Source: a virus. From it: a DNA stretch of 62,654 nt. Under the pieces are notes generated by a model, which saw only the letters and a list, made by a program, of their open reading frames with translations, was not told the DNA's origin and did no database searches. The stretch lies in IMG/VR virus record IMGVR_UViG_3300045988_095058, one strand, 5' to 3'. The position numbers and the translations under genes were made by a program. Shown one piece after another: positions 1 to 62,654 of the stretch; positions within the stretch are counted from its first letter, which is position 1, and every line of letters starts with the position of its first letter.

Positions 1-99
1 GTTTTTTTTTGCTCTGAAATAAAAATCTAAAGAAACTGAAAAAAGATTACATAGTAAATACATATTTTCTCCAGATATTTACCCTAACTTATGTAGAAA
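1..99. repeat. Terminal direct repeat, left copy (identical to 62556..62654)
   Basis: All 99 nt read identically at both ends of the window. This implies a circularly closed or terminally redundant genome of 62555 unique bp. Confidence 0.95.
72..93 (+). promoter_or_regulatory. Conserved 22-bp box CAGATATTTACCCTAACTTATG upstream of the head module, paired with ATTACATAG at 46..54
   Basis: A near-identical box (20 of 22 nt) is at 51592..51613, with ATTACATAG at 51621..51629. Both lie in intergenic DNA ahead of late-type gene blocks. Confidence 0.4.
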
Positions 100-171
100 C
101 AGTAGGGATATTTTGCAGATAACTTACGAGGGATCAGCATTATATAACTCATTTTAAGGAGGATAACAACT

Positions 172-834
172 ATGGCAGATGTAAACACAAACACAGCTAC
201 ACAGACACAGGAGCAGGGTAACGGTACCCAGACTAATACCACAGCTAACGCTAACACTACTGGAGCAGGTGCAGATACTACTCCTAAGGCAAAGACAGAG
301 GAGGAGATCAGAGCAGAACTCCAGAAAGAGTATGAAAAGATGGCAGATAAGCGAGTAACGGATGCTATCAAGAAAAAGGAAAAAGAGTGGGCGGATAAGC
401 AGGCTAAGGAAAAAATGACAGAGGATGAGCGTAGACAGGCGGAGGAGCAGGAACGCTTACAGGCACAGGCTAAGAGAGATCTGGATCTTACTATCAAGGG
501 CTTAAAGCTGGATGTAGTAGATGCAGTACAGGAGATGGGGCTGGATGCTGGCTTTAGAAATCTTATCGCTGTAGAGGACTTAGCAACTATCACAGATGAG
601 GATGAGCGTAAAGCTAAGCTCACTGAGAGAGTAAAGGGTATGAAAAAGCTCTTTGATGCTGAGGTAGCTAAGGAAGTTACAAAGGCTAAAGCTGAGTTTC
701 TCAAAGGTACTACACCTACTACAGGTACAAGTACAAAGAACACGGAAAAGGATACCTATAACAAGGCTAAAAAGGCAGGAGATGTTAAGGGTATGCTTGA
801 TGCAAAATTTTATGCCACAGAGGAAACAGATTAA
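172..834 (+). CDS. Head scaffolding protein
   Basis: 220 aa, Glu/Lys-rich with coiled-coil character. AGGAGG RBS. Lies immediately upstream of the major capsid gene. Confidence 0.65.
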   Translation: MADVNTNTATQTQEQGNGTQTNTTANANTTGAGADTTPKAKTEEEIRAELQKEYEKMADKRVTDAIKKKEKEWADKQAKEKMTEDERRQAEEQERLQAQAKRDLDLTIKGLKLDVVDAVQEMGLDAGFRNLIAVEDLATITDEDERKAKLTERVKGMKKLFDAEVAKEVTKAKAEFLKGTTPTTGTSTKNTEKDTYNKAKKAGDVKGMLDAKFYATEETD

Positions 835-855
835 GAAAATAGGAGGTAAATAACG

Positions 856-1767
856 ATGGCAGAAATGGTAAAAAGAAAAAAGTTTCTTGATGGAGAGGTA
901 TTAGATCTTAGTGAGCAGATTGCTCTTACATCTCCTACAGATACTCCACTCTCTACTCTTATTTTAGGTAGAGGAGCTGTAGTACCAGCAAAGGATATTA
1001 CAGTAACATGGAGAGAGCGTAAACTCAATGAGGATAAAGGTACTCTTAAGTTAGAGGGTGCTGAGGCAGGAGAGGTAATTACTTCTACAAGAGGATCACT
1101 CTCTAACGTGTGTCAGATCATCGAAAAGGTAACGCAGGTATCCGGTACAGCACAGGCTCTTCATCCGCTTGGGATTGGTAACAGCTTTACCGCAGAGGTT
1201 AATGATCGCTTAGTAGAAACTAAGAGAGATATGGAGTGGTATTTCCTTAATGGTACAAAAACACTGGAGCAGGATACCACACCTAGACAGATGAACGGAT
1301 TACTTAACTTAGTAAACACTGAGAATGTAATTGATGCTACTGATACAGGACTTACTGAGGATCTTCTCTTAGATGCTTTACAGAAAATGTGGGATCACGG
1401 AGCACAGGGAGAGTATTTCACTTTCGTCAATGCTACAGTAAAACGCCTTATTAACAAGTTAGCTAAGAGTGGAGATAACATCCGCTTTGTTAAGGGTGAT
1501 GAGGGCGTAGGTAAGGCTTTTGGTGTTACTTACAATCGTTTTGAGAGTGATTTTGGTGTGCTTAACATGGTACTTAACCGTCATGTAAAAGCAGATGCTC
1601 TCTTAGCTGTAGATCTGGAGCAGGTGCAGATTGCAGAGCTTAGACCTACTTTCTATGAGGATCTTCCTAAGGGCGGAGATTACGAAAAAGGTCATATCAT
1701 CAACGAGAGTACAATTAAGCTCCTTAATAGCTATGCTGGAGCTAAGATCATTAACATTTCAAAATAA
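856..1767 (+). CDS. Major capsid protein
   Basis: 303 aa ORF with a strong RBS. Sits between the scaffold and head-tail connector genes, and its size is typical of HK97-fold capsid proteins. Confidence 0.8.
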   Translation: MAEMVKRKKFLDGEVLDLSEQIALTSPTDTPLSTLILGRGAVVPAKDITVTWRERKLNEDKGTLKLEGAEAGEVITSTRGSLSNVCQIIEKVTQVSGTAQALHPLGIGNSFTAEVNDRLVETKRDMEWYFLNGTKTLEQDTTPRQMNGLLNLVNTENVIDATDTGLTEDLLLDALQKMWDHGAQGEYFTFVNATVKRLINKLAKSGDNIRFVKGDEGVGKAFGVTYNRFESDFGVLNMVLNRHVKADALLAVDLEQVQIAELRPTFYEDLPKGGDYEKGHIINESTIKLLNSYAGAKIINISK

Positions 1768-1784
1768 GCAGGAGGTAAATAGTC

Positions 1785-1961
1785 ATGGCAACTACAGCAA
1801 AAACGGAAACAGCTAAGGTATACAAGTTTGTTTCTCAGAATAAATTTTTGACTTGTACAGCCCTTAATATCCAGTTTATGGATGGAAAGGCAGAAACTAA
1901 GGATCTGGCAGTAGCTAAAGAGCTGGCTAAGATTGATGGGGTACAGTTAGTAGAGGAATAA
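1785..1961 (+). CDS. Small head-associated hypothetical protein (58 aa)
   Basis: ATG preceded by AGGAGGTAAATAGTC. It fills the gap between the capsid and connector genes and is below the 60-aa cutoff of the ORF track. Confidence 0.55.
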   Translation: MATTAKTETAKVYKFVSQNKFLTCTALNIQFMDGKAETKDLAVAKELAKIDGVQLVEE

Positions 1962-1974
1962 GGAGGGATCTCCT

Positions 1975-2373
1975 ATGGATAGCTTAGAGCGTTGTAGGAT
2001 CCTCTGTGGAATATCGGAGGATAACACAAAAAAGCTGGGGCTATTGAGTGTGCTCTTAGAGAAAGCAAGAGAAGATATAGAGGCATTTTGTAGAGATACC
2101 TTTATAGAGCCTCTTACTAATAATGAGGGCATTATTACAGGATATACGGATGTATTCCCTAAACAGCTTAAGAATGTGCAGGAGGATTTAGCTATCCAGC
2201 GATTTAGAAAGCTGGGGGCTGAGGGGGAGAGCTCTTATACCTTAGCGGATGAGAGTGTAACCTTTGATGATCCATTACCTGTATCAGTAGAAAAAAAGCT
2301 GTACCCATACCGCCAGCTATTCCCTAGATCCTATACGCTGGATGATCCAGTAGGCGGATATAAGGAGGGCTAA
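1975..2373 (+). CDS. Head-tail connector (gp6-like) protein
   Basis: 132 aa. Position and N-terminal helical region are typical of phage gp6-like head-tail connectors. Confidence 0.55.
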   Translation: MDSLERCRILCGISEDNTKKLGLLSVLLEKAREDIEAFCRDTFIEPLTNNEGIITGYTDVFPKQLKNVQEDLAIQRFRKLGAEGESSYTLADESVTFDDPLPVSVEKKLYPYRQLFPRSYTLDDPVGGYKEG

Positions 2374-2376
2374 GGT

Positions 2377-2724
2377 ATGCAATTTCTCTATGATAAGCAG
2401 GTGGTAGTAAAAAGATACTCCTCAACTTTAGGAGAGTTTAACCGCCCTAATAAAACTCTTGTAGAGGTTAGTACTTATGAGTGCCATACCGCAGAGAGTA
2501 GTACTACCACAGCACAGCTCCAGCCACAGAAAAAGAATACCACAGATCTTACACTCTACACAGATCCAGAGGCTCCTATCAAAAGGGGAGATATTTTATA
2601 TATCTATGAGCTGGATGAGTACGATAAGCCTATTATGAGTACGGAGTTTAAGGCTATTGCAGATAAGCCTTATAAAAAGCGTACTCAGCTCATTGTATCG
2701 CTCCTCAGTGAGGAGGAGGTATAG
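2377..2724 (+). CDS. Head closure / head-tail adaptor protein
   Basis: 115 aa, called by gene order in the head-tail joining block. Confidence 0.4.
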   Translation: MQFLYDKQVVVKRYSSTLGEFNRPNKTLVEVSTYECHTAESSTTTAQLQPQKKNTTDLTLYTDPEAPIKRGDILYIYELDEYDKPIMSTEFKAIADKPYKKRTQLIVSLLSEEEV

Positions 2725-3200
2725 TGGAGGGCTTTACTATCGAGGGCTGGGATGATTTTGTAGAGAACTTTAGTAAGTTTGTGGATAAATGGGCGGATAA
2801 GAAAAAGATCCTCCTCCAGAGGATGGCTAATATCTATCATAGCGAGGTTATACCTCATGTGCCAGTAGATACCTCACGGTTAGTAGATAGTATTACCATT
2901 TTCGGAGAGGGGATACCTCACGATTTTGTAGAGGTGGGAACTAATGTAGAGTATGCTCTGTATGTAAATGATGGTCATGTACAGCATAAGAGATTTTTAC
3001 CAGCGGATAAGCTGAGTGTAGGCGGAAAAGCTAAATACCTTAAGAACAGGAACCAAAAAGGGATCATGTTAAAAGAGAGCTATGTAAATGGCTCTTTTTT
3101 TATGGAAAAAGGTATGCAGGATGCTAAGCCCAGACTTAACAGGCTGGTAGAGAGCTTTTTACAGCAAATAGGCAGAGAGATAGAGGGAGGTAGCTTATGA
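2724..3200 (+). CDS. HK97 gp10-family tail-joining protein
   Basis: GTG start overlapping the upstream stop. Has DTSRLVDSI and GTNVEYALYVNDGH segments typical of the HK97 gp10 family. Confidence 0.6.
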   Translation: MEGFTIEGWDDFVENFSKFVDKWADKKKILLQRMANIYHSEVIPHVPVDTSRLVDSITIFGEGIPHDFVEVGTNVEYALYVNDGHVQHKRFLPADKLSVGGKAKYLKNRNQKGIMLKESYVNGSFFMEKGMQDAKPRLNRLVESFLQQIGREIEGGSL

Positions 3201-3673
3201 GATTGCTTAATAGCGTATGCAGGGTTATAGCCTCCGCTTATTCTGGGGTGCCAGTGCATATAGAGGAGGTTCCTAATAACTTTGAGCGTAACAGCTTTTA
3301 TGTAACGCTGGCTACAGGCAGTAGCGAGCTAAAAAATCTCAATGTGTATGAGGATGATCCGATATTCCAGATTGTTTACTTTGCGAAAAGAAACGAGGCT
3401 AATCAAGTGGTAGCAGAAAAGCTCTATGAGGTAAAGGAGGAGCTTAAAAGGCTTTTCCTCCTTAAGAGGGTTGTACCTGTGATCCCTTTAGCTGGAGTAA
3501 AGGAAAAACCCAGATATGCAAAGATAGAGAATTACTCCGATGATGTGAGGGTTAGTGAGGGGGCTTTATATGTAAAGATCACTCTCAACTTTACAGAGGA
3601 TGTACCTGTAGAGGATAACTATGAGCTTATCGGAGATGTGGATATTGAAACAAAGACAGTAACAAACGGATAG
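3197..3673 (+). CDS. Tail terminator / tail completion protein
   Basis: 158 aa. ATGA overlap with the upstream gene, directly upstream of the sheath gene. Confidence 0.4.
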   Translation: MRLLNSVCRVIASAYSGVPVHIEEVPNNFERNSFYVTLATGSSELKNLNVYEDDPIFQIVYFAKRNEANQVVAEKLYEVKEELKRLFLLKRVVPVIPLAGVKEKPRYAKIENYSDDVRVSEGALYVKITLNFTEDVPVEDNYELIGDVDIETKTVTNG

Positions 3674-3686
3674 GAGGTTAAACAGA

Positions 3687-4790
3687 ATGGGATTACCAGA
3701 TATTATTATTGAGTTTTCCAAAAAGGCAGTAACAGCCATCCAGAACGGATCTACAGGCATTGTAGGTATTATGCTTAAGGATGCCAAAAACAAGGGGGCT
3801 ATGGTGCTCCGTAGTGTGGATGAGATCCCTACTGGAGATAGTGCTTTTAGTGCAGAGAATACCGCTTATATTGAGAGAGCGTTTATTGGCTCTCCATCTA
3901 AGGTAATTATCTACACGATGGATACAACAGCAGAGAGTTACGATGAGGCTACAAAGTATTTTGCTACACAGAAAGTAAATTACATTGTAGGAGCTCCAGA
4001 TCTTACCACAGAGGAGGCTACTAAGCTGGCTACATGGGTTAAGGGTATCAGAAAGAACTCTGTACGCAGACCTGTAGCAGTACTCCCTAAGACCGCTGGA
4101 GATAGCAGGGGCGTTATTAACTTTGAGGTAGTAAACAGCTCCGCTACAGATAAGATCGAGGTAGGAGAAAAGCAGTACACAGAGGCGGAGTACTGTAGTA
4201 GAATTGCTGGCTTGTTAGCTGGCTTAGATCTCAGAGTATCCGCTACCTATAAGCCTCTTACTGAGGTAACAGCTATCCCTCTGGTAGATAGTGATGAGGA
4301 AGTAGATACCGCTATTGATGCTGGTAAGCTCACTCTCTATAACGATGGAGAGCGTGTTGTAATTGCAAGAGGTGTAAACTCTCTCACTACAGTTACAGAG
4401 GTAGAAACAGCGGATCTCCAGAAAATCAAGATCAATGCTATACAGGATCAGATTGAGGGAGATATTTACAGCACTATTAACAAGAGCTACATCGGTAACT
4501 ACAGTAACTCTTATGATAACAAGTGCTTACTCATTACAGCTATCAAGGGCTACCTTAGAGGGCTGGAGGCTACAGAGGGCGGTAAGGGCTGGCTTAAGGC
4601 AGACAGCTCTACTATGGAGATCAATGTAGCTAAGCAGAAACAGTACTTAGAGAGTATCGGAGTAGATACCTCTGAGATGGATGAGCAGGCTATTAAGGAG
4701 GCTAATACAGGCTCTCATGTATTCCTTAAGGGTACTATCTCTATCTTAGATGCTATCGAGGATGTAGATATTTTCATCAATAAGGATTAA
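3687..4790 (+). CDS. Contractile tail sheath protein (XkdK-like)
   Basis: 367 aa with an MGLPDIIIEF N-terminus typical of Firmicute myophage sheaths. Followed by the tube gene. Confidence 0.75.
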   Translation: MGLPDIIIEFSKKAVTAIQNGSTGIVGIMLKDAKNKGAMVLRSVDEIPTGDSAFSAENTAYIERAFIGSPSKVIIYTMDTTAESYDEATKYFATQKVNYIVGAPDLTTEEATKLATWVKGIRKNSVRRPVAVLPKTAGDSRGVINFEVVNSSATDKIEVGEKQYTEAEYCSRIAGLLAGLDLRVSATYKPLTEVTAIPLVDSDEEVDTAIDAGKLTLYNDGERVVIARGVNSLTTVTEVETADLQKIKINAIQDQIEGDIYSTINKSYIGNYSNSYDNKCLLITAIKGYLRGLEATEGGKGWLKADSSTMEINVAKQKQYLESIGVDTSEMDEQAIKEANTGSHVFLKGTISILDAIEDVDIFINKD

Positions 4791-4804
4791 GGAGGTAATT
4801 ACAG

Positions 4805-5239
4805 ATGGCAGTAGAAACAAAGCGAATTTGTAACGGTACCTTTGGAGAGCTCTGGTTAGACGGAGATTATGTAGGAGAGTGCTATAAGGCACAGGCAAAG
4901 GTAGAGTTTACAAAAGAGGAGATTAAACAGTGCGGTACTTTCTTCACTGATAACAAGGTTGTCGGATGTAAGGGTACAGGATCTCTTACTATGCACAAGG
5001 TAAATTCCAGAATGGCTATTAAGGTAGCTAACATGGTTAGAAATAAGCAGGATGTACGCTTTACGCTTATCAGTAAGTTAGCGGATCCAGATGCTTACGG
5101 TGCAGAGCGTGTATCTATCACAGGAGTACAGATGGATGATCTTACTCTCTTTGATTGGGAGGCTCAGAAACCTCTTGAAACAGAGGCTCCGTTTACCTTT
5201 ACAGGGTACGAGTACTTAGATCAGATTACTCCTCAGTAA
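4805..5239 (+). CDS. Tail tube protein (XkdM-like)
   Basis: 144 aa with NGTFGELWLDG and GTGSLTMHKVNSRM segments typical of XkdM-type core tail proteins. Confidence 0.75.
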   Translation: MAVETKRICNGTFGELWLDGDYVGECYKAQAKVEFTKEEIKQCGTFFTDNKVVGCKGTGSLTMHKVNSRMAIKVANMVRNKQDVRFTLISKLADPDAYGAERVSITGVQMDDLTLFDWEAQKPLETEAPFTFTGYEYLDQITPQ

Positions 5240-5259
5240 GAGTTATAAGAGTGCAGTTT

Positions 5260-5288
5260 GGGGAGGGTAAAACCTCCCCTTATTTTTA
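5260..5288 (+). terminator. Rho-independent terminator
   Basis: GGGGAGG stem, 6-nt loop, CCTCCCC stem, then a T-rich tract. Confidence 0.7.
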
Positions 5289-5317
5289 TTATATGAAAAA
5301 TTAAGGAGGGCTATAAC

Positions 5318-5797
5318 ATGGCTACAAAGAATGTAAATGCAGAGGCAGTACAGGCAGAGGAAACAGAAAAGAAAGAGGCGGTTAATATCTTAGATCTCCT
5401 CTTAGGATCCGATGTAGGAGAGATTAAGCTCCCTACTAAGGAAGTAGAAATTACCAGATTATCACAGGTATACGGTGCTCCGTTTATCCTCACTATTAAG
5501 GCGATTACTCCAGCTAAGTTTGAGGAGATACAGGATATGAGCATTGATGTAAAGGGCAAGGATGCAGATATTGATATTACCCAGCTCCAGCTCTTTACAG
5601 TAATCGAGGGCGTAGTAGATGCTACAGGTGCTCCAATGTTCAAGAATAAGGAGCTTATGAGTAAGTTTAAGGTATCTACTCCTAAGGATCTGGTAAGAGC
5701 GATCTTACTTTCTGGAGAGATCGCTAAGATTTACGGAGAGATCTCTGAGCTGGCAGGTTTCGGAGATAATGCGGTTAAAGAAGTAAAAAACTCATAA
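5318..5797 (+). CDS. Tail assembly chaperone (XkdN-like), zero-frame product
   Basis: 159 aa, located between the tube and tape measure genes. Confidence 0.7.
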   Translation: MATKNVNAEAVQAEETEKKEAVNILDLLLGSDVGEIKLPTKEVEITRLSQVYGAPFILTIKAITPAKFEEIQDMSIDVKGKDADIDITQLQLFTVIEGVVDATGAPMFKNKELMSKFKVSTPKDLVRAILLSGEIAKIYGEISELAGFGDNAVKEVKNS

Positions 5798-5997
5798 GTA
5801 CAGATGGGCTTACCCAGATGATGTACTACTACTGGAAACACGGTAGAGTACTCCCATCTGTATTTTACAAATTGCCTAGAGGAGAGCTCTTAGTATTACA
5901 GGCTTTTTATGAGCAGGAGATAGAGGATAATAACAAAGAGCTGGAGAGGGCAGATAAGAGTAAGAGTGTTATGTACAATATCAATCTACTCACATAG
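5318..5997 (+). CDS. Tail assembly chaperone, -1 frameshift fusion product (G/GT-like)
   Basis: The -1 frame reads KKLISTDGLTQMMYYYWKHG...NINLLT without stops and ends just before the tape measure RBS. Confidence 0.6.
5785..5791 (+). promoter_or_regulatory. Programmed -1 frameshift slippery heptamer A AAA AAC
   Basis: The heptamer is in X XXY YYZ register with the chaperone frame, 4 nt before its stop. The -1 frame stays open for 68 codons to TAG at 5995..5997. Confidence 0.7.
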
Positions 5998-6011
5998 AGG
6001 AGGTGGCATAT

Positions 6012-9000
6012 ATGGCGGTAGAGTTTGGTGCAAAACTTTACTTAAAAGATAATATGTATGCTACCCTTAAGAAAAATCTAGGTTTACAGCGTGAATTTTC
6101 GGAGCAGGTAGATAAAACTAATGCGAGTATGCAACAGATGGGGCGTACAAGGGTTAATGCTACTATCAATGCTACGGATAACGCCTCTGGAGTTGTAGAG
6201 AGCGTTAGACAGACTGTAGAGAATGTAGGCAATACAACAGTATCCCCAGAGGTATCCTTACAGGATAACGCCTCTGGGGTTATTGGTGCTATACAGGATA
6301 CCTTAGATACCGTCAATACTACCACAGCTACTCCAGAGGTGGAGGTAGAGGATAATGCCTCTCCTACTATCAGTGAGGTAGAGAGTAGAGTACACAGGCT
6401 GGGTAATGTAAGAGCATTAACCAGAGTGGAGGTAAACGATCAAGCCACAGAAAAGGTAGAGAGAATAACCCAGAGGATCAAGGATCTTACTAAAAAGGTA
6501 TTCTCTCCAGTGATTAAGCTAAAGGATCTCACGGTTAGTACAGTAGGAAAGATTAAGCAGAGGCTTAAGGAGATAGCCACTACTTTTACTCCTATCGTAA
6601 AGATCAGAGATCTAGCCTCACAGGGCTTAGCTAAAATCAAAAATACCTTAGGTGGGCTACGAGATAGAGTTACCTCTGTAGCGGTAGGGATCCATGATAG
6701 AGCTACATCTGGATTAAATAAAATAAGGGTAGGTGTACGAACAGTAGGAAAGCTGGTGGCTAAGCCTTTTATCTCTATTAAGGATGGAGCCACTAGAGGG
6801 ATCACAAAGGTTAGGAACTCCCTAAAATCCGTAGGGAAAACAGTAGCTAAGCCTTTTGTTACTCTGAGGGATAAAGCAAGTGCTCCTCTGGGTAAGGTAG
6901 GCGGTGTACTGAAATCCGTAGGTAAGGTAGTAGCTAAGCCTTTGATAGCAGTAAAAGACGGTGCTAGTAAGATCCTCCACGGTATAGGCAGTAGCTTAAA
7001 ATCCATCGGTAATATGTCTGTAAAGGCTATGGTAGCGGTAAAGGATGGAGCTAGTGCTGTACTGGGTAAGATCGGTAGTACACTTAAGAGCCTTGCAAAA
7101 GGCGTAACAATCGCTGTAGGAATTGCAGGAGCAGGAGCTACAGCTCTTATGGGTAAATCTTTAGGAGAGGGAGCTAAACTACAGCAAAGTATAGGCGGTA
7201 TTGAAACGCTGTACACAAAGACTAATAGCGATGGTAGCACAGATACCTCAGCGGTAGATAAGATGTTACAGTACGCTAATCAAGCGTATAAAACTACAGG
7301 CTTATCCGCTAATGAGTATATGGAAAATGTTACCTCATTTAGTGCCTCTCTTTTGAGTGCGTGTGCAGGAGATACAAATAAATCCGCTGAGATTGCTAAC
7401 AAAGCTATGGTAGATATGGCGGATAACGCTAACAAGATGGGTACTGATATGGGATCCATTCAGAACGCTTATCAAGGCTTTGCAAAGCAAAATTACACGA
7501 TGCTAGATAACCTTAAGCTTGGTTATGGTGGTACTAAGGAGGAGATGGAGAGGCTCCTTAAGGATGCACAGGCTATCACTGGTACTAAGTACGATCTAAA
7601 CAACTTAGCGGATGTATATACAGCTATCGGAGTAATACAGGATAAATTAAATATCACAGGAACCACAGCAAGAGAGGCAGAGCAGACCTTTAGCGGATCT
7701 TTTGCGATGATGAAAGCCTCCGTTACTAACCTCTTAGGTAATTTATCTGTAGGGGATGGAGAGGCAGTAGCTAGAAGTATGGGAGAGCTGGTAGAGAGTG
7801 CAAGTACTTTCTTTTTCGGTAACTTTATACCGATGCTCCAGACGATTTTTAGCAACTTGCCTACAGCAATAGGAACAGCGGTAGAAAAGGTAGCTCCTCA
7901 GATTAAGGAGAATGTATTACCACTCCTTACATCTATCAAGGATGCAATCTTTACAGGGCTGGGTAATATCGGTATTGATACTGGAGCATTACAAGCTATT
8001 TTCGATCAGCTTTTTAATGTAAAGGTAGACGGTGGCGGTATTTCTAGTATGTTCTCTGGGCTTAAGGATGGAATAGTACAGGCGATCAATACGATCTTAC
8101 CTATCATCCCTCCGATTATCTCAGCGGTACAACAGATAGCCCCTGTAGTAGGGCAGGTAATTAGTACGATTATGAGCGGTGTATCTCAGATCATCCCTTA
8201 TATTGTGCCAGTGATCCAGACTATTACTAATATCATCGTAACAGCTATGCCAGTGATCCAACAGATCATTACAGTAGTGGTAAATGCGATTGTAGCTATT
8301 ATGCCTACATTGAGCTCTATTTTTACTTTTGTGGGAAATGTGATCCAGCAAGTACTTACTGTGATCGGTAATCACATGGGATTATTCCAGACTATTGTAT
8401 CAACGGTGGTTACAGTGGTTTCTACAGTCTGGCAGGCTCTAGCCCCTGTAATTTCGGCTGTGGTCGATTTGATTTTAACAGTGGTCGATGGGCTCCTTAC
8501 TGGTATCGAAACTGTGTTCAACTTTTTAGCCCCATATATACAGCAAATTTGGGAGAGTATCTGTGGATTTTTCGACAGTGCAAGCTCCACGATTACAACT
8601 ATCGTAGAAACCATTAAGAGCGTATTTCAAGGCTTATTCGATGCGGTATCCACTATTTTCGGTGGTATCTCCGATGCGGTATCAACAGCGATCGGAACCG
8701 TAACGAGTGTGATAAGCGGAGCGATAGATGCTATCAGCGGTTTTGTAGATAAGATCGGTGGTGCAATCTCAAAGGCTAAGGACTTTGTAGGAGGTATCGG
8801 AGGCAAGGTTAAGAGTGCTTTAGGTTTTGCCTATGGTAAAGATAGAGTACCATATGATAACTACCCAGCTATCCTCCATCAAGGCGAGAAAGTCTTAACA
8901 AGAAATCAAGCGGATCAATATGATAGGGCGATGAGCACAAGGGGCGTACAGCTCAGCGATGTTAAGCCTATAGATAGAGATCCAGATCCACAGGATGATA

Positions 9001-9182
9001 AAGGCGGTACAGGAGGTACAGGAAATCCACAGGATAGCGATTTACCTAAGAGCGGTGGTATCGGATCCGTAACGATTGAAAAATTGGCGGATACGGTAAT
9101 CATTGAGAAAGAGGCAGATACCGATAAGGTGGTATCTGATATGGTGGCAAAATTCAAAAAGTTGTTACCTAATATGACTTAA
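6012..9182 (+). CDS. Tail tape measure protein
   Basis: About 1056 aa with internal degenerate repeats (VAKPF..KDGAS..) and hydrophobic helical stretches. ATG 6012 lies 8 nt after GAGGAGG; an in-frame GTG at 6003 is the alternative start. Confidence 0.85.
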   Translation: MAVEFGAKLYLKDNMYATLKKNLGLQREFSEQVDKTNASMQQMGRTRVNATINATDNASGVVESVRQTVENVGNTTVSPEVSLQDNASGVIGAIQDTLDTVNTTTATPEVEVEDNASPTISEVESRVHRLGNVRALTRVEVNDQATEKVERITQRIKDLTKKVFSPVIKLKDLTVSTVGKIKQRLKEIATTFTPIVKIRDLASQGLAKIKNTLGGLRDRVTSVAVGIHDRATSGLNKIRVGVRTVGKLVAKPFISIKDGATRGITKVRNSLKSVGKTVAKPFVTLRDKASAPLGKVGGVLKSVGKVVAKPLIAVKDGASKILHGIGSSLKSIGNMSVKAMVAVKDGASAVLGKIGSTLKSLAKGVTIAVGIAGAGATALMGKSLGEGAKLQQSIGGIETLYTKTNSDGSTDTSAVDKMLQYANQAYKTTGLSANEYMENVTSFSASLLSACAGDTNKSAEIANKAMVDMADNANKMGTDMGSIQNAYQGFAKQNYTMLDNLKLGYGGTKEEMERLLKDAQAITGTKYDLNNLADVYTAIGVIQDKLNITGTTAREAEQTFSGSFAMMKASVTNLLGNLSVGDGEAVARSMGELVESASTFFFGNFIPMLQTIFSNLPTAIGTAVEKVAPQIKENVLPLLTSIKDAIFTGLGNIGIDTGALQAIFDQLFNVKVDGGGISSMFSGLKDGIVQAINTILPIIPPIISAVQQIAPVVGQVISTIMSGVSQIIPYIVPVIQTITNIIVTAMPVIQQIITVVVNAIVAIMPTLSSIFTFVGNVIQQVLTVIGNHMGLFQTIVSTVVTVVSTVWQALAPVISAVVDLILTVVDGLLTGIETVFNFLAPYIQQIWESICGFFDSASSTITTIVETIKSVFQGLFDAVSTIFGGISDAVSTAIGTVTSVISGAIDAISGFVDKIGGAISKAKDFVGGIGGKVKSALGFAYGKDRVPYDNYPAILHQGEKVLTRNQADQYDRAMSTRGVQLSDVKPIDRDPDPQDDKGGTGGTGNPQDSDLPKSGGIGSVTIEKLADTVIIEKEADTDKVVSDMVAKFKKLLPNMT

Positions 9183-9200
9183 CAGGGAGGAGGATACTTA

Positions 9201-9824
9201 ATGGAATTTTGGTTACAACAGAATAGCGATAAGTTTCAACTCCCAGTTAAGCCCTCTGATTACACGGTGTCCGTAGCTCATAAAAATACGGTTGTCAATG
9301 TAATACAGGTGGGAGATGTAAACCTTATCGGAAATACAGGCTTAAGAGAAATTTCTCTTAAGTCTTTTTTTCCAGCAAAAGATTATAACTTTAGTAATAA
9401 TGCAGGGCGTAAACAGCCTCTAACTTATGTAAAGAAGATCGAGAGCTGGAGAAAGTCTGGTACTCCTATTAGGGTTATCATTACAGGCACTCTTAACATG
9501 GAGGCTACAGTGGAGAGCTTTGTGTGGGGAGAGCAGGATGCTACAGGAGATATTTATTATACCTGTAATCTAAAGGAGTACAAAAAGATAAAGACAAAAA
9601 AAGCTACCGTTACTATAGCTACTGTAAAGCCTACAGTAAGGGCTACAAAGCCACAGGCTAGTACAGCCAGAACATACACGGTAAAAAGTGGGGATTGCCT
9701 CTGGAAAATAGCTAAACAGTTTTACGGTAACGGAGCTCAGTACACTAAGATCTACAATGCTAACAGAGATAAGATAAAAAATCCTAATCTTATCTATCCT
9801 AATCAAGTATTGACGATCCCTTAG
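9201..9824 (+). CDS. LysM-domain tail protein (XkdP-like)
   Basis: C-terminal LysM segment [18 protein letters not shown]...[11 protein letters not shown]. Located directly after the tape measure gene. Confidence 0.8.
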
Positions 9825-9836
9825 GAGGTGGTAAGA

Positions 9837-10790
9837 GTGATAGTAGTGCATAAGGATACAGACATTACAGAGTATGTTTCCTCTATGAGCTGGGGAGGTA
9901 GCAGATCGGAGGTAGCTAGAAAGCTGGAGCTCCATATAGTCAATGCTCCCCTAGATAAAAATATTACTCCTCTTACCATCAACTTAGCGGATCCTGTTTA
10001 CCTATTTGAGGATGATGGAAAAACAGAGCTCTTTAGAGGCTTTGTAGTAGAGAGGGAGGCAAGCAGTACCACAGGTACAGTTACTTATACCTGTTATGAT
10101 CTTCTTTTCTATACCATCAAGAGTAACGCCACTTATAATTTTAGCTCTAAGACAGCGGAGGCGATAACTCAGATGGTATGTGATGATATGGAGATCCCTG
10201 TAGGCTCCTTAGCTCAGACAGGACTAACACAGAAACTCATAGTACAGAATGTATCTATCTATGAGATTATTATGAGAGCCTATACACAGGCATACCAACA
10301 GAACGGAGTAAGCTACAGGGTGGTAGCTAAAAAAGGCTACCTCAATGTAGAGGAAATGGGTAAGGTGGTATGCAGTATTGAGATCACAGAGGATAGCAAT
10401 ATTACCAGCTCCAACTATAAAGAGAGCATTACTAACATGGTTAATAAGGTTCGTATTTATGACGGAGAGGGCAAGCCACAGGGAGTAGTACAAAATGATG
10501 CAGATGTGAAAAAGTACGGTATATTCCAACAGACCTACACTAAAGAGGAGGGCAAGGATGCTACTACCACAGCTAAGAGTATGTTTAAGACGGTTGAGAA
10601 AACCTTTACTTTGGAATGTGTAAACCTCAATGAGGCAGTAACAGGAGCAGGGGCGGTAGTAAGAGATAGCTCTACAGGGCTCAGCGGTGTAGTGTGGATA
10701 GATGCAGATACTCACACATGGCAAAATGGAGTAGCTACCATGAGCTTAACAGTAACTCTAAAACAAATGATGGATACTAAGGAGGGATAG
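9837..10790 (+). CDS. XkdQ-like baseplate hub / late control D-like protein
   Basis: About 317 aa in the PBSX gene order. GTG 9837 lies 8 nt after GGAGG; the ORF track start is 9828. Confidence 0.6.
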   Translation: MIVVHKDTDITEYVSSMSWGGSRSEVARKLELHIVNAPLDKNITPLTINLADPVYLFEDDGKTELFRGFVVEREASSTTGTVTYTCYDLLFYTIKSNATYNFSSKTAEAITQMVCDDMEIPVGSLAQTGLTQKLIVQNVSIYEIIMRAYTQAYQQNGVSYRVVAKKGYLNVEEMGKVVCSIEITEDSNITSSNYKESITNMVNKVRIYDGEGKPQGVVQNDADVKKYGIFQQTYTKEEGKDATTTAKSMFKTVEKTFTLECVNLNEAVTGAGAVVRDSSTGLSGVVWIDADTHTWQNGVATMSLTVTLKQMMDTKEG

Positions 10791-10791
10791 C

Positions 10792-11208
10792 ATGGCTGGT
10801 ACTGGGGATAACATGAAAAACGATCATCAATATGCGGAAGTGCTAGAGATGATGAGATCACAGGGAGCTAAAGACAATCCTACCTTAGCCCAGATAGGAG
10901 TAATGCAAAGCTCTAACAGCGTAAAGATAGATGATCTGGTACTCAATGCTGAGGATTTGTATATAGCAGATTACTTAGTAGCAGGGTATACCAGACAAAT
11001 AAAAGTACCTTATGTATCTGGAGTATCTGTGGATACTACACAGAGTAATGGTTTTGCCAGTAAGGATAACCCAGATCCAGATACTAGGGTATGGAAACAG
11101 AGCCAGATAACCTATACCGATGGGCTTAAGGCTGGGGATATGGTGCTGGTACAGAAACTTAATGATAATAACAAGTATGTAATCATAGCAAGGGTGGTGG
11201 AGGCGTAA
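10792..11208 (+). CDS. XkdR-like baseplate protein
   Basis: 138 aa, called by position in the Xkd-like baseplate block. Confidence 0.45.
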   Translation: MAGTGDNMKNDHQYAEVLEMMRSQGAKDNPTLAQIGVMQSSNSVKIDDLVLNAEDLYIADYLVAGYTRQIKVPYVSGVSVDTTQSNGFASKDNPDPDTRVWKQSQITYTDGLKAGDMVLVQKLNDNNKYVIIARVVEA

Positions 11209-11625
11209 ATGAGTTTATTTCCTTTTGCAACTACAGAGGATCTTACTCTAGCGGATCAAGAGGTAACAGCCTCCTCTATCCGTGAGTATGAGATCGACTT
11301 TGAAAAAGGCACACTCACAGGGAGGATAGTAACTGGTGTGGATGCTCTTTGTGTGTGGGCTTACTTAGCTCTTAAAGCTAAGAGATACCGCTGGATTATT
11401 TATAGCTGGGGTTATGGGGATGAGGTTTATGATCTCATCGGATATAGCTACAGTGAGGAATACCTTAACAGTGAGGTAAGGCGGTATATGGAGGAGTGCT
11501 TATTTGAGAATGAGCACATAACAGGAGTACAAGATCTGGAGGTATCCCAGATTAAAGATGTACTCCATATAAAATTTACTCTGGTAACAGATGTAGGTAG
11601 TAAGGAGGTGGAAATGGATGTATGA
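11209..11625 (+). CDS. XkdS-like (gp25/W-like) baseplate wedge protein
   Basis: 138 aa with EYEIDFEKGTL and WIIYSWGYG segments typical of XkdS-type proteins. Confidence 0.55.
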   Translation: MSLFPFATTEDLTLADQEVTASSIREYEIDFEKGTLTGRIVTGVDALCVWAYLALKAKRYRWIIYSWGYGDEVYDLIGYSYSEEYLNSEVRRYMEECLFENEHITGVQDLEVSQIKDVLHIKFTLVTDVGSKEVEMDV

Positions 11626-12682
11626 GGATCAGACATACGAAAATATATTAGATAGATCCCTAGCAAGGGTAGCAAGTGATGTAGATAAGCGTGAGGGCTC
11701 CGTTATTATGAACGCTATAGCCCCTGTATCCGCAGAGCACGCAGATGTATATATCCAGCTAGGTAATATCGTAAATAATGGGTATGCAGATACCGCAGTA
11801 AGAGAGTTTTTAATCCTCCGCTGTAAGGAGAGAGGTATTATCCCTTATGAGGCTACTAAGGCTACTCTAAAGGGTAAATTTAATATGGAGATCCCTATAG
11901 GATCCAGATTTAATCTGAATGAGCTTAACTATGTAGCCACAGCATTTATGGAGAGTGCTGATGGCTATTTTTATTACCAGATGGAGTGTGAAACGGAGGG
12001 TACTAATGGTAACAAGTTTTTTGGAGAGCTTAGCTCCATTGAGTACATTGATAAGGATCTTACTGGAGAACTTACAGAGCTCCTTATCCCAGCGGAGGAT
12101 GAGGAGGATACAGAGGCTCTAAGGGCACGATACCTTAACTCCTTTGATAGTAACCCTTTTGGCGGTAATAAGCAGGATTATGTAGAGAAAACCGATGCTC
12201 TGGATGGTGTAGGCGGTACAGTGGTTATCCCTGTATGGAATGGGGGAGGCACTGTTAAGCTAATCATTATCAACAGTGATTTTGGAGTAGCATCTAGCAC
12301 GCTGGTAAAGGCGGTGCAGGAGGCTATAGATCCAGATCCACAGGGTACAGGTAGTGGTATAGCTCCTATAGGGCATACCGTAACAGTAGTATCCGCTGTA
12401 GGTAAGACTGTAAGCATAAAATCCAGAATAACTCTAAATGATGGCTACCAGTGGTCACAGGTAAAACCTAAGGCGGAGGAAACTCTGGAGGCGTATTTTC
12501 TGGAGATGCGTAAGAACTGGCAGAAAGGTAACTTAGTAGTGCGTATCTCTCAGATAGAAAACAGGCTCCTTAATCTGGATGGGATCTTAGATGTGGCGGA
12601 TACAAAGCTAAACGATGTAGCCAGTAACTTAGCCTTAGCACAGGAGGAGATACCTCTGTTAGGAGGTGTTTATATTGGCTAG
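11618..12682 (+). CDS. Baseplate J-like protein (XkdT-like)
   Basis: 354 aa with the N-terminus YEDQTYENILDRSLARV...REGSVI, typical of the baseplate J family. Confidence 0.8.
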   Translation: MYEDQTYENILDRSLARVASDVDKREGSVIMNAIAPVSAEHADVYIQLGNIVNNGYADTAVREFLILRCKERGIIPYEATKATLKGKFNMEIPIGSRFNLNELNYVATAFMESADGYFYYQMECETEGTNGNKFFGELSSIEYIDKDLTGELTELLIPAEDEEDTEALRARYLNSFDSNPFGGNKQDYVEKTDALDGVGGTVVIPVWNGGGTVKLIIINSDFGVASSTLVKAVQEAIDPDPQGTGSGIAPIGHTVTVVSAVGKTVSIKSRITLNDGYQWSQVKPKAEETLEAYFLEMRKNWQKGNLVVRISQIENRLLNLDGILDVADTKLNDVASNLALAQEEIPLLGGVYIG

Positions 12683-13547
12683 AGAGATTGATCTATTAGG
12701 CTATTGGATGCCTGTACTCCGACAGCTTAAAGAGTTTAAGGAGATAGCAAAGGCGGAAACGCCAGAGCTTAAGTACATCCTAGAACAGGTTGAGCGTACT
12801 CTTAACAATATGTTTATTGAAACAGCGGATGAGTACGGTATTAAGCGTTTTGAGGATATGATGGGTATTTACCCAGAGGCAGGAGCCAGCCTAGAAACAA
12901 GGCGTTTTAATGTGCTGGTTAAGTGGAATGATAAAGTACCTTATACGGAGAAAGAGCTTTATAACAGGCTTATTAGTATCTGTGGAGATGATAACTTTAG
13001 CGTTAATCCAGATTATAAAAATTATTTTGTAGAGATTATAACTCATTTAGGGATAGAGGGGGCGTTTGATACGATCTCCTCTATTTTGCAGGATATGATC
13101 CCCTGTAATCTGGTGCTGGATCTTAAAAACACTCTGGAGGAGGGAAATACAACTCCTTTTAGTGTGGCGGTAGTATCCTGTGTGGCTATGAGGTATCAGA
13201 TCACGAACGATATTAACCCTAAGGTAGCTACAGAGAGCCCTATGTACTACGGTGTAGGCTTAGGTAGAGCTGGTACTCACATTATCACTCACGATATAAA
13301 GAGTACTGTAAATAAGAGCTCAGATCTCAATATAGCACAGGCATTATCTACAGGAGGCTCCTCTGGAGCTATCACAATGGATATAGCTGTAAAGGATGAG
13401 GTAGAAAGCCCTCATTATGAGGGAGTAGGCGTTGGAATGGCGTTTACAAAAATCATTACCCACGATATTAACAGCAAAGCAACTAACAGCGGTAATACTA
13501 CTGTAGCAAGCCCTGTAAACACAGCTACAGTTATTACAATAAATTAA
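12666..13547 (+). CDS. XkdU/YmfQ-like tail protein with a repeated C-terminal extension
   Basis: The N-terminal half resembles DUF2313-type proteins. The C-terminus carries two copies of ESP.Y.GVG.G.A.T.IITHDI. Confidence 0.55.
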   Translation: MFILAREIDLLGYWMPVLRQLKEFKEIAKAETPELKYILEQVERTLNNMFIETADEYGIKRFEDMMGIYPEAGASLETRRFNVLVKWNDKVPYTEKELYNRLISICGDDNFSVNPDYKNYFVEIITHLGIEGAFDTISSILQDMIPCNLVLDLKNTLEEGNTTPFSVAVVSCVAMRYQITNDINPKVATESPMYYGVGLGRAGTHIITHDIKSTVNKSSDLNIAQALSTGGSSGAITMDIAVKDEVESPHYEGVGVGMAFTKIITHDINSKATNSGNTTVASPVNTATVITIN

Positions 13548-13566
13548 AGAAAAGGAGTGTGATAAA

Positions 13567-15372
13567 ATGGGTGCTTTTAAGAGTGCAGTAATCACAAAAA
13601 AAGGACAGGAACTCTTAGCAAAAGTGGTAGCAGGTACTACTAAGCTGGAGTTTACTAAGATCAAGGTATCCGATACTAAGTTATCTGGAGATCTGGCAAG
13701 TATGACAGGTATCGGTACTATCAAACAGGAGGAAAAGGTAGCCTCTGTAGTGAGAAAAAATGGATCTAATGTTACAGTATCCGCTAGTTTCTCTAATCAG
13801 ACCTTAGGGCAGGGTTATTATGTAAGAAACTTAGGACTTTATGCAAATGATCCACAGGCTGGAGAGATCCTCTACAGTATCTCAGTGGCAGATGAGAGTA
13901 CCGCTACAGCGGATTATATGCCTCCATTTAATGGTATCGGTGTAAGCTCCCTTATGGTGGATCTTGTAACAGCGGTATCTAATGCCTCTAGCGTAAAGGT
14001 AAACGTAGATCCTACCGCTGGAGCCACAGTAGCACAGATCGTTAATGTACAGGAGCAGATTGACGATGTTAAGAGCTTTGTAGGCTATGAGAGCTCCGAT
14101 GTATACGGTGTGGAGATTGATTTTCCTAATAGGCGGTTTACCAGAATTGCAGGAGCAGAAAATCTTACCGCTGGAGCTGATTTTGATAAGCTCAATCCGT
14201 GGGGCGGTAGAAAGAGATGCATCTTAGCTGATGATGGTACAGTACTTGCATACAGAGGAGAAACAGGATACACAGAGGCAGGAGCTACTACTGTAGAGCT
14301 TAAAAAGACAGTAGACGGAGCAGAAAAAACCTATGCTAGTGGTACTAAGGTACAGGTAATGGTAGAACAGCCTGTATTTTATGTTAAGGCTGTACCTGTA
14401 AGCTCTAAGAACGCTACCAGCGGTAAGGGTAAGCAGTACACTAAGGGTAGATTTTATATCAGCCCTACACCTAAGGCAGGATTTACAGCTCCTAGAGCCT
14501 TTTACGATAATCACGGTATCGTACAGGATAAGATCTATCTCTCAGCGTTTGAGGGCTGTATTTATGATACAGATGCTAAAAAGTATCTTACAGCGGATGA
14601 GCAGGTAGCGGATTTTGCTACAGATATGCTCTCATCTATTGCAGGTGCTAAGCCAGCCAGTGGACTTACACAGAACCTCACAAGAGCGAATGTGAGAAAG
14701 CTCTGTGCTAACAGAGGTGCAGGCTGGGAAAGTCATAGTATTTTTGCTATGGCGGTTACAGAGTGGCTCCTTATGATTGAGTATGCTAGTTTAGATGCTC
14801 AGCGTAAAGTAGGTAGAGGCGTTTGTGATTTTACCGATGATGGTAAAACTAATATGGCTGTAGTAACAGGTGCTACCTCTGGATTAGGTAATGGATCTGG
14901 TATTGATCCTAACGGTGGTGTAGATGGTAAGTGCTCAGTATCTTACAGAGGAGAAGAAAATCTCTGGGGCAATATCTGGACTTGGCTGGATAAGGTAAAT
15001 ATCTTAGCTAAAGGACAGAATGAGGTATTTGTGCATGAGATCGGAGCTACAGTAGCAGATGATACTACCACAGGATACAAGAGCTTAGGCTATCACTGGA
15101 GCCATAGTAACGGCTATCAAAGTGCCTTTGGTATTGATCCAGAGCATCCAGAGTTACTTATCCCTACAGAGGCTAGTGGATCGGATGTATTCACAGGTAA
15201 CTTTGTATGGCAGAATTACACCTACAACGGTTTCTTGATTGCTAAGTTGGGCGGTCTATGGGGTAGTGGCTCTAGTTGCGGTTTCGATCTGAGTGGTAGT
15301 AGTGCCTCTGGTTATCGCTATCGTAGTATCGGCGGTCGCTTGCTGTATGTGCCTCAAACAAAGGTTGCTTAA
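13567..15372 (+). CDS. Tail fibre protein; the DGR variable (target) protein, with the VR in its C-terminal lectin/FGE-like domain
   Basis: 601 aa. N-terminus looks like a tail-collar fibre domain. C-terminus has the NLWGNIWTW segment typical of FGE/C-type-lectin folds. The last ~42 codons form the VR. Confidence 0.85.
   Translation: MGAFKSAVITKKGQELLAKVVAGTTKLEFTKIKVSDTKLSGDLASMTGIGTIKQEEKVASVVRKNGSNVTVSASFSNQTLGQGYYVRNLGLYANDPQAGEILYSISVADESTATADYMPPFNGIGVSSLMVDLVTAVSNASSVKVNVDPTAGATVAQIVNVQEQIDDVKSFVGYESSDVYGVEIDFPNRRFTRIAGAENLTAGADFDKLNPWGGRKRCILADDGTVLAYRGETGYTEAGATTVELKKTVDGAEKTYASGTKVQVMVEQPVFYVKAVPVSSKNATSGKGKQYTKGRFYISPTPKAGFTAPRAFYDNHGIVQDKIYLSAFEGCIYDTDAKKYLTADEQVADFATDMLSSIAGAKPASGLTQNLTRANVRKLCANRGAGWESHSIFAMAVTEWLLMIEYASLDAQRKVGRGVCDFTDDGKTNMAVVTGATSGLGNGSGIDPNGGVDGKCSVSYRGEENLWGNIWTWLDKVNILAKGQNEVFVHEIGATVADDTTTGYKSLGYHWSHSNGYQSAFGIDPEHPELLIPTEASGSDVFTGNFVWQNYTYNGFLIAKLGGLWGSGSSCGFDLSGSSASGYRYRSIGGRLLYVPQTKVA
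15229..15355 (+). repeat. DGR variable repeat (VR)
   Basis: Aligns to 15463..15589 at a constant offset of 234 nt. 100 of 127 positions are identical, and all 27 differences fall at TR adenines. Confidence 0.9.
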
Positions 15373-15398
15373 ATCTTTGAGGAAAAATAAATAAAATC

Positions 15399-15447
15399 AA
15401 AAAGGGTAATAGGAGGAGCTGGAAAGCTCTTTTTTATTACCCTTTTT
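15399..15447 (+). terminator. Long hairpin plus T-run after the fibre gene; candidate DGR homing-enhancing stem-loop
   Basis: AAAAAGGGTAATA pairs with TATTACCCTTTTT. The inner stem is AGCT/AGCT with a GGAA loop, and GGAGG opposes a T-run (G-U pairs in RNA). Confidence 0.65.
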
Positions 15448-15462
15448 GTCGGTAGCTGATAA

Positions 15463-15589
15463 GGTTTCTTAATTACTAAATTAGGCAGTAAATGGAATAA
15501 TGGCTCTAATTGCAGTTTCAATCTGAATGGTAATAATACCTCTGGTAATCGCAATCGTAATATCAGCAGTCACTTACTATATGTGCATA
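15463..15589 (+). repeat. DGR template repeat (TR)
   Basis: Non-coding and adenine-rich. Read in the VR frame it contains 10 AAT codons. Confidence 0.9.
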
Positions 15590-15872
15590 TAAAAATAAAA
15601 GAAAATCAGAGAAATATGTGTTCACTGTGACACTTATTTTACATTAAGTGAGTAACAGCTACCGTGGCTCTTGCCAGAACATAAAACTCCTCTATGAGGA
15701 GCGGTAAAAAATAGCTAAGAGGGTGCTTATGTGCGGAGAAATCCGTAAACCATGTTAGCCTAGCAAGCTAAGAACTGATTGTTATGTGAACGATAGCACA
15801 GGGGTACTACAGCAGGTAGTTAGCTCCCTCTTATGCACATACAAAATTATGATAAGGTGGGTGCCAAAACAC
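15590..15872 (+). ncRNA. Putative DGR RNA spacer region between the TR and the RT start
   Basis: 283 nt with no convincing ORF. Contains local hairpins such as CTCCTCtatGAGGAG and TTAGCctagcaaGCTAA. Confidence 0.4.
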
Positions 15873-17123
15873 ATGAAAGATACTGGAGATTTATTTTCTA
15901 AGATATGCGATATGGATAATCTTAGAAAAGCCCACAAGAACGCAAAGAGAGGTAAAGGGTGGTATGCAGAGGTAAAGCGTATAGAAAAAGATCTGGATCA
16001 TTACCTAAGGAGGCTACAGGAAAATCTAATAGAACACAGGTATCATACCTCAGACTATGAAACTTTTGTAAGAAAAGAGGGGAGTAAGGAGAGGGAGATT
16101 TATAAGTTACCGTACTATCCAGACCGTATATGTCAATGGGCTATCTTACAGGTTATAGAGCCCTACTTACTTAATTCCATGACAAAAGATACCTATAGTG
16201 CAATCCCTAACAGAGGGATCCAGCCTATTATCAATCAATTACGAGGGTATAAGAAAAAGATTAAGAAAGATGGAAAAGTAGTAGCGGAGAAGTGGATACC
16301 CAGTATTTTAGTATCAGATCCAGAGGCTACAAAGTATTGCTTAAAGCTGGATGTAAGAAAGTATTATCCCAGCATTGTACACGATGTACTAAAGGCTAAG
16401 TATAGAGAGCTCTTTAAGGATGAGGAGCTTATCTGGTTAATGGATGAGATCATAGATAGTATTAGTACTTGTCCAGCCACAGAGGAAAATATAGAGATCC
16501 TCCAGAGGCTAGGTGTGGCGGTAAATATTATCATAGACGATAACGGTAGAGAGTTTGTGGATGGCGTAGGTATTCCTATTGGAAACTATGTTAGCCAGTA
16601 TGACGGTAATTTTAATCTATCTGTAGTAGATCACTGGCTCAAAGAGGTTAAGGGCGTTAAGTACTACTTTAGATACATGGATGATATGGTTATTTTCGGT
16701 AGCAGTAAAGAGGAATTACACAAACTCAAAAGAGAGTTAGATGAGTTTATGGCGGTAAATCTTAAGCAGGTGCTTAAGCATAACTGGCAGGTATTTCCTA
16801 CTAAGGTAAGAGGTGTAGATTTTGTAGGCTATAGATTTTTCGGAGAATATACCTTACTCAGAAAATCGACTTGCAAAACATTTAAGCGTAGGATGCTTAG
16901 CATCTCCAGTAAAAGAGAAAACAATGTGAGCCCTACTTATAGTGAGTGGTGCTCATTTAATAGCTATGTGGGCTGGCTACAGCATTGTGATAGCTTTAGG
17001 CTATACCAGAAATATGTAGAGCCTAATGTAGAATATATGCACAATTATTACTTAAAGGAGGTAAAAGGTAATGCAGAAATTTGTAAACGTAAGAACTACA
17101 GCGGAGAGCGTAAAGCCTCTTGA
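15873..17123 (+). CDS. DGR reverse transcriptase
   Basis: YMDD at 16674..16685 and the DGR-type IGNYVSQ motif at 16578..16598. N-terminus is MKDTGDLFSKICDMDNLRKAHKNAKRGK. The ORF-track start at 15786 is probably a non-coding extension. Confidence 0.9.
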   Translation: MKDTGDLFSKICDMDNLRKAHKNAKRGKGWYAEVKRIEKDLDHYLRRLQENLIEHRYHTSDYETFVRKEGSKEREIYKLPYYPDRICQWAILQVIEPYLLNSMTKDTYSAIPNRGIQPIINQLRGYKKKIKKDGKVVAEKWIPSILVSDPEATKYCLKLDVRKYYPSIVHDVLKAKYRELFKDEELIWLMDEIIDSISTCPATEENIEILQRLGVAVNIIIDDNGREFVDGVGIPIGNYVSQYDGNFNLSVVDHWLKEVKGVKYYFRYMDDMVIFGSSKEELHKLKRELDEFMAVNLKQVLKHNWQVFPTKVRGVDFVGYRFFGEYTLLRKSTCKTFKRRMLSISSKRENNVSPTYSEWCSFNSYVGWLQHCDSFRLYQKYVEPNVEYMHNYYLKEVKGNAEICKRKNYSGERKAS

Positions 17124-17364
17124 GATTGATGATTACCATGTATATGTAAATACAGGTATCAAAGAGATCCATGAGGAGGTTAAGAAGGGAGATCTTAGCT
17201 CTGGGTTTGATGGGTTTGAAATTGAAACACAGGAGATCTATGAGAAAGATGAGTACATCCAGCTCATGGCAGAGAAAAACAGTTCCTTAGAGGAGCAGGC
17301 TACAGATTTACAGTTAGCCTTAGCAGATGTGTATGAGCAGATGTTGGGGTTATCAGCTAACTAA
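17071..17364 (+). CDS. Hypothetical acidic protein in the XkdW position
   Basis: 97 aa, RBS AAAGGAGGTAAAAGGTA, overlaps the RT 3' end by 53 nt. Confidence 0.55.
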   Translation: MQKFVNVRTTAESVKPLEIDDYHVYVNTGIKEIHEEVKKGDLSSGFDGFEIETQEIYEKDEYIQLMAEKNSSLEEQATDLQLALADVYEQMLGLSAN

Positions 17365-17381
17365 GAGGGAGGAGAAAGATT

Positions 17382-17492
17382 ATGGCACAGGTTTACGCTA
17401 CTTTGATCCGCAAAGGGTTAAGGACTATTGATAATATACCAAAGGATCTCAGAAAAGCCGTACAAAAAATCTTAGACGGAGATAATGAGTAG
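17382..17492 (+). CDS. Small protein (36 aa), paralog 1 of a tandem pair
   Basis: MAQVYATLIRKGLRTIDNIPKDLRKAVQKIL. RBS GGGAGGAG. Below the ORF-track cutoff. Confidence 0.5.
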   Translation: MAQVYATLIRKGLRTIDNIPKDLRKAVQKILDGDNE

Positions 17493-17544
17493 TATGTTAC
17501 TCAATATTATCTTAAAAACAATACTCAGAAAGGAGGTAAAGGCT

Positions 17545-17670
17545 ATGGCAGTAATTTACGCTACCCTTATTGTAAAGGGCAAAAAGACGATCAATGATGT
17601 ACCGCCAGTAATCAGAGAGCAGGTTAAGCAGATCCTCATTGATCTTGATTTACCAGAGCTTGCAGAGTAA
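17545..17670 (+). CDS. Small protein (41 aa), paralog 2 of a tandem pair
   Basis: MAVIYATLIVKGKKTINDVPPVIREQVKQIL. RBS AAAGGAGGTAAAGGCT. The track start at 17485 has no RBS. Confidence 0.55.
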   Translation: MAVIYATLIVKGKKTINDVPPVIREQVKQILIDLDLPELAE

Positions 17671-17678
17671 GCCACAGG

Positions 17679-17704
17679 GGGAGAGCTAAATGCTCTCCCT
17701 TTTA
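17679..17704 (+). terminator. Rho-independent terminator
   Basis: GGGAGAGC-taaat-GCTCTCCC followed by TTTT. Confidence 0.7.
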
Positions 17705-17726
17705 TTATGGCGGAAAGGAGGATCTT

Positions 17727-18041
17727 ATGGATATGGCTACAGATGCAGATATTAACATCGAGCACAGACTTACTGAGGTAGAACAGCGAGCAAAGAGTAA
17801 CACTAATCGACTTAATGAGCATGATGAGATACTCAAAAGTAACAGTGAGATGATCGGAGCTATAAAGGAGCTGGCTACTGAGGTTAAGTATATGCGTGGG
17901 GATCTGAATGAAACTGTTGAGAGGCTTAACAAGCTGGAGGGTAAGGATGGGGATAAGTGGGATAAATTCAAGTGGCTTATTGTAACAGGGCTTGTAACAC
18001 TTATCTTAGGATACTTAGCGGTTTCTGTAGGATTAAAGTAA
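17727..18041 (+). CDS. XhlA-like hemolysin / lysis accessory protein
   Basis: 104 aa with a coiled-coil N-terminus and a single C-terminal TM helix (WLIVTGLVTLILGYLAVSVGL). Lies upstream of the holin. Confidence 0.65.
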   Translation: MDMATDADINIEHRLTEVEQRAKSNTNRLNEHDEILKSNSEMIGAIKELATEVKYMRGDLNETVERLNKLEGKDGDKWDKFKWLIVTGLVTLILGYLAVSVGLK

Positions 18042-18119
18042 GGAGGGGATCCAGTTTATCTCTTTACCTCATTTTGAGGTATCGTAGCAACTATTAACAA
18101 ACTCACAAGGAGGTACAGT

Positions 18120-18383
18120 ATGAATTTAAAAGTTAGAGTAAAAAATCCTGTATTCTGGGTACAGATTGTACTTAGTATTTTAACTCCTGTGCTTGCGTAT
18201 GCAGGACTTACAGCACAGGATCTTACCACATGGAGTAAGGTAGGGGAGCTCATTGTAGGAGCTGTCTCTAATCCTTATGTACTCTCTTTAGTGGCGGTAT
18301 CGGTTTGGAACACTCTGAACGATCCGACTACAAAGGGATTAGGCGATAGTGCCAGAGCAAAGAGCTATACAGCTCCACAGTAA
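18120..18383 (+). CDS. Holin (phi LC3-family-like)
   Basis: 87 aa, MNLKVRVKNPVFWVQIVLSILTPVL... with two TM segments and the NDPTTKGLGDS motif. Confidence 0.75.
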   Translation: MNLKVRVKNPVFWVQIVLSILTPVLAYAGLTAQDLTTWSKVGELIVGAVSNPYVLSLVAVSVWNTLNDPTTKGLGDSARAKSYTAPQ

Positions 18384-18404
18384 ATATATTTATCAGACAG
18401 ACAG

Positions 18405-18432
18405 GGAGAGCCTTTACAGGGCTCTCCTTTTT
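18405..18432 (+). terminator. Rho-independent terminator
   Basis: GGAGAGCC-tttacag-GGCTCTCC followed by TTTTT. Confidence 0.65.
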
Positions 18433-18457
18433 AAGTGTTTAGATCGGAGGTATTATT

Positions 18458-19372
18458 ATGACAGAGAAAGAAATCAGATCAAAGGTTGTTGAGATCGCTA
18501 AGGGTTGGTTAGGCTGTAAAGAGAGTGACGGATCCCATAAAAAGATTATTGATACTTATAACGCTTGTAAGCCACTCCCTAGAAGTTATGCTGTAAAATA
18601 TACAGATGCGTGGTGTGCTACTTTTGCATCCGCTGTAGGTATCAAGGCAGGGCTTACAGATATTATCCCTAGAGAGTGTAGCTGTAATCAGTTTATCCAG
18701 CTTGCTAAGAATATGGGTATCTGGGTAGAGAATGATGCTTACACCCCATCCGCTGGAGATATGATCCTCTATGATTGGGATGATAACGGAGTAGGAGATA
18801 ATACAGGTAGTGCGGATCATATCGGTATTGTAGTATCTGTATCTGGAGGCGTTATTAAGGTTATCGAGGGTAACAAGAGTAACGCTGTAGGATATAGAGA
18901 TCTTGCAGTAAACGGTAAGTATATCAGAGGCTTTGTTACTCCTAAGTACAGCTCTAAGGCTACTAAAGAGGAGGCTCCTAAGCCATCTGGTAACGGAGGG
19001 GGCTCTTACAATATTGGAGATATTGTAAACTTTACAGGATGCCTCCACTATACCAGCTCTACAGCTAGTGGCGTTGCATACGGTTGTAAGGCAGGACAGG
19101 CTAAGGTAACTAACAAGGCTGAGGGTGCGGTACATCCGTATCATTTACAGGCTATCTCTGGTAAGGGCTCTACTGTATATGGCTGGGTAAATGCTGGAGA
19201 TATTTCTGGTAAGACAGGCGGAGGATCCGCTAAGACCTACACAGTAGTTAAGGGAGATACTCTTAGCAAGATCGCTAAAAAGTATGGAACTACTGTAGAT
19301 ACTCTGGTTAAGCTCAATGGTATCAAAAATAAAAACCTTATTAACATCGGACAGGTAATCAAGTTACCTTAA
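18458..19372 (+). CDS. Endolysin: CHAP peptidase, SH3-like domain and LysM
   Basis: Cys (DAWCATFAS) and His (SADHIGIV) segments of CHAP. C-terminal LysM is [17 protein letters not shown]...IGQVIKLP. Confidence 0.85.
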
Positions 19373-19405
19373 TCCTTTAGGCACTCCTTAATATTTTTTC
19401 ATATA

Positions 19406-19446
19406 GAGGGCTACTGGCTGTAAAATGCTGGTAGCCCTCATTTTTT
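19406..19446 (+). terminator. Rho-independent terminator
   Basis: GAGGGCTAC...GTAGCCCTC stem followed by ATTTTTT. Confidence 0.7.
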
Positions 19447-19447
19447 A

Positions 19448-19476
19448 GTTGTATCTAGTATATAAGGGGTGTATAA
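19448..19476 (+). promoter_or_regulatory. Sigma-A-type promoter upstream of the integrase
   Basis: TTGTAT, 17-nt spacer, TATAAT. Confidence 0.5.
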
Positions 19477-19608
19477 TAGATAGGAACTGAAAACAGCCTC
19501 ATAAAGCCCTCTATTTTATCGAGAGTAAAGAAGTCTACACCTAATATATAAAAGTGGCTGTATGAGGCACACAGGAGCTCACAGGACTATTACAGGAGGG
19601 TAAACAGG

Positions 19609-21327
19609 ATGGCATACAGGAAAATAACGGATATAAAAGATACTATTGGTATGAGAGCGGTATTTTATGCCAGAGTATCTACAGCGGAGGAGGAACAGCT
19701 AAACGCTATAGAACTCCAGATTGAGGAAAATAGAGGATGTATTAAGGATCATGGCTGGAAACTGGTAGGAGAGTATATTGATCGCAGTAAGAGCGGTACG
19801 ATGGTAAAGGGCAGAGATGATTACCAGAGGCTCTATGAGGATCTGTATGAGGATCTATTTGATATTGTAGTAATCAAGGATCAAGAGAGGCTCCAGAGAA
19901 ATACTCTGGATTGGTACCTCTTTATTAACAGGGTAGTACAGACAGGAAAGCTCCTGTTTATGTATATGGATGGAAAATTTTACTCTCCAGATGATGCTCT
20001 AATCACAGGTGTACGAGCAATCATAGCGGAGGAATTTAGTAGAAATCTTAGTAAGAAACTCCATAACTACCACGATCACAGAATAGAGAAAGCCAGACAG
20101 GGGCAGGAGATAGCCTTACAGGGTAGTGGTAATGTATATGGATGGGATAAAAAGGATGGTAAGTATTATATAAATCCAGAACAGGCTAAGGTAAGGAGGC
20201 TCATGTGTGAGGGAATTATGGCAAGAAAAGGATCTACCCTCATAGCTAAGGAGCTTAATGAGGCTGGATACCGTAACACAGTAGGGAAACTGTGGAAACC
20301 TATGGATATACCTAAATTTGTATATGATTGTAAAAATGTAGGTACCATGATTATAAACAAAGAAAGACATGATTTTGAGAGTAAGCAAACTATAAAACTC
20401 CCTAAGGAGGAGTGGGTATATGTAGAAAACGCTCTCCCTCCGATAGTCACACAGGAGGAGTGGGATCTAATCTGTAAGATCCATGAGGAGAGAGTAATAG
20501 CCACAGGATCCGACAGGAGAGGCAAGAAAACCAGCGGATACTCTTTTAGTGGTAAGCTGGTATGTGGTATCTGTGGGGCTCCTTACTGGAGGAAACAGAG
20601 AGTATCTAAGGATGAGTACTGGGTATGCAGTACAAAGCAGACTAAAGGCAGGAGAACCAGAAAAAGAGATAGCACGATGGGGAAAGCTGGAGAGATAAAT
20701 CCTTTAGGCTGTGATAATGAAAATATCTCTTATAACTCCCTCATGGAGATAATGGGGGTAGTATCAGAGCGATTACAGGCAAATACAGACACAATAAAGC
20801 ATGATATGATAAATTGGCTTACTAAGCTCAGAAAACAGCTCCTAGAGGCAAATGGAGGGCATACAGAGGCAGATCTACAGCGTGAGCTCTCCAGAAAAAG
20901 TAAGTTACTGGATGCCTACTTAGATGGGATCCTAAATAAACAGGAATACCAGAAAAAAGCAGAGGAGTTAGATGAGAGGATCATCCAGCTCAAAGCAGAA
21001 ACAGAAAAGAATAAGGCTAACTCTGGAGATATTGCAGAGATAGATAAGGTACTGGCTAACATAGATGAGGAGGTATCCAGATATGTAGATGGTAATGAGA
21101 AATTAAAAGTAGAATACCTCTTAGAGCACTTAGAGCAGGTACAGATATTCCCAGATAAGGTTATAGTTATAGTGCCGATATTGAGCGAGGGGATAGTAGT
21201 AGAAAAAGCTCAGTATGTATCTAGGGAGAAATGTTCCAAGATACATACTGAAAGCATGATCCACTACTTAGAGGATTATATGTACTGTACTAGAAAACTG
21301 GGGCTTTATGTGCAGTTAGTAGCATAA
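19609..21327 (+). CDS. Large serine recombinase (integrase)
   Basis: Resolvase-type N-terminus VFYARVSTAEEEQ with the catalytic Ser context, a recombinase domain, a Cys-rich zinc ribbon (CGICGAPYWRK...WVCSTK) and a coiled-coil tail. Confidence 0.9.
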   Translation: MAYRKITDIKDTIGMRAVFYARVSTAEEEQLNAIELQIEENRGCIKDHGWKLVGEYIDRSKSGTMVKGRDDYQRLYEDLYEDLFDIVVIKDQERLQRNTLDWYLFINRVVQTGKLLFMYMDGKFYSPDDALITGVRAIIAEEFSRNLSKKLHNYHDHRIEKARQGQEIALQGSGNVYGWDKKDGKYYINPEQAKVRRLMCEGIMARKGSTLIAKELNEAGYRNTVGKLWKPMDIPKFVYDCKNVGTMIINKERHDFESKQTIKLPKEEWVYVENALPPIVTQEEWDLICKIHEERVIATGSDRRGKKTSGYSFSGKLVCGICGAPYWRKQRVSKDEYWVCSTKQTKGRRTRKRDSTMGKAGEINPLGCDNENISYNSLMEIMGVVSERLQANTDTIKHDMINWLTKLRKQLLEANGGHTEADLQRELSRKSKLLDAYLDGILNKQEYQKKAEELDERIIQLKAETEKNKANSGDIAEIDKVLANIDEEVSRYVDGNEKLKVEYLLEHLEQVQIFPDKVIVIVPILSEGIVVEKAQYVSREKCSKIHTESMIHYLEDYMYCTRKLGLYVQLVA

Positions 21328-21342
21328 ATTATATAGGGGTTA

Positions 21343-21380
21343 TCTAAATATATTTCCCTCCTGTGATTAAGTTATATAAA
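21343..21380 (+). promoter_or_regulatory. Class-1 bipartite motif, copy L (TCTAAA-N14-GTGATTAAGTTA...)
   Basis: Precedes the SNF2 helicase gene. Exact 14-nt spacing between the two boxes. Confidence 0.55.
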
Positions 21381-21406
21381 GACTAAATCACAGGAGGTTT
21401 ATTTTT

Positions 21407-23086
21407 ATGATAACAGTAGAAAAACTGGAAAAAGGTACTTATTTTGATGATGCTTTTAAGATCTCATTTAGATACGATCCCACTACTGTAGCTAAGGTAA
21501 AAGAGCTTGCAGAGCGGAGATATTTACCAGAGGATAGAGCGTGGGAGATCCCAGCACATGAGCTACCAGCTCTCATAGAGAAAGTAGGGCTTAGCAATAT
21601 CAAAAGTGAGGAGGCTGTAGTACAAGCCCTCAATACTAAGGAGATCGAGGATAAAAGGGAGGCTACACAGGAGAGGCTAAAGGGTATTAAGCCTGTAAGA
21701 GATTTTGATTTTAAAACAGCTCCCCTCCCTCATCAGATCGAGGCTTTTAATTATGGAATGGAGAAAAACTCTTTACTTATCGGAGATGAGCAGGGCTTAG
21801 GCAAGACAAAGGAGAGTATTGATATTTGTGTAGCCAGAAAGAAAGAGCTCATTAAAACTCTTATTGTATGCGGAGTAAACTCTGTAAAATATAACTGGGA
21901 GAAAGAGATCCAGATCCACTCTAACGAGGGCTGTGTAATGGTAGACGGTAAGACAATGGATGTTAGAGTACAACAGCTAAATGACTGGTACAGAGGCTCC
22001 TCTTATTTTGGGGTTATCAATATTGAGAGCCTCAGAAATGAGAAAATACAGGATGCTCTCTATCTGGGGATTAAGGATGGATATATAGGGGCTATTATTG
22101 TGGATGAGATCCACAAGGCTAAAAACGGAGGCTCTCAACAGGGAAAAGCTCTTAGATTTTTGAAAGCTCCAGTTAAGATAGGATTATCTGGTACTCCGAT
22201 GAATAAAGCGGAGGATCTGTGGAATATCCTTACATGGCTGGGAGTAGAGAGGAGATCCTTTTATAGTTTTAGAAATGCCTATTGTACTATGGGAGGTTTC
22301 GGAGGCTATAAAGTAATCGGATATAAAAACTTAGATAGCCTCAATGCTGAGTTAAATACTGTAATGCTTAGAAGAAAGAAAGAGGAGGTACTAGATCTCC
22401 CTCCTAAGCTATACAGTACTGAGTATGTAGAACTTACCACAGCTCAGAAAAAACAGTACAGGGATATTAAAAATGGCATTGTAGCGGATATGGAGAATAT
22501 CTTAGCCTCTGTTAATCCTCTTAACTGTACTCTCCGCCTCAGACAGCTTACCAGCGGTAATCCTAACTTAACAGATGATAGCCCTAAGCTGGATCGTATT
22601 AAGGAGATGCTGGAGGAGGAGATTATCCCTAACGGTCACAAGGCTATCATATTTTCTCAGTGGAGCACGATAGCTAAGGATCTGGGGATAGAGCTTAGTG
22701 AATATGATCCGATTGTAATTACAGGAGAGGTACCTCCAGAGCAGAGGCAGAGATTAGTAGACAATTTCCAGACTAACCCACACTGTAAAGTAGCTATAGG
22801 AACTATCGGAGCTATGGGTACTGGATTAACTCTAAATAAAGCCTCTTATGTATTTTTTATGGATAAAGCATGGAATAGCGGAGATAATGCACAGGCTGAG
22901 GATAGAGCCCACAGAATAGGTACCGTAGGGGCTGTAAATGTAATCTCTATGGTGGCTAAGGGTACAATAGATGAGGCAGTAGAGGATTATCTGTTAGAAA
23001 ATAAAGATCTTATTGATCGAGTAGTAGACGGTAAAGGATCTAAGCAGGATATTAAAACCATCCTTAACAAATTACTTAGCATTTAA
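21407..23086 (+). CDS. SNF2-family DEAD/DEAH helicase
   Basis: LPHQIEAFNYG, GDEQGLGKT (Walker A), VDEIHKAKN (DExH) and C-terminal helicase motifs. Confidence 0.9.
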   Translation: MITVEKLEKGTYFDDAFKISFRYDPTTVAKVKELAERRYLPEDRAWEIPAHELPALIEKVGLSNIKSEEAVVQALNTKEIEDKREATQERLKGIKPVRDFDFKTAPLPHQIEAFNYGMEKNSLLIGDEQGLGKTKESIDICVARKKELIKTLIVCGVNSVKYNWEKEIQIHSNEGCVMVDGKTMDVRVQQLNDWYRGSSYFGVINIESLRNEKIQDALYLGIKDGYIGAIIVDEIHKAKNGGSQQGKALRFLKAPVKIGLSGTPMNKAEDLWNILTWLGVERRSFYSFRNAYCTMGGFGGYKVIGYKNLDSLNAELNTVMLRRKKEEVLDLPPKLYSTEYVELTTAQKKQYRDIKNGIVADMENILASVNPLNCTLRLRQLTSGNPNLTDDSPKLDRIKEMLEEEIIPNGHKAIIFSQWSTIAKDLGIELSEYDPIVITGEVPPEQRQRLVDNFQTNPHCKVAIGTIGAMGTGLTLNKASYVFFMDKAWNSGDNAQAEDRAHRIGTVGAVNVISMVAKGTIDEAVEDYLLENKDLIDRVVDGKGSKQDIKTILNKLLSI

Positions 23087-23105
23087 TATACAGGTGTGGT
23101 ATAAT
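23076..23105 (+). promoter_or_regulatory. Extended -10 promoter (TGgTATAAT) with a weak -35 TTAGCA
   Basis: TGGTATAAT at 23097..23105, 22 nt upstream of the MerR-like ORF start. Confidence 0.4.
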
Positions 23106-23126
23106 AACTCAAAATGGAGGTACATA

Positions 23127-23354
23127 ATGAGAGCGATAACAATAGATGCAGATACAGGAAAAAGAATATATACAAGAAAAGAGGTAGCGGATCTGGTAGG
23201 AGCCTCTACTCAATCTATCCGCCTCTGGGAAGATGCTGGAGCTATTCCAGCCAGTGTAAGAGATGAGGGAGGCTATAGATACTGGTATGAGGAGGATCTG
23301 GAGGCTATAAAGGCTTATGCCTCATTACCGAGAAAAGCAAAACTTAAAAAGTAG
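23127..23354 (+). CDS. MerR-family HTH protein
   Basis: YTRKEVADLVGASTQSIRLWEDAG is a MerR-type HTH. ATG 23127 follows GGAGGTACATA; the track start is 23094. Confidence 0.65.
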   Translation: MRAITIDADTGKRIYTRKEVADLVGASTQSIRLWEDAGAIPASVRDEGGYRYWYEEDLEAIKAYASLPRKAKLKK

Positions 23355-23364
23355 CCCTAAGTGT

Positions 23365-23395
23365 GAGGAGAGTGTAACAGCTCTCCTCTTTTTTT
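23365..23395 (+). terminator. Rho-independent terminator
   Basis: GAGGAGAG-tgtaacag-CTCTCCTC followed by T7. Confidence 0.8.
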
Positions 23396-23415
23396 GCCCT
23401 TAATTTTGAGGGCTA

Positions 23416-23455
23416 TCTAAAAATTTACCGTTTGTGTGATTAGGTTAAGTATCAA
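23416..23455 (+). promoter_or_regulatory. Class-1 bipartite motif, copy A
   Basis: TCTAAA-N14-GTGATTAGGTTAAGTATCAA. Confidence 0.55.
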
Positions 23456-23475
23456 AAGAAAAGGAGGTAAGCAGG

Positions 23476-23784
23476 ATGCTTAAAATCAGTTTTACAAATG
23501 CTGAGGTATCGGATCACGGATACGGTTTAGAGGTAAATGGTAAATCCTTAGAGGATATTATCTCTACCGCCTTAGGAACTAAGGTAAAAGGTAATGGCGG
23601 TTACGGATCTGGATTACCTAGCTTTAGCTCTAATAGCTGTGATGTAACGGTTACTATCAATCCACACGATAAAGAGTGTGAGATTGAAATAGAGGATAAC
23701 GTGTGGCACAGCGTAGAGGAAATGGAGGCAGAAAAGAGTGAGCAGTTTCAAAAGGAAAATGCAGAGGCAGATCCAAAAGAATAA
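23476..23784 (+). CDS. Hypothetical protein
   Basis: 102 aa, RBS AAAGGAGGTAAGCAGG. Confidence 0.6.
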   Translation: MLKISFTNAEVSDHGYGLEVNGKSLEDIISTALGTKVKGNGGYGSGLPSFSSNSCDVTVTINPHDKECEIEIEDNVWHSVEEMEAEKSEQFQKENAEADPKE

Positions 23785-23903
23785 CGGTACCCTCCTCCAC
23801 AAAAAGGTAGTAGCTAGAAAGATGGGCTGTAAATCCGTGGAGGAGTATAACCGTAGAATGGCACGCAGAGAAAAGAATTTAAAAGAGATGGAGGATAACA
23901 AAG

Positions 23904-24116
23904 ATGGCAAATGATTTTACAGCAAGGGTAGCAGGTATCAGCGTAGAGCTGGGTATGAGTGTACAGAATAAGAGTGGTATCTGGTGTAAGCCTACAGTAA
24001 AGATGGATCTTAAGATTGATGGAGGTACGAACCCTCAGCAGAGAGAGGCTATTATTAAACAGGCTTTTGATGAGGTTTGTAATAACATTGAGAAAACCAT
24101 CTCAGAGATGGAGTAA
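23904..24116 (+). CDS. Hypothetical protein
   Basis: 70 aa ORF with RBS GGAGGATAACAAAG. Confidence 0.55.
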   Translation: MANDFTARVAGISVELGMSVQNKSGIWCKPTVKMDLKIDGGTNPQQREAIIKQAFDEVCNNIEKTISEME

Positions 24117-24124
24117 TACTTACA

Positions 24125-24134
24125 GGGGGGGGGG
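24125..24134. repeat. Intergenic G10 homopolymer
   Basis: Ten consecutive G, read directly, 37 nt upstream of the DnaD-like gene start. Confidence 0.95.
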
Positions 24135-24170
24135 AGAGTATCTCTCCTCTCTCCTTAACTGGAGGTAATT

Positions 24171-24929
24171 ATGGATCACAGTTTTAATATAAATGTGGCT
24201 AAAAAGCTGGGGATAGCCTCAGCGGTAATACTAAACAATCTGTACTGGTGGATTGATAAAAACAGGGCTAACGATAAGCATTTTCACGATGGTTACTACT
24301 GGACTTATAACAGTAGAAAAGCCTTTGTAGAGCAATTTCCATACCTCACAGAGAGGCAGATAGAGTATGCACTAAGAAAGCTCATAGATGGAGGCTATGT
24401 AATTACTGGAAATTACAATAAAGCCTCCTTTGATCGTACTCTCTGGTATGCCATCACAAAAGAGGGGTATTGCATTTTACAAAATTGTGAAATGGAAGAA
24501 ACAAAAGTGTTAAATGCAAACAACAGAAATGTAGAACCTATACCAGATATAAACACAGATAGTAAACCAGATAAGAAGAAAGAAAGTAAAACAGAGCCAG
24601 AGGAGAGCTTTGACGATATAATAAATTCCTTAGTGGATAATGATGATATTAAAGGCGTGTTAGTGGAATTTATCAAAATGCGTAAACTCATAAAGAAACC
24701 TCTAACAAACAGAGCTCTAAAAAATATCATCTCAAAGTTAAAAAAATTAGCTGGAGAGGATGTTACTTTAGCAGGAGCTATACTGGATCAAAGTATTACC
24801 AATAGCTGGCAGGATATATACCCATTAAAGGATCTGAATAAAAAAGTAGGAGGAAAGCCTACAGCGGTTAGTAAAAAGTTTAGCGGTAATACCCTTAAAG
24901 ATGCTGAGGGTAAGGATATTGTATTTTAG
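24171..24929 (+). CDS. DnaD-like replication initiation / replisome organizer protein
   Basis: N-terminal winged-helix-like region. C-terminal segment VLVEFIKMRKLIKKPLTNRALKNIISKL...WQDIY is typical of DnaD/DnaB_2 domains. Confidence 0.65.
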   Translation: MDHSFNINVAKKLGIASAVILNNLYWWIDKNRANDKHFHDGYYWTYNSRKAFVEQFPYLTERQIEYALRKLIDGGYVITGNYNKASFDRTLWYAITKEGYCILQNCEMEETKVLNANNRNVEPIPDINTDSKPDKKKESKTEPEESFDDIINSLVDNDDIKGVLVEFIKMRKLIKKPLTNRALKNIISKLKKLAGEDVTLAGAILDQSITNSWQDIYPLKDLNKKVGGKPTAVSKKFSGNTLKDAEGKDIVF

Positions 24930-24936
24930 TAATCTG

Positions 24937-24970
24937 GAGGAGAGTGTAAAAGCTCTCCTCTAAATTTTTA
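24937..24970 (+). terminator. Hairpin terminator; its 3' end overlaps the TCTAAA box of copy B
   Basis: GAGGAGAG-tgtaaaag-CTCTCCTC followed by TAAATTTTT. Confidence 0.55.
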
Positions 24971-24996
24971 CCTCTTTTGTGATTAGGATTACTCAA
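24959..24996 (+). promoter_or_regulatory. Class-1 bipartite motif, copy B
   Basis: TCTAAA-N14-GTGATTAGGATTACTCAA. Confidence 0.5.
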
Positions 24997-25012
24997 AAGG
25001 AGGTAAAAGCGG

Positions 25013-25675
25013 ATGAAATGCTATGCAAGTGATTATTGCCAGAAAGATAAAAGCTCCTGTAGTGATGTATGCGGAGGCTACAGAGTACTTAGAGCTTTAT
25101 ACAATTTAAGCAGGATCCCAGAGAGATACCGTTATACTATCGCTCTTAAGCCAGAGAATGGAGAGGATCTGGAGGCGTTTACAGTGCTGGATAACTATAA
25201 AAATGATGTGCTCAATATGGTAGATGAGGGCAGAGGCTTATATATCTGGGGAAAGAGTACAGGGAATGGTAAAACCTCATGGGCTTGTAAGATTATGAGT
25301 TACTTTTTCAGAAAAATAGCGTTTAATACAGGGCTGGAAAATGAGGGGCTATATATTTTTCTCCCCACTTTCTTAGAAGATCTCAGAGATAACTATGATA
25401 ACAAAGATCCAGAGTTTGATGAGATACTCAGAATGATAAAAACCTGTAGGCTCCTCATCATAGACGATATAGGAGCCGAGAGGGTAACGGACTGGGTAAG
25501 GGAGAGGATGGTAAGTATCATAAATACCAGAGTATCTAATAACCTCACTACGATCTATACCAGTAACCTCTCTCCAGAGGAGCTTAGGGGCGAGTTAGGG
25601 GATCGGATAGCCAGTAGAGTATTGGGATCCTCACAGGTAGTAGAAATTACAAGCGGAGATAGGAGGGGATTATAA
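25013..25675 (+). CDS. DnaC/IstB-like helicase loader ATPase
   Basis: Walker A GKSTGNGKTS and Walker B LLIIDDIGAE. Confidence 0.8.
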   Translation: MKCYASDYCQKDKSSCSDVCGGYRVLRALYNLSRIPERYRYTIALKPENGEDLEAFTVLDNYKNDVLNMVDEGRGLYIWGKSTGNGKTSWACKIMSYFFRKIAFNTGLENEGLYIFLPTFLEDLRDNYDNKDPEFDEILRMIKTCRLLIIDDIGAERVTDWVRERMVSIINTRVSNNLTTIYTSNLSPEELRGELGDRIASRVLGSSQVVEITSGDRRGL

Positions 25676-27022
25676 ATGGCTAATATGATTGAGCAGAGCT
25701 TACTCTGTAAAGTATTAGATGCTCCAGATCTGGAGATCCTCCACTCTAACGGAGTAATAGAGGAGATGTTTCTTACCTGTAAGGATGAGATCCATTTTAT
25801 CATAGAGCATTACAACAGCTATAAGCAGATGCCAGATAAACTAACCTTTTTAGGCAGGTTCAAAGATTTTCAAATGCTGGAGGTTACAGAGAGTACAGAT
25901 TACTTAGTATATAAGCTCAAAGAGGCTTACACATATACTAAGCTGGTGCCTCTGATTGAGGATACAGCAAAGGTAGTAAAAGAGGATAGTATTAAGGCTA
26001 TCCAGTACCTCAAAGAGGAGATAGAAAAGCTGGAGAAATCCGTACCAGTGAGCAGGAATAAAGATGGCTATGATATTATCTCTAACGCTGGAGATCGCCT
26101 TACAGAGTATAAAAAGCGTTGTGAGGTAAAGGGGCTTATAGGTATTCCTACAGGTATCCCTAAGCTGGATGAGATTACTAATGGCTGGCTCTGGGGAGAG
26201 GATCTGGTAGTACTCACAGGGCGTACTAACGTAGGTAAAACGTGGATCGGAGAGTACTTTGCTACTATGGCGTGGAACATGGGTTATAAGATCCTTATGT
26301 ACTCTGGAGAAATGAGTACCGCTATGGTTGGTTTTCGTTTTGATACTCTCAATAAGCACTTTAGTAATATGGGGCTCCTTAATGGATCTGGTACTCTGGG
26401 AAAGAAACCAGATACAGACGGAGCAAAGTACTTACAGGAGGATTATGAGAAGTACATAACACAGCTCCAGCAAAAGAGCGGATTTATCGTAGTTACTCCA
26501 GATGATTTTGAGGGGCGTAAGCCTAATGTAGATGAGATCAAGAGCTTAGCTATTAAGCATGGGGCGGATATGATTGTAATAGATCAGCTCTCTCTTATGA
26601 GTGATAAGCGTAGGGCGGATATACCTAGAATAGCTTATAATAATATCTCAGAGGATCTCTTTTTGATGAGTAAGGAGCTTAAAAAGCCTGTACTCCTTAT
26701 GGCACAGGCTAACCGTGAGGCAGTTAAGAACCGTAAAAAAGGGGAGAGCCCAGAGCTCCACGATCTGGCAGAGAGTGACGGTGTAGGACAGAACGCCACA
26801 AGAGTATTATCTCTATCCGTGATAGATGGCACTCTTAAGATCAGTGTTAAGAAAAACAGATATGGTATCAATAACAAAGAGGTACTTATGATCTGGGAAG
26901 TAAACACAGGATACCTTAAGCCCCTCCTTAGTGAAAATCCAGAGGAGAGCACAGAGGATAAAAAGGATGATAAATCAGATGGAGAAAAGGATAAAGGAGG
27001 AGAGAAAGACTATGGTTTCTAA
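25676..27022 (+). CDS. dnaB: Replicative DNA helicase (DnaB family)
   Basis: 448 aa, Walker A GRTNVGKTW, with DnaB-like N- and C-terminal organisation. Confidence 0.85.
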   Translation: MANMIEQSLLCKVLDAPDLEILHSNGVIEEMFLTCKDEIHFIIEHYNSYKQMPDKLTFLGRFKDFQMLEVTESTDYLVYKLKEAYTYTKLVPLIEDTAKVVKEDSIKAIQYLKEEIEKLEKSVPVSRNKDGYDIISNAGDRLTEYKKRCEVKGLIGIPTGIPKLDEITNGWLWGEDLVVLTGRTNVGKTWIGEYFATMAWNMGYKILMYSGEMSTAMVGFRFDTLNKHFSNMGLLNGSGTLGKKPDTDGAKYLQEDYEKYITQLQQKSGFIVVTPDDFEGRKPNVDEIKSLAIKHGADMIVIDQLSLMSDKRRADIPRIAYNNISEDLFLMSKELKKPVLLMAQANREAVKNRKKGESPELHDLAESDGVGQNATRVLSLSVIDGTLKISVKKNRYGINNKEVLMIWEVNTGYLKPLLSENPEESTEDKKDDKSDGEKDKGGEKDYGF

Positions 27023-27233
27023 AGGCGGAGTACCTAAGGGGAGGATCATCCCTGTATATCTTACAGATGAGGGAGATGTGTACCCTATTTATTTACATGA
27101 GATGGGAGAGTTAGAGATTATACAGAGGCTTGTAGCAGGTATCTTAGATAATAAAATTGTGGTAGATACTAATACCAGAATTAACTCAGAGAATGATAAA
27201 ATCTCTATTTTTGATTTAAGTAAGAAAAAATAA
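27012..27233 (+). CDS. Hypothetical protein
   Basis: 73 aa from ATG 27012, preceded by AAAGGAGGAGAG. The track start at 26931 lies inside dnaB. Confidence 0.5.
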   Translation: MVSKGGVPKGRIIPVYLTDEGDVYPIYLHEMGELEIIQRLVAGILDNKIVVDTNTRINSENDKISIFDLSKKK

Positions 27234-27243
27234 TAAAAATTTC

Positions 27244-27283
27244 TCTAAATGTTACCTCTTTTTCTGATTAGGTTAAGTAAATC
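27244..27283 (+). promoter_or_regulatory. Class-1 bipartite motif, copy C
   Basis: TCTAAA-N14-cTGATTAGGTTAAGTAAATC. Confidence 0.5.
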
Positions 27284-27305
27284 GGAAAAGGAGGTACTTT
27301 TTTAT

Positions 27306-27773
27306 ATGACGATTACAAGTAAGGAAGTAGCGGAGATGCTGGGAAAGAGGCACGATAACCTTTTGAGAGCGATCCGCAAATATATTACACAGTTAGGAGA
27401 TGAGGCTCCTAAGTATTTCTCAGAGGATCCAGATAAGGGCGGTAGATTGTACCACATTACTAAGGCTGGCTGTGATCTTATGGCAGGGCGTATTATCGGA
27501 GCTCAGAGTGAGGCTTTTAAGACTAAGTATGCTCCAGTGTTTGGAGAGGAGGCTCCTGTAGAGGTGGTAGAGGAAAAGCAGGAGGAGCCACAGGAGAAAG
27601 CCTACACAGTAGAGGAGGTAGCTCAGATCTTAGGCTGTAGTGAGAGAAATGTTTATAGAAATATCCAGAGCGGAAAGCTGGAGGCGGTAGAGCGTGAGGT
27701 AATGATCCCTACTCTTAAGAAGTTTGTAACGGAGGAGGCTCTGGAAAAATATAAAGCAGGGAGGGCTAGTTAA
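27306..27773 (+). CDS. Rha-family phage regulatory protein with a C-terminal excisionase-type HTH
   Basis: ITSKEVAEMLGKRHDNLLRAIRK is a Rha signature. The C-terminus has YTVEEVAQILGCSERNVYRNIQSGKL. Confidence 0.65.
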   Translation: MTITSKEVAEMLGKRHDNLLRAIRKYITQLGDEAPKYFSEDPDKGGRLYHITKAGCDLMAGRIIGAQSEAFKTKYAPVFGEEAPVEVVEEKQEEPQEKAYTVEEVAQILGCSERNVYRNIQSGKLEAVEREVMIPTLKKFVTEEALEKYKAGRAS

Positions 27774-28036
27774 TGAACTACTTTGAAATGAAATGGAGGC
27801 TCTCCGCTTGCAGAATACAAGCAGGGTACTCACAGGCAGAGGTGGCAGAGATCTTAGGCTGTAGTGATAAGACTATTGTTAGCTGGGAAACAGGTAAGAC
27901 AGCTCCTAAGATGGAGAAAGCACAGGAGCTTAGTGATCTGTACGGTATCCCTCTGGCTTATATGGATTTTTCAAAGGCTGGAAACTCTACACCTCTTAGA
28001 GAGCGTGAGAGTGAGCCACAGATCCCAGCTTTTTAA
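27773..28036 (+). CDS. XRE-family HTH regulator
   Basis: GYSQAEVAEILGCSDKTIVSWETGKTAP. Confidence 0.7.
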   Translation: MNYFEMKWRLSACRIQAGYSQAEVAEILGCSDKTIVSWETGKTAPKMEKAQELSDLYGIPLAYMDFSKAGNSTPLRERESEPQIPAF

Positions 28037-28055
28037 TTTATAGGAGGAAAAAAAG

Positions 28056-28496
28056 ATGATTAAAGGACAGTTTGCAAAAAATTTACACAAAGCAGTTTCA
28101 GAGAGAGGGATTAAGCAGGTAGAGCTTGCTAAGGTGCTGGAGGTACCGCCTACTACAGTAAATGGGTGGATGAGAGGAGCCCATTTACCAGACATTGAGA
28201 AGTTAATGGAAATTTGTGATTATTTGGAAATGCCTGTAGGAGAGATGTTAGGAGATCATAGACATATTAACGATTTAGACGAGGTTAAGCATCTTATGGA
28301 TGTATCGCTTAAACAGAAAGCCTATATTGAAAATTTAGAGGCGGAGCTTAATGAGTGTAAAATGTTAAATAATCAGCTTATGAGCGATCTGGATGCAGAT
28401 GAGGGGCTTGCAGAAATTTGTGTGAATGAGTTTATTGCAGATACCATAAAGGATGTAAAAGACGCTGGCGTAAAGAAGATTACGGTTGAGTTTTGA
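28056..28496 (+). CDS. XRE-family HTH regulator with a coiled-coil C-terminus
   Basis: GIKQVELAKVLEVPPTTVNGWMRG. Confidence 0.7.
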   Translation: MIKGQFAKNLHKAVSERGIKQVELAKVLEVPPTTVNGWMRGAHLPDIEKLMEICDYLEMPVGEMLGDHRHINDLDEVKHLMDVSLKQKAYIENLEAELNECKMLNNQLMSDLDADEGLAEICVNEFIADTIKDVKDAGVKKITVEF

Positions 28497-28500
28497 TAAA

Positions 28501-28530
28501 GAAAAAGAGCCAGCTTTTGCAGGCTGGCTC
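28501..28530 (-). terminator. Terminator of the minus-strand repressor gene
   Basis: GAGCCAGC-ttttgcag-GCTGGCTC. The T-run follows only on the minus strand. Confidence 0.65.
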
Positions 28531-28541
28531 CATCCAGAGGA

Positions 28542-28919
28542 TTACTCCTCTTTAAGATTTTGTAGCTCATTGATGCGTTGAGCTAATCCCTTAAGTAGCT
28601 CCAGATCCTTATCTGATAGTGAGATAGATAGCTTAAATAAATCGTATAGAGAGGGCTTACTCTCTAAGATCTTTGAGATTAAAGCAGGATCAGTAGAAAA
28701 CTTTTCCTGTGAGAAAATCTCTGGATCTCTTAGGAGATCCGTAGCATCTATCCCTAGATAAGTTGCTACAGCCTCAATCCTATCCATTCTAGGAGTGTTC
28801 TTTCCAGTACACCATTGAGAAACTGTAGAGGAGCTGTAGTGGAGATCGTTGATTAGATCTTGCTGAGTTTTACCTTTTACCGCTAGGTAGTAGGTAAGTG
28901 CTTTAGTAAATGTACTCAT
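28542..28919 (-). CDS. CI-like repressor (XRE HTH); the only minus-strand gene
   Basis: KTQQDLINDLHYSSSTVSQWCTGKNTP. Divergent from an operator-rich intergenic region. Confidence 0.8.
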   Translation of the reverse strand: MSTFTKALTYYLAVKGKTQQDLINDLHYSSSTVSQWCTGKNTPRMDRIEAVATYLGIDATDLLRDPEIFSQEKFSTDPALISKILESKPSLYDLFKLSISLSDKDLELLKGLAQRINELQNLKEE

Positions 28920-28955
28920 TGTTTTTACACCTCCTCTCCTTTGAGGGATAAGTTA

Positions 28956-28984
28956 ATTATACAGTATTACAGAGAAAAAGTAAA
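28956..28984 (-). promoter_or_regulatory. Candidate repressor-maintenance promoter
   Basis: On the minus strand: TTTACT, 17-nt spacer, TATAAT. Confidence 0.35.
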
Positions 28985-29001
28985 GTAAAACAGAGATAAA
29001 A

Positions 29002-29016
29002 CTCTGTAAAACAGAA
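29002..29016. promoter_or_regulatory. Operator O1 CTCTGTAAAACAGAA
   Basis: One of four 15-bp sites fitting CTCTGnnAAACAGAG. Confidence 0.55.
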
Positions 29017-29025
29017 AATTAGGTA

Positions 29026-29054
29026 TTGACATCTCTGTAAAACAGGATTATATT
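29026..29054 (+). promoter_or_regulatory. Rightward early promoter (PR-like)
   Basis: TTGACA, 17-nt spacer, TATATT. Operator O2 lies inside the spacer. Confidence 0.65.
29033..29047. promoter_or_regulatory. Operator O2 CTCTGTAAAACAGGA
   Basis: Occupies the spacer of the TTGACA/TATATT promoter. Confidence 0.55.
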
Positions 29055-29063
29055 ATAATTGTT

Positions 29064-29078
29064 CTCTGAGAAACAGAG
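29064..29078. promoter_or_regulatory. Operator O3 CTCTGAGAAACAGAG (perfect 5-5-5 palindrome)
   Basis: CTCTG and CAGAG arms around a 5-nt core. Confidence 0.6.
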
Positions 29079-29122
29079 AGAACACAGAGGGGGTACTCCC
29101 CTCATATATTTTTGCTATCAAT

Positions 29123-29137
29123 CTCTATTAAACAGAG
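29123..29137. promoter_or_regulatory. Operator O4 CTCTATTAAACAGAG
   Basis: Fits the same consensus, 42 nt upstream of the first rightward gene. Confidence 0.5.
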
Positions 29138-29178
29138 AATGATATACAATAAAACAGAGATAAAGGAGGTACAAGCTA

Positions 29179-29565
29179 ATGAATTTAGCAGAGTTAAAGG
29201 AGGCTTATAAAGCCAGAAAGTTAGCCTTAGACAGTGCAAAGAAAGAGGAGGAGAAATACAAGGCACTCCTTAAGGATGCGATGTTAGAGGCTGGAGAAAG
29301 TGATTACACGGATGAGGCTGGATACCGCTTTGAGCGAATTGTGCAGGAGCGTAAGAGCATGGATGAGGAAAAGCTCTTAGCAGAACTCCATGAGAGAAAC
29401 CTTACTAGCTGTATCGCAACTAAGGAGGTTGTAGATGAGGATGCAACTCTTAAGGCGGTAGAGGCTGGAGAGTTGCCACAGGAAGTATTAGCAGATGCCT
29501 TAAAGGTAACAGAGGTAGTAATGCTTAAGCTCACAGCTCCTAAAAAGGCAAAGGCTAAAAAGTGA
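29179..29565 (+). CDS. Hypothetical early protein
   Basis: 128 aa, first gene of the rightward operon. Coiled-coil with a lysine-rich tail. Confidence 0.6.
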   Translation: MNLAELKEAYKARKLALDSAKKEEEKYKALLKDAMLEAGESDYTDEAGYRFERIVQERKSMDEEKLLAELHERNLTSCIATKEVVDEDATLKAVEAGELPQEVLADALKVTEVVMLKLTAPKKAKAKK

Positions 29566-30587
29566 TAACGATCTGGAAAACTCCAATAGTAGCCACAGTA
29601 GAGCAGGTACTTAAGGATCTTAAGCTCCAGCTCTACGGAGCAGGGCTACTTAAGGAGATTAAAAACACAGGATCGGATCTTATGTGTACTTGCCCTTTTC
29701 ACGCAAACGGTAAGGAGCATAACCCATCTTGCGGAGTGCTCCTACAGCAAAAGGTAACAAAGGATAAGACCTATGAGGCTGGTACGGTGCATTGCTATAC
29801 CTGTGGATACACAGCGGATCTACCTCAGTTTGTAGCGGATTTATTAGGGCTGAGTAGCCCAGTAGAGGGCTTTAAGTGGCTGGTAAATCAGTACAACTAC
29901 CAGACGGAGGAGAGAGAGCTCCCAGATCTGGATATGTACAGAGGCTCCACAGCTAAATCCTCAGTACTGGAGGAGAGCTTAGTAAAGCAGTACACACAGA
30001 ACCTCCTACAGAGTGAGGAGGCGTGTAGGTACTTACATAAAAGGCGGATAGCTAACTGGGTGTTAGAGGCTTATGAGCTGGGGTTTGATCCAGAGGATAA
30101 AACAGTACTTTTCCCTGTAAGGGGCATGGATGGGAAAGTGATCTTTTACAAAGGCAGGAGCATAGCTGGAAAGCATTTTTATAACGCAAAAGAGGTAGAT
30201 AAAACCTCCGTAGTGTTTGGGCTCTGGGAGATCCTTAACGGATCTTTTAGCTGGGGTACATCGGATCAGATAGAGGAGGTTTGGATTACAGAGAGTGAGA
30301 TAGATGCTCTCAGCCTTATCTCTTATGGAGTACCAGCGGTAGCCATCATGGGATCACATATCTCAGAGGATCAGTGTAAAGAGCTGGAGCGTACACCTTT
30401 TAGGCGGTTTGTACTTGCCACAGATAACGATGATGCAGGGAGAAAAGGAGCCTCCCAGATCAAGAGGTTACTGATACCTAAAGGTTTTCGGTTTATCAAC
30501 CTCAAATGGCATACGAGCCTAAAGGATATTAACGATCTTGTCAAAGAGTACGGAGATGGCTGGAAAGACCATCTCACAGGATATTAA
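29562..30587 (+). CDS. DNA primase (CHC2 zinc finger plus TOPRIM)
   Basis: CPFHANGKEHNPSCGV zinc finger. TOPRIM segments ESEIDALSL and ATDNDDAGRKG. Confidence 0.85.
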   Translation: MITIWKTPIVATVEQVLKDLKLQLYGAGLLKEIKNTGSDLMCTCPFHANGKEHNPSCGVLLQQKVTKDKTYEAGTVHCYTCGYTADLPQFVADLLGLSSPVEGFKWLVNQYNYQTEERELPDLDMYRGSTAKSSVLEESLVKQYTQNLLQSEEACRYLHKRRIANWVLEAYELGFDPEDKTVLFPVRGMDGKVIFYKGRSIAGKHFYNAKEVDKTSVVFGLWEILNGSFSWGTSDQIEEVWITESEIDALSLISYGVPAVAIMGSHISEDQCKELERTPFRRFVLATDNDDAGRKGASQIKRLLIPKGFRFINLKWHTSLKDINDLVKEYGDGWKDHLTGY

Positions 30588-30601
30588 AGGAGGAAAACAG
30601 G

Positions 30602-31210
30602 ATGAGTAAAGGATTTATTACAGGAACAAATGAGGAACTTATTAAAGCGTACAAAGAGAGTAGAGATGAGAGCTATCTTAAAGAGCTCATAGAGGCTAAC
30701 AAGGGGCTTATTAACCTTTTAGTATCCCCATATTTAACCTCTATCCCTAATTCTGAGTTAGAGGATCTTACAAGTGAGAGCTATATACCGATGCTTAGAG
30801 CTATAGAGGATTACGATCCAGAGCAGGGAGTAGCTTTTTCTACTCTCCTTAAGGTTTATGTACGCCAGCACCTTAACCGTTTATACAACGAGGCTACACG
30901 CCAGAAAAGATTTACAGGTACCACTCCAGATAGCTTAGATCGGTTATCCGAGATCAATAAAGAGGGAGGTACAGAAACAGATAGCACCTTTGAGGTAGAG
31001 TGTAAGGATTTTAGCTCTGTAGAGTTTATGGATCTCTTAGATAGCTTACAGCTCAATGATAAGGAGCAGGTAGCGGTAAATATCCTCATGGCTGGAGGAG
31101 CTAAGGGAGAGATTGCTAAGGCTCTCAATATTACTAATGCTACCGTAAGCTGGCATATCAAGAACCTCAAAAAGAAATTTATTTTAGCTGGTTATCAATA
31201 TGCTGTCTAA
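30602..31210 (+). CDS. Sigma-70-family RNA polymerase sigma factor
   Basis: Region 2-like LIEANKGLINLLV...EDLTSESYIPMLRAIEDYDPEQGVAFSTLL. Region 4-like KGEIAKALNITNATVSWHIKNLKKK. Confidence 0.8.
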   Translation: MSKGFITGTNEELIKAYKESRDESYLKELIEANKGLINLLVSPYLTSIPNSELEDLTSESYIPMLRAIEDYDPEQGVAFSTLLKVYVRQHLNRLYNEATRQKRFTGTTPDSLDRLSEINKEGGTETDSTFEVECKDFSSVEFMDLLDSLQLNDKEQVAVNILMAGGAKGEIAKALNITNATVSWHIKNLKKKFILAGYQYAV

Positions 31211-31245
31211 ATAATCTGGGTGGATGTGATTAAGTTATTTATCAC
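31206..31245 (+). promoter_or_regulatory. Class-1 bipartite motif, copy D
   Basis: TCTAAA (overlapping the sigma gene stop codon)-N14-GTGATTAAGTTATTTATCAC. Confidence 0.55.
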
Positions 31246-31267
31246 GAAAAGCAAGGAGGTAAGCGGT

Positions 31268-31426
31268 ATGAGTAGTTTAAGAACCCTGTTAGCCATCTTA
31301 AAAGGAGAGGCTGTAGTGCTTACTAAAAAGAGTGAGCATAAGGCGGATGTGCTGGTAGGAAAGAATGTGGATAAGCGTTTTGCTATCAACAGCATGGTAG
31401 GAGCTGTAAAGGCTTTGATGCTGTAG
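31268..31426 (+). CDS. Hypothetical small protein (52 aa)
   Basis: ATG 31268 follows AAGGAGGTAAGCGGT. The track start at 31220 falls inside the motif. Confidence 0.5.
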   Translation: MSSLRTLLAILKGEAVVLTKKSEHKADVLVGKNVDKRFAINSMVGAVKALML

Positions 31427-31469
31427 TTATAGAAAAAAAATAATCAAGGAAAAACAGGAGGATACAGAA

Positions 31470-32102
31470 ATGGGATTACAGGATCTTATTAACAAGTATG
31501 ACAATGGAGGATTTTCTAAAACAGGCTGGTTTCAGTTAAAGGATGATGGAGATACAGCTACAGTAAGATTACTCCACAAAGGAGAGGTAGGAGTAAAGGA
31601 TGGAGAAACAGATTATGATTTTCCCATCTACGAGGTACACAAATTAGATGTAGACGGTAGCGGTAGAGATCGTACTTGCCTCTGTAAGGGAGAGAGCTGT
31701 GAGTTTTGTAAGAGTGGTAACAAGCCTCAGTTAAGAATGTTCTTACAGATGATTAACAAGGATGAGAAAGATAAGGATAAGCAGGTACAGCTCTGGGAGA
31801 GAGGCTTAACAGACATTAAGAACCTTATCGGCTTAGCTGGAGAGTACGGAGATCTCACTAAGAGAGATATTAAGATCAAGAGATCTGGAGCAAAGGGTAG
31901 CCTTAAGACTACATACCAGTATTTCCCTAAGGATCCTAGTGAGATGGAGATCCCAGAGCCTCAGAACTTAGTAGGCTCACTTATCTTAGATCTGGATCGT
32001 GAGGATCAGATTAAGGCTATCGAGGGTAGATTACAGCTTAACAAGGGTAACAATAACGATAGTAACAATGACAGCGGAGCAGGAGCTACAAGAGTATTTT
32101 AA
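31470..32102 (+). CDS. Putative ssDNA-binding protein (zinc-containing, gp32-like)
   Basis: 210 aa with a CLCKGESCEFC cluster and an acidic/Asn-rich tail. Adjacent to the DNA polymerase. Assignment is tentative. Confidence 0.35.
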   Translation: MGLQDLINKYDNGGFSKTGWFQLKDDGDTATVRLLHKGEVGVKDGETDYDFPIYEVHKLDVDGSGRDRTCLCKGESCEFCKSGNKPQLRMFLQMINKDEKDKDKQVQLWERGLTDIKNLIGLAGEYGDLTKRDIKIKRSGAKGSLKTTYQYFPKDPSEMEIPEPQNLVGSLILDLDREDQIKAIEGRLQLNKGNNNDSNNDSGAGATRVF

Positions 32103-32109
32103 GGCAGGG

Positions 32110-32136
32110 AGGGAGGCTAAAAACCTCCCTCTTTTA
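32110..32136 (+). terminator. Rho-independent terminator
   Basis: AGGGAGG-ctaaaaa-CCTCCCT followed by CTTTT. Confidence 0.65.
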
Positions 32137-32155
32137 TTAAACAGGAGGATACAGG

Positions 32156-34330
32156 ATGGCAAGAGAGATACAGGTAGATATGAGTAGAGAGAGCGTGGAT
32201 CTGGAGGATCTTAGTAGCAGATTAGCTCATAAAAAGGTATGTAATATAAATTTGAAAAGAAACCAGAATACCTTACTTAAAGGGCTGGAGGTAATAAATG
32301 AGCTGGTAAAGAGCGGTAGGCTCCATGCTGAGGGAGAGTATGAGATTATCCGTACTCCAGAGAGGCTTAAGGAGGTAATGGAAACCTACTTAACTGGAGT
32401 AAGTGAGTATGTACTGGATGTGGAAACTACAGGGCTGGATGTGTATAACGATATTTTAGTAGGTATCTGTTTATATAATCCAGATCTCCCTAGTTTCTAT
32501 GTACCGTTTAATCATACGGATCTCCAGAATAAAAGAGTTGAGGGGCAAATGACAGAGGAGGAGTGTAAGGCGGTTATGCTCCCTTATCTGGCTAATGGAT
32601 CCCTTAAGTGCATCAATCATAATATCAAGTTTGATGATAAAGTAGTTACTTTCCAGTGGGGGCAGAGGATCGCTAATGTATGGTGGGATACTAATATAGC
32701 TGGATGGGTACTTAATGAGAATGAGAAACACGGATTAAAACCGATGTATAACAAGTATATCCTCAATGGGGAGGGCTCAGATGAGGATTTTGGAGATCTC
32801 TTTGAGGGTATCCCATGTAACTATATTCCTATTGATATTTTCGCTATTTATGGTGCTAACGATGGTTTTAAAACATGGGCTTTGTATCAATTCCAGAAAA
32901 AGTATCTTAGAGAGGATCATCCGAGAGCAGACTACAGAAAGCTCTGCCATGTGTTTAGAGATATTGAGATGCCTCTTATTGATGTTTGTATGGATATGGA
33001 GCTTAGGGGTGTAGAGATCCGTGAGGATTATGCTAAGGAGCTTTCTGTAAAATTTAATGCAGAGATGGCGGAGAAAGAAAAGCTCTGTGATGAGTATGTA
33101 GCTAAGTTTGATAAGTTTATAGAGGAAAATCCTACTCTTATGAGATTAACTAAGGGTACTAAGAAGATTAACTATAACAGCCCTCAGCAGGTGGCTTGTT
33201 TATTCTATGATATTTTCAAATTGAAAAGCGTATCCAGAAAAGAGCCGAGAGGTACAGGAGATAAGATAGTACAACAGCATAGAAATAAGGCTAAAAAGGC
33301 AGGTACTAAAAAGGGAGAGGAGTTTATCCAGTTTTTAGATAACTACCAGAGATATAAAGAGTGCGGAAAGCTCTTAGGAACTTACATAGATAAGATCCCA
33401 GAGGTTAAGTGTGCTAAGACTAATGCAGTACATACCACATATAACCAGTATGGAGCTAAAACAGGTAGATTTTCAAGTAGTGATACAGTTACTAAGATCA
33501 ACCTCCAGAATATCCCTAGCCATGAGAAAAGCATCCGTAAGATCTTTAGAGCCAGAGATGGTTATAAGTTTGTGGGAGGAGATTTTAGCCAGATTGAGCC
33601 ACGAGTACTCTCTTATGTATCTGGAGATGAGGCAATGCAGGAGGCATACAGAGAGGGTAAAGATCTATACGCCATCATGGGATCTAAAGTGTATGGAGTG
33701 CCTTATGAGGATTGTAGAGAGTTTTATCCAGATGGTACGGTAAACGCTGAGGGTAAACACAGGCGTACAACTATGAAAAGTGTACTCTTAGGTATTATGT
33801 ATGAGCGTGGAGCTAAAGCCATTGGAGAGCAGTTTGATAGATCCGCAGAGTGGGCTCAGAAACTTATTGATGATTTTTATAAGAGTTTTCCTAAGATCCA
33901 ACAGCTCCGCCTTAAGGTAGAGAAGATGGCGGAGGAGTACGGATATGTAACTACCATACAGGGCAGAAAGAGAAGATTGCCAGAGATGCAGTTACCAGAT
34001 CACGATGATTACCGCTATCAAGAGGCTCACAGGCAGAGCCTTAACGCTGTAATACAGGGATCCAGTGCGGATATTATGAAATTAGCTATGATCGCTATTT
34101 ACAATGATCCTCAGTATAAGGCTCTGGATTGCCACATGGTAATAACCGTACATGATGAGTTAATCATGGAGGTACCAGAGGATCATATTAAGGAGGGAGC
34201 AGATCTCTTAGTAAACACTATGAAAAGAGTAGGACACAGCCTAATAGATCTCCCTATGAGCGTAGATGCTGAGGTAAATGATTACTGGTACGGAGAAAAC
34301 TTAGCGGATGATTATTTAGAGGAGGAGTAA
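32156..34330 (+). CDS. Family A DNA polymerase with a 3'-5' exonuclease domain
   Basis: Exo I VLDVETTGLD. Motif A DFSQIEPRVL, motif B RRTTMKSVLLGIMYERG, motif C VHDELIMEV. Confidence 0.95.
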   Translation: MAREIQVDMSRESVDLEDLSSRLAHKKVCNINLKRNQNTLLKGLEVINELVKSGRLHAEGEYEIIRTPERLKEVMETYLTGVSEYVLDVETTGLDVYNDILVGICLYNPDLPSFYVPFNHTDLQNKRVEGQMTEEECKAVMLPYLANGSLKCINHNIKFDDKVVTFQWGQRIANVWWDTNIAGWVLNENEKHGLKPMYNKYILNGEGSDEDFGDLFEGIPCNYIPIDIFAIYGANDGFKTWALYQFQKKYLREDHPRADYRKLCHVFRDIEMPLIDVCMDMELRGVEIREDYAKELSVKFNAEMAEKEKLCDEYVAKFDKFIEENPTLMRLTKGTKKINYNSPQQVACLFYDIFKLKSVSRKEPRGTGDKIVQQHRNKAKKAGTKKGEEFIQFLDNYQRYKECGKLLGTYIDKIPEVKCAKTNAVHTTYNQYGAKTGRFSSSDTVTKINLQNIPSHEKSIRKIFRARDGYKFVGGDFSQIEPRVLSYVSGDEAMQEAYREGKDLYAIMGSKVYGVPYEDCREFYPDGTVNAEGKHRRTTMKSVLLGIMYERGAKAIGEQFDRSAEWAQKLIDDFYKSFPKIQQLRLKVEKMAEEYGYVTTIQGRKRRLPEMQLPDHDDYRYQEAHRQSLNAVIQGSSADIMKLAMIAIYNDPQYKALDCHMVITVHDELIMEVPEDHIKEGADLLVNTMKRVGHSLIDLPMSVDAEVNDYWYGENLADDYLEEE

Positions 34331-34334
34331 GCCT

Positions 34335-34766
34335 ATGGGATATTTTCCTTTACCAGAGCTAAAGGGTAAGTCTAACAGGATCTTTGTAGATGGTAAAACT
34401 CTAAATCAGATAGCTAAGGAGAGCGGTATAAGGCTGGATACCGTACAGCATAGATATAGCAGAGGTATAAGAGATTATGAGGGCTTAACAAAGCCATCTC
34501 ATATCAGAGTAGAGCACGAAAAGACACAGAGGAAAACCTACTCTATAATGAGTGCTGGAGAGAGAGTAATGGAGAGGATCTGGGAGCTGGATATACCTCT
34601 CCAGACTATCTCCGATAAAACAGGGATAAGTAGATCCACAATATACGCCTTTTTATATAACGGTACAGATCTTAGTAGTATGAGGCTTGCTAAGATCTGT
34701 AGCCTTTTAGGATTATCAATGGATTATGTGATGGGATTAAAGGAGAAACCAGATGGCAAAATGTAA
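34335..34766 (+). CDS. Hypothetical DNA-binding (HTH) protein
   Basis: 143 aa with two HTH-like segments (LNQIAKESGIRLDTVQHRYSRG and ISDKTGISRSTIYAFLYNG). Confidence 0.5.
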   Translation: MGYFPLPELKGKSNRIFVDGKTLNQIAKESGIRLDTVQHRYSRGIRDYEGLTKPSHIRVEHEKTQRKTYSIMSAGERVMERIWELDIPLQTISDKTGISRSTIYAFLYNGTDLSSMRLAKICSLLGLSMDYVMGLKEKPDGKM

Positions 34767-35061
34767 ATTCTGTGGAGCTGAGGTAACAATAGGGGAGAGA
34801 TGTACCTATTGTGGCAGTAAGGCGGAGGGCTGGTACTATTCTGGAGAAGAAAAGAAACAGGAGCCTAAAAAGAAGAAAGCCTCACATGATAGAGTAAGAG
34901 ATCTGTTTAATGGAAAGATCTATATTGTAAAAAAGGGAGATTGCCTTTGGAATATTGCTAAAAATTTGTATGGATCTGGAGCAGAGTATTACAGGATTGT
35001 AAGGAAAAACCATCTACAGGATCCTAACCATATAGAGGTAGGGCAAAAATTATACTATTAG
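34753..35061 (+). CDS. Zinc-ribbon plus LysM domain protein
   Basis: CKFCGAEVTIGERCTYCG followed by YIVKKGDCLWNIAKNLYGSGAEYYRIV...VGQKLYY. Confidence 0.7.
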   Translation: MAKCKFCGAEVTIGERCTYCGSKAEGWYYSGEEKKQEPKKKKASHDRVRDLFNGKIYIVKKGDCLWNIAKNLYGSGAEYYRIVRKNHLQDPNHIEVGQKLYY

Positions 35062-35074
35062 GAGGATAATTATT

Positions 35075-35773
35075 ATGAGTATGACGGAATGGGCTAAAAG
35101 AGAGGTAGAGATAGCATCTAAGAGAGAAAGAGGAGATAAGCCAGAGAGTGAGTGGGATTATGGATGTGCTTGCTATGATAGTGCTCTTAAGGCTTTTGAG
35201 AGCCTTTGTGGAGACGGTCACAGTGGTTTTAGTATAGGTATTACAAAGGGGATCCTTAACAGATTGATAGATGGAAAACCTCTTACTCCGATTGAAGATA
35301 TAGAGGATGTATGGAATGTATGTAGTAGAGGAGAAAATGGAGGAGTAGTTACATACCAGTGTAAGCGTATGAGTAGCCTGTTTAAGGATGTATACCCAGA
35401 TGGTACAGTAAAATATCACGATAACGATAGATATTATTGTATTAAATGGGATGATCCTAATTTGTGCTGGCATAATGGGTTTATTGGTAAGATTTATAGT
35501 GAGATGTTCCCTCTTACTATGCCTTATATGCCATCTAATAAAGCGGATGTGATTGTATGTGACGAGCTCCTCACAGATCGTAAAAACGGAGATTTTGATA
35601 CTTTAGCTGTATTGTATATCCAGAGATCTCACGGAGAAAAGGTAGAGGTAAACAGATATTTTAAGGAGGGAGAAAAGAGCTTTATAGAGATCTCTCCAGA
35701 GGAGTATGAGGAGCGTAAGAAGATGCACGAAAAGAGGCAGGAGCAGGAGGATAAGGCACAGGATGAAAATTAG
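35075..35773 (+). CDS. Hypothetical protein
   Basis: 232 aa ORF with RBS TAGGAGGATAATTATT. Confidence 0.6.
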   Translation: MSMTEWAKREVEIASKRERGDKPESEWDYGCACYDSALKAFESLCGDGHSGFSIGITKGILNRLIDGKPLTPIEDIEDVWNVCSRGENGGVVTYQCKRMSSLFKDVYPDGTVKYHDNDRYYCIKWDDPNLCWHNGFIGKIYSEMFPLTMPYMPSNKADVIVCDELLTDRKNGDFDTLAVLYIQRSHGEKVEVNRYFKEGEKSFIEISPEEYEERKKMHEKRQEQEDKAQDEN

Positions 35774-35942
35774 ATATAATCGTTTTGCTGTATTTCCTGT
35801 GATGTGTCACGATTGCCATAGGTATATCTGGATGGAGCCTTATAGGAGGGCTGATGTGTGGCATAACTTGTTAGATAGATATGTAAAGAAAACTATCTGT
35901 AATGAGTGCCTTAAAAAGTATGATGTAGGAGGTAAACAGTGA
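35763..35942 (+). CDS. Hypothetical Cys-rich small protein (59 aa)
   Basis: MKIRYNRFAVFPVMCHDCHRY...CNECLKKY. The internal ATG is preferred over the track start at 35706. Confidence 0.45.
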   Translation: MKIRYNRFAVFPVMCHDCHRYIWMEPYRRADVWHNLLDRYVKKTICNECLKKYDVGGKQ

Positions 35943-36097
35943 GATATAAAGTATATGATGAGGAAGATAAGAAAGAGAGAACTCTGGAGGAGTGCGTAAC
36001 TCCGTTAGAGGTAGGATCTGTAAGGAGAGTACAGGTTAAAAAGGGAGATACAAGAGAGGTACACCACTTTAGAGTACTGGAGGAATTAAAAGCATGA
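35939..36097 (+). CDS. Hypothetical small protein (52 aa)
   Basis: GTG start 6 nt after GGAGG. Its stop overlaps the ATG of the next gene (ATGA). Confidence 0.45.
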   Translation: MRYKVYDEEDKKERTLEECVTPLEVGSVRRVQVKKGDTREVHHFRVLEELKA

Positions 36098-36486
36098 GAG
36101 TGTATATAGCTGGAGCTATGACAGGAGTGTTTAAGTATAAAGAGAAATTTATTGAGGCTGAGGAGTATATAAGAGGGCTGGGGCATATAGTACTTAATCC
36201 CTCATTTTTACCAGAGGGGCTCTCAGATTATTACGAGATCAATAAGGCTATGATAGATCAATGTGATGCTATTTATGTTCTTTTGAATTATGAAAACTCT
36301 AAGGGTACAAAGAAAGAGATTGAGTATGCAGAGAGTACAGGTAAGCAGGTAATTTATCAGAATAGTACAGAGGTAAGAGATCAGAACGGTAACTCATGGA
36401 GCTGGGTAAATAGACCTTTAGGGTATAGTGATTATCCTATAGGATATGGTAATTACTGGGAGTATCCGTGGAGAAGATGTTGGTAA
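36094..36486 (+). CDS. DUF4406 / nucleoside 2-deoxyribosyltransferase-like protein
   Basis: MRVYIAGAMTG N-terminus and overall layout are typical of the DUF4406 family. Confidence 0.55.
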   Translation: MRVYIAGAMTGVFKYKEKFIEAEEYIRGLGHIVLNPSFLPEGLSDYYEINKAMIDQCDAIYVLLNYENSKGTKKEIEYAESTGKQVIYQNSTEVRDQNGNSWSWVNRPLGYSDYPIGYGNYWEYPWRRCW

Positions 36487-36494
36487 AAATTTAA

Positions 36495-36532
36495 TCTAAA
36501 GAAACCTCCTTTATGTGATTAGGATCGATCAA
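36495..36532 (+). promoter_or_regulatory. Class-1 bipartite motif, copy E
   Basis: TCTAAA-N14-GTGATTAGGATCGATCAA. Embedded in a 12-bp inverted repeat that includes the RBS. Confidence 0.55.
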
Positions 36533-36553
36533 AACATAAAGGAGGTTTTTCTA

Positions 36554-37045
36554 TTGAAAGTAGATATTTTTAACACAGAAAACAAGTATAAGATAATCTA
36601 TGCAGATCCAGCATGGCTGTATAGAGATAAGGCGGTAGCAGGAGGGAGAGGGGCTGGATGCCATTATACAGTAACCAGATTAGAGGATATAAAGGCTCTC
36701 CCTGTAGAAAAGTTAGCAGATGATGATAGTGTGCTTTTTATGTGGGTTACAATGCCATTTTTAGAGGAGGCTTTTGATGTGATGAGATCATGGGGATTTG
36801 AGTATAAAACCTGTGCTTTTACATGGATAAAGCAGAATAAGAAAGCAGATACTCTCTTTTGGGGTATGGGTAATTGGACTAGAGCTAATGCGGAGTTATG
36901 TTTATTAGGTGTAAGAGGAAAGCCTAAGAGAATGGATGCAGGAGTACATAGTGTAATTATGAGCCACATAGAGGAGCACAGTAAAAAACCAGCGGAAACA
37001 AGAGATAGAATTGTAAAGTTAATGGCAGGGGGGGGGGCTACCTAA
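36554..37045 (+). CDS. MT-A70-family DNA adenine methyltransferase, truncated as read by the G10 tract
   Basis: TTG start 8 nt after GGAGG. Has YADPAW (DPPW-like motif) and EEHSKKPAETRDRI. The frame ends 8 nt after the G-run. Confidence 0.8.
   Translation: MKVDIFNTENKYKIIYADPAWLYRDKAVAGGRGAGCHYTVTRLEDIKALPVEKLADDDSVLFMWVTMPFLEEAFDVMRSWGFEYKTCAFTWIKQNKKADTLFWGMGNWTRANAELCLLGVRGKPKRMDAGVHSVIMSHIEEHSKKPAETRDRIVKLMAGGGAT
37028..37037. repeat. G10 homopolymer inside the methyltransferase gene
   Basis: Ten consecutive G, read directly. Confidence 0.95.
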
Positions 37046-37106
37046 AATAGAGCTCTTTGCAAGACAGTGTATAGATGGATGGGATTGTTGGGGAAATGAG
37101 GTATAA
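37038..37106 (+). pseudogene. Out-of-frame conserved C-terminal segment of the methyltransferase
   Basis: The +1 frame reads LPKIELFARQCIDGWDCWGNEV-stop, matching the ELFAR...GWD.WGNE ending typical of MT-A70 enzymes. G9 would fuse it in frame. Confidence 0.7.
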
Positions 37107-37113
37107 GAATTGT

Positions 37114-37143
37114 AGGAGGTGTAAAAAGCCTCCTCTTTTTTTT
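37114..37143 (+). terminator. Rho-independent terminator
   Basis: AGGAGG-tgtaaaaag-CCTCCT followed by CT8. Confidence 0.75.
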
Positions 37144-37144
37144 A

Positions 37145-37184
37145 TCTAAATTTACTTACCGTTTGTGATTAGGTTACTTATCAA
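37145..37184 (+). promoter_or_regulatory. Class-1 bipartite motif, copy F
   Basis: TCTAAA-N14-GTGATTAGGTTACTTATCAA. Confidence 0.55.
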
Positions 37185-37204
37185 TCAAAACAGGAGGATC
37201 AAGG

Positions 37205-37354
37205 ATGGTAAGACAGATTAAAAGAAAATGGAGAAGATTTTACAGAACTCATAGAGAGGGCTGTGAGTTGGTAGGAGATTTTATTGGAGCTGTAAGTATT
37301 TTTGTAGTTTTATTTGAGCTCTATATCATCGGAGTTATGTTAGGAGGTCACTAA
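37205..37354 (+). CDS. Small membrane protein (49 aa)
   Basis: Basic N-terminus followed by the TM helix FIGAVSIFVVLFELYIIGVML. RBS CAGGAGGATCAAGG. Confidence 0.5.
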   Translation: MVRQIKRKWRRFYRTHREGCELVGDFIGAVSIFVVLFELYIIGVMLGGH

Positions 37355-38412
37355 TGGGATTAAAGAGCTTAATAGCAGTAGCACAAGGAAAAAATGCAGA
37401 GAGCGTATCCTTTGAGGATAAGTTTCTTAAAAATTATGAGGAGGCTGTAAAGGCTAAGGAGCTGGAGGAGAGGCAGATAGCCCCATCTGAGTATATCCGC
37501 CCATCCTCTATGTATGGCTGTGAGCGTATGTTATTTTTCCAGAGAGTACATGGAGGCTCCCAGAATGGAGAGCAGAGTGAGGTAAATCTTATTGAGATAT
37601 GCCAGAGCGGTACAGATAGGCACTTAGACATACAGCACATAGTAGAGCGTATGGAGGGTGTAGAGTGCTTAGATCTGGAGGAAATGGTAAAAGAGGCACA
37701 GGCTAAAGGCATTAAAACAGAGTTTGTAGGCTGGAATGAGGATCACACAGAGGGCAGATGTAAAAATGATGAGCTTTCTATTTATTTCCAGCCAGACGGA
37801 GTTATTAGATTTAATGGTAAGGATATAATCTTAGAGATTAAAACAGAGAGTACTTATCAGTTTAGTAACCGTTATGAGCCTAAGGCGGATCATAAGTGGC
37901 AAGCTACTTGTTACGGTATGGGGCTGGGGATAGATTATATCCTTTTCTTTTATGAGGATAGAAATTTTTGTAAAAAGAAACCGTACCTCTGGAAAATAAC
38001 CGATGAGATGAAACAGGCAGTACTTAACAAGATACGAACTGTAAACAATGCTTGTAAAACAGGGATCCCTCCAGAGAAAGATGATAGCAAGTGTACATAC
38101 TGTAGATATAAAAATGAGTGTGCTTTAGTGGATGCTGGTAAGTGGGTACATCCTAACCCTCCAGAAAAGCCTCAGACAGCCAAGAAAGATACAAACAGAA
38201 AAAAGGATAATAAGTCTACAGGTAAAAAGAAAAAAGCCTCTACAGGGCAAAATACAGCGTTGAGAGCGGTATGTGGTAACTGTGAGCATTGTGGTAGAGA
38301 GCTGGGAGCTTACTACTGTAGCATTGATAAAGATGGATCTATGTATGTAGATCGTAGAAAGAAATGTAAGTTTACTCCTAGCAGGTTTAAGGGGGTACAG
38401 GATGGCAAGTAA
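37354..38412 (+). CDS. PD-(D/E)XK (Cas4/RecB-like) nuclease with a Lys-rich, zinc-ribbon C-terminal extension
   Basis: GCERMLFF, FQPDGVI and ILEIKTES segments plus a CTYCRYKNEC cluster. The tail has CGNCEHCG. Confidence 0.65.
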   Translation: MGLKSLIAVAQGKNAESVSFEDKFLKNYEEAVKAKELEERQIAPSEYIRPSSMYGCERMLFFQRVHGGSQNGEQSEVNLIEICQSGTDRHLDIQHIVERMEGVECLDLEEMVKEAQAKGIKTEFVGWNEDHTEGRCKNDELSIYFQPDGVIRFNGKDIILEIKTESTYQFSNRYEPKADHKWQATCYGMGLGIDYILFFYEDRNFCKKKPYLWKITDEMKQAVLNKIRTVNNACKTGIPPEKDDSKCTYCRYKNECALVDAGKWVHPNPPEKPQTAKKDTNRKKDNKSTGKKKKASTGQNTALRAVCGNCEHCGRELGAYYCSIDKDGSMYVDRRKKCKFTPSRFKGVQDGK

Positions 38413-38875
38413 TAACATCGGTAAAACCTTTGAGCAGGAGTTTAAGGAGTGTGTACCTCCAGATTATTACCTGTATCGCCTAAAGGATGATACAAGCGGA
38501 TTTTATGGAGTATCTAATCCATGTGATTATATTCTTTTCAGATCTCCTTATCTCTTTCTGGTAGAGCTTAAAACCCATAAGGGAAAGAGTATACCGATAG
38601 CTAAGATCAGACCTAACCAGATACAGGGGATGGAGAAAGCTACTCAATATGAGGGAGTGTATGGAGGCTTTTTAATCAATTTTAGAGAGCTGGAGGAAAC
38701 ATATTACATAACCGTACAGGATGTGATCCAGTTTACTCAGACGGAGGAGAGAAAGAGTATACCTGTAGAGTGGTGCAGGGATCACGGAGTAAAGATAGAG
38801 CAGAAAAAGAAAAGAGTGAGATACAGCTACGATTTGGAGAGCTGGTTAAGGAGGTACTATGGAAAATCCATGTAG
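38402..38875 (+). CDS. RecU-like Holliday junction resolvase
   Basis: GKTFEQEF...NPCDYILF...LVELKTHKG is a PD-(D/E)XK pattern typical of RecU. Confidence 0.55.
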   Translation: MASNNIGKTFEQEFKECVPPDYYLYRLKDDTSGFYGVSNPCDYILFRSPYLFLVELKTHKGKSIPIAKIRPNQIQGMEKATQYEGVYGGFLINFRELEETYYITVQDVIQFTQTEERKSIPVEWCRDHGVKIEQKKKRVRYSYDLESWLRRYYGKSM

Positions 38876-39161
38876 TAATTGTGACAGTACATCAATGGAG
38901 ATGTGTTTACTTATTAGACATTGTGAGCACTTTGTAACAAAGAAATCTAAAGAGGAGAGCAGGTGTAAAGATTATGTAGGAGTTACCTGTGTAAATGGTG
39001 GATGCCCTAACGCTATGGCGGATGAGTACCCAGAGTATGGCTATGAACATTGTACCTGTGAGGAGTGTGGATATTATAAGGGCTGTGAGGATTGTGCCTT
39101 AGCAGGTACAGAGCATTGTAATAAGGCTCCTACAGGAGGAGGTAAAGATGGTACAGAGTGA
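38859..39161 (+). CDS. Cys-rich hypothetical protein
   Basis: 100 aa with many CxxC-type pairs. Confidence 0.5.
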   Translation: MENPCSNCDSTSMEMCLLIRHCEHFVTKKSKEESRCKDYVGVTCVNGGCPNAMADEYPEYGYEHCTCEECGYYKGCEDCALAGTEHCNKAPTGGGKDGTE

Positions 39162-39699
39162 TAAATTAAAGAAAATCATAGCAGAGGTAAAAGAGGAGAG
39201 CTCCCCTGTAATAACCCTCTCAAATGAGTTAATAGCAGATTTTAGTAAGGAGCTTGATAGTGCTATCTCAGAGCTGGATATGATTATGGAAAGCATAGGA
39301 GAAAACTCTATAGAGGATATACCAGATAGCCAGATAGAGTATTACTGTGTTAAGATCCCAGCCCTTATGTACTATGCAGGGCAGAGAGTAGAGGAGCTGG
39401 GTATGCAGGTAGATCTAGCCTCTAACGCTAAGAAAAGTGCTCAAAATGAGGCGATGGTAAAAGTATCTGGTACTGTGCAGGAGAAGAAAGCCAGAGTAGA
39501 ACAGCTCACAGAGGACAAAGCTTTAGTAGAGGCTATTTATCGTAGAGCTTACAACAGCCTCAAAGTTAAGTTAGAGATGGCTGAGAAGATCTACAGCGGA
39601 TTAAAGAAATCTCTCTCAAAGAGGATAGCAGAGGTAGATCTGGATAGATTTAGTAAGGATAAATATACCAGAGAGCCAGAGGATCCTATGGAGGAGTAA
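39148..39699 (+). CDS. Hypothetical coiled-coil protein
   Basis: 183 aa ORF. Confidence 0.55.
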   Translation: MVQSDKLKKIIAEVKEESSPVITLSNELIADFSKELDSAISELDMIMESIGENSIEDIPDSQIEYYCVKIPALMYYAGQRVEELGMQVDLASNAKKSAQNEAMVKVSGTVQEKKARVEQLTEDKALVEAIYRRAYNSLKVKLEMAEKIYSGLKKSLSKRIAEVDLDRFSKDKYTREPEDPMEE

Positions 39700-39703
39700 G
39701 CCT

Positions 39704-39937
39704 ATGGAGCGATGGGCTTATGAGTACTTTAGGAGGCAAGCCATAGAGGATAGATGTAAGCAGGAGGCACAGTGGCTAATTGATAACCCTAAAGACAGTA
39801 TCCGTAAAATGGCTAAAGAGTTTTGTATAAGTAAGAGCCAGCTACATAGAGATCTCCATGAGCTCAGAAATATAGATGATGATCTCTATGTACAGTGTAG
39901 AAATATTTTAAGGAGGCATAAAAGACGATGTTTATAA
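39704..39937 (+). CDS. SpoIIID-like HTH transcriptional regulator
   Basis: SIRKMAKEFCISKSQLHRDLHELRNIDDDLYVQCRNILRRH parallels the SpoIIID segment IAKEFGVSKSTVHKDL...L...V..IL. Confidence 0.55.
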   Translation: MERWAYEYFRRQAIEDRCKQEAQWLIDNPKDSIRKMAKEFCISKSQLHRDLHELRNIDDDLYVQCRNILRRHKRRCL

Positions 39938-40191
39938 GAGTTGAGGATCAGAGCGGAAACCTTACTATCTGGCTTAATGTGAACCAGATAGCAAAGATGG
40001 AGGAGAGTAGGAGCTCAGAGGAGTTAATGGGATACAGCATAACTACTGTGGATAATAAGGAGTATTATTCTCCAGATGTTAAGGCTATACAGGCTTTATT
40101 GATACCATTAGTTGTAATGGAGCCAGAGGGCGATATTGTAGAGGAGCTTAAAAAACTGGATATGAGAAGAAATGTTATGGTGGAGTGTTAG
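39928..40191 (+). CDS. Hypothetical protein
   Basis: 87 aa ORF overlapping its neighbours. Confidence 0.5.
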   Translation: MFIRVEDQSGNLTIWLNVNQIAKMEESRSSEELMGYSITTVDNKEYYSPDVKAIQALLIPLVVMEPEGDIVEELKKLDMRRNVMVEC

Positions 40192-40448
40192 ATATGGAGG
40201 AAAAGTTAGATAAGTTTTTAGCATATCTGGAGGAAAACGGTGTAGAGATCTCTGGAGAAACAGCTTTTAAGTGTGATGATGGTATTGTACTTTTTAGCCC
40301 TAATGAGGGAGGCGGAGTAGACATAGCCATTATTAGAAATGTAATTGAGTTAAATTACAGTTTAGGTATCACGGATGCAGATGTAAACCTTTTTAATACT
40401 GAGGTAGGCATTATGCAGGAGTTAGGAGGATCTGAGGATGGAGAATAA
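40185..40448 (+). CDS. Hypothetical protein
   Basis: 87 aa acidic ORF. Confidence 0.5.
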   Translation: MLDMEEKLDKFLAYLEENGVEISGETAFKCDDGIVLFSPNEGGGVDIAIIRNVIELNYSLGITDADVNLFNTEVGIMQELGGSEDGE

Positions 40449-40926
40449 TAAGCCAGTATTTTATATGTTAGTTGGATTGCCAGCCAGCGGTAAAAGCTCT
40501 GAGAGTGATAGGCTGGGAGATGTAATTGTTAGATCCTCCGATTATCTCAGAGATAAGCTCTGTGGAGATATAAACGATATGAAAAATAATGGTGCTGTGT
40601 TTACCATTTTACAGAGTTTGGTTAGAGCGGATCTATATCATGGTAAGGATGTAGTATATGATGCTACAAACTTAAAAGCGAGTTATAGAGTGGAGTTTTT
40701 GGATACTCTTAGGTTATTAAACTGTAAAAAGGTTTGTGTATTTGTAGATACTCCTTTTGAGGTTTGTGTTAAGCGTAACGAGGAAAGGGAGCGTACAGTA
40801 CCTAAGGAGGCTATGGAAAGGATGAAAAGATTTTTAGAGCCTCCTACTTTTGCTGAGGGCTGGGATGAGATACGAGTAGTTAAAAATTGGGATGAAAAGG
40901 AGAATAGCGATGGCGGAGATAGATAA
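40438..40926 (+). CDS. P-loop kinase (AAA_33 / polynucleotide kinase-like)
   Basis: Walker A VGLPASGKSS near the N-terminus. Confidence 0.6.
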   Translation: MENNKPVFYMLVGLPASGKSSESDRLGDVIVRSSDYLRDKLCGDINDMKNNGAVFTILQSLVRADLYHGKDVVYDATNLKASYRVEFLDTLRLLNCKKVCVFVDTPFEVCVKRNEERERTVPKEAMERMKRFLEPPTFAEGWDEIRVVKNWDEKENSDGGDR

Positions 40927-41920
40927 CCTCATAGCGGAGGTAAATAAAAAATACAAAACGGATATAATCCGTAAAGCATCGGATCTTAAGGGGATAGAGT
41001 TTATCCCCTATACCTCCCCTATGATGAATTACTTAACCAGAGGAGGAGTACCTGTAGGGAGGATCATAGAGCTGGTAGGATTACCTCAGAGTGGTAAAAC
41101 TACTACAGCTCTGGATATTATCTCTAATTTCCAGAAAAAGTACACAGATAAGTACTGTGTATATCTGGATGCAGAAAATACAATAGATAAGGAGTGGGGA
41201 GAAACTCTGGGGGTAGATTGGAGTAAGGTAATACTCATCCAGCCAGAGAGTGAGTACGGAGAGGAGCTCTTAGATATGCTCTTAGACTACATAAGATCTG
41301 GTAAGATCGGCTTAGCAGTATTAGATAGTGCTCCTTTTATTATCCCTAAAGCAGTACAGGAAAAAGGCTTAGATGAGAAAAGCTATGGCGGTAACAGTGC
41401 TCTTATGAAAGCCTTTTGTGATAAGGCGGTACCGCTCTGTAAGAAAGTGGAGTGTACTTTTCTGATGATTAACCAGCTCAGAGAGAATATTGGAAATCCG
41501 TACAAGCCTTATAAAATTCCTTGCGGTACAGCTATAGCTCATGCGTGCTCACAGATCTTATGGTTTACAAAGGGATCCTTACTGGATGAGAAGTATAAAG
41601 AGGTAAGTAGCGGATATGCTAACCCTAGTGGTAATCTGGTAAGCGTGAAAGTGGAGAAAAATAAGGTTACTAAAAATGATCGTAGGCTCCAGACTTACAC
41701 ACTTAACTACAGTACAGGAGTGGATGAGATTAAGGATACCTTAGATCTGGCTATTATGCTGGGGATCATCTCACAGGCTGGGGCGTGGTTTAAGGCTACT
41801 CTTAAAGACGGTAAAGAGCAGAAAATGCAGGGATTTAACGGAGTGCAGGAGTTTTATTACAACGATCTGGAGGAGCTGGAGTATCTTAGAAAACAGGTAT
41901 ATGAGGCAGGTATGGTATGA
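40910..41920 (+). CDS. RecA-family recombinase
   Basis: GRIIELVGLPQSGKTTTALD (Walker A) and LAVLDSAP (Walker B-like). ATG 40910 follows AAAAGGAGAATAGCG. Confidence 0.8.
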   Translation: MAEIDNLIAEVNKKYKTDIIRKASDLKGIEFIPYTSPMMNYLTRGGVPVGRIIELVGLPQSGKTTTALDIISNFQKKYTDKYCVYLDAENTIDKEWGETLGVDWSKVILIQPESEYGEELLDMLLDYIRSGKIGLAVLDSAPFIIPKAVQEKGLDEKSYGGNSALMKAFCDKAVPLCKKVECTFLMINQLRENIGNPYKPYKIPCGTAIAHACSQILWFTKGSLLDEKYKEVSSGYANPSGNLVSVKVEKNKVTKNDRRLQTYTLNYSTGVDEIKDTLDLAIMLGIISQAGAWFKATLKDGKEQKMQGFNGVQEFYYNDLEELEYLRKQVYEAGMV

Positions 41921-42126
41921 GAGAAGTAGAGGAAACCTTAGCACATAACCTTAGAGAGGTAAGAGAGAAAAAGGGCTACACTCTAAAAGATGTGGTAAAA
42001 GGTACAGGATATACAGAGGTAAGTATAAGTAGATGGGAAACAGGTACACGGATCCCTAAGGCTACAGTACTTTACAATCTGGCTAAATTCTATGGAGTAT
42101 CTGTAGATAGATTTTTCTGGAAATAA
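41917..42126 (+). CDS. XRE-family HTH regulator
   Basis: GYTLKDVVKGTGYTEVSISRWETGTRIP. Confidence 0.7.
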   Translation: MREVEETLAHNLREVREKKGYTLKDVVKGTGYTEVSISRWETGTRIPKATVLYNLAKFYGVSVDRFFWK

Positions 42127-42132
42127 GAGCAG

Positions 42133-42168
42133 GAGGAGGCAGTAAAAAGCCTCCTCTATTATTTTATA
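42133..42168 (+). terminator. Hairpin terminator
   Basis: GAGGAGGC-agtaaaaa-GCCTCCTC followed by a T-rich tract. Confidence 0.6.
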
Positions 42169-42189
42169 CAGGGGTTATATAAAAAGTAA

Positions 42190-42218
42190 TTGACATTATT
42201 ATATAGGGGGTGTATATT
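42190..42218 (+). promoter_or_regulatory. Sigma-A-type promoter
   Basis: TTGACA, 17-nt spacer, TATATT. The spacer ends GGGGGTG, similar to the integrase promoter. Confidence 0.6.
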
Positions 42219-42266
42219 ATAAGTGAGGTAAGGAACTAGATACGAACTGAAAGAGAGGTAAACAAT

Positions 42267-42821
42267 ATGAGATATAAAAACAGTGATGATAACAGATACA
42301 GAGTACAGTTTATGAGATCTACAGAGGAGCTTATGGATCAGCTTACAGTTAAAGAGTTTATCTCTTATCTGGAAGAAAACGCAGAGTTTGAAGATTACAC
42401 AGTAGAGTACATTGATAAGAAATGTGTTAAGTGTAGAGCCTATGATCTCACAGAGGAAAACAGCAAGCTCCATAAGGAGTTTTTAGTAACAGAGGATGGT
42501 AGAGTATTTTACTGGAGATCCTTAATCAGCAAGATTGAGCTGGTAGATGCTGAGGAAGAAAAACAGGAGGTAAGTAAGATGGTTATTAAGAGATTAAAAG
42601 GAGCTAAGTTTGGTACAGATAGAATAGCTAGAGTAGTTACAGGATATGCCCTCTATGAGGAGGGCAAGGGCTACATAGCTTTTAGCTCAGATAGAGATGA
42701 GTTTGGTATTTTAGCTCCATATATTCCCTGTGGAGGGAAAAGAGCTTTACAGAGTATTTTAGATGCTGGAGGCTTTTGTAGCTTTGATGGTATGGAGTAT
42801 GTACAGGAGTTGGGAGCCTAA
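42267..42821 (+). CDS. Hypothetical protein
   Basis: 184 aa ORF. Confidence 0.6.
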   Translation: MRYKNSDDNRYRVQFMRSTEELMDQLTVKEFISYLEENAEFEDYTVEYIDKKCVKCRAYDLTEENSKLHKEFLVTEDGRVFYWRSLISKIELVDAEEEKQEVSKMVIKRLKGAKFGTDRIARVVTGYALYEEGKGYIAFSSDRDEFGILAPYIPCGGKRALQSILDAGGFCSFDGMEYVQELGA

Positions 42822-42844
42822 GGGCTCCCAGATCGGAGGGAAAT

Positions 42845-43000
42845 ATGTTTACAGTTTATCTTAAGAGTGCTGGAGGCACAAAGAAATACTTTACAGAGTT
42901 TGAAACAGAGGCGGAGGCTGAGAGCTTTTGTAGAGAGTATGGCTGGGAGTGGGTAGATGAGAATGAGTTTGTATGGGATATGGATTATGAGGAGGCGTAA
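42845..43000 (+). CDS. Hypothetical small protein (51 aa)
   Basis: ATG after GGAGGGAAAT. Fills a gap and is below the track cutoff. Confidence 0.45.
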   Translation: MFTVYLKSAGGTKKYFTEFETEAEAESFCREYGWEWVDENEFVWDMDYEEA

Positions 43001-43002
43001 AG

Positions 43003-43842
43003 ATGGCTAAGATCGTTTATCTGAGAACCGATAAAAACGGTACTAAGTATTATGCTAATTACACTTGCCCTAGATGTGGAGGAGCTGGAGGATCTGATAA
43101 ATGGGCTTTTACAGGCTGGACTTGTTATGAGTGCGGAGGAACTGGAGAAAGACCTACTCCAGTTATTGAAAAAGAATATACTCCAGAGTATAGAGCTAAG
43201 CTGGATGAGAGAGCTAGAAAGAGAGCAGAGGCTAAGACGGCTAAGCAGGTAGAGGAGTTTAATAACAATCGTTTAGCAATAGCTGAGAAATACGGATTTA
43301 ATCCAGAGGGTAAGATCTATGTAGTAACAGGTAACACCTATGAGATCCGTGAGGAGCTTAGGGAGGCAGGAGCAAAGTATAGAGGAGGGATTAACTGGTA
43401 TTTCTTAGAGAAACAGGATAGATACCCTACAATAGAGCTTAGTTATGAGGAGTGCCTTAATATCTATCCAGAGTACGGTACAATGAGCTGGAAAGACCTT
43501 ACAGAGGTACAGGCAGTACTTAACAGTAAGATCCCTACAGAGGAGGATCCTAGCCAGTATGTGGGGCAGGTAGGAGAGAGGTTAGATCTGGTAGTAACTT
43601 TTAAGAAAAGATCTACTTATGAGATCCCTAGCTATGCAGGATGGGGTACAGATACGGTAGGGATCAATGTATTTAGAGATGATGCTGGTAATTGTTTTAT
43701 CTGGAAAAGCACCTCAGCATTTTTTAACATAGCGGAGGGATCGCAGGTAAGATTGAGAGGAACTGTAAAGGAGCATAGCGATTATAAAGGCACTAAGCAG
43801 ACTATATTACAGAGATGTAAAGTGGATGCGGTAAAATTATAA
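43003..43842 (+). CDS. Hypothetical zinc-ribbon protein
   Basis: CPRCGGAGGSDKWAFTGWTCYECGGTG near the N-terminus. Confidence 0.55.
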   Translation: MAKIVYLRTDKNGTKYYANYTCPRCGGAGGSDKWAFTGWTCYECGGTGERPTPVIEKEYTPEYRAKLDERARKRAEAKTAKQVEEFNNNRLAIAEKYGFNPEGKIYVVTGNTYEIREELREAGAKYRGGINWYFLEKQDRYPTIELSYEECLNIYPEYGTMSWKDLTEVQAVLNSKIPTEEDPSQYVGQVGERLDLVVTFKKRSTYEIPSYAGWGTDTVGINVFRDDAGNCFIWKSTSAFFNIAEGSQVRLRGTVKEHSDYKGTKQTILQRCKVDAVKL

Positions 43843-43888
43843 AGACAAGGGAGGAGTTAATTAACTCCTCCATAAGGAGGGCTAAGAG

Positions 43889-44098
43889 ATGAGTATACAC
43901 GGAGTAAATGCTAGACAGCTCCAGATAATAAGTATCCTTAAGGAGGCTAAGTGTACAAATACAGCGGAGCTACAAGAGGAGTTAGGAGTATCTAGGAGAA
44001 CGCTTAGAACGGATATAGCGTATCTAAAGAGAGTGTATCCAGATAAGTTAATAACCCACAGAGGCAGGTATACAGGCGGTTTAGAGTGGGTAGAGTAG
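43889..44098 (+). CDS. HTH (DeoR/HTH_11-like) protein
   Basis: LQIISILKEAKCTNTAELQEELGVSRRTLRTDIAYL. Confidence 0.55.
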   Translation: MSIHGVNARQLQIISILKEAKCTNTAELQEELGVSRRTLRTDIAYLKRVYPDKLITHRGRYTGGLEWVE

Positions 44099-44107
44099 GA
44101 GGAGTAT

Positions 44108-44548
44108 ATGGATCTAATAGAAAGAGTAGAAAGCTATAAAGTGTTATTTAAGGAGTGTAAAGCTCTGGAGCCTGTTAGTATGGCTCTAGCAAAGGGCTAT
44201 AAATCCGCTACACCTCTCCAGAGATTGGAGATAATCAGAGAGTTAGATACAGAGCTGGCGGATGTGTACAGTGTAGAGATCCCTGTTATTACAGCATGGG
44301 TAAGGGATGATAACTATGTACACTCTACAAAGGAGATTTTCTTAGGGGAGCCCTCCTTAGAGGGTTTTCTCCATCAATTTAGGCACCACTTACAAAATAA
44401 GGCAAGGGAGCCACAGTATAAGTATTTACTGGTAGAGAATGATCCTAAGGCGGATTATAGGATCCCTTATAAGGATTGTGTGTATAGGATGTATGGGGAG
44501 GATGATGCCAGAGCGTGGGCTAGGATGGTTATTGAGTTAGCCTCATAA
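44108..44548 (+). CDS. Hypothetical protein
   Basis: 146 aa ORF. Confidence 0.55.
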   Translation: MDLIERVESYKVLFKECKALEPVSMALAKGYKSATPLQRLEIIRELDTELADVYSVEIPVITAWVRDDNYVHSTKEIFLGEPSLEGFLHQFRHHLQNKAREPQYKYLLVENDPKADYRIPYKDCVYRMYGEDDARAWARMVIELAS

Positions 44549-44592
44549 CTGAGTTATAATATAACCACTATATAAAAAGGTAGGCGGTTATT

Positions 44593-45036
44593 ATGAAAGA
44601 GAGCTTAGGATCATTCTGGGATGAGTGGGAAAAAGAAACAGAGCTAGAAGAAAAGAAATTAAAGGAAATGCAGGACAAGATACACAAACAGTATTTAGAA
44701 AATATGCAGGAGGAAAAGCAGATGAAACATGAACAGATTAGGAAGATGCAGAAAAGATATAACTTTTCTATTGAGGATGAGAGGATCCAGATAGCGTTAG
44801 AGAGGCTAGAGAGCTTAGCGGTAGATAGATTTAGGAATTATGATTACAGTGCTCAAAAGAGCTTTGATGATGTGTGGTGGAGCGTGTTACATGAGGTAGA
44901 TCTGTATGAGGAGGGAGAAGAAACTGAGTTTAGATCTGTAAGGAGCGTTGAGGCTACTAAGAAATGGTTAAAGAGTTTTTCTCATTTGTGTACAGAAAAG
45001 GTACCAGAGGAATATAAGTCAGAGGAGGTAAAGTAA
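44593..45036 (+). CDS. Hypothetical protein
   Basis: 147 aa ORF with a charged N-terminus. Confidence 0.55.
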   Translation: MKESLGSFWDEWEKETELEEKKLKEMQDKIHKQYLENMQEEKQMKHEQIRKMQKRYNFSIEDERIQIALERLESLAVDRFRNYDYSAQKSFDDVWWSVLHEVDLYEEGEETEFRSVRSVEATKKWLKSFSHLCTEKVPEEYKSEEVK

Positions 45037-45037
45037 T

Positions 45038-45238
45038 ATGAAAATCGGAGTAAGAAAACCTAGCCTTAAAAAGGCTATCAAAGCAAGTACCACAGGTAAG
45101 GCTAAGAGAGCGGTAAAGAAAGCAGTTAATCCTCTGTATGGTAAAAAGGGTGTAGGGCTGGCAAAGAACCCTAAGAGAGCTGTAAAAAATGCTGTGTATA
45201 AGAAAACCACAGTAGGAGTAAAAGATTTACTCAAATAG
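45038..45238 (+). CDS. Lysine-rich basic small protein
   Basis: 66 aa, repeated KRAVKKAV/KRAVKNAV segments. Confidence 0.5.
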   Translation: MKIGVRKPSLKKAIKASTTGKAKRAVKKAVNPLYGKKGVGLAKNPKRAVKNAVYKKTTVGVKDLLK

Positions 45239-45247
45239 GAGGGTTTA

Positions 45248-45415
45248 ATGGATGAGCGTATAAGAGAGCTGATAGATTATATAAAAATGTTACAGGTAGC
45301 CTTAGAGTGTAGCACAGATCCAGAGGATATAGAGGCGGATAATCTACTGGATGCTATCTGGGAGAGTAAGATGGAATTAAAAGAGCTGGGATATGCTGGC
45401 TGGGAGGATTTATAG
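45248..45415 (+). CDS. Hypothetical small protein (55 aa)
   Basis: ATG after TAGGAGGGTTTA. Below the track cutoff. Confidence 0.45.
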   Translation: MDERIRELIDYIKMLQVALECSTDPEDIEADNLLDAIWESKMELKELGYAGWEDL

Positions 45416-45424
45416 GAGGTATTT

Positions 45425-45598
45425 ATGGATAATGAAAATCAGAAACAGGAGGTAATAGACTTTCTGGAGAACACTTACACAGGGGCTAAAATGATGGGAG
45501 ATGAGGAGGTAATGCTAAGAGCCTCCAGAGCACTCTTAGCATTTAAGGCAGATGTGCATAAGGATATTTTCATAGAGGAGAATGTGCTGGAGTTTTAA
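45425..45598 (+). CDS. Hypothetical small protein (57 aa)
   Basis: ATG after TAGGAGGTATTT. Below the track cutoff. Confidence 0.45.
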   Translation: MDNENQKQEVIDFLENTYTGAKMMGDEEVMLRASRALLAFKADVHKDIFIEENVLEF

Positions 45599-45610
45599 TA
45601 CCAGATAGAG

Positions 45611-45639
45611 AGAGGATCTTAGGATCCTCTTTTTTTTTA
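45611..45639 (+). terminator. Rho-independent terminator
   Basis: AGAGGATC-tta-GGATCCTCT followed by a long T-run. Confidence 0.8.
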
Positions 45640-45640
45640 T

Positions 45641-45680
45641 TCTAAATTTACTTACCGATTGTGATTAAGTTAAGTATCAC
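45641..45680 (+). promoter_or_regulatory. Class-1 bipartite motif, copy G
   Basis: TCTAAA-N14-GTGATTAAGTTAAGTATCAC, with the dyad GTGAT-N10-ATCAC. Confidence 0.55.
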
Positions 45681-45699
45681 AACAAAGGAGGTAAACAGA

Positions 45700-46512
45700 G
45701 TGGCACAGAAAGTAACCAGTACAGATATAAAGCTGGCTCTTAAAGAGTTTCATAATGGAAAGCCCAGTTATTTTATAACAGAGTGTAAAACCTGTAGTAC
45801 TTATTTTCCAGATCCACAGGGGCTACTTAAGTTTGATGGGCTGGCTATCACAAAGAGCTATACAAAGCCTAATATTATTGGCTATGAGATCAAAGTGAGT
45901 AGAAATGATTTTCTACAGGATAATAAGTGGCATTTATATCTACAGTACTGTAATGAGTTTTATTTTGTAGTACCTAAGGGGCTGGTAAAGAAAGAGGAGC
46001 TCCCAGATCATGTAGGGCTTATCTATTTTAATCCAGATACTAAGGGTTTGAGAACTGTTAAAAAGGCATTGTACAGGCAGATAGAGGAGCCTGTAGGAGT
46101 GTATAAGTACATTATCTTTAGTCGGCTTGAGGAGGATAGGATCCCTTTTTACAATGACAGGGCGGAGTACTGTAAGGATTATCTGGAGGATAAGGTAGTA
46201 AAGAGTGCCATAGGGCAGAGATTGGGCACAAAGTTAGCAAAGGATTTAGAGGAGGCAGAAAAGAAGTTAAAAAGCCTCCAGAGTGTAGAGAAAGAGCTAC
46301 AGGCGTGGAAAAGTGTTAAGAAAGTCTTAGATAAGGCTGGTATTTTACCGTGGAGATGGTGGGATAACGATAGCTGGGTAACAGATCTGGAGCAGAGGCT
46401 TAATGGAAAGATGGATCCTATGGATCTGGAGTTAGCCATTAAGGATACCAGTAGATTACTAACCAGATTACAGGATATGCAGGTACAGGAGGAGCAGGAT
46501 GATAAAAGCTAG
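45700..46512 (+). CDS. MmcB-like PD-(D/E)XK nuclease family protein
   Basis: GTG 45700 follows AAAGGAGGTAAACAGA. GYEIKVSRNDFLQDNKW...CNEFYFVVP pattern. Confidence 0.5.
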   Translation: MAQKVTSTDIKLALKEFHNGKPSYFITECKTCSTYFPDPQGLLKFDGLAITKSYTKPNIIGYEIKVSRNDFLQDNKWHLYLQYCNEFYFVVPKGLVKKEELPDHVGLIYFNPDTKGLRTVKKALYRQIEEPVGVYKYIIFSRLEEDRIPFYNDRAEYCKDYLEDKVVKSAIGQRLGTKLAKDLEEAEKKLKSLQSVEKELQAWKSVKKVLDKAGILPWRWWDNDSWVTDLEQRLNGKMDPMDLELAIKDTSRLLTRLQDMQVQEEQDDKS

Positions 46513-46708
46513 ATACATAGGGGTAGATAATGAACTCTTACAGAGCGGTAAAGTATATAAGATCAAAACAATTTCTGTAATGTGGAATGGTAAGCCCAGA
46601 TTAAGAGTAGCTTTTGGAGAGCGTTTTAGATACTGGGTGCATTACGGTAGCCTAGAGGAGTTTCTTAAGCGGTGGAAAGTAGAGGCGGTATATCATGGGC
46701 AGAGCTGA
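46499..46708 (+). CDS. Hypothetical protein
   Basis: 69 aa ORF. Confidence 0.5.
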   Translation: MIKARYIGVDNELLQSGKVYKIKTISVMWNGKPRLRVAFGERFRYWVHYGSLEEFLKRWKVEAVYHGQS

Positions 46709-47060
46709 GAGGCGTAGACTTGAAAAGCAAAAAGGTAAACAGGTAAAAACCTATAATCTAACCAGATCACAGCTCCACAATGCAGTAAGGCAGGTAACAG
46801 AGGAGGATCTTAAGAGGATTAAACAAGAGGCTATGGAGGATGCCATAAATACAGCTATGACATTACTCTTAGTACTTCCTATGGAGGTACTCATGGATCA
46901 CTACTGGAAAAAGACCTATGCAAAGAAAATACCAGAGTTTACAGAGTTGGTATTACAGTACTATGAACGCTGGCAAAATGGAGAGCTAGATATGGATGAG
47001 ATGAAAAAGGATCTCTGGGAGTATGGCGGAGTGAGATTAGAAGAAAGAGAGGCGGAGTAA
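46695..47060 (+). CDS. Hypothetical protein
   Basis: 121 aa ORF. Confidence 0.55.
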   Translation: MGRAERRRLEKQKGKQVKTYNLTRSQLHNAVRQVTEEDLKRIKQEAMEDAINTAMTLLLVLPMEVLMDHYWKKTYAKKIPEFTELVLQYYERWQNGELDMDEMKKDLWEYGGVRLEEREAE

Positions 47061-47229
47061 TGTTTGGATATGTATTACTTGTGATTTTAGTAACAGCAGG
47101 AGTAACTCTAGCAGAGAGTTTTTAATAGCTTTTGTAGCTGGATTGTTAGGGATTGGAGTTTCTTTTAAGGTTATTTTCTTTGTGATGTTTGTTATCAATT
47201 TCTTTATAAGGGGAGGCAGTAGTAAGTAA

Positions 47230-47460
47230 ATGAAAAAGAAAATTAAGGATTGTACATTTAAGGAGTTTACAGGGTGGGCTAACGCTAGAGCCTGTGATGG
47301 TAGATGGAGTATGTTAGATGCTATGAATAGTATAAGTGTAATTAGTATGGTATATGAGGTAAAGCCTCTTTTCTTTAGAGGTAGGGTTAGAGAGGCTTTA
47401 TGGAGAAAACTTAGGGATCAGTATTTAAACATGGAGGCAGAGATAGAGATTGAAAGATAG
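47230..47460 (+). CDS. Hypothetical protein
   Basis: 76 aa ORF, RBS AGGGGAGGCAG. Confidence 0.55.
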   Translation: MKKKIKDCTFKEFTGWANARACDGRWSMLDAMNSISVISMVYEVKPLFFRGRVREALWRKLRDQYLNMEAEIEIER

Positions 47461-47878
47461 TACAAGAGCTAAGAGCTCAATACAGGAAAAGCGTATAGCT
47501 AAGGCTATAGGAGGTAGGCAGGTAGTAGGATCTGGATCTACTCCATTCCTAAAAGGGGATGTAATAGCAGGAGCTCTCTTTATAGAGGCAAAAACAAAGA
47601 TGAACCCTAGCCAGAGTATCACAGTAAAAAAGAGCTGGATAGATAAGGCTAAGGAGCAGAGCTTAGCTATGAGAAAAGAGGATTATGCCATAGCGGTATC
47701 CTTTGGAGATCCTAAGGAGTATTACCTCATTGAGGATAATTTAATGGAGGATCTGTATAAGAGCAGGGAGGCACTCAGAGCGGTTATAGATGCTATTGGA
47801 GGAGTAGATCACGATCCATTAGGGTTAGAGAGTGCAGAGATTTACAGAATAAGAGAGCTGATAAAGGAGGCATATTAG
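47450..47878 (+). CDS. Putative PD-(D/E)XK-type resolvase/nuclease
   Basis: EKRIAKAIGGRQVVGSGS...KGDVIAGALFIEAKTK pattern. TTG start. Assignment is tentative. Confidence 0.4.
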   Translation: MKDSTRAKSSIQEKRIAKAIGGRQVVGSGSTPFLKGDVIAGALFIEAKTKMNPSQSITVKKSWIDKAKEQSLAMRKEDYAIAVSFGDPKEYYLIEDNLMEDLYKSREALRAVIDAIGGVDHDPLGLESAEIYRIRELIKEAY

Positions 47879-47880
47879 AT

Positions 47881-48198
47881 ATGTGTAAAATTAGTGAAAT
47901 GAACTTAGATACAGCTAAGTACTATGGATATGAGGCACAGAGTAACCAGTTAGTAGAGGAGTGTGCAGAGCTCATACAGGCGGTAAATAAGTATCGTAGA
48001 GTAGAAACAGGCTTAGGACAGCCTGTAGCGGAGGATAAAAAGGCTATTGCCAGAGATAACTTAGTAGAGGAGATCGCAGATGTAGAGTTAATGCTGGAGC
48101 AGGTAAAGTATCTCCTCCAGATCCCAGAGGATGAGCTCTTAGCGGTTAAGACTTTTAAGGTAAACCGTACTAAGGAAAGAATGGAAAGCAATAAATAA
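47881..48198 (+). CDS. MazG-like nucleotide pyrophosphohydrolase
   Basis: QLVEECAELIQAV and LVEEIADVELMLEQV helices, typical of MazG. Confidence 0.6.
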   Translation: MCKISEMNLDTAKYYGYEAQSNQLVEECAELIQAVNKYRRVETGLGQPVAEDKKAIARDNLVEEIADVELMLEQVKYLLQIPEDELLAVKTFKVNRTKERMESNK

Positions 48199-48216
48199 AA
48201 TATTTTTCAAAAACTA

Positions 48217-48256
48217 TCTAAATTTTCCTCATATTGAGGATTAAGTTATTTATCAA
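48217..48256 (+). promoter_or_regulatory. Class-1 bipartite motif, copy H (variant)
   Basis: TCTAAA-N14-aGGATTAAGTTATTTATCAA. Confidence 0.45.
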
Positions 48257-48290
48257 TAAAAATAACACACATAGAAAAGGAGAAAAATCT

Positions 48291-49265
48291 ATGAGAGCAT
48301 TTAAAGGATTTAACAAGGATCTTACCTGTAGAGGTTATCAGTATGAGGAGGGTAAGGAATTTCACACAGAAAGAGCGGAGTGCTGTGATACAGGTTTTCA
48401 CGCTTGCGAGTATCCGTTAGATTGTTTCGGATATTATGATCCAGCACATAGCGTATTCCATGAGGTAGAGTTATCTGGAGAGATGGATAAGAGCGGAGAT
48501 AATACTAAGGTATGTGCTACTGATATTAAGATTGGAGCTAGATTATCTATTGCAGGACTTGTAAAGATGGCTATTGATTTTACTATGAGTAAGGTAAACA
48601 AAGAGGCAGGATCAGACGAGCGACACGGTTTTGCATCTGCTACAGGGAATTGTGGAGCCTCATCTGCTACAGGGGATTATGGAGCCTCATCTGCTACAGG
48701 GGATTATGGAGCCTCATCTGCTACAGGGAATTATGGAGCCTCATCTGCTACAGGGTATAAAGGAGCCTCATCTGCTACAGGGAATTGTGGAGCCTCATCT
48801 GCTACAGGGTATAAAGGAGCCTCATCTGCTACAGGGGATTATGGAGCCTCATCTGCTACAGGGAATTGTGGAGCCTCATCTGCTACAGGGGATTATGGAG
48901 CCTCATCTGCTACAGGGAATTATGGAGCCTCATCTGCTACAGGGAATTGTGGAGCCTCATCTGCTACAGGGTATAAAGGAGCCTCATCTGTTAGTGATCC
49001 TACTGGTGTAGCGGTTGCATGGGGGCATGAGGCAAGAGCTAAGGGCTGTAAGGGAGCTCATCTTATCCTCTCTGATTGGAAATATGTAGGAGCCAGATAT
49101 AGCGACGGAGATTATATGGATCCTTATGATAAGGAGAGCTGGGAGCTCACAGGAGCTAAGATGGTAGTAGTAGATGGAGAGAAGATCAAAGAGGATACAT
49201 ACTACCGCTGTATCGAGGGAGAAATTGTAGAAGTTACAGAAGATGGAGAGATCGTAGAGGAATAA
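48291..49265 (+). CDS. DUF7666-like protein with a 9-aa tandem-repeat core
   Basis: N-terminus MRAFKGFNKDLTCRGYQYEEGKEF...CDTGFHACEYPLDCFGYY, then 13 ASSATGxxG units. ATG 48291 follows AAAAGGAGAAAAATCT. Confidence 0.7.
   Translation: MRAFKGFNKDLTCRGYQYEEGKEFHTERAECCDTGFHACEYPLDCFGYYDPAHSVFHEVELSGEMDKSGDNTKVCATDIKIGARLSIAGLVKMAIDFTMSKVNKEAGSDERHGFASATGNCGASSATGDYGASSATGDYGASSATGNYGASSATGYKGASSATGNCGASSATGYKGASSATGDYGASSATGNCGASSATGDYGASSATGNYGASSATGNCGASSATGYKGASSVSDPTGVAVAWGHEARAKGCKGAHLILSDWKYVGARYSDGDYMDPYDKESWELTGAKMVVVDGEKIKEDTYYRCIEGEIVEVTEDGEIVEE
48630..48990 (+). repeat. 27-bp in-frame tandem repeat, 13 units plus a partial unit
   Basis: The unit is gcctcatctgctacaggg-NNNNNN-gga. The variable hexamer is AATTGT, GATTAT, AATTAT or TATAAA. 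Confidence 0.9.
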
Positions 49266-49273
49266 TACAGGGA

Positions 49274-49311
49274 GTGGTACATTTTGTAAGAAAAGATGTA
49301 CCACTTTTTTC
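49274..49311 (+). terminator. Rho-independent terminator
   Basis: GTGGTACA...TGTACCAC followed by T6. Confidence 0.75.
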
Positions 49312-49318
49312 TATTTTA

Positions 49319-49358
49319 TCTAAAAATCCTCCTCAAAAGTGATTAGGTTATATATCAA
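49319..49358 (+). promoter_or_regulatory. Class-1 bipartite motif, copy I
   Basis: TCTAAA-N14-GTGATTAGGTTATATATCAA. Confidence 0.55.
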
Positions 49359-49379
49359 TTTAAAAGGGAGGTAAAAACC

Positions 49380-49694
49380 GTGTCAGAGGTAGGATGTGAT
49401 ATAGTTGAGTACCTTAAAGAGTTTCATACATCGGAGGGAAAAGCGGTAAAGGCTAGAGAGCTGTGTGTACTGTTTAATGTACATGAGAAACAGCTAAGAA
49501 ACATTGTAAGCGATCTGAGGCAGAATGGAGAGGCTATATGTAGCTCTACTTATGGTTACTGGTACTCCAGAGATCCAGATGATATATCCACTACCCTAAG
49601 CAGGTTAGTAGGGCAAGTGGATAATATGCAGAAAGTAATAGCAGGATTAAACAGGATCTTACAGGAGGTGCAGGATGAGCAAAAGGAGAATTAG
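49380..49694 (+). CDS. Hypothetical winged-helix-like protein
   Basis: 104 aa, GTG start after AGGGAGGTAAAAACC. Confidence 0.5.
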   Translation: MSEVGCDIVEYLKEFHTSEGKAVKARELCVLFNVHEKQLRNIVSDLRQNGEAICSSTYGYWYSRDPDDISTTLSRLVGQVDNMQKVIAGLNRILQEVQDEQKEN

Positions 49695-50436
49695 AAGAAA
49701 GAAGAAAGCCAGAGTAAAAATATTGCCTTTAATACTGGTAGGAGCGGTAATAGCAGGAGTAATTACTGTGATAATGAGTGTAAATCTAAAGGGAGCAGAT
49801 AAAGAGCCTCCTACTGAGGAGGTTTATATTACGGAAATTCCACAAGCTGAGAACACAGAGCCAGTAACGAAAACAGAGCAGGAGGCAAAGCTAGAGCACG
49901 ATCTTAATTATACATATCCGTATAATACGATGAGTGCAGACTGGGGATCAGAGGTATACGAGGATGGATTTAGATATTATGAAATCCAGCAGGAGTATAA
50001 GGATGCTGGAGGATGTTTTCCAGAAATAGTACAGGTTTACCTCTGGTGTGAGTGTAAAGAGTACGGAGTAGATTATTATACGGTACTAGCCCTCATAGAG
50101 AGGGAGAGCGGTTATCACTGGGATAAGGTGGGAGATAACGGAAACAGTAAGGGCTATATGCAGATATACGAGAAATGGCATACAGAGCGGATGGAGGCGG
50201 AGGGAGTAACAGATCTCTTTAATCCATATCAAAATATCAGAGTAGGGCTTAACTGTTTAAGAGAGATACAGGATAAGTACTTAGCCTCCAGCGGAGAAAA
50301 TTGTGTACTCATGGTATATAACATGGGAGAGAGCGGAGCTAAAAAGCTGTGGGCTAAAGATATTTATAGCTCAGCATATAGCAGAGAGGTAATATCAAGA
50401 GCACAGGAATTAAGACAGGAACTAGCACAGGAATAA
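49675..50436 (+). CDS. Membrane-anchored lytic transglycosylase (SLT domain)
   Basis: N-terminal TM helix ILPLILVGAVIAGVITVIMSV. SLT segments LALIERESGYHW and SKGYMQI. Confidence 0.75.
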   Translation: MSKRRIRRKKKARVKILPLILVGAVIAGVITVIMSVNLKGADKEPPTEEVYITEIPQAENTEPVTKTEQEAKLEHDLNYTYPYNTMSADWGSEVYEDGFRYYEIQQEYKDAGGCFPEIVQVYLWCECKEYGVDYYTVLALIERESGYHWDKVGDNGNSKGYMQIYEKWHTERMEAEGVTDLFNPYQNIRVGLNCLREIQDKYLASSGENCVLMVYNMGESGAKKLWAKDIYSSAYSREVISRAQELRQELAQE

Positions 50437-50449
50437 TACAGGATCAAGC

Positions 50450-50482
50450 AGGAGTATAGGAAAAACTATACTCCTTTTTTTC
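50450..50482 (+). terminator. Rho-independent terminator
   Basis: AGGAGTATAG-gaaaaa-CTATACTCCT followed by T7. Confidence 0.8.
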
Positions 50483-50503
50483 TTGTTAAAAGGGAGGTAC
50501 ACG

Positions 50504-50740
50504 ATGTTTAAGGTAGGAGATGCCATTAAGTGGATGTGTCCTCTGGATAATGATTATACCTATGGAGAGATTACAGCTCTTAGAAAGAGTGTAGCTACAG
50601 TAAAAGGCACTGGGTTATACAGCGGTATTACAGCGGAGGTACACCTAAGATACATAGAAAAGCTAATGAGAGGAGGCGGTAGCGTTGGGAGCGATTGTAA
50701 GAAATGTAGTAAACGATCAATTACTAAGGCTGAGTTATAA
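50504..50740 (+). CDS. Hypothetical protein
   Basis: 78 aa from ATG 50504, preceded by AAGGGAGGTACACG. Confidence 0.5.
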   Translation: MFKVGDAIKWMCPLDNDYTYGEITALRKSVATVKGTGLYSGITAEVHLRYIEKLMRGGGSVGSDCKKCSKRSITKAEL

Positions 50741-51089
50741 GGATCCTAAGAACATAAAGAGATTTTTGAGAAATTGGGGAGGCTTAGAGGGCTTAAGTGA
50801 AAAAGGAGATACAGTAGCTACCTGTATCCTCACAGACCTTAAGACAGTAACAGCTATTGATCTGGATAAATACCATAAAAGCGATAGAGCGGAGTTTAAC
50901 AAGGCGTATAGAAAAGGAAAGTTAAGTCACTATCAGTATATGAGTATAGCGTATGTGCTGATACTGGGATATACACAGGATGAGTTAGCGTTTGTAATGG
51001 GCGTGGATCAGAGTGTGATTAGCAAGAATATAAACAGCGGTATAAAGAGAATACAGAGAGAGCTTAGAGCTTATCTGGAGGAGGATTAG
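50685..51089 (+). CDS. Sigma region-4-like HTH regulator; candidate late activator
   Basis: TTG start 8 nt after GGAGG. C-terminus LILGYTQDELAFVMGVDQSVISKNINSGIKRIQREL. Confidence 0.5.
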   Translation: MGAIVRNVVNDQLLRLSYKDPKNIKRFLRNWGGLEGLSEKGDTVATCILTDLKTVTAIDLDKYHKSDRAEFNKAYRKGKLSHYQYMSIAYVLILGYTQDELAFVMGVDQSVISKNINSGIKRIQRELRAYLEED

Positions 51090-51341
51090 ATGAGTTTAAT
51101 AAAGTGCGGAACCGATGAAAATGGATCCTACATAGAATTGAAAAGACCGAGAGGAGAAACGCCCCAATGCTTTATAGATGAGTGTGGAGTAGTACACGAT
51201 ACCATAAGGATTTATGAGTACAAGGCAGTAAGGAGTAAAGAGATCACCACAGATAGCAGATGTGTAATGTGCGGAGAGATAATACCGGAGGGCTCTATGG
51301 TATGTGATAGATGCAGAGAGGCGGTGGAGGGCTTTGAGTAA
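51090..51341 (+). CDS. Zinc-ribbon hypothetical protein
   Basis: CVMCGEIIPEGSMVCDRC. Confidence 0.5.
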   Translation: MSLIKCGTDENGSYIELKRPRGETPQCFIDECGVVHDTIRIYEYKAVRSKEITTDSRCVMCGEIIPEGSMVCDRCREAVEGFE

Positions 51342-51573
51342 GTTTAGGCGTGAGGAAGATGAGGCGGATAAATGGCTAAGAGAGCATGATCCTTACTATA
51401 CATCCTCAGATAGGGATAAAAGAAAGAAAATGAGTAATCCCTATGAAACTCCAGAGCAGGAAAAGCGGAGGAGAGAAACAGAGATCCCTCTTAGTAACCT
51501 AAATAGCTACCAGAGAGTGCAATTTAAGCAGGTAGGAGGCTCTTATACAGAGCGTGGAGAGTTTGATCTGTAA
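51304..51573 (+). CDS. Hypothetical charged protein
   Basis: 89 aa, GTG start, overlaps the upstream gene. Confidence 0.4.
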   Translation: MIDAERRWRALSKFRREEDEADKWLREHDPYYTSSDRDKRKKMSNPYETPEQEKRRRETEIPLSNLNSYQRVQFKQVGGSYTERGEFDL

Positions 51574-51591
51574 AAGGGTGCATAAAAATTA

Positions 51592-51613
51592 CAGATATGT
51601 ACCCTAACTAATG
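51592..51613 (+). promoter_or_regulatory. Conserved 22-bp box CAGATATGTACCCTAACTAATG, paired with ATTACATAG at 51621..51629
   Basis: Second copy of the box found at 72..93. Confidence 0.4.
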
Positions 51614-51665
51614 AAACAAAATTACATAGCTTAGGAAATAAATAGAAAGAGAGGTACATGAGGCT

Positions 51666-52253
51666 ATGAAAGATTTACAAGTAAAGTACATAGATCCGCT
51701 GGATCTTATCCCTTATGAGAATAACCCTAGAATTAACGACTATGCAGTAAAAAAGGTTATGGAGAGTATTAAGGAGTACGGATTTACTAATCCGATTATC
51801 GTAGATGCAGATATGGTTATCATCGCAGGGCATACGAGGAGAGAGGCTAGTATCTTAGCAGGGCTGGATAGAGTACCGTACATAGTAAGAGATGATCTCA
51901 CTCCAGAGCAGGTAAAGGCTTACCGTATTGCAGATAACAAGCTGGCAGAGTTAAGTAACTGGGATGATGAGTTACTCAAAAAGGAGTTATTTGAGTTACA
52001 GGCGGTAGATTATTCCTTAGAGGTAATGGGCTTTACAGAGATAGACCTTAAAGAGATCTTTACAGAGAAAGAGGTACCTAAGGAGAAAAAGAAGAAAGAG
52101 GAGAAAACTACTTTACCTATGCTCCGTTTCGGATCCAACAGTGTAAGGATTACAGAGGATGAGCTGGTAATGCTTAGCAATAGATACAATGAGTATGTAG
52201 AGAGTACTCCAGATGAGGGCTTTATTACATGGCTTTTAAAGAGAGGCTTATAA
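51666..52253 (+). CDS. ParB-like nuclease domain protein
   Basis: YENNPRIND...IIVDADMVIIAGHTRREA is ParB/Srx N-terminal domain-like. Confidence 0.8.
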   Translation: MKDLQVKYIDPLDLIPYENNPRINDYAVKKVMESIKEYGFTNPIIVDADMVIIAGHTRREASILAGLDRVPYIVRDDLTPEQVKAYRIADNKLAELSNWDDELLKKELFELQAVDYSLEVMGFTEIDLKEIFTEKEVPKEKKKKEEKTTLPMLRFGSNSVRITEDELVMLSNRYNEYVESTPDEGFITWLLKRGL

Positions 52254-52275
52254 AAAAGAGCGTGGAGGCGGAAAA

Positions 52276-52530
52276 ATGGTTATGAGCGGAGTAAGAGAAA
52301 TGACCTTAGCAGAGGAGATAAGAAATCTGGCAGATCTGGGAGTAGATCAGAATGTTATAGACAGAATGACACAGAAATATAACAGGATGCTCACAGATCA
52401 TGGAAATACCTGTAATAAGATCCGAGATGAAGTATACAGAGAGGTAAGAGGCGTAAAGGCGGAGCTGGCGGAGAAAGAAACTATCATAAGAGTATTAACA
52501 ACTCATATAAGAGAGAAAGAGCTACTGTAA
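52276..52530 (+). CDS. Hypothetical protein
   Basis: 84 aa ORF, RBS GGAGGCGGAAAA. Confidence 0.5.
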   Translation: MVMSGVREMTLAEEIRNLADLGVDQNVIDRMTQKYNRMLTDHGNTCNKIRDEVYREVRGVKAELAEKETIIRVLTTHIREKELL

Positions 52531-52550
52531 GAGGTAGCTCTATTTAATTT
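52519..52550 (+). terminator. Hairpin terminator
   Basis: GAGCTAC-tgtaagag-GTAGCTC followed by TATTTAATTT. Confidence 0.55.
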
Positions 52551-52839
52551 CATTCTATGTACTGAAATCCCTATGAAATGAGTAAAAGGTGGAGAAAAGG
52601 GTAAAAGGGCGGAAAAGAGGCTTAAATACAGTAATAATACTAAATAAACAAATAAGAGTAGATATTACAGTAATAACAAAGAAATATAAAAACTAATTTC
52701 AGTACTATAAAAGAAAACATAGTAAGAGAGATAGATAGAAAGAAAATAGAGGGAATTAACGGACAACAACAGGAATGTAAGTAAAACTGTAGAAAATCTC
52801 CCTCATTTACAAAGAGCAAAGAAAGGAGGCGGATCGAGG

Positions 52840-53310
52840 GTGGCTAATACATTGAGTAAAGAGAATGAGCTCCAGAGGAAAGCCTTTGAGCTGTATTATG
52901 GCTTAGGAGATAAGAGATCCCTTAGAGCGGTAGCAGAAACCATAGGAAGAACGGAGAGAACGGTAGCAGGGTGGAGCAGGGCTTTTAACTGGGTAGCTAG
53001 AGTAACCCAGAGAAATATAGAGAACGCTCAGAACAGTAACGAGGCTAAGATCACAGCGGAGCTAACGGATGTACGGACTAAGTACCGTATCCTTATCAAT
53101 AACCTTATGGCTGATTTTAGTAAGGATATTGCACAGGGCAAGGTAAAAGTAAAGAATATCAACGATTTTGAGAGGCTGGTTAAGCTGGATATGCTCCTTA
53201 TGGGAGAGGCTACAGAGCGTGTAGAGCGTGGCGGTACACAAGAGCTCTCACAGGATGCTAAGGATCGCTTAGATGAGATCGCTCAGCTTATGAAAAGTGC
53301 TAAGAAGTAG
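52840..53310 (+). CDS. terS: Terminase small subunit
   Basis: 156 aa, GTG start after AGGAGGCGGATCGAG. N-terminal HTH SLRAVAETIGRTERTVAGWS. Upstream of the packaging genes. Confidence 0.55.
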   Translation: MANTLSKENELQRKAFELYYGLGDKRSLRAVAETIGRTERTVAGWSRAFNWVARVTQRNIENAQNSNEAKITAELTDVRTKYRILINNLMADFSKDIAQGKVKVKNINDFERLVKLDMLLMGEATERVERGGTQELSQDAKDRLDEIAQLMKSAKK

Positions 53311-53404
53311 TGCAGATTGCACAATGGGTATAAGGTTTTTCTCTAGGGAAAATACAGAGTCCTTTGTAAGAATTGCACAAAGGAAAAGAAAAAAGGTAAA
53401 TAAA

Positions 53405-53444
53405 TCTAACTTTTTAAGGTTTATGTGATTATGTTACTTATCAA
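53405..53444 (+). promoter_or_regulatory. Class-1 bipartite motif, copy J
   Basis: TCTAAc-N14-GTGATTATGTTACTTATCAA. Confidence 0.5.
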
Positions 53445-53465
53445 ACATAAGGAGGTAAGCATAAT

Positions 53466-53975
53466 ATGAGTAATGCTATTAACCCAGAACACTATAACAG
53501 ATTGAACCCACAGCCTAAGGATGTAATCAGAGCGTGGGGCTTAAATTTCAACTTAGGGAGTGCTGTAAAGTACATCTCCAGAGCAGGGCATAAGGATGAT
53601 ATTGTACAGGATCTTAAGAAAGCACAGGAGTTTATCCAGTTTGAGATTGATGCTATCGAGGGAGCCAGAGCGGAGAGAAAAGACAAGCCTAAGCATGAGG
53701 ATTTTATGGATGCTATGTTAAGAGGTTTGTTTGGAGGCTCTGTAGGACATATCGAGATCACAGGAAAGAGAAACGGTAAGACCGATGAGGAGATTGCTGA
53801 GATCGTAGATAAAACCATTAAAGATATTATCTCTGGTATGGCAGGAGTAGAGCTGGAGGAGATCAAAGAGGGAAACGGATACACGGAGGTACATATTACA
53901 GGTAATGCTAATCCGATTGAGGTAAGAGAGTACATTGAGAAAGAGCTTAAGGATCGCTTAGCTATGGTGCTGTAA
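53466..53975 (+). CDS. DUF3310-family protein
   Basis: NPEHYNRLNPQPKDVIRAWGLNFNLGSAVKYISRAGHK is typical of DUF3310. Confidence 0.65.
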   Translation: MSNAINPEHYNRLNPQPKDVIRAWGLNFNLGSAVKYISRAGHKDDIVQDLKKAQEFIQFEIDAIEGARAERKDKPKHEDFMDAMLRGLFGGSVGHIEITGKRNGKTDEEIAEIVDKTIKDIISGMAGVELEEIKEGNGYTEVHITGNANPIEVREYIEKELKDRLAMVL

Positions 53976-53985
53976 GGAGGTAATT

Positions 53986-54291
53986 ATGTTAGATGGAAAG
54001 ATCTCTAAAGTAGAGAGAATTGTAGAGCTTGTATCTAATAGTGGTAAGAAAGAGCAGTTTAGAGTAGGAGATACTGTAGATGTAAATTATGTAGCTCCCT
54101 TTGATCCTAGAGGAGTAGGGTTTAATGGGGAGCGTGGGGGTACTGGTAAGATCGTAGATATTAAGGATGAGTATATCTATGTTGATGAGAGTACTTTGTT
54201 TCATAGCTGTGTAAGCACTATTCCTATTAGTAGCATAGTGCTTATCTCCATAGCAGATCCAGAGCATATAGAGGATAAGAGGAGGGCATAA
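53986..54291 (+). CDS. Hypothetical protein
   Basis: 101 aa ORF. Confidence 0.5.
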   Translation: MLDGKISKVERIVELVSNSGKKEQFRVGDTVDVNYVAPFDPRGVGFNGERGGTGKIVDIKDEYIYVDESTLFHSCVSTIPISSIVLISIADPEHIEDKRRA

Positions 54292-54292
54292 G

Positions 54293-54937
54293 ATGAGAAT
54301 TGTAGATGCAGGATATGAGATCTTAGATCCCCTCAATGGGGAGGAAATCTTAAAGAAGATCGAGAGAGTAGCCAGAGTGTGTTATAAGAGTGAGGATAAA
54401 ATCACAGAGGGATCCGCTGAGAAGATGGTAAGAGCTCTCATTAAGAGTAATCACATGGCGATGCTGGAGCACTACTCTTTTAGTGTAAAGTTTATCTGTG
54501 ATAGGGGTGTATCCCATGAGATTGTACGCCACAGAGTAGCCAGCTATGCACAGGAGAGTACAAGATATTGTAATTACAATAAGAGCGGAGATGTAGCTTT
54601 TATCCGCCCTGTATTCTTTGCAGAGGATACTCCAGAGATGGATAACTGGGTAGATAGCTGTATGAGAGCAGAGAAAACCTATAATTATCTGATTAGTGAG
54701 GGAAGAACTCCACAGGAGGCAAGATCTGTATTACCTAACAGCCTCAAAACAGAGGTAGTAATGACAGCTAACCTTAGAGAGTGGAGGCACTTCTTAAGCC
54801 TCAGAGCTTGCGGATCTACAGGAAAGCCTCATCCGCAGATGTTAGAGGTAGCAGTACCGCTCTTAAAGGAGCTTAGAGAGAGAGTACCTGTGGTATTTGA
54901 TGATCTGGAGCCTATGGAGTGGGAAACAGTTAAATAA
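54293..54937 (+). CDS. thyX: FAD-dependent thymidylate synthase ThyX
   Basis: ThyX signature RHRVASYAQESTRY (RHRxxSxxxxSxR). Confidence 0.9.
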   Translation: MRIVDAGYEILDPLNGEEILKKIERVARVCYKSEDKITEGSAEKMVRALIKSNHMAMLEHYSFSVKFICDRGVSHEIVRHRVASYAQESTRYCNYNKSGDVAFIRPVFFAEDTPEMDNWVDSCMRAEKTYNYLISEGRTPQEARSVLPNSLKTEVVMTANLREWRHFLSLRACGSTGKPHPQMLEVAVPLLKELRERVPVVFDDLEPMEWETVK

Positions 54938-54954
54938 AGGCAGAGGTTAGGGAG

Positions 54955-54981
54955 GGAGAGCTGTAAAAGGCTCTCCTTTTC
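54955..54981 (+). terminator. Rho-independent terminator
   Basis: GGAGAGC-tgtaaaag-GCTCTCC followed by TTTT. Confidence 0.7.
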
Positions 54982-54997
54982 AGTTAGGAGGGATTAT

Positions 54998-55129
54998 ATG
55001 ATTATCTTAGTAGGGATCGGATGCTTTATGGCAGGAGCAGTAGTGGGAATTGTTATGATGAGCCTTTGTGTGGCAAGCCATAACAGTAGCTTAGAGCTGG
55101 AGAACAGACAAAAGGAGGATAAAGAGTAA
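54998..55129 (+). CDS. Small membrane protein (43 aa)
   Basis: MIILVGIGCFMAGAVVGIVMMSLCV TM helix. RBS TAGGAGGGATTAT. Confidence 0.5.
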   Translation: MIILVGIGCFMAGAVVGIVMMSLCVASHNSSLELENRQKEDKE

Positions 55130-55677
55130 TGCAGATAGTAAGCGGAGATATAACCAGAGATATTACTGGAGAGATTGTATATCTTAAGGCATATAAGCAG
55201 ATGGTAGGAGAGGTAACGGAGTACAGCACCTCAAAGAATACAGCTACAGTAAAGCTCTGTGATACAGGGCTGGAGATAACAGTATCTTTAGATGATATTG
55301 AGAGTACAGGCAGTACACAGCCTCACAGAGCTTTTAATAGTGAGGTACATATCTTAGGAACCAGATACAGTATCCGTATTATAGATGAGGATGATTACAG
55401 ATATGATAGAGAGGCGGATGGATGGTGTGATCCTAGTGTAAAGGAGATCCTCATTTTTAACTATAAGCAGAGTGCGGAGAGTGTAAAGGATCTGGTAGCA
55501 TATCAGAAAAAGGTACTCCGCCATGAGATAGTACACGCTTTTCTCTATGAGAGCGGTTTATGGCAAAATGCCTACGGTAGTAAGTGCTGGGCTAAAAATG
55601 AGGAGATGATAGATTGGATGGCTATACAGATCCCTAAGATCCAGAGAGCGTATAAGGAGGCGTACTGTGATGAGTGA
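55129..55677 (+). CDS. Hypothetical protein with an HExxH motif (putative metallopeptidase)
   Basis: LRHEIVHAFLYESG contains HEIVH. Confidence 0.45.
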   Translation: MQIVSGDITRDITGEIVYLKAYKQMVGEVTEYSTSKNTATVKLCDTGLEITVSLDDIESTGSTQPHRAFNSEVHILGTRYSIRIIDEDDYRYDREADGWCDPSVKEILIFNYKQSAESVKDLVAYQKKVLRHEIVHAFLYESGLWQNAYGSKCWAKNEEMIDWMAIQIPKIQRAYKEAYCDE

Positions 55678-55834
55678 TTTAGGAAGATGCAAACATACAC
55701 TCTATATCCTTAAGCATAAGCCAGAATATACAAAAGGCTGGGGCTGGAGGTGTAGATACTGTGGCAGGACTTATAAAGACCTCAGAGAGGAGGCAGAGTA
55801 TAAAGAGCGTGAGAGGAGGAGTAGAACATGGTAG
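55670..55834 (+). CDS. Hypothetical small protein (54 aa)
   Basis: ATG overlaps the upstream stop. Has CKH...CRYCG. Below the track cutoff. Confidence 0.4.
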   Translation: MSDLGRCKHTLYILKHKPEYTKGWGWRCRYCGRTYKDLREEAEYKERERRSRTW

Positions 55835-56016
55835 CAGGATTATTAAAGCTGGTATTTATCCTCTGTACCATAGCGGTAGTAGGATTATCGGTAGTAGATA
55901 CTCTCTGGTTTAATGCTATGCCAGAGAGTAACCGTTATAAGAATGTACAGGCGTTTAATGTGGTTACGCTGTGGATCGTAGCTATAGTACTTATTATCAA
56001 ACTGGTAACGATGTAG
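55828..56016 (+). CDS. Small membrane protein
   Basis: 62 aa with two TM helices. Confidence 0.5.
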   Translation: MVAGLLKLVFILCTIAVVGLSVVDTLWFNAMPESNRYKNVQAFNVVTLWIVAIVLIIKLVTM

Positions 56017-56038
56017 GGAGCTAACAGGCTCCCTTTTA
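56016..56038 (+). terminator. Rho-independent terminator
   Basis: GGGAGC-taacag-GCTCCC followed by TTTT. Confidence 0.65.
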
Positions 56039-56066
56039 TTATGCGTAGAAAGGAGGTTAGGCGGAT

Positions 56067-57557
56067 GTGTTAGATTATAAAGTAGTATCCCTAGTAGAGA
56101 ATAAGCTAGGGGAGGTACAGGATCAGAGAGAAAGAGATGCTATGATAAAGTACCTCATACAGGAGGCAGATTTTGAGATAGCGTATTATCTGGTATGCAC
56201 CTACATTACTAAGAGAAATGTAATGGATCTCCATAAGAGTATTATCTCTAACATATCGAATAGTAAGAGCACGCTGGATCTAGCCCCTAGAGGTTTCGGT
56301 AAAAGTACTGTAGGCGATGTGGATTATTGTATTACAAGGATCCTCAGAGATCCTAATATCCGTATTATGATAGGATCAAAAACACAAACACAGGCGGAGG
56401 CGTTTCTTAAAGAGGTTCGTACTCACTTTGAGCAGAATGAGGATCTTATTAGGATTTTCGGAGATTGGAAAACCAGTAAGGATAATGTGTGGAATGATAG
56501 AGAGTTTACTGTAAATAAGCGTAGCATTATTAAGAAAGAGGCTACTCTAACAGCACTAGGAGCCTCTGGAGCGGTTATTTCTAAGCACTTTGATGTAATT
56601 ATAGGCGATGACTTAGTAGGGCTGGAAAATGCCAGAACAGAAAAGCAGAGGAGTAACCTTAAGGAGTGGTTTTATAGCTCTCTTTTTCCTACACTGGAGC
56701 CAGATGGGGAGATCCATATACTGGGTACACGATATAACCCATTGGATCTGTATGAGGATCTGATAAAGAGTAAGGATTATGTGGTAAATACTCAGAGAGC
56801 TATAAGAGTGGTAAACGGTAAAAAAGTATCTCTCTGGGAGGAAAAGTTTAGCTTAGAGAGGCTGGAGGCTATTCTTAAGCAATCTGGTAAGATCATTTTT
56901 AATATGCAGTATCAAAATGATACAGAGCTGGCAAAGGGTAAAATCTTTAAGGCTCAGTATTTCAGATATTACGAGGAGTACAAGATTGATTATGATTTTC
57001 AGACCGCTAAGGTACGAGTTAAGACAGAGGATGGTATAGATCAGTGGATCAAGGTAAGGCTTTGTTTTGGATGCGACTTAGCAATATCTGAGAAAGAGCA
57101 GGATAAAGGAGATTATTTTGTACTCATGGTAATAGGGGTAGATGCAGATCATAATGTGTATGTATTGGATTATGTGAAAGAGAGATTAACCTTTAATACC
57201 CAGCTTAATACCATTATTGACTACGGTAGAAATAAATTTCCTATGGTAGAGCGGATCGGAGTAGAAACGGTAGCCTATCAGAAATCCTTAGCACAGGAGC
57301 TTAGGAGATTATCTTTACTCCCTATTATCAATATCAATACCTCTAAGGACAAAGTAACAAGAGCTATGAGGAGATCGGCTAACTTTGAAAACCACAAGGT
57401 ATATTTTAGAGAGGGTATGGATGATCTGGAGGAGTGCTTACTGTTATTCCCAGAGGTGGATCACGATGATTTATTTGATGCCCTAGATTTTGCTATGACT
57501 ATGGCAGATGGTGGTAATGAGATCAGAGTACTTAAAAGAGAAGATTTTAGAATTTAG
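56067..57557 (+). CDS. terL: Terminase large subunit
   Basis: Walker A LAPRGFGKST, Walker B VIIGDDLV, and a C-terminal nuclease-like region. Confidence 0.85.
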   Translation: MLDYKVVSLVENKLGEVQDQRERDAMIKYLIQEADFEIAYYLVCTYITKRNVMDLHKSIISNISNSKSTLDLAPRGFGKSTVGDVDYCITRILRDPNIRIMIGSKTQTQAEAFLKEVRTHFEQNEDLIRIFGDWKTSKDNVWNDREFTVNKRSIIKKEATLTALGASGAVISKHFDVIIGDDLVGLENARTEKQRSNLKEWFYSSLFPTLEPDGEIHILGTRYNPLDLYEDLIKSKDYVVNTQRAIRVVNGKKVSLWEEKFSLERLEAILKQSGKIIFNMQYQNDTELAKGKIFKAQYFRYYEEYKIDYDFQTAKVRVKTEDGIDQWIKVRLCFGCDLAISEKEQDKGDYFVLMVIGVDADHNVYVLDYVKERLTFNTQLNTIIDYGRNKFPMVERIGVETVAYQKSLAQELRRLSLLPIININTSKDKVTRAMRRSANFENHKVYFREGMDDLEECLLLFPEVDHDDLFDALDFAMTMADGGNEIRVLKREDFRI

Positions 57558-57562
57558 TGTAA

Positions 57563-57590
57563 AAGCCCTAATAAGTGAGGGCTTATTTTT
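57563..57590 (+). terminator. Hairpin terminator or attenuator
   Basis: AAGCCC-taataagtga-GGGCTT followed by ATTTTT. Confidence 0.55.
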
Positions 57591-57616
57591 ATGCAGAAAA
57601 GGAGGATATAAGCAAT

Positions 57617-59176
57617 ATGGCAGAGCTTAGTAGACCGATAGATAAAGAGTTTAATGTAGAAGTTGAGGGAGGCAGATTTAGTACAGAGTTTCTTAATGAT
57701 CTGGTAGATACTCATGTAAATAAGATCGCTCCCAGATATATAAAGTTTCAAAAACTGTACGAGGGTAAGCATAAGATCCAGAACAGACCGAGAAAAGATA
57801 AAAACAAGCCTAATAACAAGCTGGTAAATGACTTTTTCGGACAGACGATTGATAACACAGTAGGTTATTTTTTGGGTAATCCTATTGTACTTAACTATAC
57901 AGAGCCTAAAAAGGATAAGGCACCTGTAGAGGCAGATCCAGCGGATGTAGGAGTAGACCTTACAGAGCTGGAGGATACAAAGGTACAGGATGAGTTAGAT
58001 AAGATTTGTAGCGATAATGATAAAGACGATCTTTTTATAGAGTGGGGTAAGGAGGCTATGATTAAGGGCTTATCCCATATTTTAGTATATCAAGATGAGG
58101 AGAGCCACACTAAGATGATGAGAGTATCCCCAGAGGATCTTATTGTGGTGTATAAGAACAGCTCAACAAAGGAGCCAGCCTATAAGATCCGCCTGTATGA
58201 TATTGATACAGAGGATACTAAAAAAACTACCCACTATGCAGAGGTGTATAGCCCTACTAAGATAGAAACTTTTAAGTGTGTAGATGATGGATCCTGTGGG
58301 GCTACAGGTAAGGGCAAGGCTAGACAGTTTGCAAGCTATGAGTTTGTAAAAGAGGAGCCTCACATTTTCGGTAGGATCCCTATTATCACTGTTTATAACA
58401 ATGAGGAGCAGATGAGCGATCTTGAAAAGATAGAAACTCTTGTAAATGATTATGATAAGGTGCTCTCCGATGTGTCTAATGAGTTTGAGGCATTTAGAAA
58501 CGCCTATTTAATGCTTAAAAACATGACAGCGAGTGGGGATAATATTCAAAAACTCAAAGATGAGGGCATTATTGAGGTAATGGAGAATGGAGATGTTAAA
58601 TTTATCACTAAGGAGATCCAGACGGAGGCACTAGAGAACCATCTTAACAGGCTGGAGAAGAATATCCACAAGTTTTCCGCTGTACCAGATCTCTCAGATG
58701 AGAACTTTGCAGGAAATCTTAGCGGTGTAGCTATCAGATTTAAGCTCTTTGGGCTGGAAACTAAGTGTATTATCAAAGAGAGAAAGATGGAAAAGGCTAT
58801 AAAGGAGCTGGTAAGAGTGCTTAGTGTGCCTATCCATGTAAATACAGGGCGTGAGGTGGATGTACTTAACCTCAAAGTGGAGTTTAGTAGAAATGTACCT
58901 AACAATCTTACAGAAATTGTAGATACAGTAACTAAGCTGGATGGAAAAGTGGATAAGGAAACGCTCCTCAGCTTACTCCCATTCATTGATAACCCTAAGG
59001 AAGTGCTGGAGAAACTGGAGGCAGACAAGGAAAGAGATAGACAGAGTACAGATCCTTACTCTACGCAGAATATTACAGAGGATAGTAATAATTTATTCCC
59101 TAACCTTAACGCACAGAATAGCCCACAGGAGGCTTTAAATGCACAGGGGACTACAATTCCTCAGCCAGAACAGTAA
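57617..59176 (+). CDS. Portal protein (SPP1 gp6-like)
   Basis: About 519 aa. ATG 57617 follows AAAAGGAGGATATAAGCAAT. Lies directly downstream of terL. Confidence 0.85.
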   Translation: MAELSRPIDKEFNVEVEGGRFSTEFLNDLVDTHVNKIAPRYIKFQKLYEGKHKIQNRPRKDKNKPNNKLVNDFFGQTIDNTVGYFLGNPIVLNYTEPKKDKAPVEADPADVGVDLTELEDTKVQDELDKICSDNDKDDLFIEWGKEAMIKGLSHILVYQDEESHTKMMRVSPEDLIVVYKNSSTKEPAYKIRLYDIDTEDTKKTTHYAEVYSPTKIETFKCVDDGSCGATGKGKARQFASYEFVKEEPHIFGRIPIITVYNNEEQMSDLEKIETLVNDYDKVLSDVSNEFEAFRNAYLMLKNMTASGDNIQKLKDEGIIEVMENGDVKFITKEIQTEALENHLNRLEKNIHKFSAVPDLSDENFAGNLSGVAIRFKLFGLETKCIIKERKMEKAIKELVRVLSVPIHVNTGREVDVLNLKVEFSRNVPNNLTEIVDTVTKLDGKVDKETLLSLLPFIDNPKEVLEKLEADKERDRQSTDPYSTQNITEDSNNLFPNLNAQNSPQEALNAQGTTIPQPEQ

Positions 59177-59210
59177 AAGGGCTATATGAGGCTGTAAGGA
59201 GGTGTAAAGA

Positions 59211-61412
59211 GTGGCTAATGTAGGCTATATAAACAAAGAAGTAGCGAAAATGTACGGTATCCCATACTCAGAGCTTACTCCAGAGCAGAAAAAGATCCTC
59301 CATGAGGACAGTGTGAGGAGAGCTAAGCTCATTAAGGAGCGTGAGGAGGCAGTACTTAAAAATAATCTCAAAGCGTTTGAGGATGAGGCTAAGATGGAGA
59401 AAGTCTTAGCCTCTATTTATGCTAGTTGTCAGAAAGAGATCCTTGCCAGTGTAACAGAAACCATAGCAAAGGTTAAAAAGGCTGGAGGAGATTGGAGCTA
59501 TGCTAATCAATCAGCACTCACACGGAGTAGAGGATTATTTGAGCAGATCGGAGAGCAGATAAAAGCCTTAGGACAGAAAGAGCAGATTACCTTGAGGCAG
59601 GGGCTTAGTAATATCTATACGGATCAGTTTTTAAGGCAGGTGTACGATCTGGGGCAGAGCATAACGGTAAAGGTTAATTTTAACAGACTTAATCCAGCTC
59701 TGATACAGAAAACCTTAGATTATCCGTGGAGCGGTGCCATGTTCTCAGATAGGCTCTGGCAGGATAAGGAGAGGCTGGGTAGAAATCTCCGTGTAGGACT
59801 TACTCAGAGCATGATCTTAGGAGAGGGAATACCTCAGATCACGGATAGGATCAATAAGGGCATAGATACAGCTAGATATAACGCTGAGAGGGTAGCAAGG
59901 ACAGAAACAAAGAGAGTTACTTACTGTGCTCACGATGATGTATATAAAGATACTGGGGTAGAGGAGCTTAGATACCGCTGTGCTAATGGCGGAGATAGTA
60001 GAACTTGTCAGTATTGCAGAGCAGATAATGGTAAAGTGTTCAAAAGGGGGGAGGAGCCTACTCTCCCACGCCATCCTAACTGTAGATGTGTATATATTCC
60101 TGTAGTAAGTGATACCTTTGAGGATAATGAGCTTAACGAGCTTACAGGATCCGTTAGGGGATCTGAGAACTATGAGAAGTGGGAGAAAGCTCAACAGGAA
60201 AAACTCAAAGCAGAAAAAATTATTACTCCAGAGGAAAAAGCATACAATAAATGTTTTGACGATATTGATATAGAGTATAAAGCAAAACAGGCAGAGATTA
60301 GCATACTACAGGATCAATATGATACTTTAAACAAAGAGTATAAAGGGCTTGCCACAATACGGAGAGGGTTTATTACTCCAGAGGAGGGCGGATTTAAAAA
60401 TACTATGGATTATAAATTTAAGGAAAACCAGCTTTATACAGATATGGCTAGTATCAAGGATAAGATAGAGCAGGCTCAAAAGGCTCTTAAAGATCTGGAA
60501 AGGGATGGTGCTTATTTACAAGAGGTCGGAATAAAAAGGGTTAGTAGCATATCTGATTACAAAGCTATTAGAAAAACTCTAAAAGAAAATAAAACTTTTG
60601 ATTATGATAAATATGCAGATGAGCTAGTGCAGATGGTAGCCAAAATGGATGATGAGGCACTCACAGTACAAAAGGGTTTAGCTAGTGCTATAAAGGCTAG
60701 TAATTACAACTCTGGAGGAGGCGGAAAGGGCGGAAAAACTGTAAGTATGACTATGAGCAACAATCATCACGAAAAGGCTAGAGGAAACGGCTTATTAGGT
60801 TCATGGGAAACTAAGTACCATGAGGAGGGGCACGTTTTAGATCATCTTTTAGGAGATCATGCAGAATTTAATAAAGCTGGTACAGGCAAATACACAGGAG
60901 AGCACACACGTTATATGTTAGGATTTTTGGATGTGTCAAAAGAGTACGGAGAAAAAGCCTGTGATGCTGTAGCAGATGATATTTTATCTTTTGTAAATAC
61001 TTCTATTAAATGGTATAATAAAGAAAATCAGACAAATTATAAAGATCAATCCTCTCTAAACCGTATATCTGGGGATAGTAAGTTAGCTACAATCTCATAT
61101 TTACGCCACTTAGTTAATGATGAGGGCATAAATGCAGTAGATTTAAGTATATTAACAGATACTATAGGATGTTACACTAAAGGTAGTATACATCCGTATG
61201 CTCACGGATTTTGGGGGCATGATAAAGCTTATTGTAAGGATGGCGGTAAAAACATGAGTGTAGCGGAGAGCTGGGCTACATGGAATTATATTAGAGAGGT
61301 TGGAAGTGATGATGAAAAAGCTCTTATAGAGAGGTTGATGCCTAATACTTATGGATATTATTCTGGAGTATATAGCGAGATTGCAAAATGGTTAAAGAAA
61401 AATACACTATAG
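59211..61412 (+). CDS. MuF / SPP1 gp7-like minor head protein fused to a ~430-aa C-terminal extension with an HExxH motif
   Basis: MuF core RVARTETKRV...RHPNCRCVYIPV spans about aa 220-295. HEEGH is at 60819..60833. Confidence 0.8.
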   Translation: MANVGYINKEVAKMYGIPYSELTPEQKKILHEDSVRRAKLIKEREEAVLKNNLKAFEDEAKMEKVLASIYASCQKEILASVTETIAKVKKAGGDWSYANQSALTRSRGLFEQIGEQIKALGQKEQITLRQGLSNIYTDQFLRQVYDLGQSITVKVNFNRLNPALIQKTLDYPWSGAMFSDRLWQDKERLGRNLRVGLTQSMILGEGIPQITDRINKGIDTARYNAERVARTETKRVTYCAHDDVYKDTGVEELRYRCANGGDSRTCQYCRADNGKVFKRGEEPTLPRHPNCRCVYIPVVSDTFEDNELNELTGSVRGSENYEKWEKAQQEKLKAEKIITPEEKAYNKCFDDIDIEYKAKQAEISILQDQYDTLNKEYKGLATIRRGFITPEEGGFKNTMDYKFKENQLYTDMASIKDKIEQAQKALKDLERDGAYLQEVGIKRVSSISDYKAIRKTLKENKTFDYDKYADELVQMVAKMDDEALTVQKGLASAIKASNYNSGGGGKGGKTVSMTMSNNHHEKARGNGLLGSWETKYHEEGHVLDHLLGDHAEFNKAGTGKYTGEHTRYMLGFLDVSKEYGEKACDAVADDILSFVNTSIKWYNKENQTNYKDQSSLNRISGDSKLATISYLRHLVNDEGINAVDLSILTDTIGCYTKGSIHPYAHGFWGHDKAYCKDGGKNMSVAESWATWNYIREVGSDDEKALIERLMPNTYGYYSGVYSEIAKWLKKNTL

Positions 61413-61425
61413 GAGGTGCAGTAGT

Positions 61426-61671
61426 ATGAAAGTAGAATATGATGATATTGATATTAAACTTTTCAAATCGGATCCTATTGGGAGAGTGTACTTAGAGTAT
61501 AATGATACCGTAGGAGGGGAGCCCTTTAACAGGTGCGGTGTAGAGGGCGTGGATATTGATAAGCTATATGGTGGAGAGATTGGTTTATACCACGAGTGTA
61601 TTAAGCAGAGAAAAACGTGGGAGGATCTTTTAGGCGTAAAAGTTAATAGTGATATAATGGTAGAGGCGTAG
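61426..61671 (+). CDS. Hypothetical small protein immediately after the MuF fusion gene
   Basis: 81 aa, RBS TAGGAGGTGCAGTAGT. Confidence 0.5.
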   Translation: MKVEYDDIDIKLFKSDPIGRVYLEYNDTVGGEPFNRCGVEGVDIDKLYGGEIGLYHECIKQRKTWEDLLGVKVNSDIMVEA

Positions 61672-61678
61672 TTTATAA

Positions 61679-61719
61679 GAGGCTAATAGGTGTAAAAACT
61701 TGTTAGCCTCTTTTTTTTT
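61679..61719 (+). terminator. Rho-independent terminator
   Basis: GAGGCTAA...TTAGCCTC followed by T9. Confidence 0.8.
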
Positions 61720-61720
61720 G

Positions 61721-61757
61721 CCTAAATTTTGAGGAGAAATCTGATTAAGATAGATAA
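61721..61757 (+). promoter_or_regulatory. Class-1 bipartite motif, copy K (variant)
   Basis: cCTAAA-N14-cTGATTAAGATAGATAA. Confidence 0.4.
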
Positions 61758-61772
61758 AAGGAGGCGGATAAC

Positions 61773-62525
61773 ATGATAGAGATAGGACAAGCAGTATATT
61801 TTATTGAGAGTAGAGGGCTGGATCCTGTTATAAAGTTTGGAATAGTAAGAGATCTATGGGAGGATAAGGGATTTTATCATTATGCTGTAGATTTTCTTAG
61901 CATTAAAGAGCACAGATACATAAAAGGTATTCCTTTTGAGGAGTTTACTAATACTGAGTGGAGAAAAATACCTAAGGAGCTAAGAGATAAAGCGTACACG
62001 ATACAGCCAGATGTAGTATGGAGATTAAAACCAGAGGAGAGAGCTTTATTGCAGACTAGCTTTATTGATAATCCTAGAGATATTGAGAGGCTGTATAAGG
62101 CTGGATTATTGGTATCTAAAGAGAAAATTTCTACAGCACATATAGAGGTAGAGTTAAATAGATCTAATGAGTATAGGATCGTAAAAATACAGCATGAGTG
62201 GACTTATGATTATGGCAAGGATAAGCGTACAGGCGTTATTTTAGAGGCTTGTAAACTTTATGAGGTATATTCTAAGGCTAACGAAGAAAAAGAGCGTATA
62301 GAGGCAAAATACAAAGCAGAAAGAGCCCTCTCAGATTATGAGTGGAGTGTAAGAGAGATAGATAAGGTACTTAAATTACTACACGATGATCCACTAGCTA
62401 AGGAGTATAGGCGGATCCTCCTTAGTATGGCTAATGTAGATGATATTGAGATAAAAAAGGTAGGAAACATTATTTACTACAGGTATTTTAGCAAGAAAGA
62501 GCCCTATAAAATGGTGCAATTATAA
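61773..62525 (+). CDS. Hypothetical protein
   Basis: 250 aa ORF, RBS AAAGGAGGCGGATAAC. Confidence 0.6.
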   Translation: MIEIGQAVYFIESRGLDPVIKFGIVRDLWEDKGFYHYAVDFLSIKEHRYIKGIPFEEFTNTEWRKIPKELRDKAYTIQPDVVWRLKPEERALLQTSFIDNPRDIERLYKAGLLVSKEKISTAHIEVELNRSNEYRIVKIQHEWTYDYGKDKRTGVILEACKLYEVYSKANEEKERIEAKYKAERALSDYEWSVREIDKVLKLLHDDPLAKEYRRILLSMANVDDIEIKKVGNIIYYRYFSKKEPYKMVQL

Positions 62526-62534
62526 GAAAGATAA

Positions 62535-62565
62535 ACTACTAGCGTTATGCTGGTAGTTTTTTTTT
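62535..62565 (+). terminator. Rho-independent terminator
   Basis: ACTACTAGC-gttat-GCTGGTAGT (one G-U pair) followed by T9. Confidence 0.75.
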
Positions 62566-62654
62566 GCTCTGAAATAAAAATCTAAAGAAACTGAAAAAAG
62601 ATTACATAGTAAATACATATTTTCTCCAGATATTTACCCTAACTTATGTAGAAA
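62556..62654. repeat. Terminal direct repeat, right copy (identical to 1..99)
   Basis: Read directly; 99 of 99 nt identical. Confidence 0.95.

Follow-up and report, generated by a model that had tools for sequence, protein, structure and literature searches.

The window analysed here is the whole 62,654-nt stretch of the virus record IMGVR_UViG_3300045988_095058. The locus of interest comprises a tail-fibre gene, a pair of repeats (VR and TR), a structured spacer and a reverse transcriptase (RT) gene, all on the plus strand (Table 1). The fibre gene sits after the Baseplate_J and Mu Gp48 genes and matches the tail protein family PHROG 5302 (E = 1e-157); its N-terminus is a tail-collar fibre domain, with Pfam Phage_tail_fib on residues 7–151.

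Table 1. Features of the locus and their positions in the window
Feature	Position	Strand	Basis or remarks
Tail fibre (target gene), 601 aa	13567..15372	+	Pfam Phage_tail_fib, PHROG 5302, AF2/Foldseek
VR	15229..15352	+	124-bp homology core; last 41 codons of the fibre repeat region
VR mutagenised tract	15237..15328	+	Repeat offsets 9–100; per-position counts, 30 VRs with identical TR
IMH-like 3′ end of VR	15329..15352	+	Ends …TCGGCGGTCGCTTGCTGTATGTGC; G+C higher than TR counterpart
Hairpin then T run	15398..15449	+	3′ of fibre stop codon; DNA fold z-score −4.0
TR	15463..15586	+	Non-coding; the same in all 49 public loci
IMH*-like 3′ end of TR	15563..15589	+	Last 10 nt (15580–15589) TATGTGCATA, closing helix 5′ arm
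Structured spacer RNA	15587..15872	+	Between TR and RT; expanded Rfam RT-17 relative
RT-17-like core	15660..15721	+	Hairpins, AGAACATAAAA and GGTA; weak Rfam match
Closing helix 3′ arm	15832..15841	+	TATGCACATA; pairs with TR 15580–15589, 10 bp
DGR RT, 416 aa	15873..17123	+	Pfam RVT_1; PHROG 1423 (E = 1e-121); start at ATG 15873

A repeat pair that differs only at template adenines

Script alignment of 15229..15355 with 15463..15589 was ungapped at a constant offset of 234 nt and gave 100 identities in 127 positions, returning every number that a sequence-only reading of this DNA had claimed for the pair. At each of the 27 mismatches the downstream copy has A, opposite G (21), C (3) or T (3) in the upstream copy, and none falls at a non-adenine TR position, again as that reading had stated. 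The chance that 27 of 27 mismatches would fall on 42 adenines among 127 positions is small (P = 3e-17). Its approximate count of 15 unchanged adenines and its 10 AAT codons in the downstream copy, read in the fibre frame, were likewise reproduced (15 and 10). The upstream copy is in frame with the ORF 13567..15372 and encodes the peptide GFLIAKLGGLWGSGSSCGFDLSGSSASGYRYRSIGGRLLYVP. An A-masked scan of both strands found no third copy in the window.

Two parts of that reading needed adjustment. The mismatches at 15353 and 15355 (C/A) are invariant across 30 VRs and are sited where the homology stops, so the repeat is 124 bp long (15229..15352 / 15463..15586) and not 127 bp. Comparison of the 30 VRs with their single TR further showed that 16 of the 27 mismatches are hypervariable positions, whereas about 11 are fixed differences; at the internal offsets 13, 21, 25 and 52, G is fixed or nearly so. 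The TR starts 91 nt past the fibre stop codon, a further 286 nt separate its end from the RT start, and the gap between VR and TR is 110 nt. DGRs are recognised by a VR in the coding 3′ end of a target gene, a non-coding TR beside an RT and adenine-specific differences, and the locus has all three.

The template is constant and the target variable

Across 49 public loci the TR is identical, and the VRs take 30 distinct forms, among which that of the window is unique. In the first 12 loci, 31 of the 32 variable columns lie opposite a TR adenine. The pooled VR bases at TR adenines were 231 G, 49 C and 42 T; DGRs in cells normally show a strong bias towards G (PMC12875486; bioRxiv 10.1101/2025.08.18.670894). 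The mutagenised tract lies opposite 34 TR adenines, and 18 of its codons vary among the 30 VRs, with a potential repertoire of ∼3e20 DNA and ∼4e18 protein variants as a computed upper figure. Since the TR is constant, the VRs are of 30 kinds and the variation falls almost solely at TR adenines, the element is active in nature, and the signature of adenine-specific mutagenic retrohoming that had been proposed from the repeat pair is borne out. On these sequence comparisons the DGR lineage is naturally active; the window's own copy lies outside that demonstration.

The element turns up commonly in human-gut metagenomes, and a single 90% cluster of its fibre protein comprises 8,740 sequences. Megablast of positions 13000–18000 against deposited phages matched nothing, and the A-masked TR pattern matched 11 contigs and no others in a scan of viral contigs. 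Beside homologous RTs, at identities down to ∼40%, we found 127–135 unique VR/TR pairs with adenine-specific differences.

The RT is of the DGR type

The ATG at 15873 is preceded by AAGGTGGG, and the RTs of relatives begin at the same Met. The best solved-structure match of the protein was the BPP-1 bRT (8ub7, E = 1e-23; next RT class 1.5e-9), to which it aligns over the full length (27% identity, E = 7e-30). It keeps GVGIPIGxxxSQ (as IPIGNYVSQ), YMDD and the equivalents of bRT R74 and I181. The combination of (I/L/V)GxxxSQ with YxDD points to an RT of the DGR type, in line with the earlier call, which had singled out YMDD and IGNYVSQ. Against the NCBIfam models for group II intron, retron and DRT enzymes, the RT scored far under every cut-off. 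PADLOC returned generic matches to DRT/UG RT models. The nearest deposited phage RT is that of Psychrobacillus phage Perkons (45.6% identity).

The VR lies in a predicted C-type lectin domain

The C-terminal domain of the fibre (about residues 301–601) carries the VR and has a predicted C-type-lectin fold. The AF2 model is of medium confidence (pLDDT 75, pTM 0.78), with a disordered stretch at residues 116–168 of the domain. Its sole significant PDB match in Foldseek was TaqVP (5vf4, E = 2.4e-6, probability 1.0), with which profile comparison also pairs the domain, and the BFVD matches included FGE-like and TvpA-like viral proteins and DGR-type fibres. Pfam gave no family at E ≤ 0.01 for this domain in the window protein and 62 homologues. 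Neither the FGE-sulfatase (PF03781) nor the DUF1566 (PF07603) model matches it, so the likeness to FGE is at the fold level only. The modelling that the sequence-only reading had suggested as a check returned a predicted CLec fold, in keeping with the FGE/C-type-lectin-like fold that it had foreseen. We predict from the model that the fibre ends in a CLec/FGE-like fold whose C-terminal part is formed by the VR.

The hairpin and T run past the fibre stop codon are most likely the terminator of the fibre gene, and a comparable hairpin lies 3′ of the fibre gene in a DGR-less relative (L200). Alternatively, the hairpin may act as a DGR target-site stem-loop. In 34% of DGRs, a GC-rich inverted repeat lies shortly after the IMH. 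Immediately past the IMH-like end of this VR, we found no conserved inverted repeat; a 7-bp stem at 15352–15382 is not conserved among relatives.

[quoted passage not shown]

Repeat offsets 101–124 are invariant among the 30 VRs. Opposite TR adenines, G is present in 30 of 30 VRs at offsets 103, 106, 110 and 117 and in 28 of 30 at offset 114. Offset 117 is a four-fold degenerate site, yet it is fixed as G. The CGC (VR)/CAC (TR) difference is kept among relatives as distant as 40% RT identity. An invariant end facing a non-identical IMH* in the TR is the hallmark of an IMH in DGRs, and by this pattern 15329..15352 probably represents one.

More generally, TR adenines that precede G are nearly always G in the VRs, silent sites included. 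Selection at the protein level is ruled out as the cause of the fixed G at silent sites. Slippage or dislocation, which could turn A before G into G, also predicts A-to-C before C and A-to-T before T, neither of which was seen. The supplementary files of PMC12875486 contain no per-context error rates.

A covarying spacer RNA closed by a helix with the end of the TR

RNAalifold of nine sequences yielded 48 pairs in the spacer, 19 of them with compensatory changes. In the controls, 98% of cells were paired, compared with 36–55% for slid partners, and none of 500 shuffles reached the observed values. The core consists, in order, of the hairpin TGGC-TCTT-GCCA (15665–15676), AGAACATAAAA, a second hairpin (15687–15701) and GGTA. 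The first hairpin is found clade-wide, and its stem covaries (TGCC/GGCA, TGGC/GCCA and CGCC/GGCG). Against Rfam RT-17 (RF03020), the window spacer scored 21.8 bits (E = 0.46), under the gathering score of 40.4, and five relatives (L047, L049, L053, L058 and L062) matched RT-17 at ∼42–60 bits in the same position. By these comparisons, the window spacer is a divergent, expanded relative of RT-17.

Between the TR end and the region before the RT, 11 of 18 lineages have a helix of 8–13 bp at p ≤ 0.05, and its sequence differs among them. An RNAduplex energy test of this helix proved too noisy to use on distant relatives, and for BPP-1 it was negative; we used a longest-perfect-helix test instead. 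In BPP-1, TR U118 pairs with Sp A56, and the TR–spacer pairing lies beside the priming adenosine (PMC6182149). By analogy, A15841 would be the priming nucleotide and the counterpart of Sp A56, TR T15580 is predicted to pair with it, and the first copied base would lie near 15579. We found no sigma-70-like consensus promoter for the TR–RT unit on the plus strand.

Nearly all of the clade lacks a gene in the usual avd position

An avd gene is present in 74% of DGRs and is essential in BPP-1. Pfam gave no Avd match in ∼40 small ORFs of the window, with ∼10–15 further small ORFs outside the scan, and a phmmer search of 457 ORFs with BPP-1 Avd had no match either. As the VR–TR gap is just 53–174 nt in nearly all clade members, the place where avd usually lies holds no gene. 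Three members (L066, L067 and L073) have long VR–TR gaps, and the 110-aa ORFs there are unlike BPP-1 Avd or any ORF of the window. One small gene, ORF97 (17071..17364), is always 3′ of the RT. We rejected it as a DGR accessory: it follows the fibre genes in eight RT-less phages, has no similarity to Avd and, by the look of its sequence, is acidic, unlike the basic Avd. A locus search with the single ORF97 sequence found the same phage only, and a profile was used for relatives.

Since no Avd was found, we presume that homing does without Avd here, a mode that has been put forward for about a quarter of DGRs (inferred for 26%; Wu et al. 2018, PMC5758913). It is unlikely, in our judgement, that this is a working DGR which needs an unrecognised accessory, an Avd analogue encoded elsewhere by the phage or the host. 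Such a protein could be overlooked, given that Avd proteins are very poorly conserved (PMC5758913) and that no family could be assigned to several small ORFs of the window, with some others outside the scan. The empty avd slot and the occurrence of ORF97 without an RT argue against it, as does the finding of Wu et al. that Avd-less cassettes have no remote avd genes (PMC5758913). A different and tentative proposal, less likely than not, is that the clade is a self-sufficient DGR of RT and RNA. The larger RT (416 versus 328 aa) and the expanded RT-17-type spacer, clamped to the TR 3′ end by the 8–13-bp helix, would then replace Avd, and the RT or a step after synthesis would turn A before G into G almost deterministically. 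If this two-part arrangement is true, TRs may hide adenines harmlessly at scaffold glycine codons and silent sites.

Comparison with known DGRs

The locus resembles the BPP-1 system (mtd-avd-TR-brt). In both, the order is VR, TR, RT, a receptor-binding gene of the tail-fibre type carries the VR at its 3′ end, the differences are adenine-specific, the TR is AAY-rich and the VR has an invariant IMH-type end unlike that of the TR. They also share a structured TR–RT spacer RNA that pairs with the TR 3′ end, and RTs that can be aligned end to end, with IGxxxSQ, YMDD and the R74 and I181 equivalents. Unlike BPP-1, the window has no avd gene, its VR–TR gap is 110 nt, and its RT is 88 aa longer than bRT at 27% identity. 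Its TR uses AAT and not AAC, its IMH/IMH* differences are all G/A, and no conserved GC-rich inverted repeat was found directly past the IMH. The spacer is of the RT-17 and not the RT-10 type, with a 10-bp closing helix in place of a few base pairs, and the target fold is nearest to TaqVP, Mtd being absent from the significant PDB matches.

Avd-less cassettes (Wu et al. 2018, PMC5758913) come close in having VR-TR-RT order, a single phage-type target next to the cassette and a C-type lectin VR, and in lacking any recognisable accessory gene. TaqVP of Thermus aquaticus (PDB 5VF4) also has its VR at the extreme C-terminus, and its GNxWxW-type motif aligns with that of the fibre (PMC6328139); identity to the fibre domain is 14–16% and the TM score 0.43–0.54. 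TaqVP is a cellular protein, whereas the window domain is fused to a tail-collar fibre N-terminus. The RNA motif RT-10 holds the same place in BPP-1 as the RT-17-like RNA does here (Weinberg et al. 2017, PMC5737381). Relatives of the window element reach the gathering score of RT-17 (RF03020; PMC5737381), but the window spacer has ∼285 nt against 120–150 nt and extra helices, and the Rfam model does not cover the pairing between the TR end and the 3′ tail of the motif. DGRs of human-gut phages (crAss-like, Bacteroides and Faecalibacterium phages) share the habitat and the C-type lectin-tipped tail-fibre target, with RTs 37–38% identical to that of the window and fibres that are fold matches. 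The window phage differs from them in its Mu/PBSX-like baseplate, serine recombinase, CHAP-LysM lysin and Lachnospiraceae-type host.

Interpretation of the locus

Taken together, the locus is almost certainly the DGR of a temperate, contractile-tailed phage of Lachnospiraceae-type gut bacteria, for which we propose the following mechanism. The TR and the 3′ spacer would be transcribed as one RNA, whose spacer would fold in the manner of RT-17, with the 10-bp helix 15580–15589/15832–15841 setting the TR 3′ end beside the spacer core. The RT (15873..17123) would then make cDNA from the TR, misreading adenines, mostly as G, and this cDNA would take the place of VR offsets 9–100 at the 3′ end of the fibre gene. 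The G+C-richer IMH-like end (15329–15352) would never be overwritten and would set the VR apart as the recipient, with the TR as the donor. The outcome would be up to ∼4e18 receptor-binding surfaces, displayed at the fibre tip by a C-type lectin scaffold. The data themselves show the anatomy of the repeats, their adenine specificity, the class of the RT, diversification of the population against an unchanging TR, the limit of transfer, covariation in the RNA and the predicted fold. Self-priming of the RNA, a cDNA intermediate and the part played by the IMH are carried over from BPP-1 by analogy.

It is very improbable that the locus, though a DGR by descent, no longer works in this genome, its VR being a frozen record of past homing. 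Current activity is not visible from the window alone, no promoter was detected, and DGR decay does occur in this phage group: from its close relatives L200 and L197, the TR, the spacer and the greater part of the RT are gone. The RT ORF of the window is intact, however, with YMDD and the DGR motif, its spacer RNA helices are intact too, and its TR is shared with 48 other loci carrying VRs that all differ from its own. The 21 G/A transitions among the 27 differences and the generic PADLOC matches could also be explained by a degenerate duplicate of the fibre 3′ end, altered from G to A by AT drift or deaminase-type hypermutation and lying by chance beside a retron, group II intron or defence RT. 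We give this explanation practically no weight, and the comparative data already refute it: across 49 loci the copy that should be decaying does not change and the coding copy does, C and T also occur at TR adenines, the RT is far closer to bRT than to retron or group II enzymes, and the same arrangement recurs beside RTs of just 40% identity.

The system is a clean example of a well-known kind and not a new one, and it leaves the understanding of DGRs in general unchanged. Its value lies in being a very clean natural minimal DGR, made up of VR, TR, spacer RNA and RT without Avd. It ties the orphan Rfam motif RT-17 to DGR template RNAs, and the priming geometry at T15580/A15841 is a directly testable prediction. 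Because it is Avd-less and common and carries 30 VRs on a constant TR, the element is well suited to attempts at reconstituting mutagenic retrohoming without Avd and at building compact diversifiers. For the phages themselves, the locus marks the fibre tip as a host-range determinant of an abundant Lachnospiraceae phage group.

Mutagenic retrohoming at the fibre gene

The sequence-only reading had taken two 127-bp copies, one ending the tail-fibre gene and one non-coding downstream of it, as the variable repeat (VR) and template repeat (TR) of a diversity-generating retroelement (DGR). A scripted ungapped comparison at an offset of 234 reproduced all of its counts: 100 of 127 positions were identical, all 27 mismatches had A in the downstream copy and G (21), C (3) or T (3) in the upstream one, 15 downstream adenines were unchanged, and the downstream copy read in the fibre frame held 10 AAT codons. 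The probability that 27 of 27 mismatches fall by chance on the 42 adenines of this 127-nt sequence is 3e-17. The upstream copy lies in frame at the end of the fibre ORF, and its translation is exactly the fibre-tip peptide that had been quoted. An adenine-masked scan of both strands revealed no third VR/TR-like copy in the window.

Among viral contigs with a 98–100% identical reverse transcriptase (RT), 11 have a TR identical to that of the window; together, the 12 copies carry 11 different VRs; of the 32 columns that vary among them, 31 lie opposite a TR adenine. With metagenome contigs added, the exact TR was present at 49 loci, which carried 30 distinct VRs. A-linked variation, the absence of which would have counted against the earlier reading, was checked across these identical-TR loci, and variation was confined almost wholly to TR adenines. 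Down to ∼40% RT identity, the clade holds 127–135 unique adenine-specific VR/TR pairs directly upstream of the RT, and a single 90%-identity cluster of the fibre protein has 8,740 members. A constant TR with VRs that vary at its adenines is the mark that mutagenic retrohoming leaves in a population, and the DGR reading of this locus is right.

Features of the DGR locus and its surroundings in the window
Feature	Position	Strand	Remarks
Tail-fibre gene	13567..15372	+	N-terminal tail-collar fibre domain (Pfam PF12571)
Upstream copy (VR), as compared	15229..15355		
Hypervariable tract	15237..15328		VR offsets 9–100
Inverted repeat	15352..15382		CCTCAAA...TTTGAGG, 7 bp
Strong hairpin	15398–15449		Probable fibre terminator
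Downstream copy (TR), as compared	15463..15589		
Closing helix (predicted)	15580–15589 with 15832–15841		First arm is the last ten TR bases
RT-17 match	15660..15721		Rfam; weak
DGR RT	15873..17123	+	Pfam RVT_1; start Met at 15873
97-aa ORF	17071..17364		phrog_18126; overlaps RT stop codon; acidic-looking sequence
Two tandem paralogous small ORFs	∼17364..17670		∼50% identical; phrog_1382; weak CD1375-like match
Adenine methyltransferase gene	36515..37045		MT-A70 family (Pfam E 3e-22)

Pairing the 30 distinct VRs with their one TR refined the anatomy (offsets counted from the first base of each copy). The proposed length did not stand: since the mismatches at 15353 and 15355 never vary and sit past the end of homology, the repeat is 124 bp. 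The hypervariable tract faces 34 TR adenines, which corresponds to ∼3e20 DNA and ∼4e18 protein variants; 18 of its codons vary among the 30 VRs, A is retained in ∼45% of instances, and G is commoner than T or C. Further 3′, VR offsets 103, 106, 110 and 117 are G in 30 of 30, offset 114 is G in 28 of 30 and offset 119 is A in 30 of 30. Offset 117 is a four-fold degenerate site (CTA-to-CTG), so protein-level selection cannot account for its fixed G. This segment (offsets 101–124) escapes overwriting. The VR end GGCGGTCGCTTGCTGTATGTGC behaves as an IMH, opposite the IMH* AGCAGTCACTTACTATATGTGC in the TR, in agreement with the general description by Wu et al. 2018 (PMC5758913), in which the A-to-N region is followed by an imperfect repeat that begins GC-rich. 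The CGC (VR)/CAC (TR) difference is also present in relatives with an RT identity of only 40%. A 7-bp inverted repeat begins at the last IMH-like base and reaches across the stop codon of the fibre gene; relatives do not conserve it, which makes its relevance to homing doubtful.

Adenines before G are nearly always read as G

When the BPP-1 DGR was reconstituted in E. coli, most errors (59%) were C misincorporations, which read as A to G in the target, and the error spectrum was set mainly by the base 3′ of the adenine (PMC12875486; bioRxiv 10.1101/2025.08.18.670894). The 21 G among 27 substitutions in the window are in line with this spectrum. TR adenines before G were nearly always G in the VRs: offsets 21, 25 and 52 (15249, 15253 and 15280) were G in 30, 28 and 30 of 30 VRs, offset 21 being a silent TTA to TTG change, and clade-wide 91% of adenines before G were read as G. 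Loci of the L029 family show the same fixed-G pattern. An independent TR family had G in 44 of 45 cases at five such sites while all other contexts varied.

Selection on the protein was rejected as the cause at silent sites: four-fold degenerate third positions in the tract (30 sites) had 58 G, 6 A and no C or T, and TTA codons followed by G (14 sites) had 60 G and 3 A. The spectrum published for the BPP-1 RT (bRT), with only 0.08% G misincorporation at NAG, explains the scarcity of C and T; the conversion of ∼90% lies well above its average error rate of near 30%, which does not account for it (PMC12875486). The rule is not absolute, as about a dozen NAG sites at second codon positions kept A or turned to T. 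Candidate explanations are a clade-specific property of the RT or a bias arising after synthesis, e.g. G-T mismatch correction in the homing heteroduplex.

The reverse transcriptase and accessory genes

We took the RT gene to start at the tabulated Met because the RTs of relatives start at the same residue and AAGGTGGG precedes it. Its best solved-structure match was 8ub7 (E 1e-23; next class 1.5e-9), whose aligned sequence matches translated BPP-1 brt at every residue. Direct comparison with bRT gave a full-length alignment (27% identity, E 7e-30), in which GVGIPIG-xx-SQ, YMDD and the residues aligned with bRT R74 and I181 are kept. A group II intron or retron origin was disfavoured: the group II intron, retron and Drt NCBIfam models all scored far under cut-off, and PADLOC matches were generic. 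The RT is thus of DGR type, as had been proposed. Compared with bRT it is 88 aa longer, with insertions of ∼20 and ∼35 aa between regions aligned to bRT 126–175 and a C-terminal extension.

The VR–TR gap is 110 nt in the window and 53–174 nt in nearly all relatives, which leaves no room for avd, the BPP-1 accessory gene, at its usual site. No Avd was detected by Pfam among ∼40 small ORFs, nor by phmmer with BPP-1 Avd against 457 ORFs. This is an already known state, since avd is absent from 26% of DGRs and Avd-independent homing has been inferred (Wu et al. 2018, PMC5758913). The 97-aa ORF follows the RT throughout the clade. It was ruled out as DGR-specific; its presence directly 3′ of the fibre gene in eight RT-less phages indicates that it is probably a fibre/tail-module gene. 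Three distant clade members (L066, L067 and L073; VR–TR gap ∼480 nt) have a conserved 110–112-aa ORF between VR and TR. No resemblance of its product to BPP-1 Avd was detected, and it may encode an accessory protein of another kind.

A structured spacer RNA and predicted priming

RT-17 matched the window weakly and the TR–RT spacers of five relatives (RTs 44–51% identical) above threshold. Weinberg et al. 2017 (PMC5737381) assigned RT-10 to the spacer of BPP-1; their guess was that other DGRs use other RT motifs. Spacers clade-wide share a TGCC-TCTT-GGCA hairpin with AAAACA after it, and compensatory variants of it occur. For nine spacers, RNAalifold predicted 48 pairs; compensatory changes occur in 19 of these. 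With partners slid, paired cells fell from 98% to 36–55% and compensatory pairs from 19 to 1–6, and none of 500 shuffles equalled the real alignment in pairing, compensatory pairs or covariation.

The outermost helix joins the TR end to a site just before the RT. A perfect 8–13-bp helix of this kind was found in 11 of 18 lineages (p ≤ 0.05 versus shuffles), with a twelfth, L055, borderline (8 bp, p = 0.056). Its arm sequences vary from lineage to lineage; in 11 of the 12 its 5′ arm begins 4–8 nt short of the point where VR/TR homology stops (−14 in L018). A smaller equivalent exists in BPP-1, where a few TR–spacer pairs lie beside the priming adenosine: TR U118 pairs with Sp A56, and cDNA starts at G117 (PMC6182149). 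By analogy, we predict priming at A15841, with the first copied base near 15579. Other RNAs above threshold were RT-18, just upstream of a distant DGR RT relative's gene (L139 5909–5986), and, elsewhere in related phage regions, RAGATH-18 (L055 3865–3926) and DUF3800-VIII (L139 9706–9770).

The fibre tip and the phage

The fibre tip had been assigned an FGE/C-type-lectin-like fold. No Pfam family was found over the last 300 residues in the window's fibre protein or in 62 homologues, so family membership did not hold, whereas structural comparison supports the assignment at fold level. A family profile search of PDB sequences gave one match, 5vf4 (E 9.5e-4), whose last 42 residues align with the VR; a GNxWxW motif is aligned as well. 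This entry is the DGR variable protein TaqVP of Thermus aquaticus, which adopts a C-type lectin fold (PMC6328139). TaqVP was also the only significant PDB fold match (E 2.4e-6, probability 1.0) to an AF2 model of the C-terminal domain (60-sequence alignment; pLDDT 75, pTM 0.78). In a viral library the model matched 34 proteins, including gut-phage tail-collar fibres, crAss-like phage fibres, a sulfatase-modifying-factor-like protein and a TvpA-annotated protein.

Baseplate_J and Mu Gp48 genes precede the fibre gene, and a holin, a CHAP-LysM lysin and a serine recombinase are encoded downstream; from these genes, the phage is temperate, contractile-tailed and of Bacillota type. Among genomes, the RTs nearest to its own come from Lachnospiraceae MAGs (85% and 54% identity). 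Megablast matched no deposited phage; the best deposited-phage RT match was Psychrobacillus phage Perkons (45.6% identical). A scan for a sigma-70-type promoter of the TR–RT unit found none. The hairpin after the fibre gene is probably its terminator, as the fibre gene of the DGR-less relative L200 (IMGVR_UViG_3300045988_064267) has a hairpin of this sort after it. The DGR was lost in this close relative and in another, L197; in L200 (3421–4550), a fibre gene that keeps the IMH-like end runs straight into the last 58 RT codons, with TR, spacer and ∼1.07 kb of RT missing. The tandem paralogous ORFs account for a 161-nt-offset direct repeat from the repeat scan. Like BPP-1, the phage encodes an adenine methylase.

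Gut phages very commonly carry DGRs. The unusual features of this one, the lack of Avd and an RT-17-type RNA, lie inside described variation, and the locus is a well-known kind of system.

Follow-up and report, generated by a model that had tools for sequence, protein, structure and literature searches.

Organization of the DGR locus

The window, a stretch of 62,654 nucleotides analysed at its full length (IMG/VR record IMGVR_UViG_3300045988_095058), is a complete phage genome of 62.5 kb whose first 99 nt recur at its end as a terminal repeat. It encodes a terminase, an SPP1-type portal, an SU10-type capsid, tail sheath and baseplate proteins, lysis genes and a serine recombinase, and the nearest prophage copies were found in Lachnospiraceae, Roseburia and Clostridium MAGs. 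The phage that hosts the DGR is a temperate Lachnospiraceae myovirus. Comparison of the cassette DNA with GenBank phages gave no useful match.

The DGR consists, in this order, of a tail-fibre target gene with the VR within its last ~50 codons, a hairpin, the TR, a non-coding spacer of 283 nt (15590-15872) and the RT gene (Table 1). This is the order proposed in the original prediction, and both the gene map and the mapping of TR and VR agreed with it, the gap between TR and RT holding trivial ORFs only. VR and TR are 234 nt apart, and all mismatches between them within the repeat (25 in the core and 28 when the whole 129-nt run is counted) fall at TR adenines. The RT carries the sequence GIPIGNYVSQ, matching the BPP-1 bRT motif GIPIG(N/S)xxSQ, as well as YMDD, and can be aligned end to end with BPP-1 bRT at 29% identity. 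On the evidence of its adenine-specific TR/VR pair and of a DGR-type RT beside the TR, the locus can be classed as a DGR.

The long hairpin that precedes the TR could be a terminator and/or the DGR target-site hairpin; a promoter and terminator scan of the + strand between 15200 and 17500 returned no prediction. A minus-strand ORF of 61 aa (15369..15554) had no family match. An N-terminally extended RT ORF starting at an in-frame GTG (15786) was ruled out by stop codons in close relatives, including one that is 99% identical.

Nine near-identical phages were compared with respect to each part of the element. TR, spacer and RT were 100, 99.4 and 99.3% identical, respectively, versus only 85.9% for the VR, and all of the pairwise VR differences (599/599) were located at TR-adenine positions. 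Since the VRs differ only at TR adenines and the TR, spacer and RT are 99–100% identical, the element is, as judged from these sequences, active in nature, with no Avd in its cassette.

Table 1. Positions of the DGR components and of the RNA elements in the window
Feature	Position	Strand	Description
Target gene	13567..15372	+	DGR target, phage tail-fibre protein of 601 aa, VR at 3' end; PF12571 at N-terminus, phrog_5302 tail protein (1e-157)
VR	15227..15355	+	129-nt run equal to TR except at TR adenines
Long hairpin	15398..15448	+	Between target gene and DGR RNA; 14-bp perfect outer arms, inner GAGCT-GGAA-AGCTC, then T-run; from inverted-repeat detection and direct sequence reading
U strand	15450..15458	+	CGGTAGCTG; few nt 5' of TR; 9-nt perfect complement of 15656-64; pairs with S1
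TR	15461..15589	+	Template copy of VR; 100% identity in nine relatives with differing VRs
T3 strand	15580..15589	+	TATGTGCATA, TR 3' end; pairs with S2; proposed template side of template:primer duplex
P0 hairpin	15631..15650	+	CACTTA...TAAGTG; clade-specific, 80% paired, weak covariation; absent from minimal relatives (L057 and others)
S1 strand	15656..15664	+	CAGCTACCG; directly abuts P1, pairs with U; proposed equivalent of BPP-1 cPRT-Stop strand
P1 hairpin and A-rich tail	15665..15686	+	TGGC-TCTT-GCCA (15665-76), then GAACATAAAA; RT-17 hallmark; weak Rfam match
P2 hairpin	15687..15701	+	CTCCTC-TAT-GAGGAG; at place of larger RT-17 P2; compensatory changes in 3 pairs
Single-stranded segment	15703..15711	+	GGUAAAAAA; invariant in 14 sequences; related to 'GGaaauaaaAAAA' of RT-17 consensus
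Inserted RNA domain	15716..15833	+	~118 nt, clade-specific; closed by helix A; no counterpart in loci with RT-17-sized spacers
Helix A (long-range)	15718-23:15826-31 and 15725-27:15822-24	+	100% paired, compensatory changes in 5/9 pairs
Internal TATGTGC	15728-34	+	Invariant, within inserted domain
P4	15732-36:15743-47	+	100% paired, 2 compensatory pairs
Subclade hairpin	15755-71	+	Specific to window subclade, within inserted domain
P6	15806-10:15816-20	+	100% paired, 2 compensatory pairs
S2 strand	15832..15841	+	TATGCACATA, then CAAAA; pairs with T3; proposed primer side of template:primer duplex
RT gene	15873..17123	+	DGR reverse transcriptase, 416 aa, pI 9.0; PF00078, phrog_1423; RBS AAGGTGGG at 15854-61

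Search for an avd gene

The ORFs of 85–260 aa of the complete phage genome were searched with Pfam, part of them being rescanned singly for Avd. No match to the Avd families PF05635 and PF22296 was found in any of them at E <= 0.01–0.1, a result that covers the phage genome and was obtained with Pfam, whose sensitivity for a family as poorly conserved as Avd is below that of HHpred or fold comparison. Pfam was relied on because a search with the BPP-1 Avd protein, whose relatives carry PF22296, gave only close relatives (at least 64% identity) and so yielded no broad Avd profile. The lack of an Avd gene near the TR had been predicted; by Pfam, it extends to the genome as a whole, with no Avd homologue either nearby or elsewhere. 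Several phage ORFs of 100–180 aa are without annotation.

An RT-guided search of IMG/VR retrieved 79 loci with RT identities of 37–100%. Every locus with a detected TR/VR pair showed the order target/VR, TR, spacer, RT, and the layout recurs in more than 60 related loci, also given as more than 70, with VR–TR distances mostly of 180–320 nt and spacers of 100–317 nt. Given such short VR–TR and TR–RT distances, an avd gene cannot fit in the cassette. The cassette was also found in siphovirus-type prophages, that is, in different phage backgrounds. The window locus thus differs from the canonical BPP-1 type (Architecture B, avd-TR-RT), in which the cassette contains the gene of a basic four-helix-bundle pentamer, since no ORF other than the trivial ones lies between target and RT. 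It has the organization of the accessory-free Architecture A1, a TR-RT core with no avd, HRDC, MSL or CH1 among the neighbours of the cassette.

The acidic gene downstream of the RT

The gene at 17071..17364, which overlaps or directly follows the RT gene in clades with 40–100% RT identity, encodes a protein of 97 aa. It had been described beforehand as acidic, not Avd-like and situated where XkdW would be, and it was indeed found to have a pI of 4.3 and to occupy an xkdW-like slot, 5' of two XkdX-like genes and the lysis genes. The protein had no match in Pfam or the PDB and no homologue in GenBank phages. A locus search seeded with a distant member of the 97-aa family returned 79 loci, of which 48 had an RT directly upstream and 31 had no RT within 3 kb upstream; in most of the RT-less loci examined, the gene was directly 3' of a homologue of the same tail-fibre family. 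No 97-aa homologue was detectable in more distant DGRs of the RT-17 type (see below). The existence of RT-less loci in which a tail-fibre homologue precedes the gene indicates that it is a phage tail-module gene and not a DGR accessory, and that the TR-RT cassette was inserted in front of it. A function of the protein as an accessory factor was rejected, as it matches nothing in the PDB, Pfam or GenBank phages and one in three of its homologues lacks a nearby RT.

Structure of the spacer RNA

The spacer alone folded better than shuffled sequences (z = -2.4). The Rfam motif RT-17 (RF03020) was detected in the window at 15660-15721 with 21.8 bits (E = 0.1–0.46), below the gathering threshold of 40.4, and in the TR-RT spacers of seven relatives with 39–52% RT identity (L047, L049, L053, L057, L175, L176 and L181) with 41–60 bits, above the threshold. 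The hallmark of RT-17, a 4-bp hairpin UGSC-NNNN-GSCA followed by AAAC, was present in almost all related spacers. As in RT-17, the motif in the window lies directly upstream of the RT and comprises the P1 hairpin, an A-rich linker and a second hairpin. The core follows the order S1, P1 (4 bp), A-rich stretch, P2, GGUAAAAAA and S2, with a helical domain of 118 nt inserted before S2 in the clade of the window, and its part at 15656-15712 is best called a divergent, expanded relative of RT-17.

Fourteen sequences with RT identities of 75–100% were aligned to assess the structure within this clade, and the helices given by RNAalifold and by a hand-specified structure agreed. Over 54 pairs, 94.9% of the cells were paired, versus 31–47% when the partners were slid; changes on both sides of a pair (compensatory) were observed in 20 pairs, versus 3–7 in the slid controls, and none of 500 shuffles reached the observed values. 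For P1, a swap from G-C to C-G was present in 6 of the 14 sequences. A junction helix TACC:GGTA given by RNAalifold was set aside in favour of the U:S1 duplex described below, since the former is invariant and hence provides no evidence, whereas U:S1 covaries. The helices of the spacer are thus conserved and covary far above chance, which supports the earlier suggestion that the spacer is the functional DGR RNA: together with ~10 nt just 5' of the TR, it looks like a cis-acting DGR RNA.

Both short hairpins put forward in the original prediction exist, CTCCTCtatGAGGAG being P2 and TTAGCctagcaaGCTAA the hairpin specific to the window subclade. It had also been proposed that two spacer segments are complementary in swapped order and could form alternative or pseudoknotted pairings. 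The segments were located 1–2 nt away from the positions first given (TAAGAGGG at 15716-23, followed by TATGTGC, and CCCTCTTA at 15826-33, followed by GCACATA at 15835-41), and the two proposed pairings fared differently. TAAGAGGG:CCCTCTTA corresponds to the covarying helix A. Pairing of GCACATA with the internal TATGTGC was ruled out as the main pairing, because compensatory changes track the end of the TR, where its true partner TATGTGCATA is found; the geometry would be unfavourable as well, with linkers of 1 nt and 4 nt beside helix A. The two segments do not make up a two-helix switch.

The spacer and the RT vary together in size. Relative to minimal relatives, the RT of the window has a Lys-rich insert of 19 aa and another of 31 aa, and across clades the lengths of spacer and RT increase jointly, from ~101–120 nt and 320–352 aa through 207 nt and 376 aa to 226–317 nt and 410–425 aa. 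The correlation (Spearman's rho 0.75–0.87) was computed on few independent clades and hints that the RNA and the RT protein expanded together.

Two long-range duplexes bracket the TR

Two segments of the spacer, S1 and S2, are complementary to sequences at either flank of the template. The T3:S2 duplex, of 10 bp, was an unprompted prediction of RNAalifold and involves the GCACATA sequence, which lies in S2; U:S1, of 9 bp in the window and 9–16 bp elsewhere, covaries strongly. In both duplexes the sequences are wholly different between clades and complementarity is kept within each locus, as illustrated by the partner pairs GGTTGAAAGAACT/GGTTCTTTCAACC, AGGCAAGTAAAATA/TATTTTACTTGCCT, GGCTCGGGGTT/AACCCCGGGCC, GGCCGGCAAT/ATTGCCGGCC, AGGCAATTATAGT/ACTATAATTGCCT and GGTTTGGGATAA/TTATTCCAAACC for U:S1, and CATGTATTTTT/AAAAATACATG, TCTTTGTAT/ATACAAAGA, CTTTGTGT/ACACAAAG, ATGTTTAT/ATAAACAT and ATGTGCAAA/TTTGCACAT for T3:S2. 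When 13 clade representatives were compared, complementarity was higher with the partner of the own locus than with those of other loci in 5000/5000 permutations for both duplexes. Little variation in T3 and S2 was seen among members of the window's own clade; there, compensatory changes were found in L015 and L017 (GCGTAT with ATACGC) and the duplex is extended in L018, L019, L022 and L026. T3:S2 has only 5 bp in a clade with 54% identity (L028-like), and the 3'-terminal nucleotide of S2 varies across clades (A, G or U). Both duplexes were recovered in independent genome-derived loci and in Psychrobacillus phage Perkons.

U:S1 and T3:S2 cross, generating a pseudoknot topology. The crossing arrangement foreseen in the original prediction therefore stands, although it is established by an upstream:spacer and a TR-end:spacer duplex and not between the two spacer segments to which it had been ascribed.

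The distribution of VR/TR differences was examined relative to the duplexes. VR/TR homology starts 3–5 nt 3' of U. Differences from the VR at TR adenines extend to position 15579, the base immediately 5' of T3, and A15581, inside T3, is never changed. As A15579 is replaced by G in 20/20 VRs, it could represent a fixed difference and not a mutagenised site, variability being demonstrable only from 15576 further 5', so that the evidence for where mutagenesis ends on the 3' side is no more than suggestive. The pattern fits cDNA synthesis between the two duplexes.

Proposed mechanism and alternatives

A framework for the function of these elements is provided by BPP-1, in which the spacer (Sp) starts with an Avd-binding stem-loop followed by a primer strand that pairs with TR 117-129 and ends in A56, the priming nucleotide carried by this TR:Sp duplex. 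The stop strand, 2 nt after the primer strand, pairs with a segment upstream of the TR, and this upstream:Sp duplex forms the cPRT Stop together with a short stem-loop and adenosines engaged in A-minor contacts; a single-stranded 'thumb ring' and a long RT-binding stem-loop come next (bioRxiv 10.1101/2023.10.23.563531). Attempts to rescue this stop duplex were unsuccessful in BPP-1. In the window, T3:S2 has the features of the template:primer duplex, and U:S1 with P1 and the A-rich sequence has those of the cPRT Stop. A 5' Avd-binding stem-loop with nested primer and stop strands was not found.

By analogy with BPP-1, we infer that S2 could act as the primer and U:S1 as the RT stop. Pairing of S2 with the 3' end of the TR would bring A15841, or a spacer nucleotide beside it, opposite the template, and the RT would cis-prime from the end of S2, copying from about A15579. 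S1 would pair with the segment just 5' of the TR and build, with P1 and the adenosines, a roadblock at which cDNA synthesis would end on reaching the 5' edge of the TR. Grapples for RT binding would be provided by P2 and the inserted domain, and an Avd-binding stem-loop would be dispensable because the RNA and the RT alone would do the positioning. We consider it probable that the locus is an accessory-free DGR whose expanded RT-17 spacer RNA works in this manner as a cis-acting DGR RNA.

Alternatively, the element could work as BPP-1 does with an Avd-like partner that escaped detection, be it an unannotated small ORF of the phage or a host four-helix-bundle protein provided in trans. Avd proteins show very little conservation (Wu et al., PMC5758913), and ORFs 23476-23781, 26931-27230, 38859-39158, 39148-39696 and 29179-29562, which had no Pfam match, could be candidates. 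This explanation is nonetheless unlikely: no phage ORF of 85–260 aa matched PF05635 or PF22296, the cassette leaves no space for avd in more than 60 related loci from both myovirus and siphovirus backgrounds, the spacers of minimal relatives do not open with a stem-loop, whereas that of BPP-1 opens with the Avd-binding one, and whole genomes of avd-less DGRs were profile-searched by Wu et al. with none found (PMC5758913). Slightly less credible is that the 97-aa acidic protein acts as a replacement accessory, analogous to CH1, a small acidic protein of Avd-less Bacteroides DGRs. Such a role would agree with its acidic character, with its belonging to no known family and with the position of its gene, next to or overlapping the RT in divergent clades and different phage types. 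Against it are the 31 of 79 loci of the family in which no RT is near and the gene is directly 3' of a tail-fibre homologue, the distant RT-17-type DGRs in which no such protein is detectable, and the xkdW-like slot before the XkdX-like and lysis genes.

The least probable of the alternatives is that the spacer serves as a 5' UTR or regulatory leader for RT expression, for example as a transcription or translation switch based on the duplicated TATGTGC, with no direct part in priming. The two covarying long-range duplexes bracket the TR, which an RT leader does not need, the RBS is free of every supported helix, and the order of the elements mirrors the priming and stop elements of BPP-1. On the other side, the spacer is directly 5' of the RT start, the invariant internal copy of the TR-end heptamer could compete for S2, and RT-17 was first described solely as a motif near RT genes (Weinberg et al., PMC5737381).

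Comparison with known systems

At the gene level the locus belongs to a known class. Architecture A (TR-RT, accessory-free) comprises 75 of 372 DGRs, stated as 29%, in the survey of Wu, Gingery, Abebe et al. (NAR 2018), who found no avd elsewhere in the Architecture A genomes, described an avd-lacking Lineage 3 and proposed Avd-independent homing (PMC5758913). With Architecture A1 (target-TR-RT) the window shares the upstream target, which is a tail-fibre gene, the absence of avd, HRDC, MSL and CH1, a phage location and adenine-specific VR/TR differences; no essential difference exists at the gene level, and the RNA was not described by Wu et al. (PMC5758913). The Avd-less gene layout is thus already known, and ordinary for gut Bacillota phages. 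The Avd-independent variant envisaged in the original prediction is sustained as to the absence of Avd, but not as a new idea, given the accessory-free DGRs and the homing proposal of Wu et al. The motif of its spacer RNA, RT-17, was likewise listed in Rfam before.

RT-17 is one of the motifs RT-1 to RT-19 found near RT genes by Weinberg et al. (NAR 2017), who assigned it no function, linked RT-10 alone to a DGR, that of BPP-1, and speculated on a possible DGR role for some further motifs (PMC5737381). The spacer of the window has in common with RT-17 (RF03020) the position upstream of a related RT, P1, the AAAC or A-rich sequence, a second hairpin, GGUAAAA and the 3' tail. It differs in that P2 is reduced to a simple 6-bp hairpin, in that the 118-nt domain is inserted before the 3' tail and in that the motif starts only after ~66 nt containing one more hairpin. 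The survey of RNA elements by Handa et al. was confined to 278 DGRs that possess Avd, and no description of an Avd-less DGR RNA was found in open-access papers and preprints. The recognition of RT-17 as the spacer RNA of Avd-less DGRs, and the permuted order of stop and primer strands, may be new.

Psychrobacillus phage Perkons (MT325768), the closest cultured phage, has an RT 45.6% identical to that of the window and the order target, TR, 163-nt spacer and RT, with no avd annotated. Its RNA shares the RT-17-like motif (31.4 bits), U:S1 (16 bp) and T3:S2 (7 bp). Perkons differs in its size (137 kb) and host, in a spacer that does not contain the 118-nt insert and in having no detected homologue of the 97-aa protein. 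It offers a cultured phage in which the duplex predictions can be tested.

A broader proposal, to which we give even chances, is that an entire lineage of Avd-less DGRs in Bacillota and Bacteroidota phages has its spacer-RNA equivalent in the RT-17-type RNAs, and that in this lineage an RNA with permuted, pseudoknotted strands would do alone what in BPP-1 is done by RNA plus Avd, the RNA (+118 nt) and the RT (Lys-rich and 31-aa inserts) having expanded jointly in the clade of the window. To our knowledge, mechanistic work on DGRs has so far dealt with the RT-Avd system of BPP-1 only. If true, the proposal would be the first concrete model of how mutagenic retrohoming proceeds mechanistically without Avd, relevant to about a quarter to a third of DGRs, which are Avd-less. 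It would also supply a smaller, two-part (RT plus RNA) system for engineering, and a self-sufficient pair of this kind would simplify the tools for DGR-based targeted mutagenesis, now built on bRT and Avd. The finding of a catalogued motif, RT-17, in Avd-less DGR spacers that pair with both flanks of the template leads to predictions that can be tested by compensatory mutations.

The DGR RNA of BPP-1 (TR plus a 140-nt Sp; Rfam RT-10; Handa et al. 2018) and that of the window have no sequence similarity, and the RTs measure 328 and 416 aa, respectively. In both RNAs the spacer pairs with the TR 3' end and also with a segment that precedes the TR; immediately after this second duplex come a short stem-loop and adenosines, and another stem-loop lies farther downstream. 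Mutagenesis is confined between the two duplexes in BPP-1 and appears to be so in the window as well. BPP-1 has Avd and an Avd-binding stem-loop, and the window DGR has neither; minimal relatives show no hairpin between the TR and S1, where that stem-loop is placed in BPP-1. The elements of the window (S1, P1, adenosines, linker, P2, GGUAAAAAA, inserted domain and S2) match those of BPP-1 one to one with two exceptions, the missing Avd-binding stem-loop and the moved primer strand. In BPP-1 the primer strand precedes the stop strand by 2 nt and the duplexes are nested, whereas in the window type the stop strand comes first and the primer strand follows 75–170 nt later; with the primer strand moved to the 3' end of the spacer, the two duplexes cross rather than nest.

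Possible joint expansion of the spacer RNA and of the reverse transcriptase

Spacer length and RT length were correlated across clades, with rho values of 0.75-0.87 drawn from few independent clades. Comparison with the minimal relatives L028, L057 and L070 showed that they miss two segments present in the RT of the window clade, a Lys-rich insert, GYKKKIKKDGKVVAEKWIP (residues ~126-144), and a 31-aa insert (residues ~200-231). The extra 118-nt RNA domain occurs in the same clade as both RT inserts, and the RNA may therefore have grown in step with the protein.

Rfam matches in other DGR RT clades were noted at L191:1409-1486, L200:2623-2784 and L055:1865-1926. Further "RT" motifs above threshold in these clades are an RT-18 motif immediately upstream of a Ruminococcaceae RT and an RT-14 motif on the downstream side of a Clostridium RT, which points to a role of several orphan RT-n motifs as spacer RNAs of DGRs. 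In locus L055, a RAGATH-18 match was also observed upstream of the DGR. Some distant relatives showed a larger VR-TR distance or two VR copies matching a single TR, which amounts to a second target or to an additional gene lying between the two repeats. The loci concerned are L066, L069, L071, L073 and L076, with a VR-TR distance of 564-599 nt, and L070, L075 and L076.

Internal heptamer and substitution bias

The inserted RNA domain contains an internal copy of the heptamer found at the TR end. This copy was invariant, and part of it is included in the 5′ strand of hairpin P4. Competition between the internal copy and the TR end for S2, the spacer strand that pairs with the TR 3′ end, could act as an on/off switch; pairing of the internal copy with S2 showed no supporting covariation.

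In the VR of the window, 21 of 25 substitutions were A to G. At the positions of the five TR adenines closest to the duplex on its 5′ side (TR 15565-15579 versus VR 15331-15345), 18-20 of the 20 distinct VRs had G; two of these positions are third codon positions at which the change is silent. The pattern points either to differences that are fixed or to a marked bias from A to G close to the proposed start of cDNA synthesis.

Genomic context and flanking elements

Features of the window in and around the DGR
Feature	Position	Remarks
Long hairpin	15398-15448	directly after target gene, 1 nt before U strand
Direct repeat GATAAGGT	15458-15465 and 15851-15858	
TATGTGC, internal copy of TR-end heptamer	15728-15734	within GTGCYTATGTGC, inside inserted RNA domain
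97-aa acidic gene	17071-17364	overlaps RT 3′ end by 53 nt
XkdX/CD1375-like mini-genes (phrog_1382)	17382-17492 and 17545-17670	two in tandem, 36 and 41 aa
Serine recombinase	19609-21327	

The first 99 nt of the sequence are identical to the last 99 (1-99 = 62556-62654), and it thus represents a complete phage genome, terminally redundant or circular, of ~62.55 kb. The phage belongs to the myoviruses; its capsid is SU10-type and its portal SPP1-type.

The acidic gene following the RT belongs to a family of at least 940 small acidic proteins of 88-97 aa sharing the motif Y-x-KDEYI ... TDTQLAL-x-E-x-YE, for which neither a Pfam family nor a PDB sequence match was found. An RT was present in 48 of 79 loci of this family and absent from 31, and in most RT-less loci examined the gene adjoined the 3′ side of the same tail-fibre family, as it does with the TR-RT cassette in between. 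The tandem mini-genes separate it from XhlA-like, holin and lysin genes.

One copy of the direct repeat lies just 3′ of the U strand, and the other is immediately 5′ of the RT ribosome-binding site or overlaps it; the repeat may be due to chance. The long hairpin consists of 14-bp perfect outer arms and an inner GAGCT-GGAA-AGCTC, followed by T6. It may act as a terminator or mark the 5′ boundary of the DGR RNA. In BPP-1, a hairpin next to the VR is required for target recognition, and the hairpin described here could be its counterpart.

Follow-up and report, generated by a model that had tools for sequence, protein, structure and literature searches.

In phage SPO1, early genes are served by sigmaA, middle genes by Gp28 and late genes by Gp34 (PMC13401047). 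A further layer of control is described for phage T4: at gene e and I-TevI (PMC3014915), read-through RNA buries the Shine-Dalgarno (SD) sequence, the late promoter lies in the DNA of the 5' arm, and the genes' own transcripts, devoid of this arm, are translated.

The present analysis concerns IMG/VR record IMGVR_UViG_3300045988_095058, a stretch of 62,654 nucleotides, hereafter the window, which assembles as a circle and represents a temperate myovirus that infects Lachnospiraceae. A sequence-only reading had drawn attention to repeated bipartite sites ahead of gene cassettes, and had proposed that they form a phage-specific promoter class. Our preferred reading is that these 12 sites are probably middle promoters of a phage family, used by the host core RNA polymerase carrying a phage sigma factor, and that at about half of them a hairpin formed by the promoter spacer would provide insulation. 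All computational tests able to contradict a phage-specific promoter class came out in its favour.

Twelve copies of a bipartite motif and a phage sigma factor

The motif, T-n-TCTAAA-N14-[G/C]TGATTA-R-GTTA-NN-TATCA, is intergenic and on the + strand in every copy, as first described (Table 1). A position weight matrix (PWM), trained on the same 12 copies that it scored, gave them 36-55 bits in a scan of both strands; there are exactly 12 copies because the next best site reaches only 16.8 bits, and none was found on the minus strand of the window. TCTAAA-N14-STGATTA has 9 exact matches versus 0.01 expected, and the full 40-nt pattern with at most 3 mismatches has 8 versus 0 expected. The gap between the boxes is 14 nt in 12/12 copies, which places their starts 20 bp apart. 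One box deviates in each of copies 9, 11 and 12. The TATCA(A/C) end initially included in the motif is weak or absent in copies 1, 3, 4, 6 and 12. A degenerate thirteenth copy, proposed at 26..60, was rejected: it scores below 12 bits, is not conserved in relatives, and appears twice because the final 98 nt of the window repeat its first 98 nt.

Table 1. Coordinates of the motif copies and of the features discussed with them
Feature	Position	Strand	Context
Copy 1, TCTAAA-N14-GTGATTAAGTTA	21343..21382	+	before SNF2 helicase gene at 21407
Copy 2	23416..23455	+	before 102-aa ORF at 23476
Copy 3	24959..24998	+	before DnaC/IstB-like ATPase gene at 25013 and DnaB-like helicase gene
Copy 4, CTGATTA	27244..27283	+	before Rha-family regulator gene at 27306
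Copy 5	31206..31245	+	before 52-aa ORF at 31268, 210-aa ORF, DNA polymerase A
Copy 6	36495..36534	+	before MT-A70 methyltransferase gene at 36554; also homology breakpoint
Copy 7	37145..37184	+	before 49-aa ORF at 37205, then 352-aa ORF
Copy 8	45641..45680	+	before gene for MmcB-like-domain protein at 45700
Copy 9, AGGATTA	48217..48256	+	before DUF7666/collagen-repeat protein gene at 48291
Copy 10	49319..49358	+	before 104-aa ORF at 49380
Copy 11, TCTAAC	53405..53444	+	before DUF3310/nucleotide-kinase-like gene and thymidylate synthase
Copy 12, CCTAAA...CTGATTAAGATA	61721..61760	+	before 250-aa ORF, then terminator 62537-62570
Intrinsic terminator	23365..23388	+	directly before copy 2
Intrinsic terminator	24935..24962	+	3' end overlapping TCTAAA of copy 3
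Intrinsic terminator	37114..37134	+	before copy 7
Intrinsic terminator	45607..45634	+	before copy 8
Intrinsic terminator	49269..49309	+	before copy 10
Intrinsic terminator	61679..61719	+	before copy 12
Copy 1 hairpin, CCCTCCTGTGATT / AATCACAGGAGG	21357..21397	+	MFE -23.7, z -5.8
Copy 3 spacer/SD hairpin	24967-25007	+	
Copy 4 spacer/SD-region hairpin, 17 bp	27253..27296	+	-21.2, z -3.8
Copy 6 hairpin (strongest), AAACCTCCTTTATGTGAT / ...ATAAAGGAGGTTT	36501..36549	+	-25.4, z -5.3; -23.5 in a second folding
cI-like HTH repressor gene	28542..28919	-	sole clear minus-strand gene
SigmaA-type promoter TTGACA-17-TATATT	29026..29054	+	immunity region; heads operon 29179 - primase - sigma
Phage sigma factor, 202 aa	30602..31210	+	sigma2 10-99, disordered linker, sigma4 135-195

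The sites are tightly tied to translation signals. Each copy has a start codon 52-74 nt downstream. Counted from the T of TCTAAA, the SD begins at 38-49 nt in 11 copies and at +61 in copy 9; counted from the first base of the [G/C]TGATTA box, it begins at 18-29 nt in 11/12. Among 89 non-redundant family instances, which like those used for the statistics below are not phylogenetically independent, conservation extends beyond the search pattern to T-1, AAT 7-9, T20, GTTA 29-32 and TA 35-36, and upstream of TCTAAA it is limited to the T at -1. A conserved stretch of some 20 nt downstream of the putative -10 element is unusual, and could be the mark of a second factor.

Six copies directly follow a hairpin and T-run, which agrees with their earlier description as restart points. 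Copy 1 is the first element within the left end of the prophage, whose junction lies at about 21214-21224. The TCTAAA of copy 5 includes the stop codon (TAA) of the sigma gene, an overlap already noticed and found in every relative examined. The 352-aa ORF behind copy 7 has a weak Cas4-like match, and the 104-aa ORF behind copy 10 a weak, sub-threshold wHTH match. Three relatives (L223, L227 and L220) have equivalents of copy 12. It had been stated that none of the copies precedes a core virion gene. This is correct for the gene immediately downstream, but copy 11 is the sole recognisable promoter upstream of the terminase (TerL), portal and head-morphogenesis genes, with a single intervening hairpin at 56015-56034. 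The late operon has a separate conserved leader, different from the motif.

The product of 30602..31210 is a sigma factor, as first annotated. Sigma70_r2 and a GerE-type HTH both exceed Pfam cut-offs; a family profile matches sigmaF (1l0o, 8e-15) and a sigmaH-like factor (3mzy, 7e-14); and the AF2 model consists of sigma2, linker and sigma4, sigma3 being absent, with Foldseek top matches that are all sigma factors, B. subtilis SigH being the best. NCBIfam matches all fall under family cut-offs, and INPHARED contains no phage with this sigma. The gene lies behind a sigmaA-type promoter and beside the cI-like repressor gene, in an immunity region that carries repeated AAACAGAG operator-like sites. 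Of the sigmaA promoters listed earlier, those at 29026 and 42190 are both TTGACA-17-TATATT, while 19448 (TTGTAT-17-TATAAT) is weaker in its -35. A search of the phage gene content revealed no RNA polymerase gene.

The motif belongs to phages. At least 120 stretches of IMG/VR carry it, often several per contig, and the prophage with the 12 copies is very common in human-gut Lachnospiraceae. Host genomes yield 30 stretches in 596 Gb (185,579 species genomes), approximately chance level, and the genuine matches among them are multi-copy, phage-like contigs of Lachnospiraceae or Clostridium. Syntenic relatives retain orthologous motif positions, and the copies have only about 40 nt in common, which is not the picture of a mobile repeat. 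The motif also varies with the sigma clade: where the sigma is 41-100% identical to that of the window, class A sites (N14 + [G/C]TGATTA) number 1-7 per locus and class B sites 0, whereas in the clade with 34-39% identity class B sites (N14-17 + GTTAT[T/C]AC, spacing mostly 16-17) number 1-6 and class A sites 0, although this co-variation cannot single out the sigma because in syntenic phages all genes diverge together. All sites of both classes are on the gene strand. In L194, whose sigma is 46% identical, TTTAAC replaces TCTAAA.

Taken as a whole, the sequence argues that the motif is most likely read by the phage's own sigma. Unlike the motif, its spacing, its specificity, its conservation, its clade-specific variants and the sigma-factor nature of the protein, the start site and the reading protein are what we infer. 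Sigma4 would contact TCTAAA as the -35 element and sigma2 would contact [G/C]TGATTA, 14 bp on, as the -10 element, while R-GTTA-NN-TA would span the discriminator and start region, with a predicted start some 34-36 nt past the T of TCTAAA. A 20-bp box-to-box register is that of sigmaB-, sigmaD- and sigmaH-type promoters, not of sigmaA. In the proposed cascade, the cI-like repressor would be lifted, the sigmaA-type promoter at 29026 would then express the 128-aa ORF, the primase gene and the sigma gene, and the sigma would turn on the 12 units, with genes for replication, recombination, methylase, nucleotide metabolism and packaging.

Pairing of the spacer with the ribosome-binding site

A new feature is that the N14 spacer is an anti-SD, which pairs with the downstream ribosome-binding site in about half of the copies. 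In the window, 4 copies have strong hairpins, 3 moderate ones and 5, copy 5 included, none; compared with genes of the window that lack the motif, the difference does not reach significance (p = 0.08). In copy 1, the hairpin encloses the -10-like box, its 3' arm is the SD and TTTATTTTT follows. The SD is also the 3' arm in copy 6, whereas the pairing partner of the copy 7 spacer is the start-codon region.

An alignment-free test gave -11.2 kcal/mol for spacers against their own downstream region, versus -9.4 (sd 0.16) for permuted partners and -7.0 for shuffled spacers. Upstream of Rha (copy 4, where the hairpin is followed by TTTTTTAT), orthologues show compensatory changes: the covariation score is 0.285, reached in 0/500 shuffles, versus 0.126 when shuffled; as the first pair beyond the CCTC/GAGG core, 6 sequences have A-U and 5 have G-C; and the proposed structure pairs 84.5% of cells, against 42-50% for slid controls. 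Mismatches in 32 strong helices are 10 U.G versus 2 A.C, hence a folding RNA of + sense. As the covarying pairs fall at motif positions 7-12, this RNA must start upstream of the spacer. The hairpin loops, at 10-24 nt, are longer than those of canonical intrinsic terminators.

Hairpins and upstream terminators tend to be alternatives to each other. In 116 non-redundant instances, again phylogenetically non-independent, hairpins without an upstream terminator average -13.3 kcal/mol versus -9.5 with one (p = 0.002), and strong hairpins are found in 56% versus 23%. Whereas the covariation is observed, the role of the hairpin is one that we infer. On RNA arriving from upstream, the pyrimidine-rich spacer and the SD region would form a hairpin of 9-20 bp that buries the SD, in several cases followed by a U-run. 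The predicted start site is within the loop, and a sigma-started RNA would thus begin there, its SD free because the 5' arm is absent. Since the SD would be buried only on read-through RNA, the hairpin would insulate the unit from read-through, and would tend to stand in for an upstream terminator. If this is true, the ribosome-binding site is exposed only on sigma-initiated RNAs.

Other readings of the motif

The motif could instead be a promoter read by a host factor, either an alternative sigma of Lachnospiraceae (sigmaD/FliA- or sigmaH-like) or sigmaA helped by a phage HTH activator bound to the conserved box. We regard this as unlikely. CTAAA is indeed like the -35 of sigmaD/sigma28, whose consensus is TAAA-N15-GCCGATAT, but GTGATTA and the spacing are not, and the near-chance frequency of the exact motif in host genomes points to phages. 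No sigmaA-like hexamers exist at the 12 sites, whereas good sigmaA promoters occur elsewhere in the window. An activator would be consistent with the many HTH proteins of the phage (Rha, several Cro/CI-type, MerR-like, SpoIIID-like), with the unusually long box after the -10-like element and with the GTGAT/ATCAC dyads, which do exist in copies 5 and 8 as reported; yet these dyads do not covary consistently in relatives, where CTGAT...ATCAC is common, and are absent in the class B clade, which leaves the earlier promoter-plus-operator alternative devoid of comparative support. Moreover, a sigma behind an early promoter needs targets, and PWM scan work disclosed no other repeated promoter candidate in the window.

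It is quite unlikely that the motif is an RNA-only leader of read-through transcripts, with a loop bound by a regulator, antiterminator or nuclease and no promoter. The hairpin is real, covarying and of + sense, the conserved box sits in its loop at a near-fixed distance from the SD, and long transcripts are possible because all genes but one are on the same strand. Against this, 5/12 copies keep both boxes and the 14-nt spacing in the absence of a hairpin; being independent of stem length and position, this invariant gap is a property of B-DNA rather than of single-stranded RNA. Six copies begin 1-10 nt past a terminator T-run, no promoter besides the motif copies is present for the left-arm genes (21407-28496), which in a lysogen are preceded by host DNA only, and an Rfam search gave no family match.

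We consider it very unlikely that TCTAAA is a -10-only element comparable to the T4 late promoter TATAAATA, with a start in the spacer, so that the promoter's own RNA would include the hairpin, and GTGATTA as an RNA operator. Sigma factors for which a -10 element suffices are known (T4 gp55, ComX-type), TCTAAA agrees with TATAAT at 4/6 positions, and the sole conserved base upstream of it is the T at -1. The sigma4 HTH domain of the phage sigma is complete, however, the covarying positions 7-12 would be lost if transcription began about 7 nt past TCTAAA, and the class B spacing shows typical -35/-10 behaviour.

Finally, a recombination linker or mobile sequence at cassette boundaries, deprived of any role in expression, is highly improbable: breakpoints relative to near-identical prophages are over-represented near motif units (5/34 versus 4.5% expected, p = 0.017), at 36494 the motif stays while the methyltransferase gene is swapped (for a D12-class gene in L191), and copies 7 and 8 have a terminator and a near-identical spacer in common, but orientation and distance to SD and start codon are strict, coding sequences and the minus strand are free of the motif, conservation over deep divergence is specific to the boxes amid free variation, indicating purifying selection on a binding site, 29/34 breakpoints lie elsewhere, and cassette exchange at promoters is an expected by-product, as with the promoter-early stem-loop (PeSL) units found at module boundaries in T4-type phages.

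Comparison with known systems

The preferred reading, promoters for the phage sigma, resembles the SPO1 and T4 gp55 cascades, in which sigmaA promoters lead to a small phage sigma that directs the host core to a phage-only consensus before later genes; here, the sigmaA-type promoter at 29026 precedes the sigma gene, and there are 12 phage-only sites. It differs in that the sequences are unrelated, the consensus is another, only one sigma gene can be recognised instead of two or more, a different signal serves the late operon, and the phage is a temperate gut Lachnospiraceae prophage, not a lytic phage of Bacillus or E. coli.

Among the SigH/group-3 to ECF-like sigmas of Firmicutes, SigH is the best fold match, followed by SigB and SigD, and sigmaF and the sigmaH-like 3mzy are the best sequence profiles. 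Unlike SigH, SigB, SigD and SigF, the phage sigma has no sigma3, and it stays below NCBIfam cut-offs. TCTAAA with GTGATTA fits neither the sigmaH (RNAGGAWWW-N11-12-RNNGAAT), nor the sigmaB (GTTTAA-N12-14-GGGTAT), nor the sigmaD consensus, and no match to any characterised sigma consensus was found.

With T4 PeSL, the locus has in common terminator-promoter units beside small accessory gene blocks and some coinciding breakpoints; the enrichment is modest (5/34), and the promoters would be sigma-specific middle ones, not sigma70 early ones. The motif hairpins have the geometry of those of T4 gene e and I-TevI. In T4, it is described for a small number of single genes, whose late promoter is of the -10-only kind; here, it is found in about half of one promoter class throughout a phage family, with the anti-SD placed in the -35/-10 spacer, unlike T4, and with hairpins that are weaker where a terminator precedes the promoter.

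A bipartite motif in front of the gene cassettes

The sequence-only reading had described twelve copies of a rigid bipartite motif in this phage genome, and all twelve were found in the window as described; they are named here by their start coordinates, and the genes behind them are listed in the table. The pattern TCTAAA-N14-STGATTA matches nine times, always on the + strand, against 0.01 expected from shuffled sequences, and a 40-nt pattern with at most three mismatches matches eight times against none expected. The remaining three copies, compared by eye, differ at one or two positions (AGGATTA at 48217, TCTAAC at 53405, CCTAAA at 61721). A position weight matrix (PWM) trained on the same twelve copies that it scores gives them 36-55 bits, and gives 16.8 to the runner-up site on either strand; there are therefore exactly twelve copies, none of them on the minus strand. 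The 14-nt gap between the boxes, said to be invariant, is indeed present in 12/12 copies and also in 89 non-redundant relatives of class A (N14 followed by [G/C]TGATTA). The consensus of these 89 instances, T-n-TCTAAA-AAT-N10-T-GTGATTA-R-GTTA-NN-TATCA with a C/T-rich spacer, reaches past the positions fixed by the search pattern. Six copies had been reported to follow a terminator directly, and a hairpin with a T-run abuts each of them. A thirteenth, degenerate copy proposed at 26..60 did not hold up: it scores under 12 with the PWM, TCTAAA and GATTA are 3 nt too close together in it, and this TCTAAA is not kept in four related loci (L223, L227, L255, L260).

Positions of motif copies and other features of the window; for each copy the genes named lie directly behind the motif
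Feature	Position (nt)	Genes behind, or content	Spacer hairpin
Copy	21343	SNF2 helicase	strong
Copy	23416	102-aa ORF	absent
Copy	24959	DnaC-like and DnaB-like	strong
Copy	27244	Rha	strong
Copy	31206	52-aa ORF, then PolA	absent
Copy	36495	MT-A70 methylase	strong
Copy	37145	49-aa and 352-aa ORFs	moderate
Copy	45641	protein with MmcB-like domain	moderate
Copy	48217	DUF7666/collagen-repeat protein	absent
Copy	49319	104-aa ORF, weak wHTH match	moderate
Copy	53405	DUF3310/kinase-like protein, then thymidylate synthase	absent
Copy	61721	250-aa ORF, no function given	absent
Sigma gene (+)	30602-31210	third in operon headed by TTGACA-17-TATATT at 29026	
Immunity region	28940-29170	between cI-like gene and rightward operon	
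GC-rich hairpin	29087-29103	immediately past rightward promoter	
Large serine recombinase gene	19609-21327		
Prophage/host junction	~21214-21224	within 3' end of recombinase gene	
SigmaA-like promoter	19448-19476	integrase gene	
SigmaA-like promoter	42190-42218	184-aa ORF without family match	
RecU gene	38402-38875		
SpoIIID-family regulator gene	39704-39937		
RecA/UvsX-like recombinase gene	40892-41920		
Hairpin with weak T-tract, to TerL start codon	56015-56066	~30 nt before TerL start codon	
Late leader	62537-62654 continuing into 1-171	scaffold gene	
Terminator before late leader	62537-62570		
Diversity-generating retroelement (DGR)	13567-17123		
DGR VR	15229-15361		
DGR TR	15463-15595		
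DGR RT gene	15786-17123		

The motif has the make-up of a bipartite promoter, that is, two co-oriented boxes at a constrained distance upstream of genes. Every site shares the strand of its gene, with the start codon 52-74 nt further downstream, and the distance from the T of TCTAAA to the beginning of the Shine-Dalgarno (SD) sequence is 38-49 nt in 11 copies, 61 nt in copy 48217. Transcription is predicted to start at motif positions 34-36, with a conserved T-A at 35-36. As had been claimed, the copies do not resemble sigmaA promoters (TTGACA-16-18-TATAAT), and ordinary sigmaA promoters exist elsewhere, with strong matches at 29026 and 42190. A sigma-70-type scan found one weak match inside any copy (TTATCA-16-CATAAT, 9/12 matches, 53438-53465, in copy 53405), and such matches in the region of that copy are fewer than expected from shuffled sequence. 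The consensus for sigmaD/sigma28 is TAAA-N15-GCCGATAT. The -35 of the copies (CTAAA) is similar; their -10, GTGATTA, is not of this type, and its GAT core is 2 bp closer. The box-to-box register of 20 bp is that of sigmaB/D/H-type promoters and unlike that of sigmaA. No single-subunit RNA polymerase of the T7- or N4-like kind is encoded, all large ORFs having been assigned other functions (tape-measure protein (TMP), tail proteins, reverse transcriptase (RT), PolA, integrase, SNF2 helicase, TerL, portal, head morphogenesis).

The motif is thus supported as a class of promoters for a phage sigma factor and we infer which protein reads it, a reading that we consider probable. An operator bound by a phage regulator is less likely. 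The GTGAT/ATCAC dyad that had been pointed out shows no covariation in relatives and is missing from class B, the sites with N14-17 followed by GTTAT[T/C]AC.

The phage sigma factor and its relatives

The phage had been said to encode its own sigma factor, and both sigma2 and sigma4 domains were detected in the 202-aa product of the gene concerned, called sigma hereafter. Pfam Sigma70_r2 scores 29.7 bits (cut-off 24), residues 5-120 align to region 2 of many sigma factors in a PDB profile search, and a GerE/LuxR-type HTH covers residues 154-194 (29.3 bits, cut-off 23.5), this C-terminal HTH lining up with region 4 in both sigmaF and 3mzy. With a profile built from 39 family members, sigmaF (1l0o) is matched at 8e-15, and the value for the sigmaH-like factor 3mzy is 7e-14. 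An AF2 model (pLDDT 86) consists of sigma2 at residues 10-99, a helical bundle with pLDDT ~97, a disordered linker and sigma4 at 135-195, sigma3 being absent; the best 50 Foldseek matches listed for this model are all sigma factors, B. subtilis SigH coming first, then SigB and SigD. The protein is below the cut-off of every NCBIfam subfamily (SigF, SigH, FliA/SigD, SigB/F/G, ECF), the best matches being SigF PRK07408 (40.4 bits against a required 261), sigma70-ECF (38.5 against 42.9) and FliA_WhiG (25.8 against 189.6). We regard it as the putative reader of the motif, with core binding and specificity as predicted properties; no description of this sigma or of the motif was found in the literature.

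The promoter heading the sigma operon sits among repeated AAACAGAG sites, opposite the minus-strand gene of a cI-like repressor. At least five AAACAGAG(A) repeats surround the divergent promoters of this immunity region. By analogy, the layout is that of the classic cascade from host sigma to phage sigma, as in SPO1 (PMC13401047).

At least 120 IMG/VR stretches, the majority of them from the human gut, contain an 18-position version of the pattern, frequently with two to four copies on one contig. In 596 Gb of one-per-species genomes it occurs in 30 stretches only, about 35 being our estimate for chance (2 strands x 596e9 x 0.5 x 4^-17), and the convincing matches are multi-copy contigs from Lachnospiraceae or Clostridium MAGs, so the motif is not a host regulon signal. 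The search of related phage genomes that had been advised did find the motif, at orthologous positions in the closest ones: TCTAAA-N14-[G/C]TGATTA stands there in loci L184, L185 and L186, whose sigma is 65-73% identical to that of the window, and in L193 and L211 (54-56%). Two copies of TTTAAC-N14-CTGATTAGGTT accompany a sigma of 46% identity (L194), and TCTAAA-N14-CGAATTAGATTA one of 42% (L196). At 37-39% (L198, L199, L206, L207) the motif is of class B, with TTG-TCTAAA, a spacer of 14-17 nt (mostly 16-17) and GTTAT[T/C]ACT, and at 34% (L187) it is the same with CCTAAA. Among 20 loci compared, classes A and B never occur together and every site is on the gene strand; moreover, a copy overlaps the sigma stop codon in every relative examined. 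This clade-wise pattern is what a sigma-specific promoter class would predict, in syntenic phages where all proteins diverge together, so that sigma is not singled out.

No recognisable site was seen in the 6.7 kb of L209, and L197 (4.9 kb) has no intergenic region behind its sigma gene; the distant sigma homologues of L196, L265, L266 and L267 are on contigs too short to inform. A search for related loci with protein P0130 found none. In class B sigmas (spacing 16-17) the linker between sigma2 and sigma4 exceeds that of the window's sigma (spacing 14) by 3-5 residues (columns ~150-165 of A1, the family alignment), which is suggestive of a possible link between linker length and promoter spacing. 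Distant relatives of sigma on non-syntenic contigs have a strong sigmaA promoter in front (L197 3400-3564, L265 1-116, L266 100-279), flanked by perfect palindromes such as ATCTAAGAGCTCTTAGAT, present twice; these suggest that other phage lineages keep sigma under a repressor.

The prophage, its host and its other signals

The first 98 nt of the window (1-98) are identical to the last 98 (62557-62654), so that the window is a circular assembly with a true length of 62,556 bp. To judge from its genes it is a temperate myovirus, encoding tail sheath, TMP and baseplate proteins, TerL, portal, scaffold and major head protein, a CHAP/LysM endolysin and a large serine recombinase. The exact sigma protein occurs in 18,654 indexed blocks of public assemblies, on contigs of up to 1.85 Mb, and the source names attached to it are Lachnospiraceae; such numbers, on chromosome-sized contigs from these sources, place the phage among the commonest prophages of the dominant human-gut Firmicutes. 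Neither megablast with 20 kb of the window nor tblastn with sigma found a relative in a phage collection of 50,697 records, which holds no cultured relative with this sigma. Three long bacterial contigs become homologous to the window only from the 3' end of the recombinase gene onwards, which makes copy 21343 the first regulatory element inside the left end of the prophage. The junction lies inside this gene, so integration alters the C-terminus of the integrase. Host flanks differ between two lysogens (a response regulator in one, GlmU-like and SpoVG in the other), and one flank is an exact match to the SpoVG of Lachnospira / Eubacterium sp. CAG:252. Accession ACR73132.1 is, we take it, from Eubacterium rectale ATCC 33656. 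According to a preprint of 2026, this strain harbours an inducible prophage belonging to a gut viral cluster of high prevalence, a candidate match to the present one; it contains nothing on sigma factors or promoters.

No recognisable promoter other than copy 53405 precedes TerL, portal and the head-morphogenesis gene. Between it and TerL there is only the weak hairpin at 56015, and the stretch from this hairpin to the TerL start codon has no promoter; the hairpin may be an attenuator or may stabilise RNA. Compared with near-identical prophages, 5/34 homology breakpoints fall at motif units, a modest enrichment (4.5% expected, p = 0.017), and at 36494 the motif alone is kept and another gene stands in place of the methyltransferase gene that follows it. 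We read this enrichment as a by-product of short shared sequences and not as a function of the motif, and a mobile repeat is a less likely explanation of copies that keep orthologous positions in the closest relatives.

Ahead of the scaffold-to-lysis operon come a terminator and a conserved ~170-nt leader from which the motif is absent, and a third, late signal probably exists. Relatives with no more than 58-70% identity in the major head protein keep this leader, with the blocks ATACATATTTT, TA(A/C)CCT(A/T)ACTTATG, AAGGGTT and AACTTACGAGGGAT. One compensatory change was seen (CCCTA/TAGGG versus CCCTT/AAGGG), alternative pairings look possible, and there is no Rfam match; it is probably a late promoter with a structured RNA leader.

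The two sigmaA-like promoters at 19448 and 42190, the latter behind a terminator, have GGGGTGTATA(A/T)T in common and may be expressed in the lysogen. In the DGR, the 133-nt template repeat (TR) and the 3' end of the tail-fibre gene share 78% identity, 28/29 TR/VR mismatches are at template adenines, and the RT (phrog_1423) adjoins the repeat. A SpoIIID-family regulator is encoded along with a RecA/UvsX-like recombinase and RecU; a sporulation-type regulator of a Lachnospiraceae prophage could act on host genes.

Hairpins across the spacer of the proposed promoters

In many copies the promoter spacer is complementary to the SD region, for example at 36495 (AAACCTCCTTTAT / ATAAAGGAGGTTT), 27244, 21343 and 24959, where folding energies are -17 to -25 kcal/mol (z -2 to -5.8). 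Stems are 9-20 bp and loops 10-24 nt, inner pairs partly closing the loops. Divergent relatives keep the pairing with changed sequences (ACCGCCTCCTTTT / AAAAGGAGGCGGT, AATAAGCCTCCTTT / AAAGGAGGCTTATT, GCCTCTTTTT / AAAAAGAGGC). An alignment-free duplex test on 148 sequences gave -11.2 kcal/mol for spacers with their own partner, versus -9.4 (sd 0.16) for permuted partners and -7.0 for shuffled spacers. Eleven orthologues of the Rha-upstream copy, aligned on the CCTC and GAGG cores only, scored 0.285 for covariation versus 0.126 in shuffles, a value reached by 0/500 of these; the pair beside the core is A-U in six sequences and G-C in five, and 84.5% of cells are paired in the proposed structure versus 42-50% in slid controls. 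Across 32 strong helices U.G mismatches outnumber A.C ones (10 versus 2, p = 0.04), an excess that points to a folding RNA of + sense. These three tests support selection on the pairing. MAFFT with RNAalifold predicted no structure for the same orthologues, because indels misaligned the hairpin arms; crude core anchoring of all instances gave a modest signal (1.54 contiguous pairs versus 1.04 permuted, permutation maximum 1.60), and the difference in anti-SD pairing between motif and non-motif genes of the window was not significant (p = 0.08). Rfam 15 gave 0 matches at gathering score over the whole window, and a tRNA scan was empty. A motif acting as RNA only would account for this pairing; it is a less likely reading of a motif whose two boxes and N14 gap are also found in the copies with no hairpin.

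The covarying pairs occupy motif positions 7-12, so the folding RNA must start upstream of the spacer and is therefore read-through RNA, not RNA initiated at the motif. Among 116 non-redundant instances, hairpins are stronger with no upstream terminator (-13.3 versus -9.5 kcal/mol with one), and strong hairpins are present in 56% of the former versus 23% of the latter (p = 0.002). A U-rich tail (7 T in 9 nt) follows hairpins 21343 and 27244, with a U-run also in relatives L194 and L007, and several hairpins may therefore also terminate transcription. Their loops are not canonical; a scan of the window for intrinsic terminators, taken as a GC-rich stem, a 3-8 nt loop and a U-tract, did not call the promoter-spanning hairpins.

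In about half of the copies the SD is in the 3' arm and the promoter spacer, upstream of the predicted start, is the 5' arm. The start would fall in the loop, so that RNA initiated by sigma would be without the 5' arm. We tentatively predict, as a possibility somewhat short of an even chance, that the promoter class is a transcription-translation AND gate that insulates prophages family-wide and is interchangeable with an upstream terminator. The -35/-10 spacer would double as the anti-SD arm of a hairpin around both the -10 box and the start site; RNA that arrives from the host chromosome, early operons or leaky terminators would be silenced or terminated, and translation would be reserved for RNA that the phage sigma starts.

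Almost nothing is known of how phages are regulated in Lachnospiraceae, and the present analysis provides a testable regulatory map, comprising 12 units together with a repressor, a sigmaA promoter and a sigma gene. The putative orthogonal sigma/promoter pair and its natural clade B variant (class B sigma P0158) are a possible genetic tool for the hard-to-engineer Lachnospiraceae.

The same gating logic has been documented for T4 gene e and I-TevI (PMC3014915), and in the family of this phage it would extend across a promoter class. Should this promoter-in-hairpin design operate in the way suggested, the trick known from T4 gene e would be a general and evolvable insulation of gene cassettes, with a bearing on prophage silence and on synthetic circuit design. 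The promoter class itself is new, its kind, phage-sigma promoters, being already known; by analogy, the systematic promoter-in-hairpin design, which we find the most interesting result, would be a new form of the principle seen at T4 gene e.
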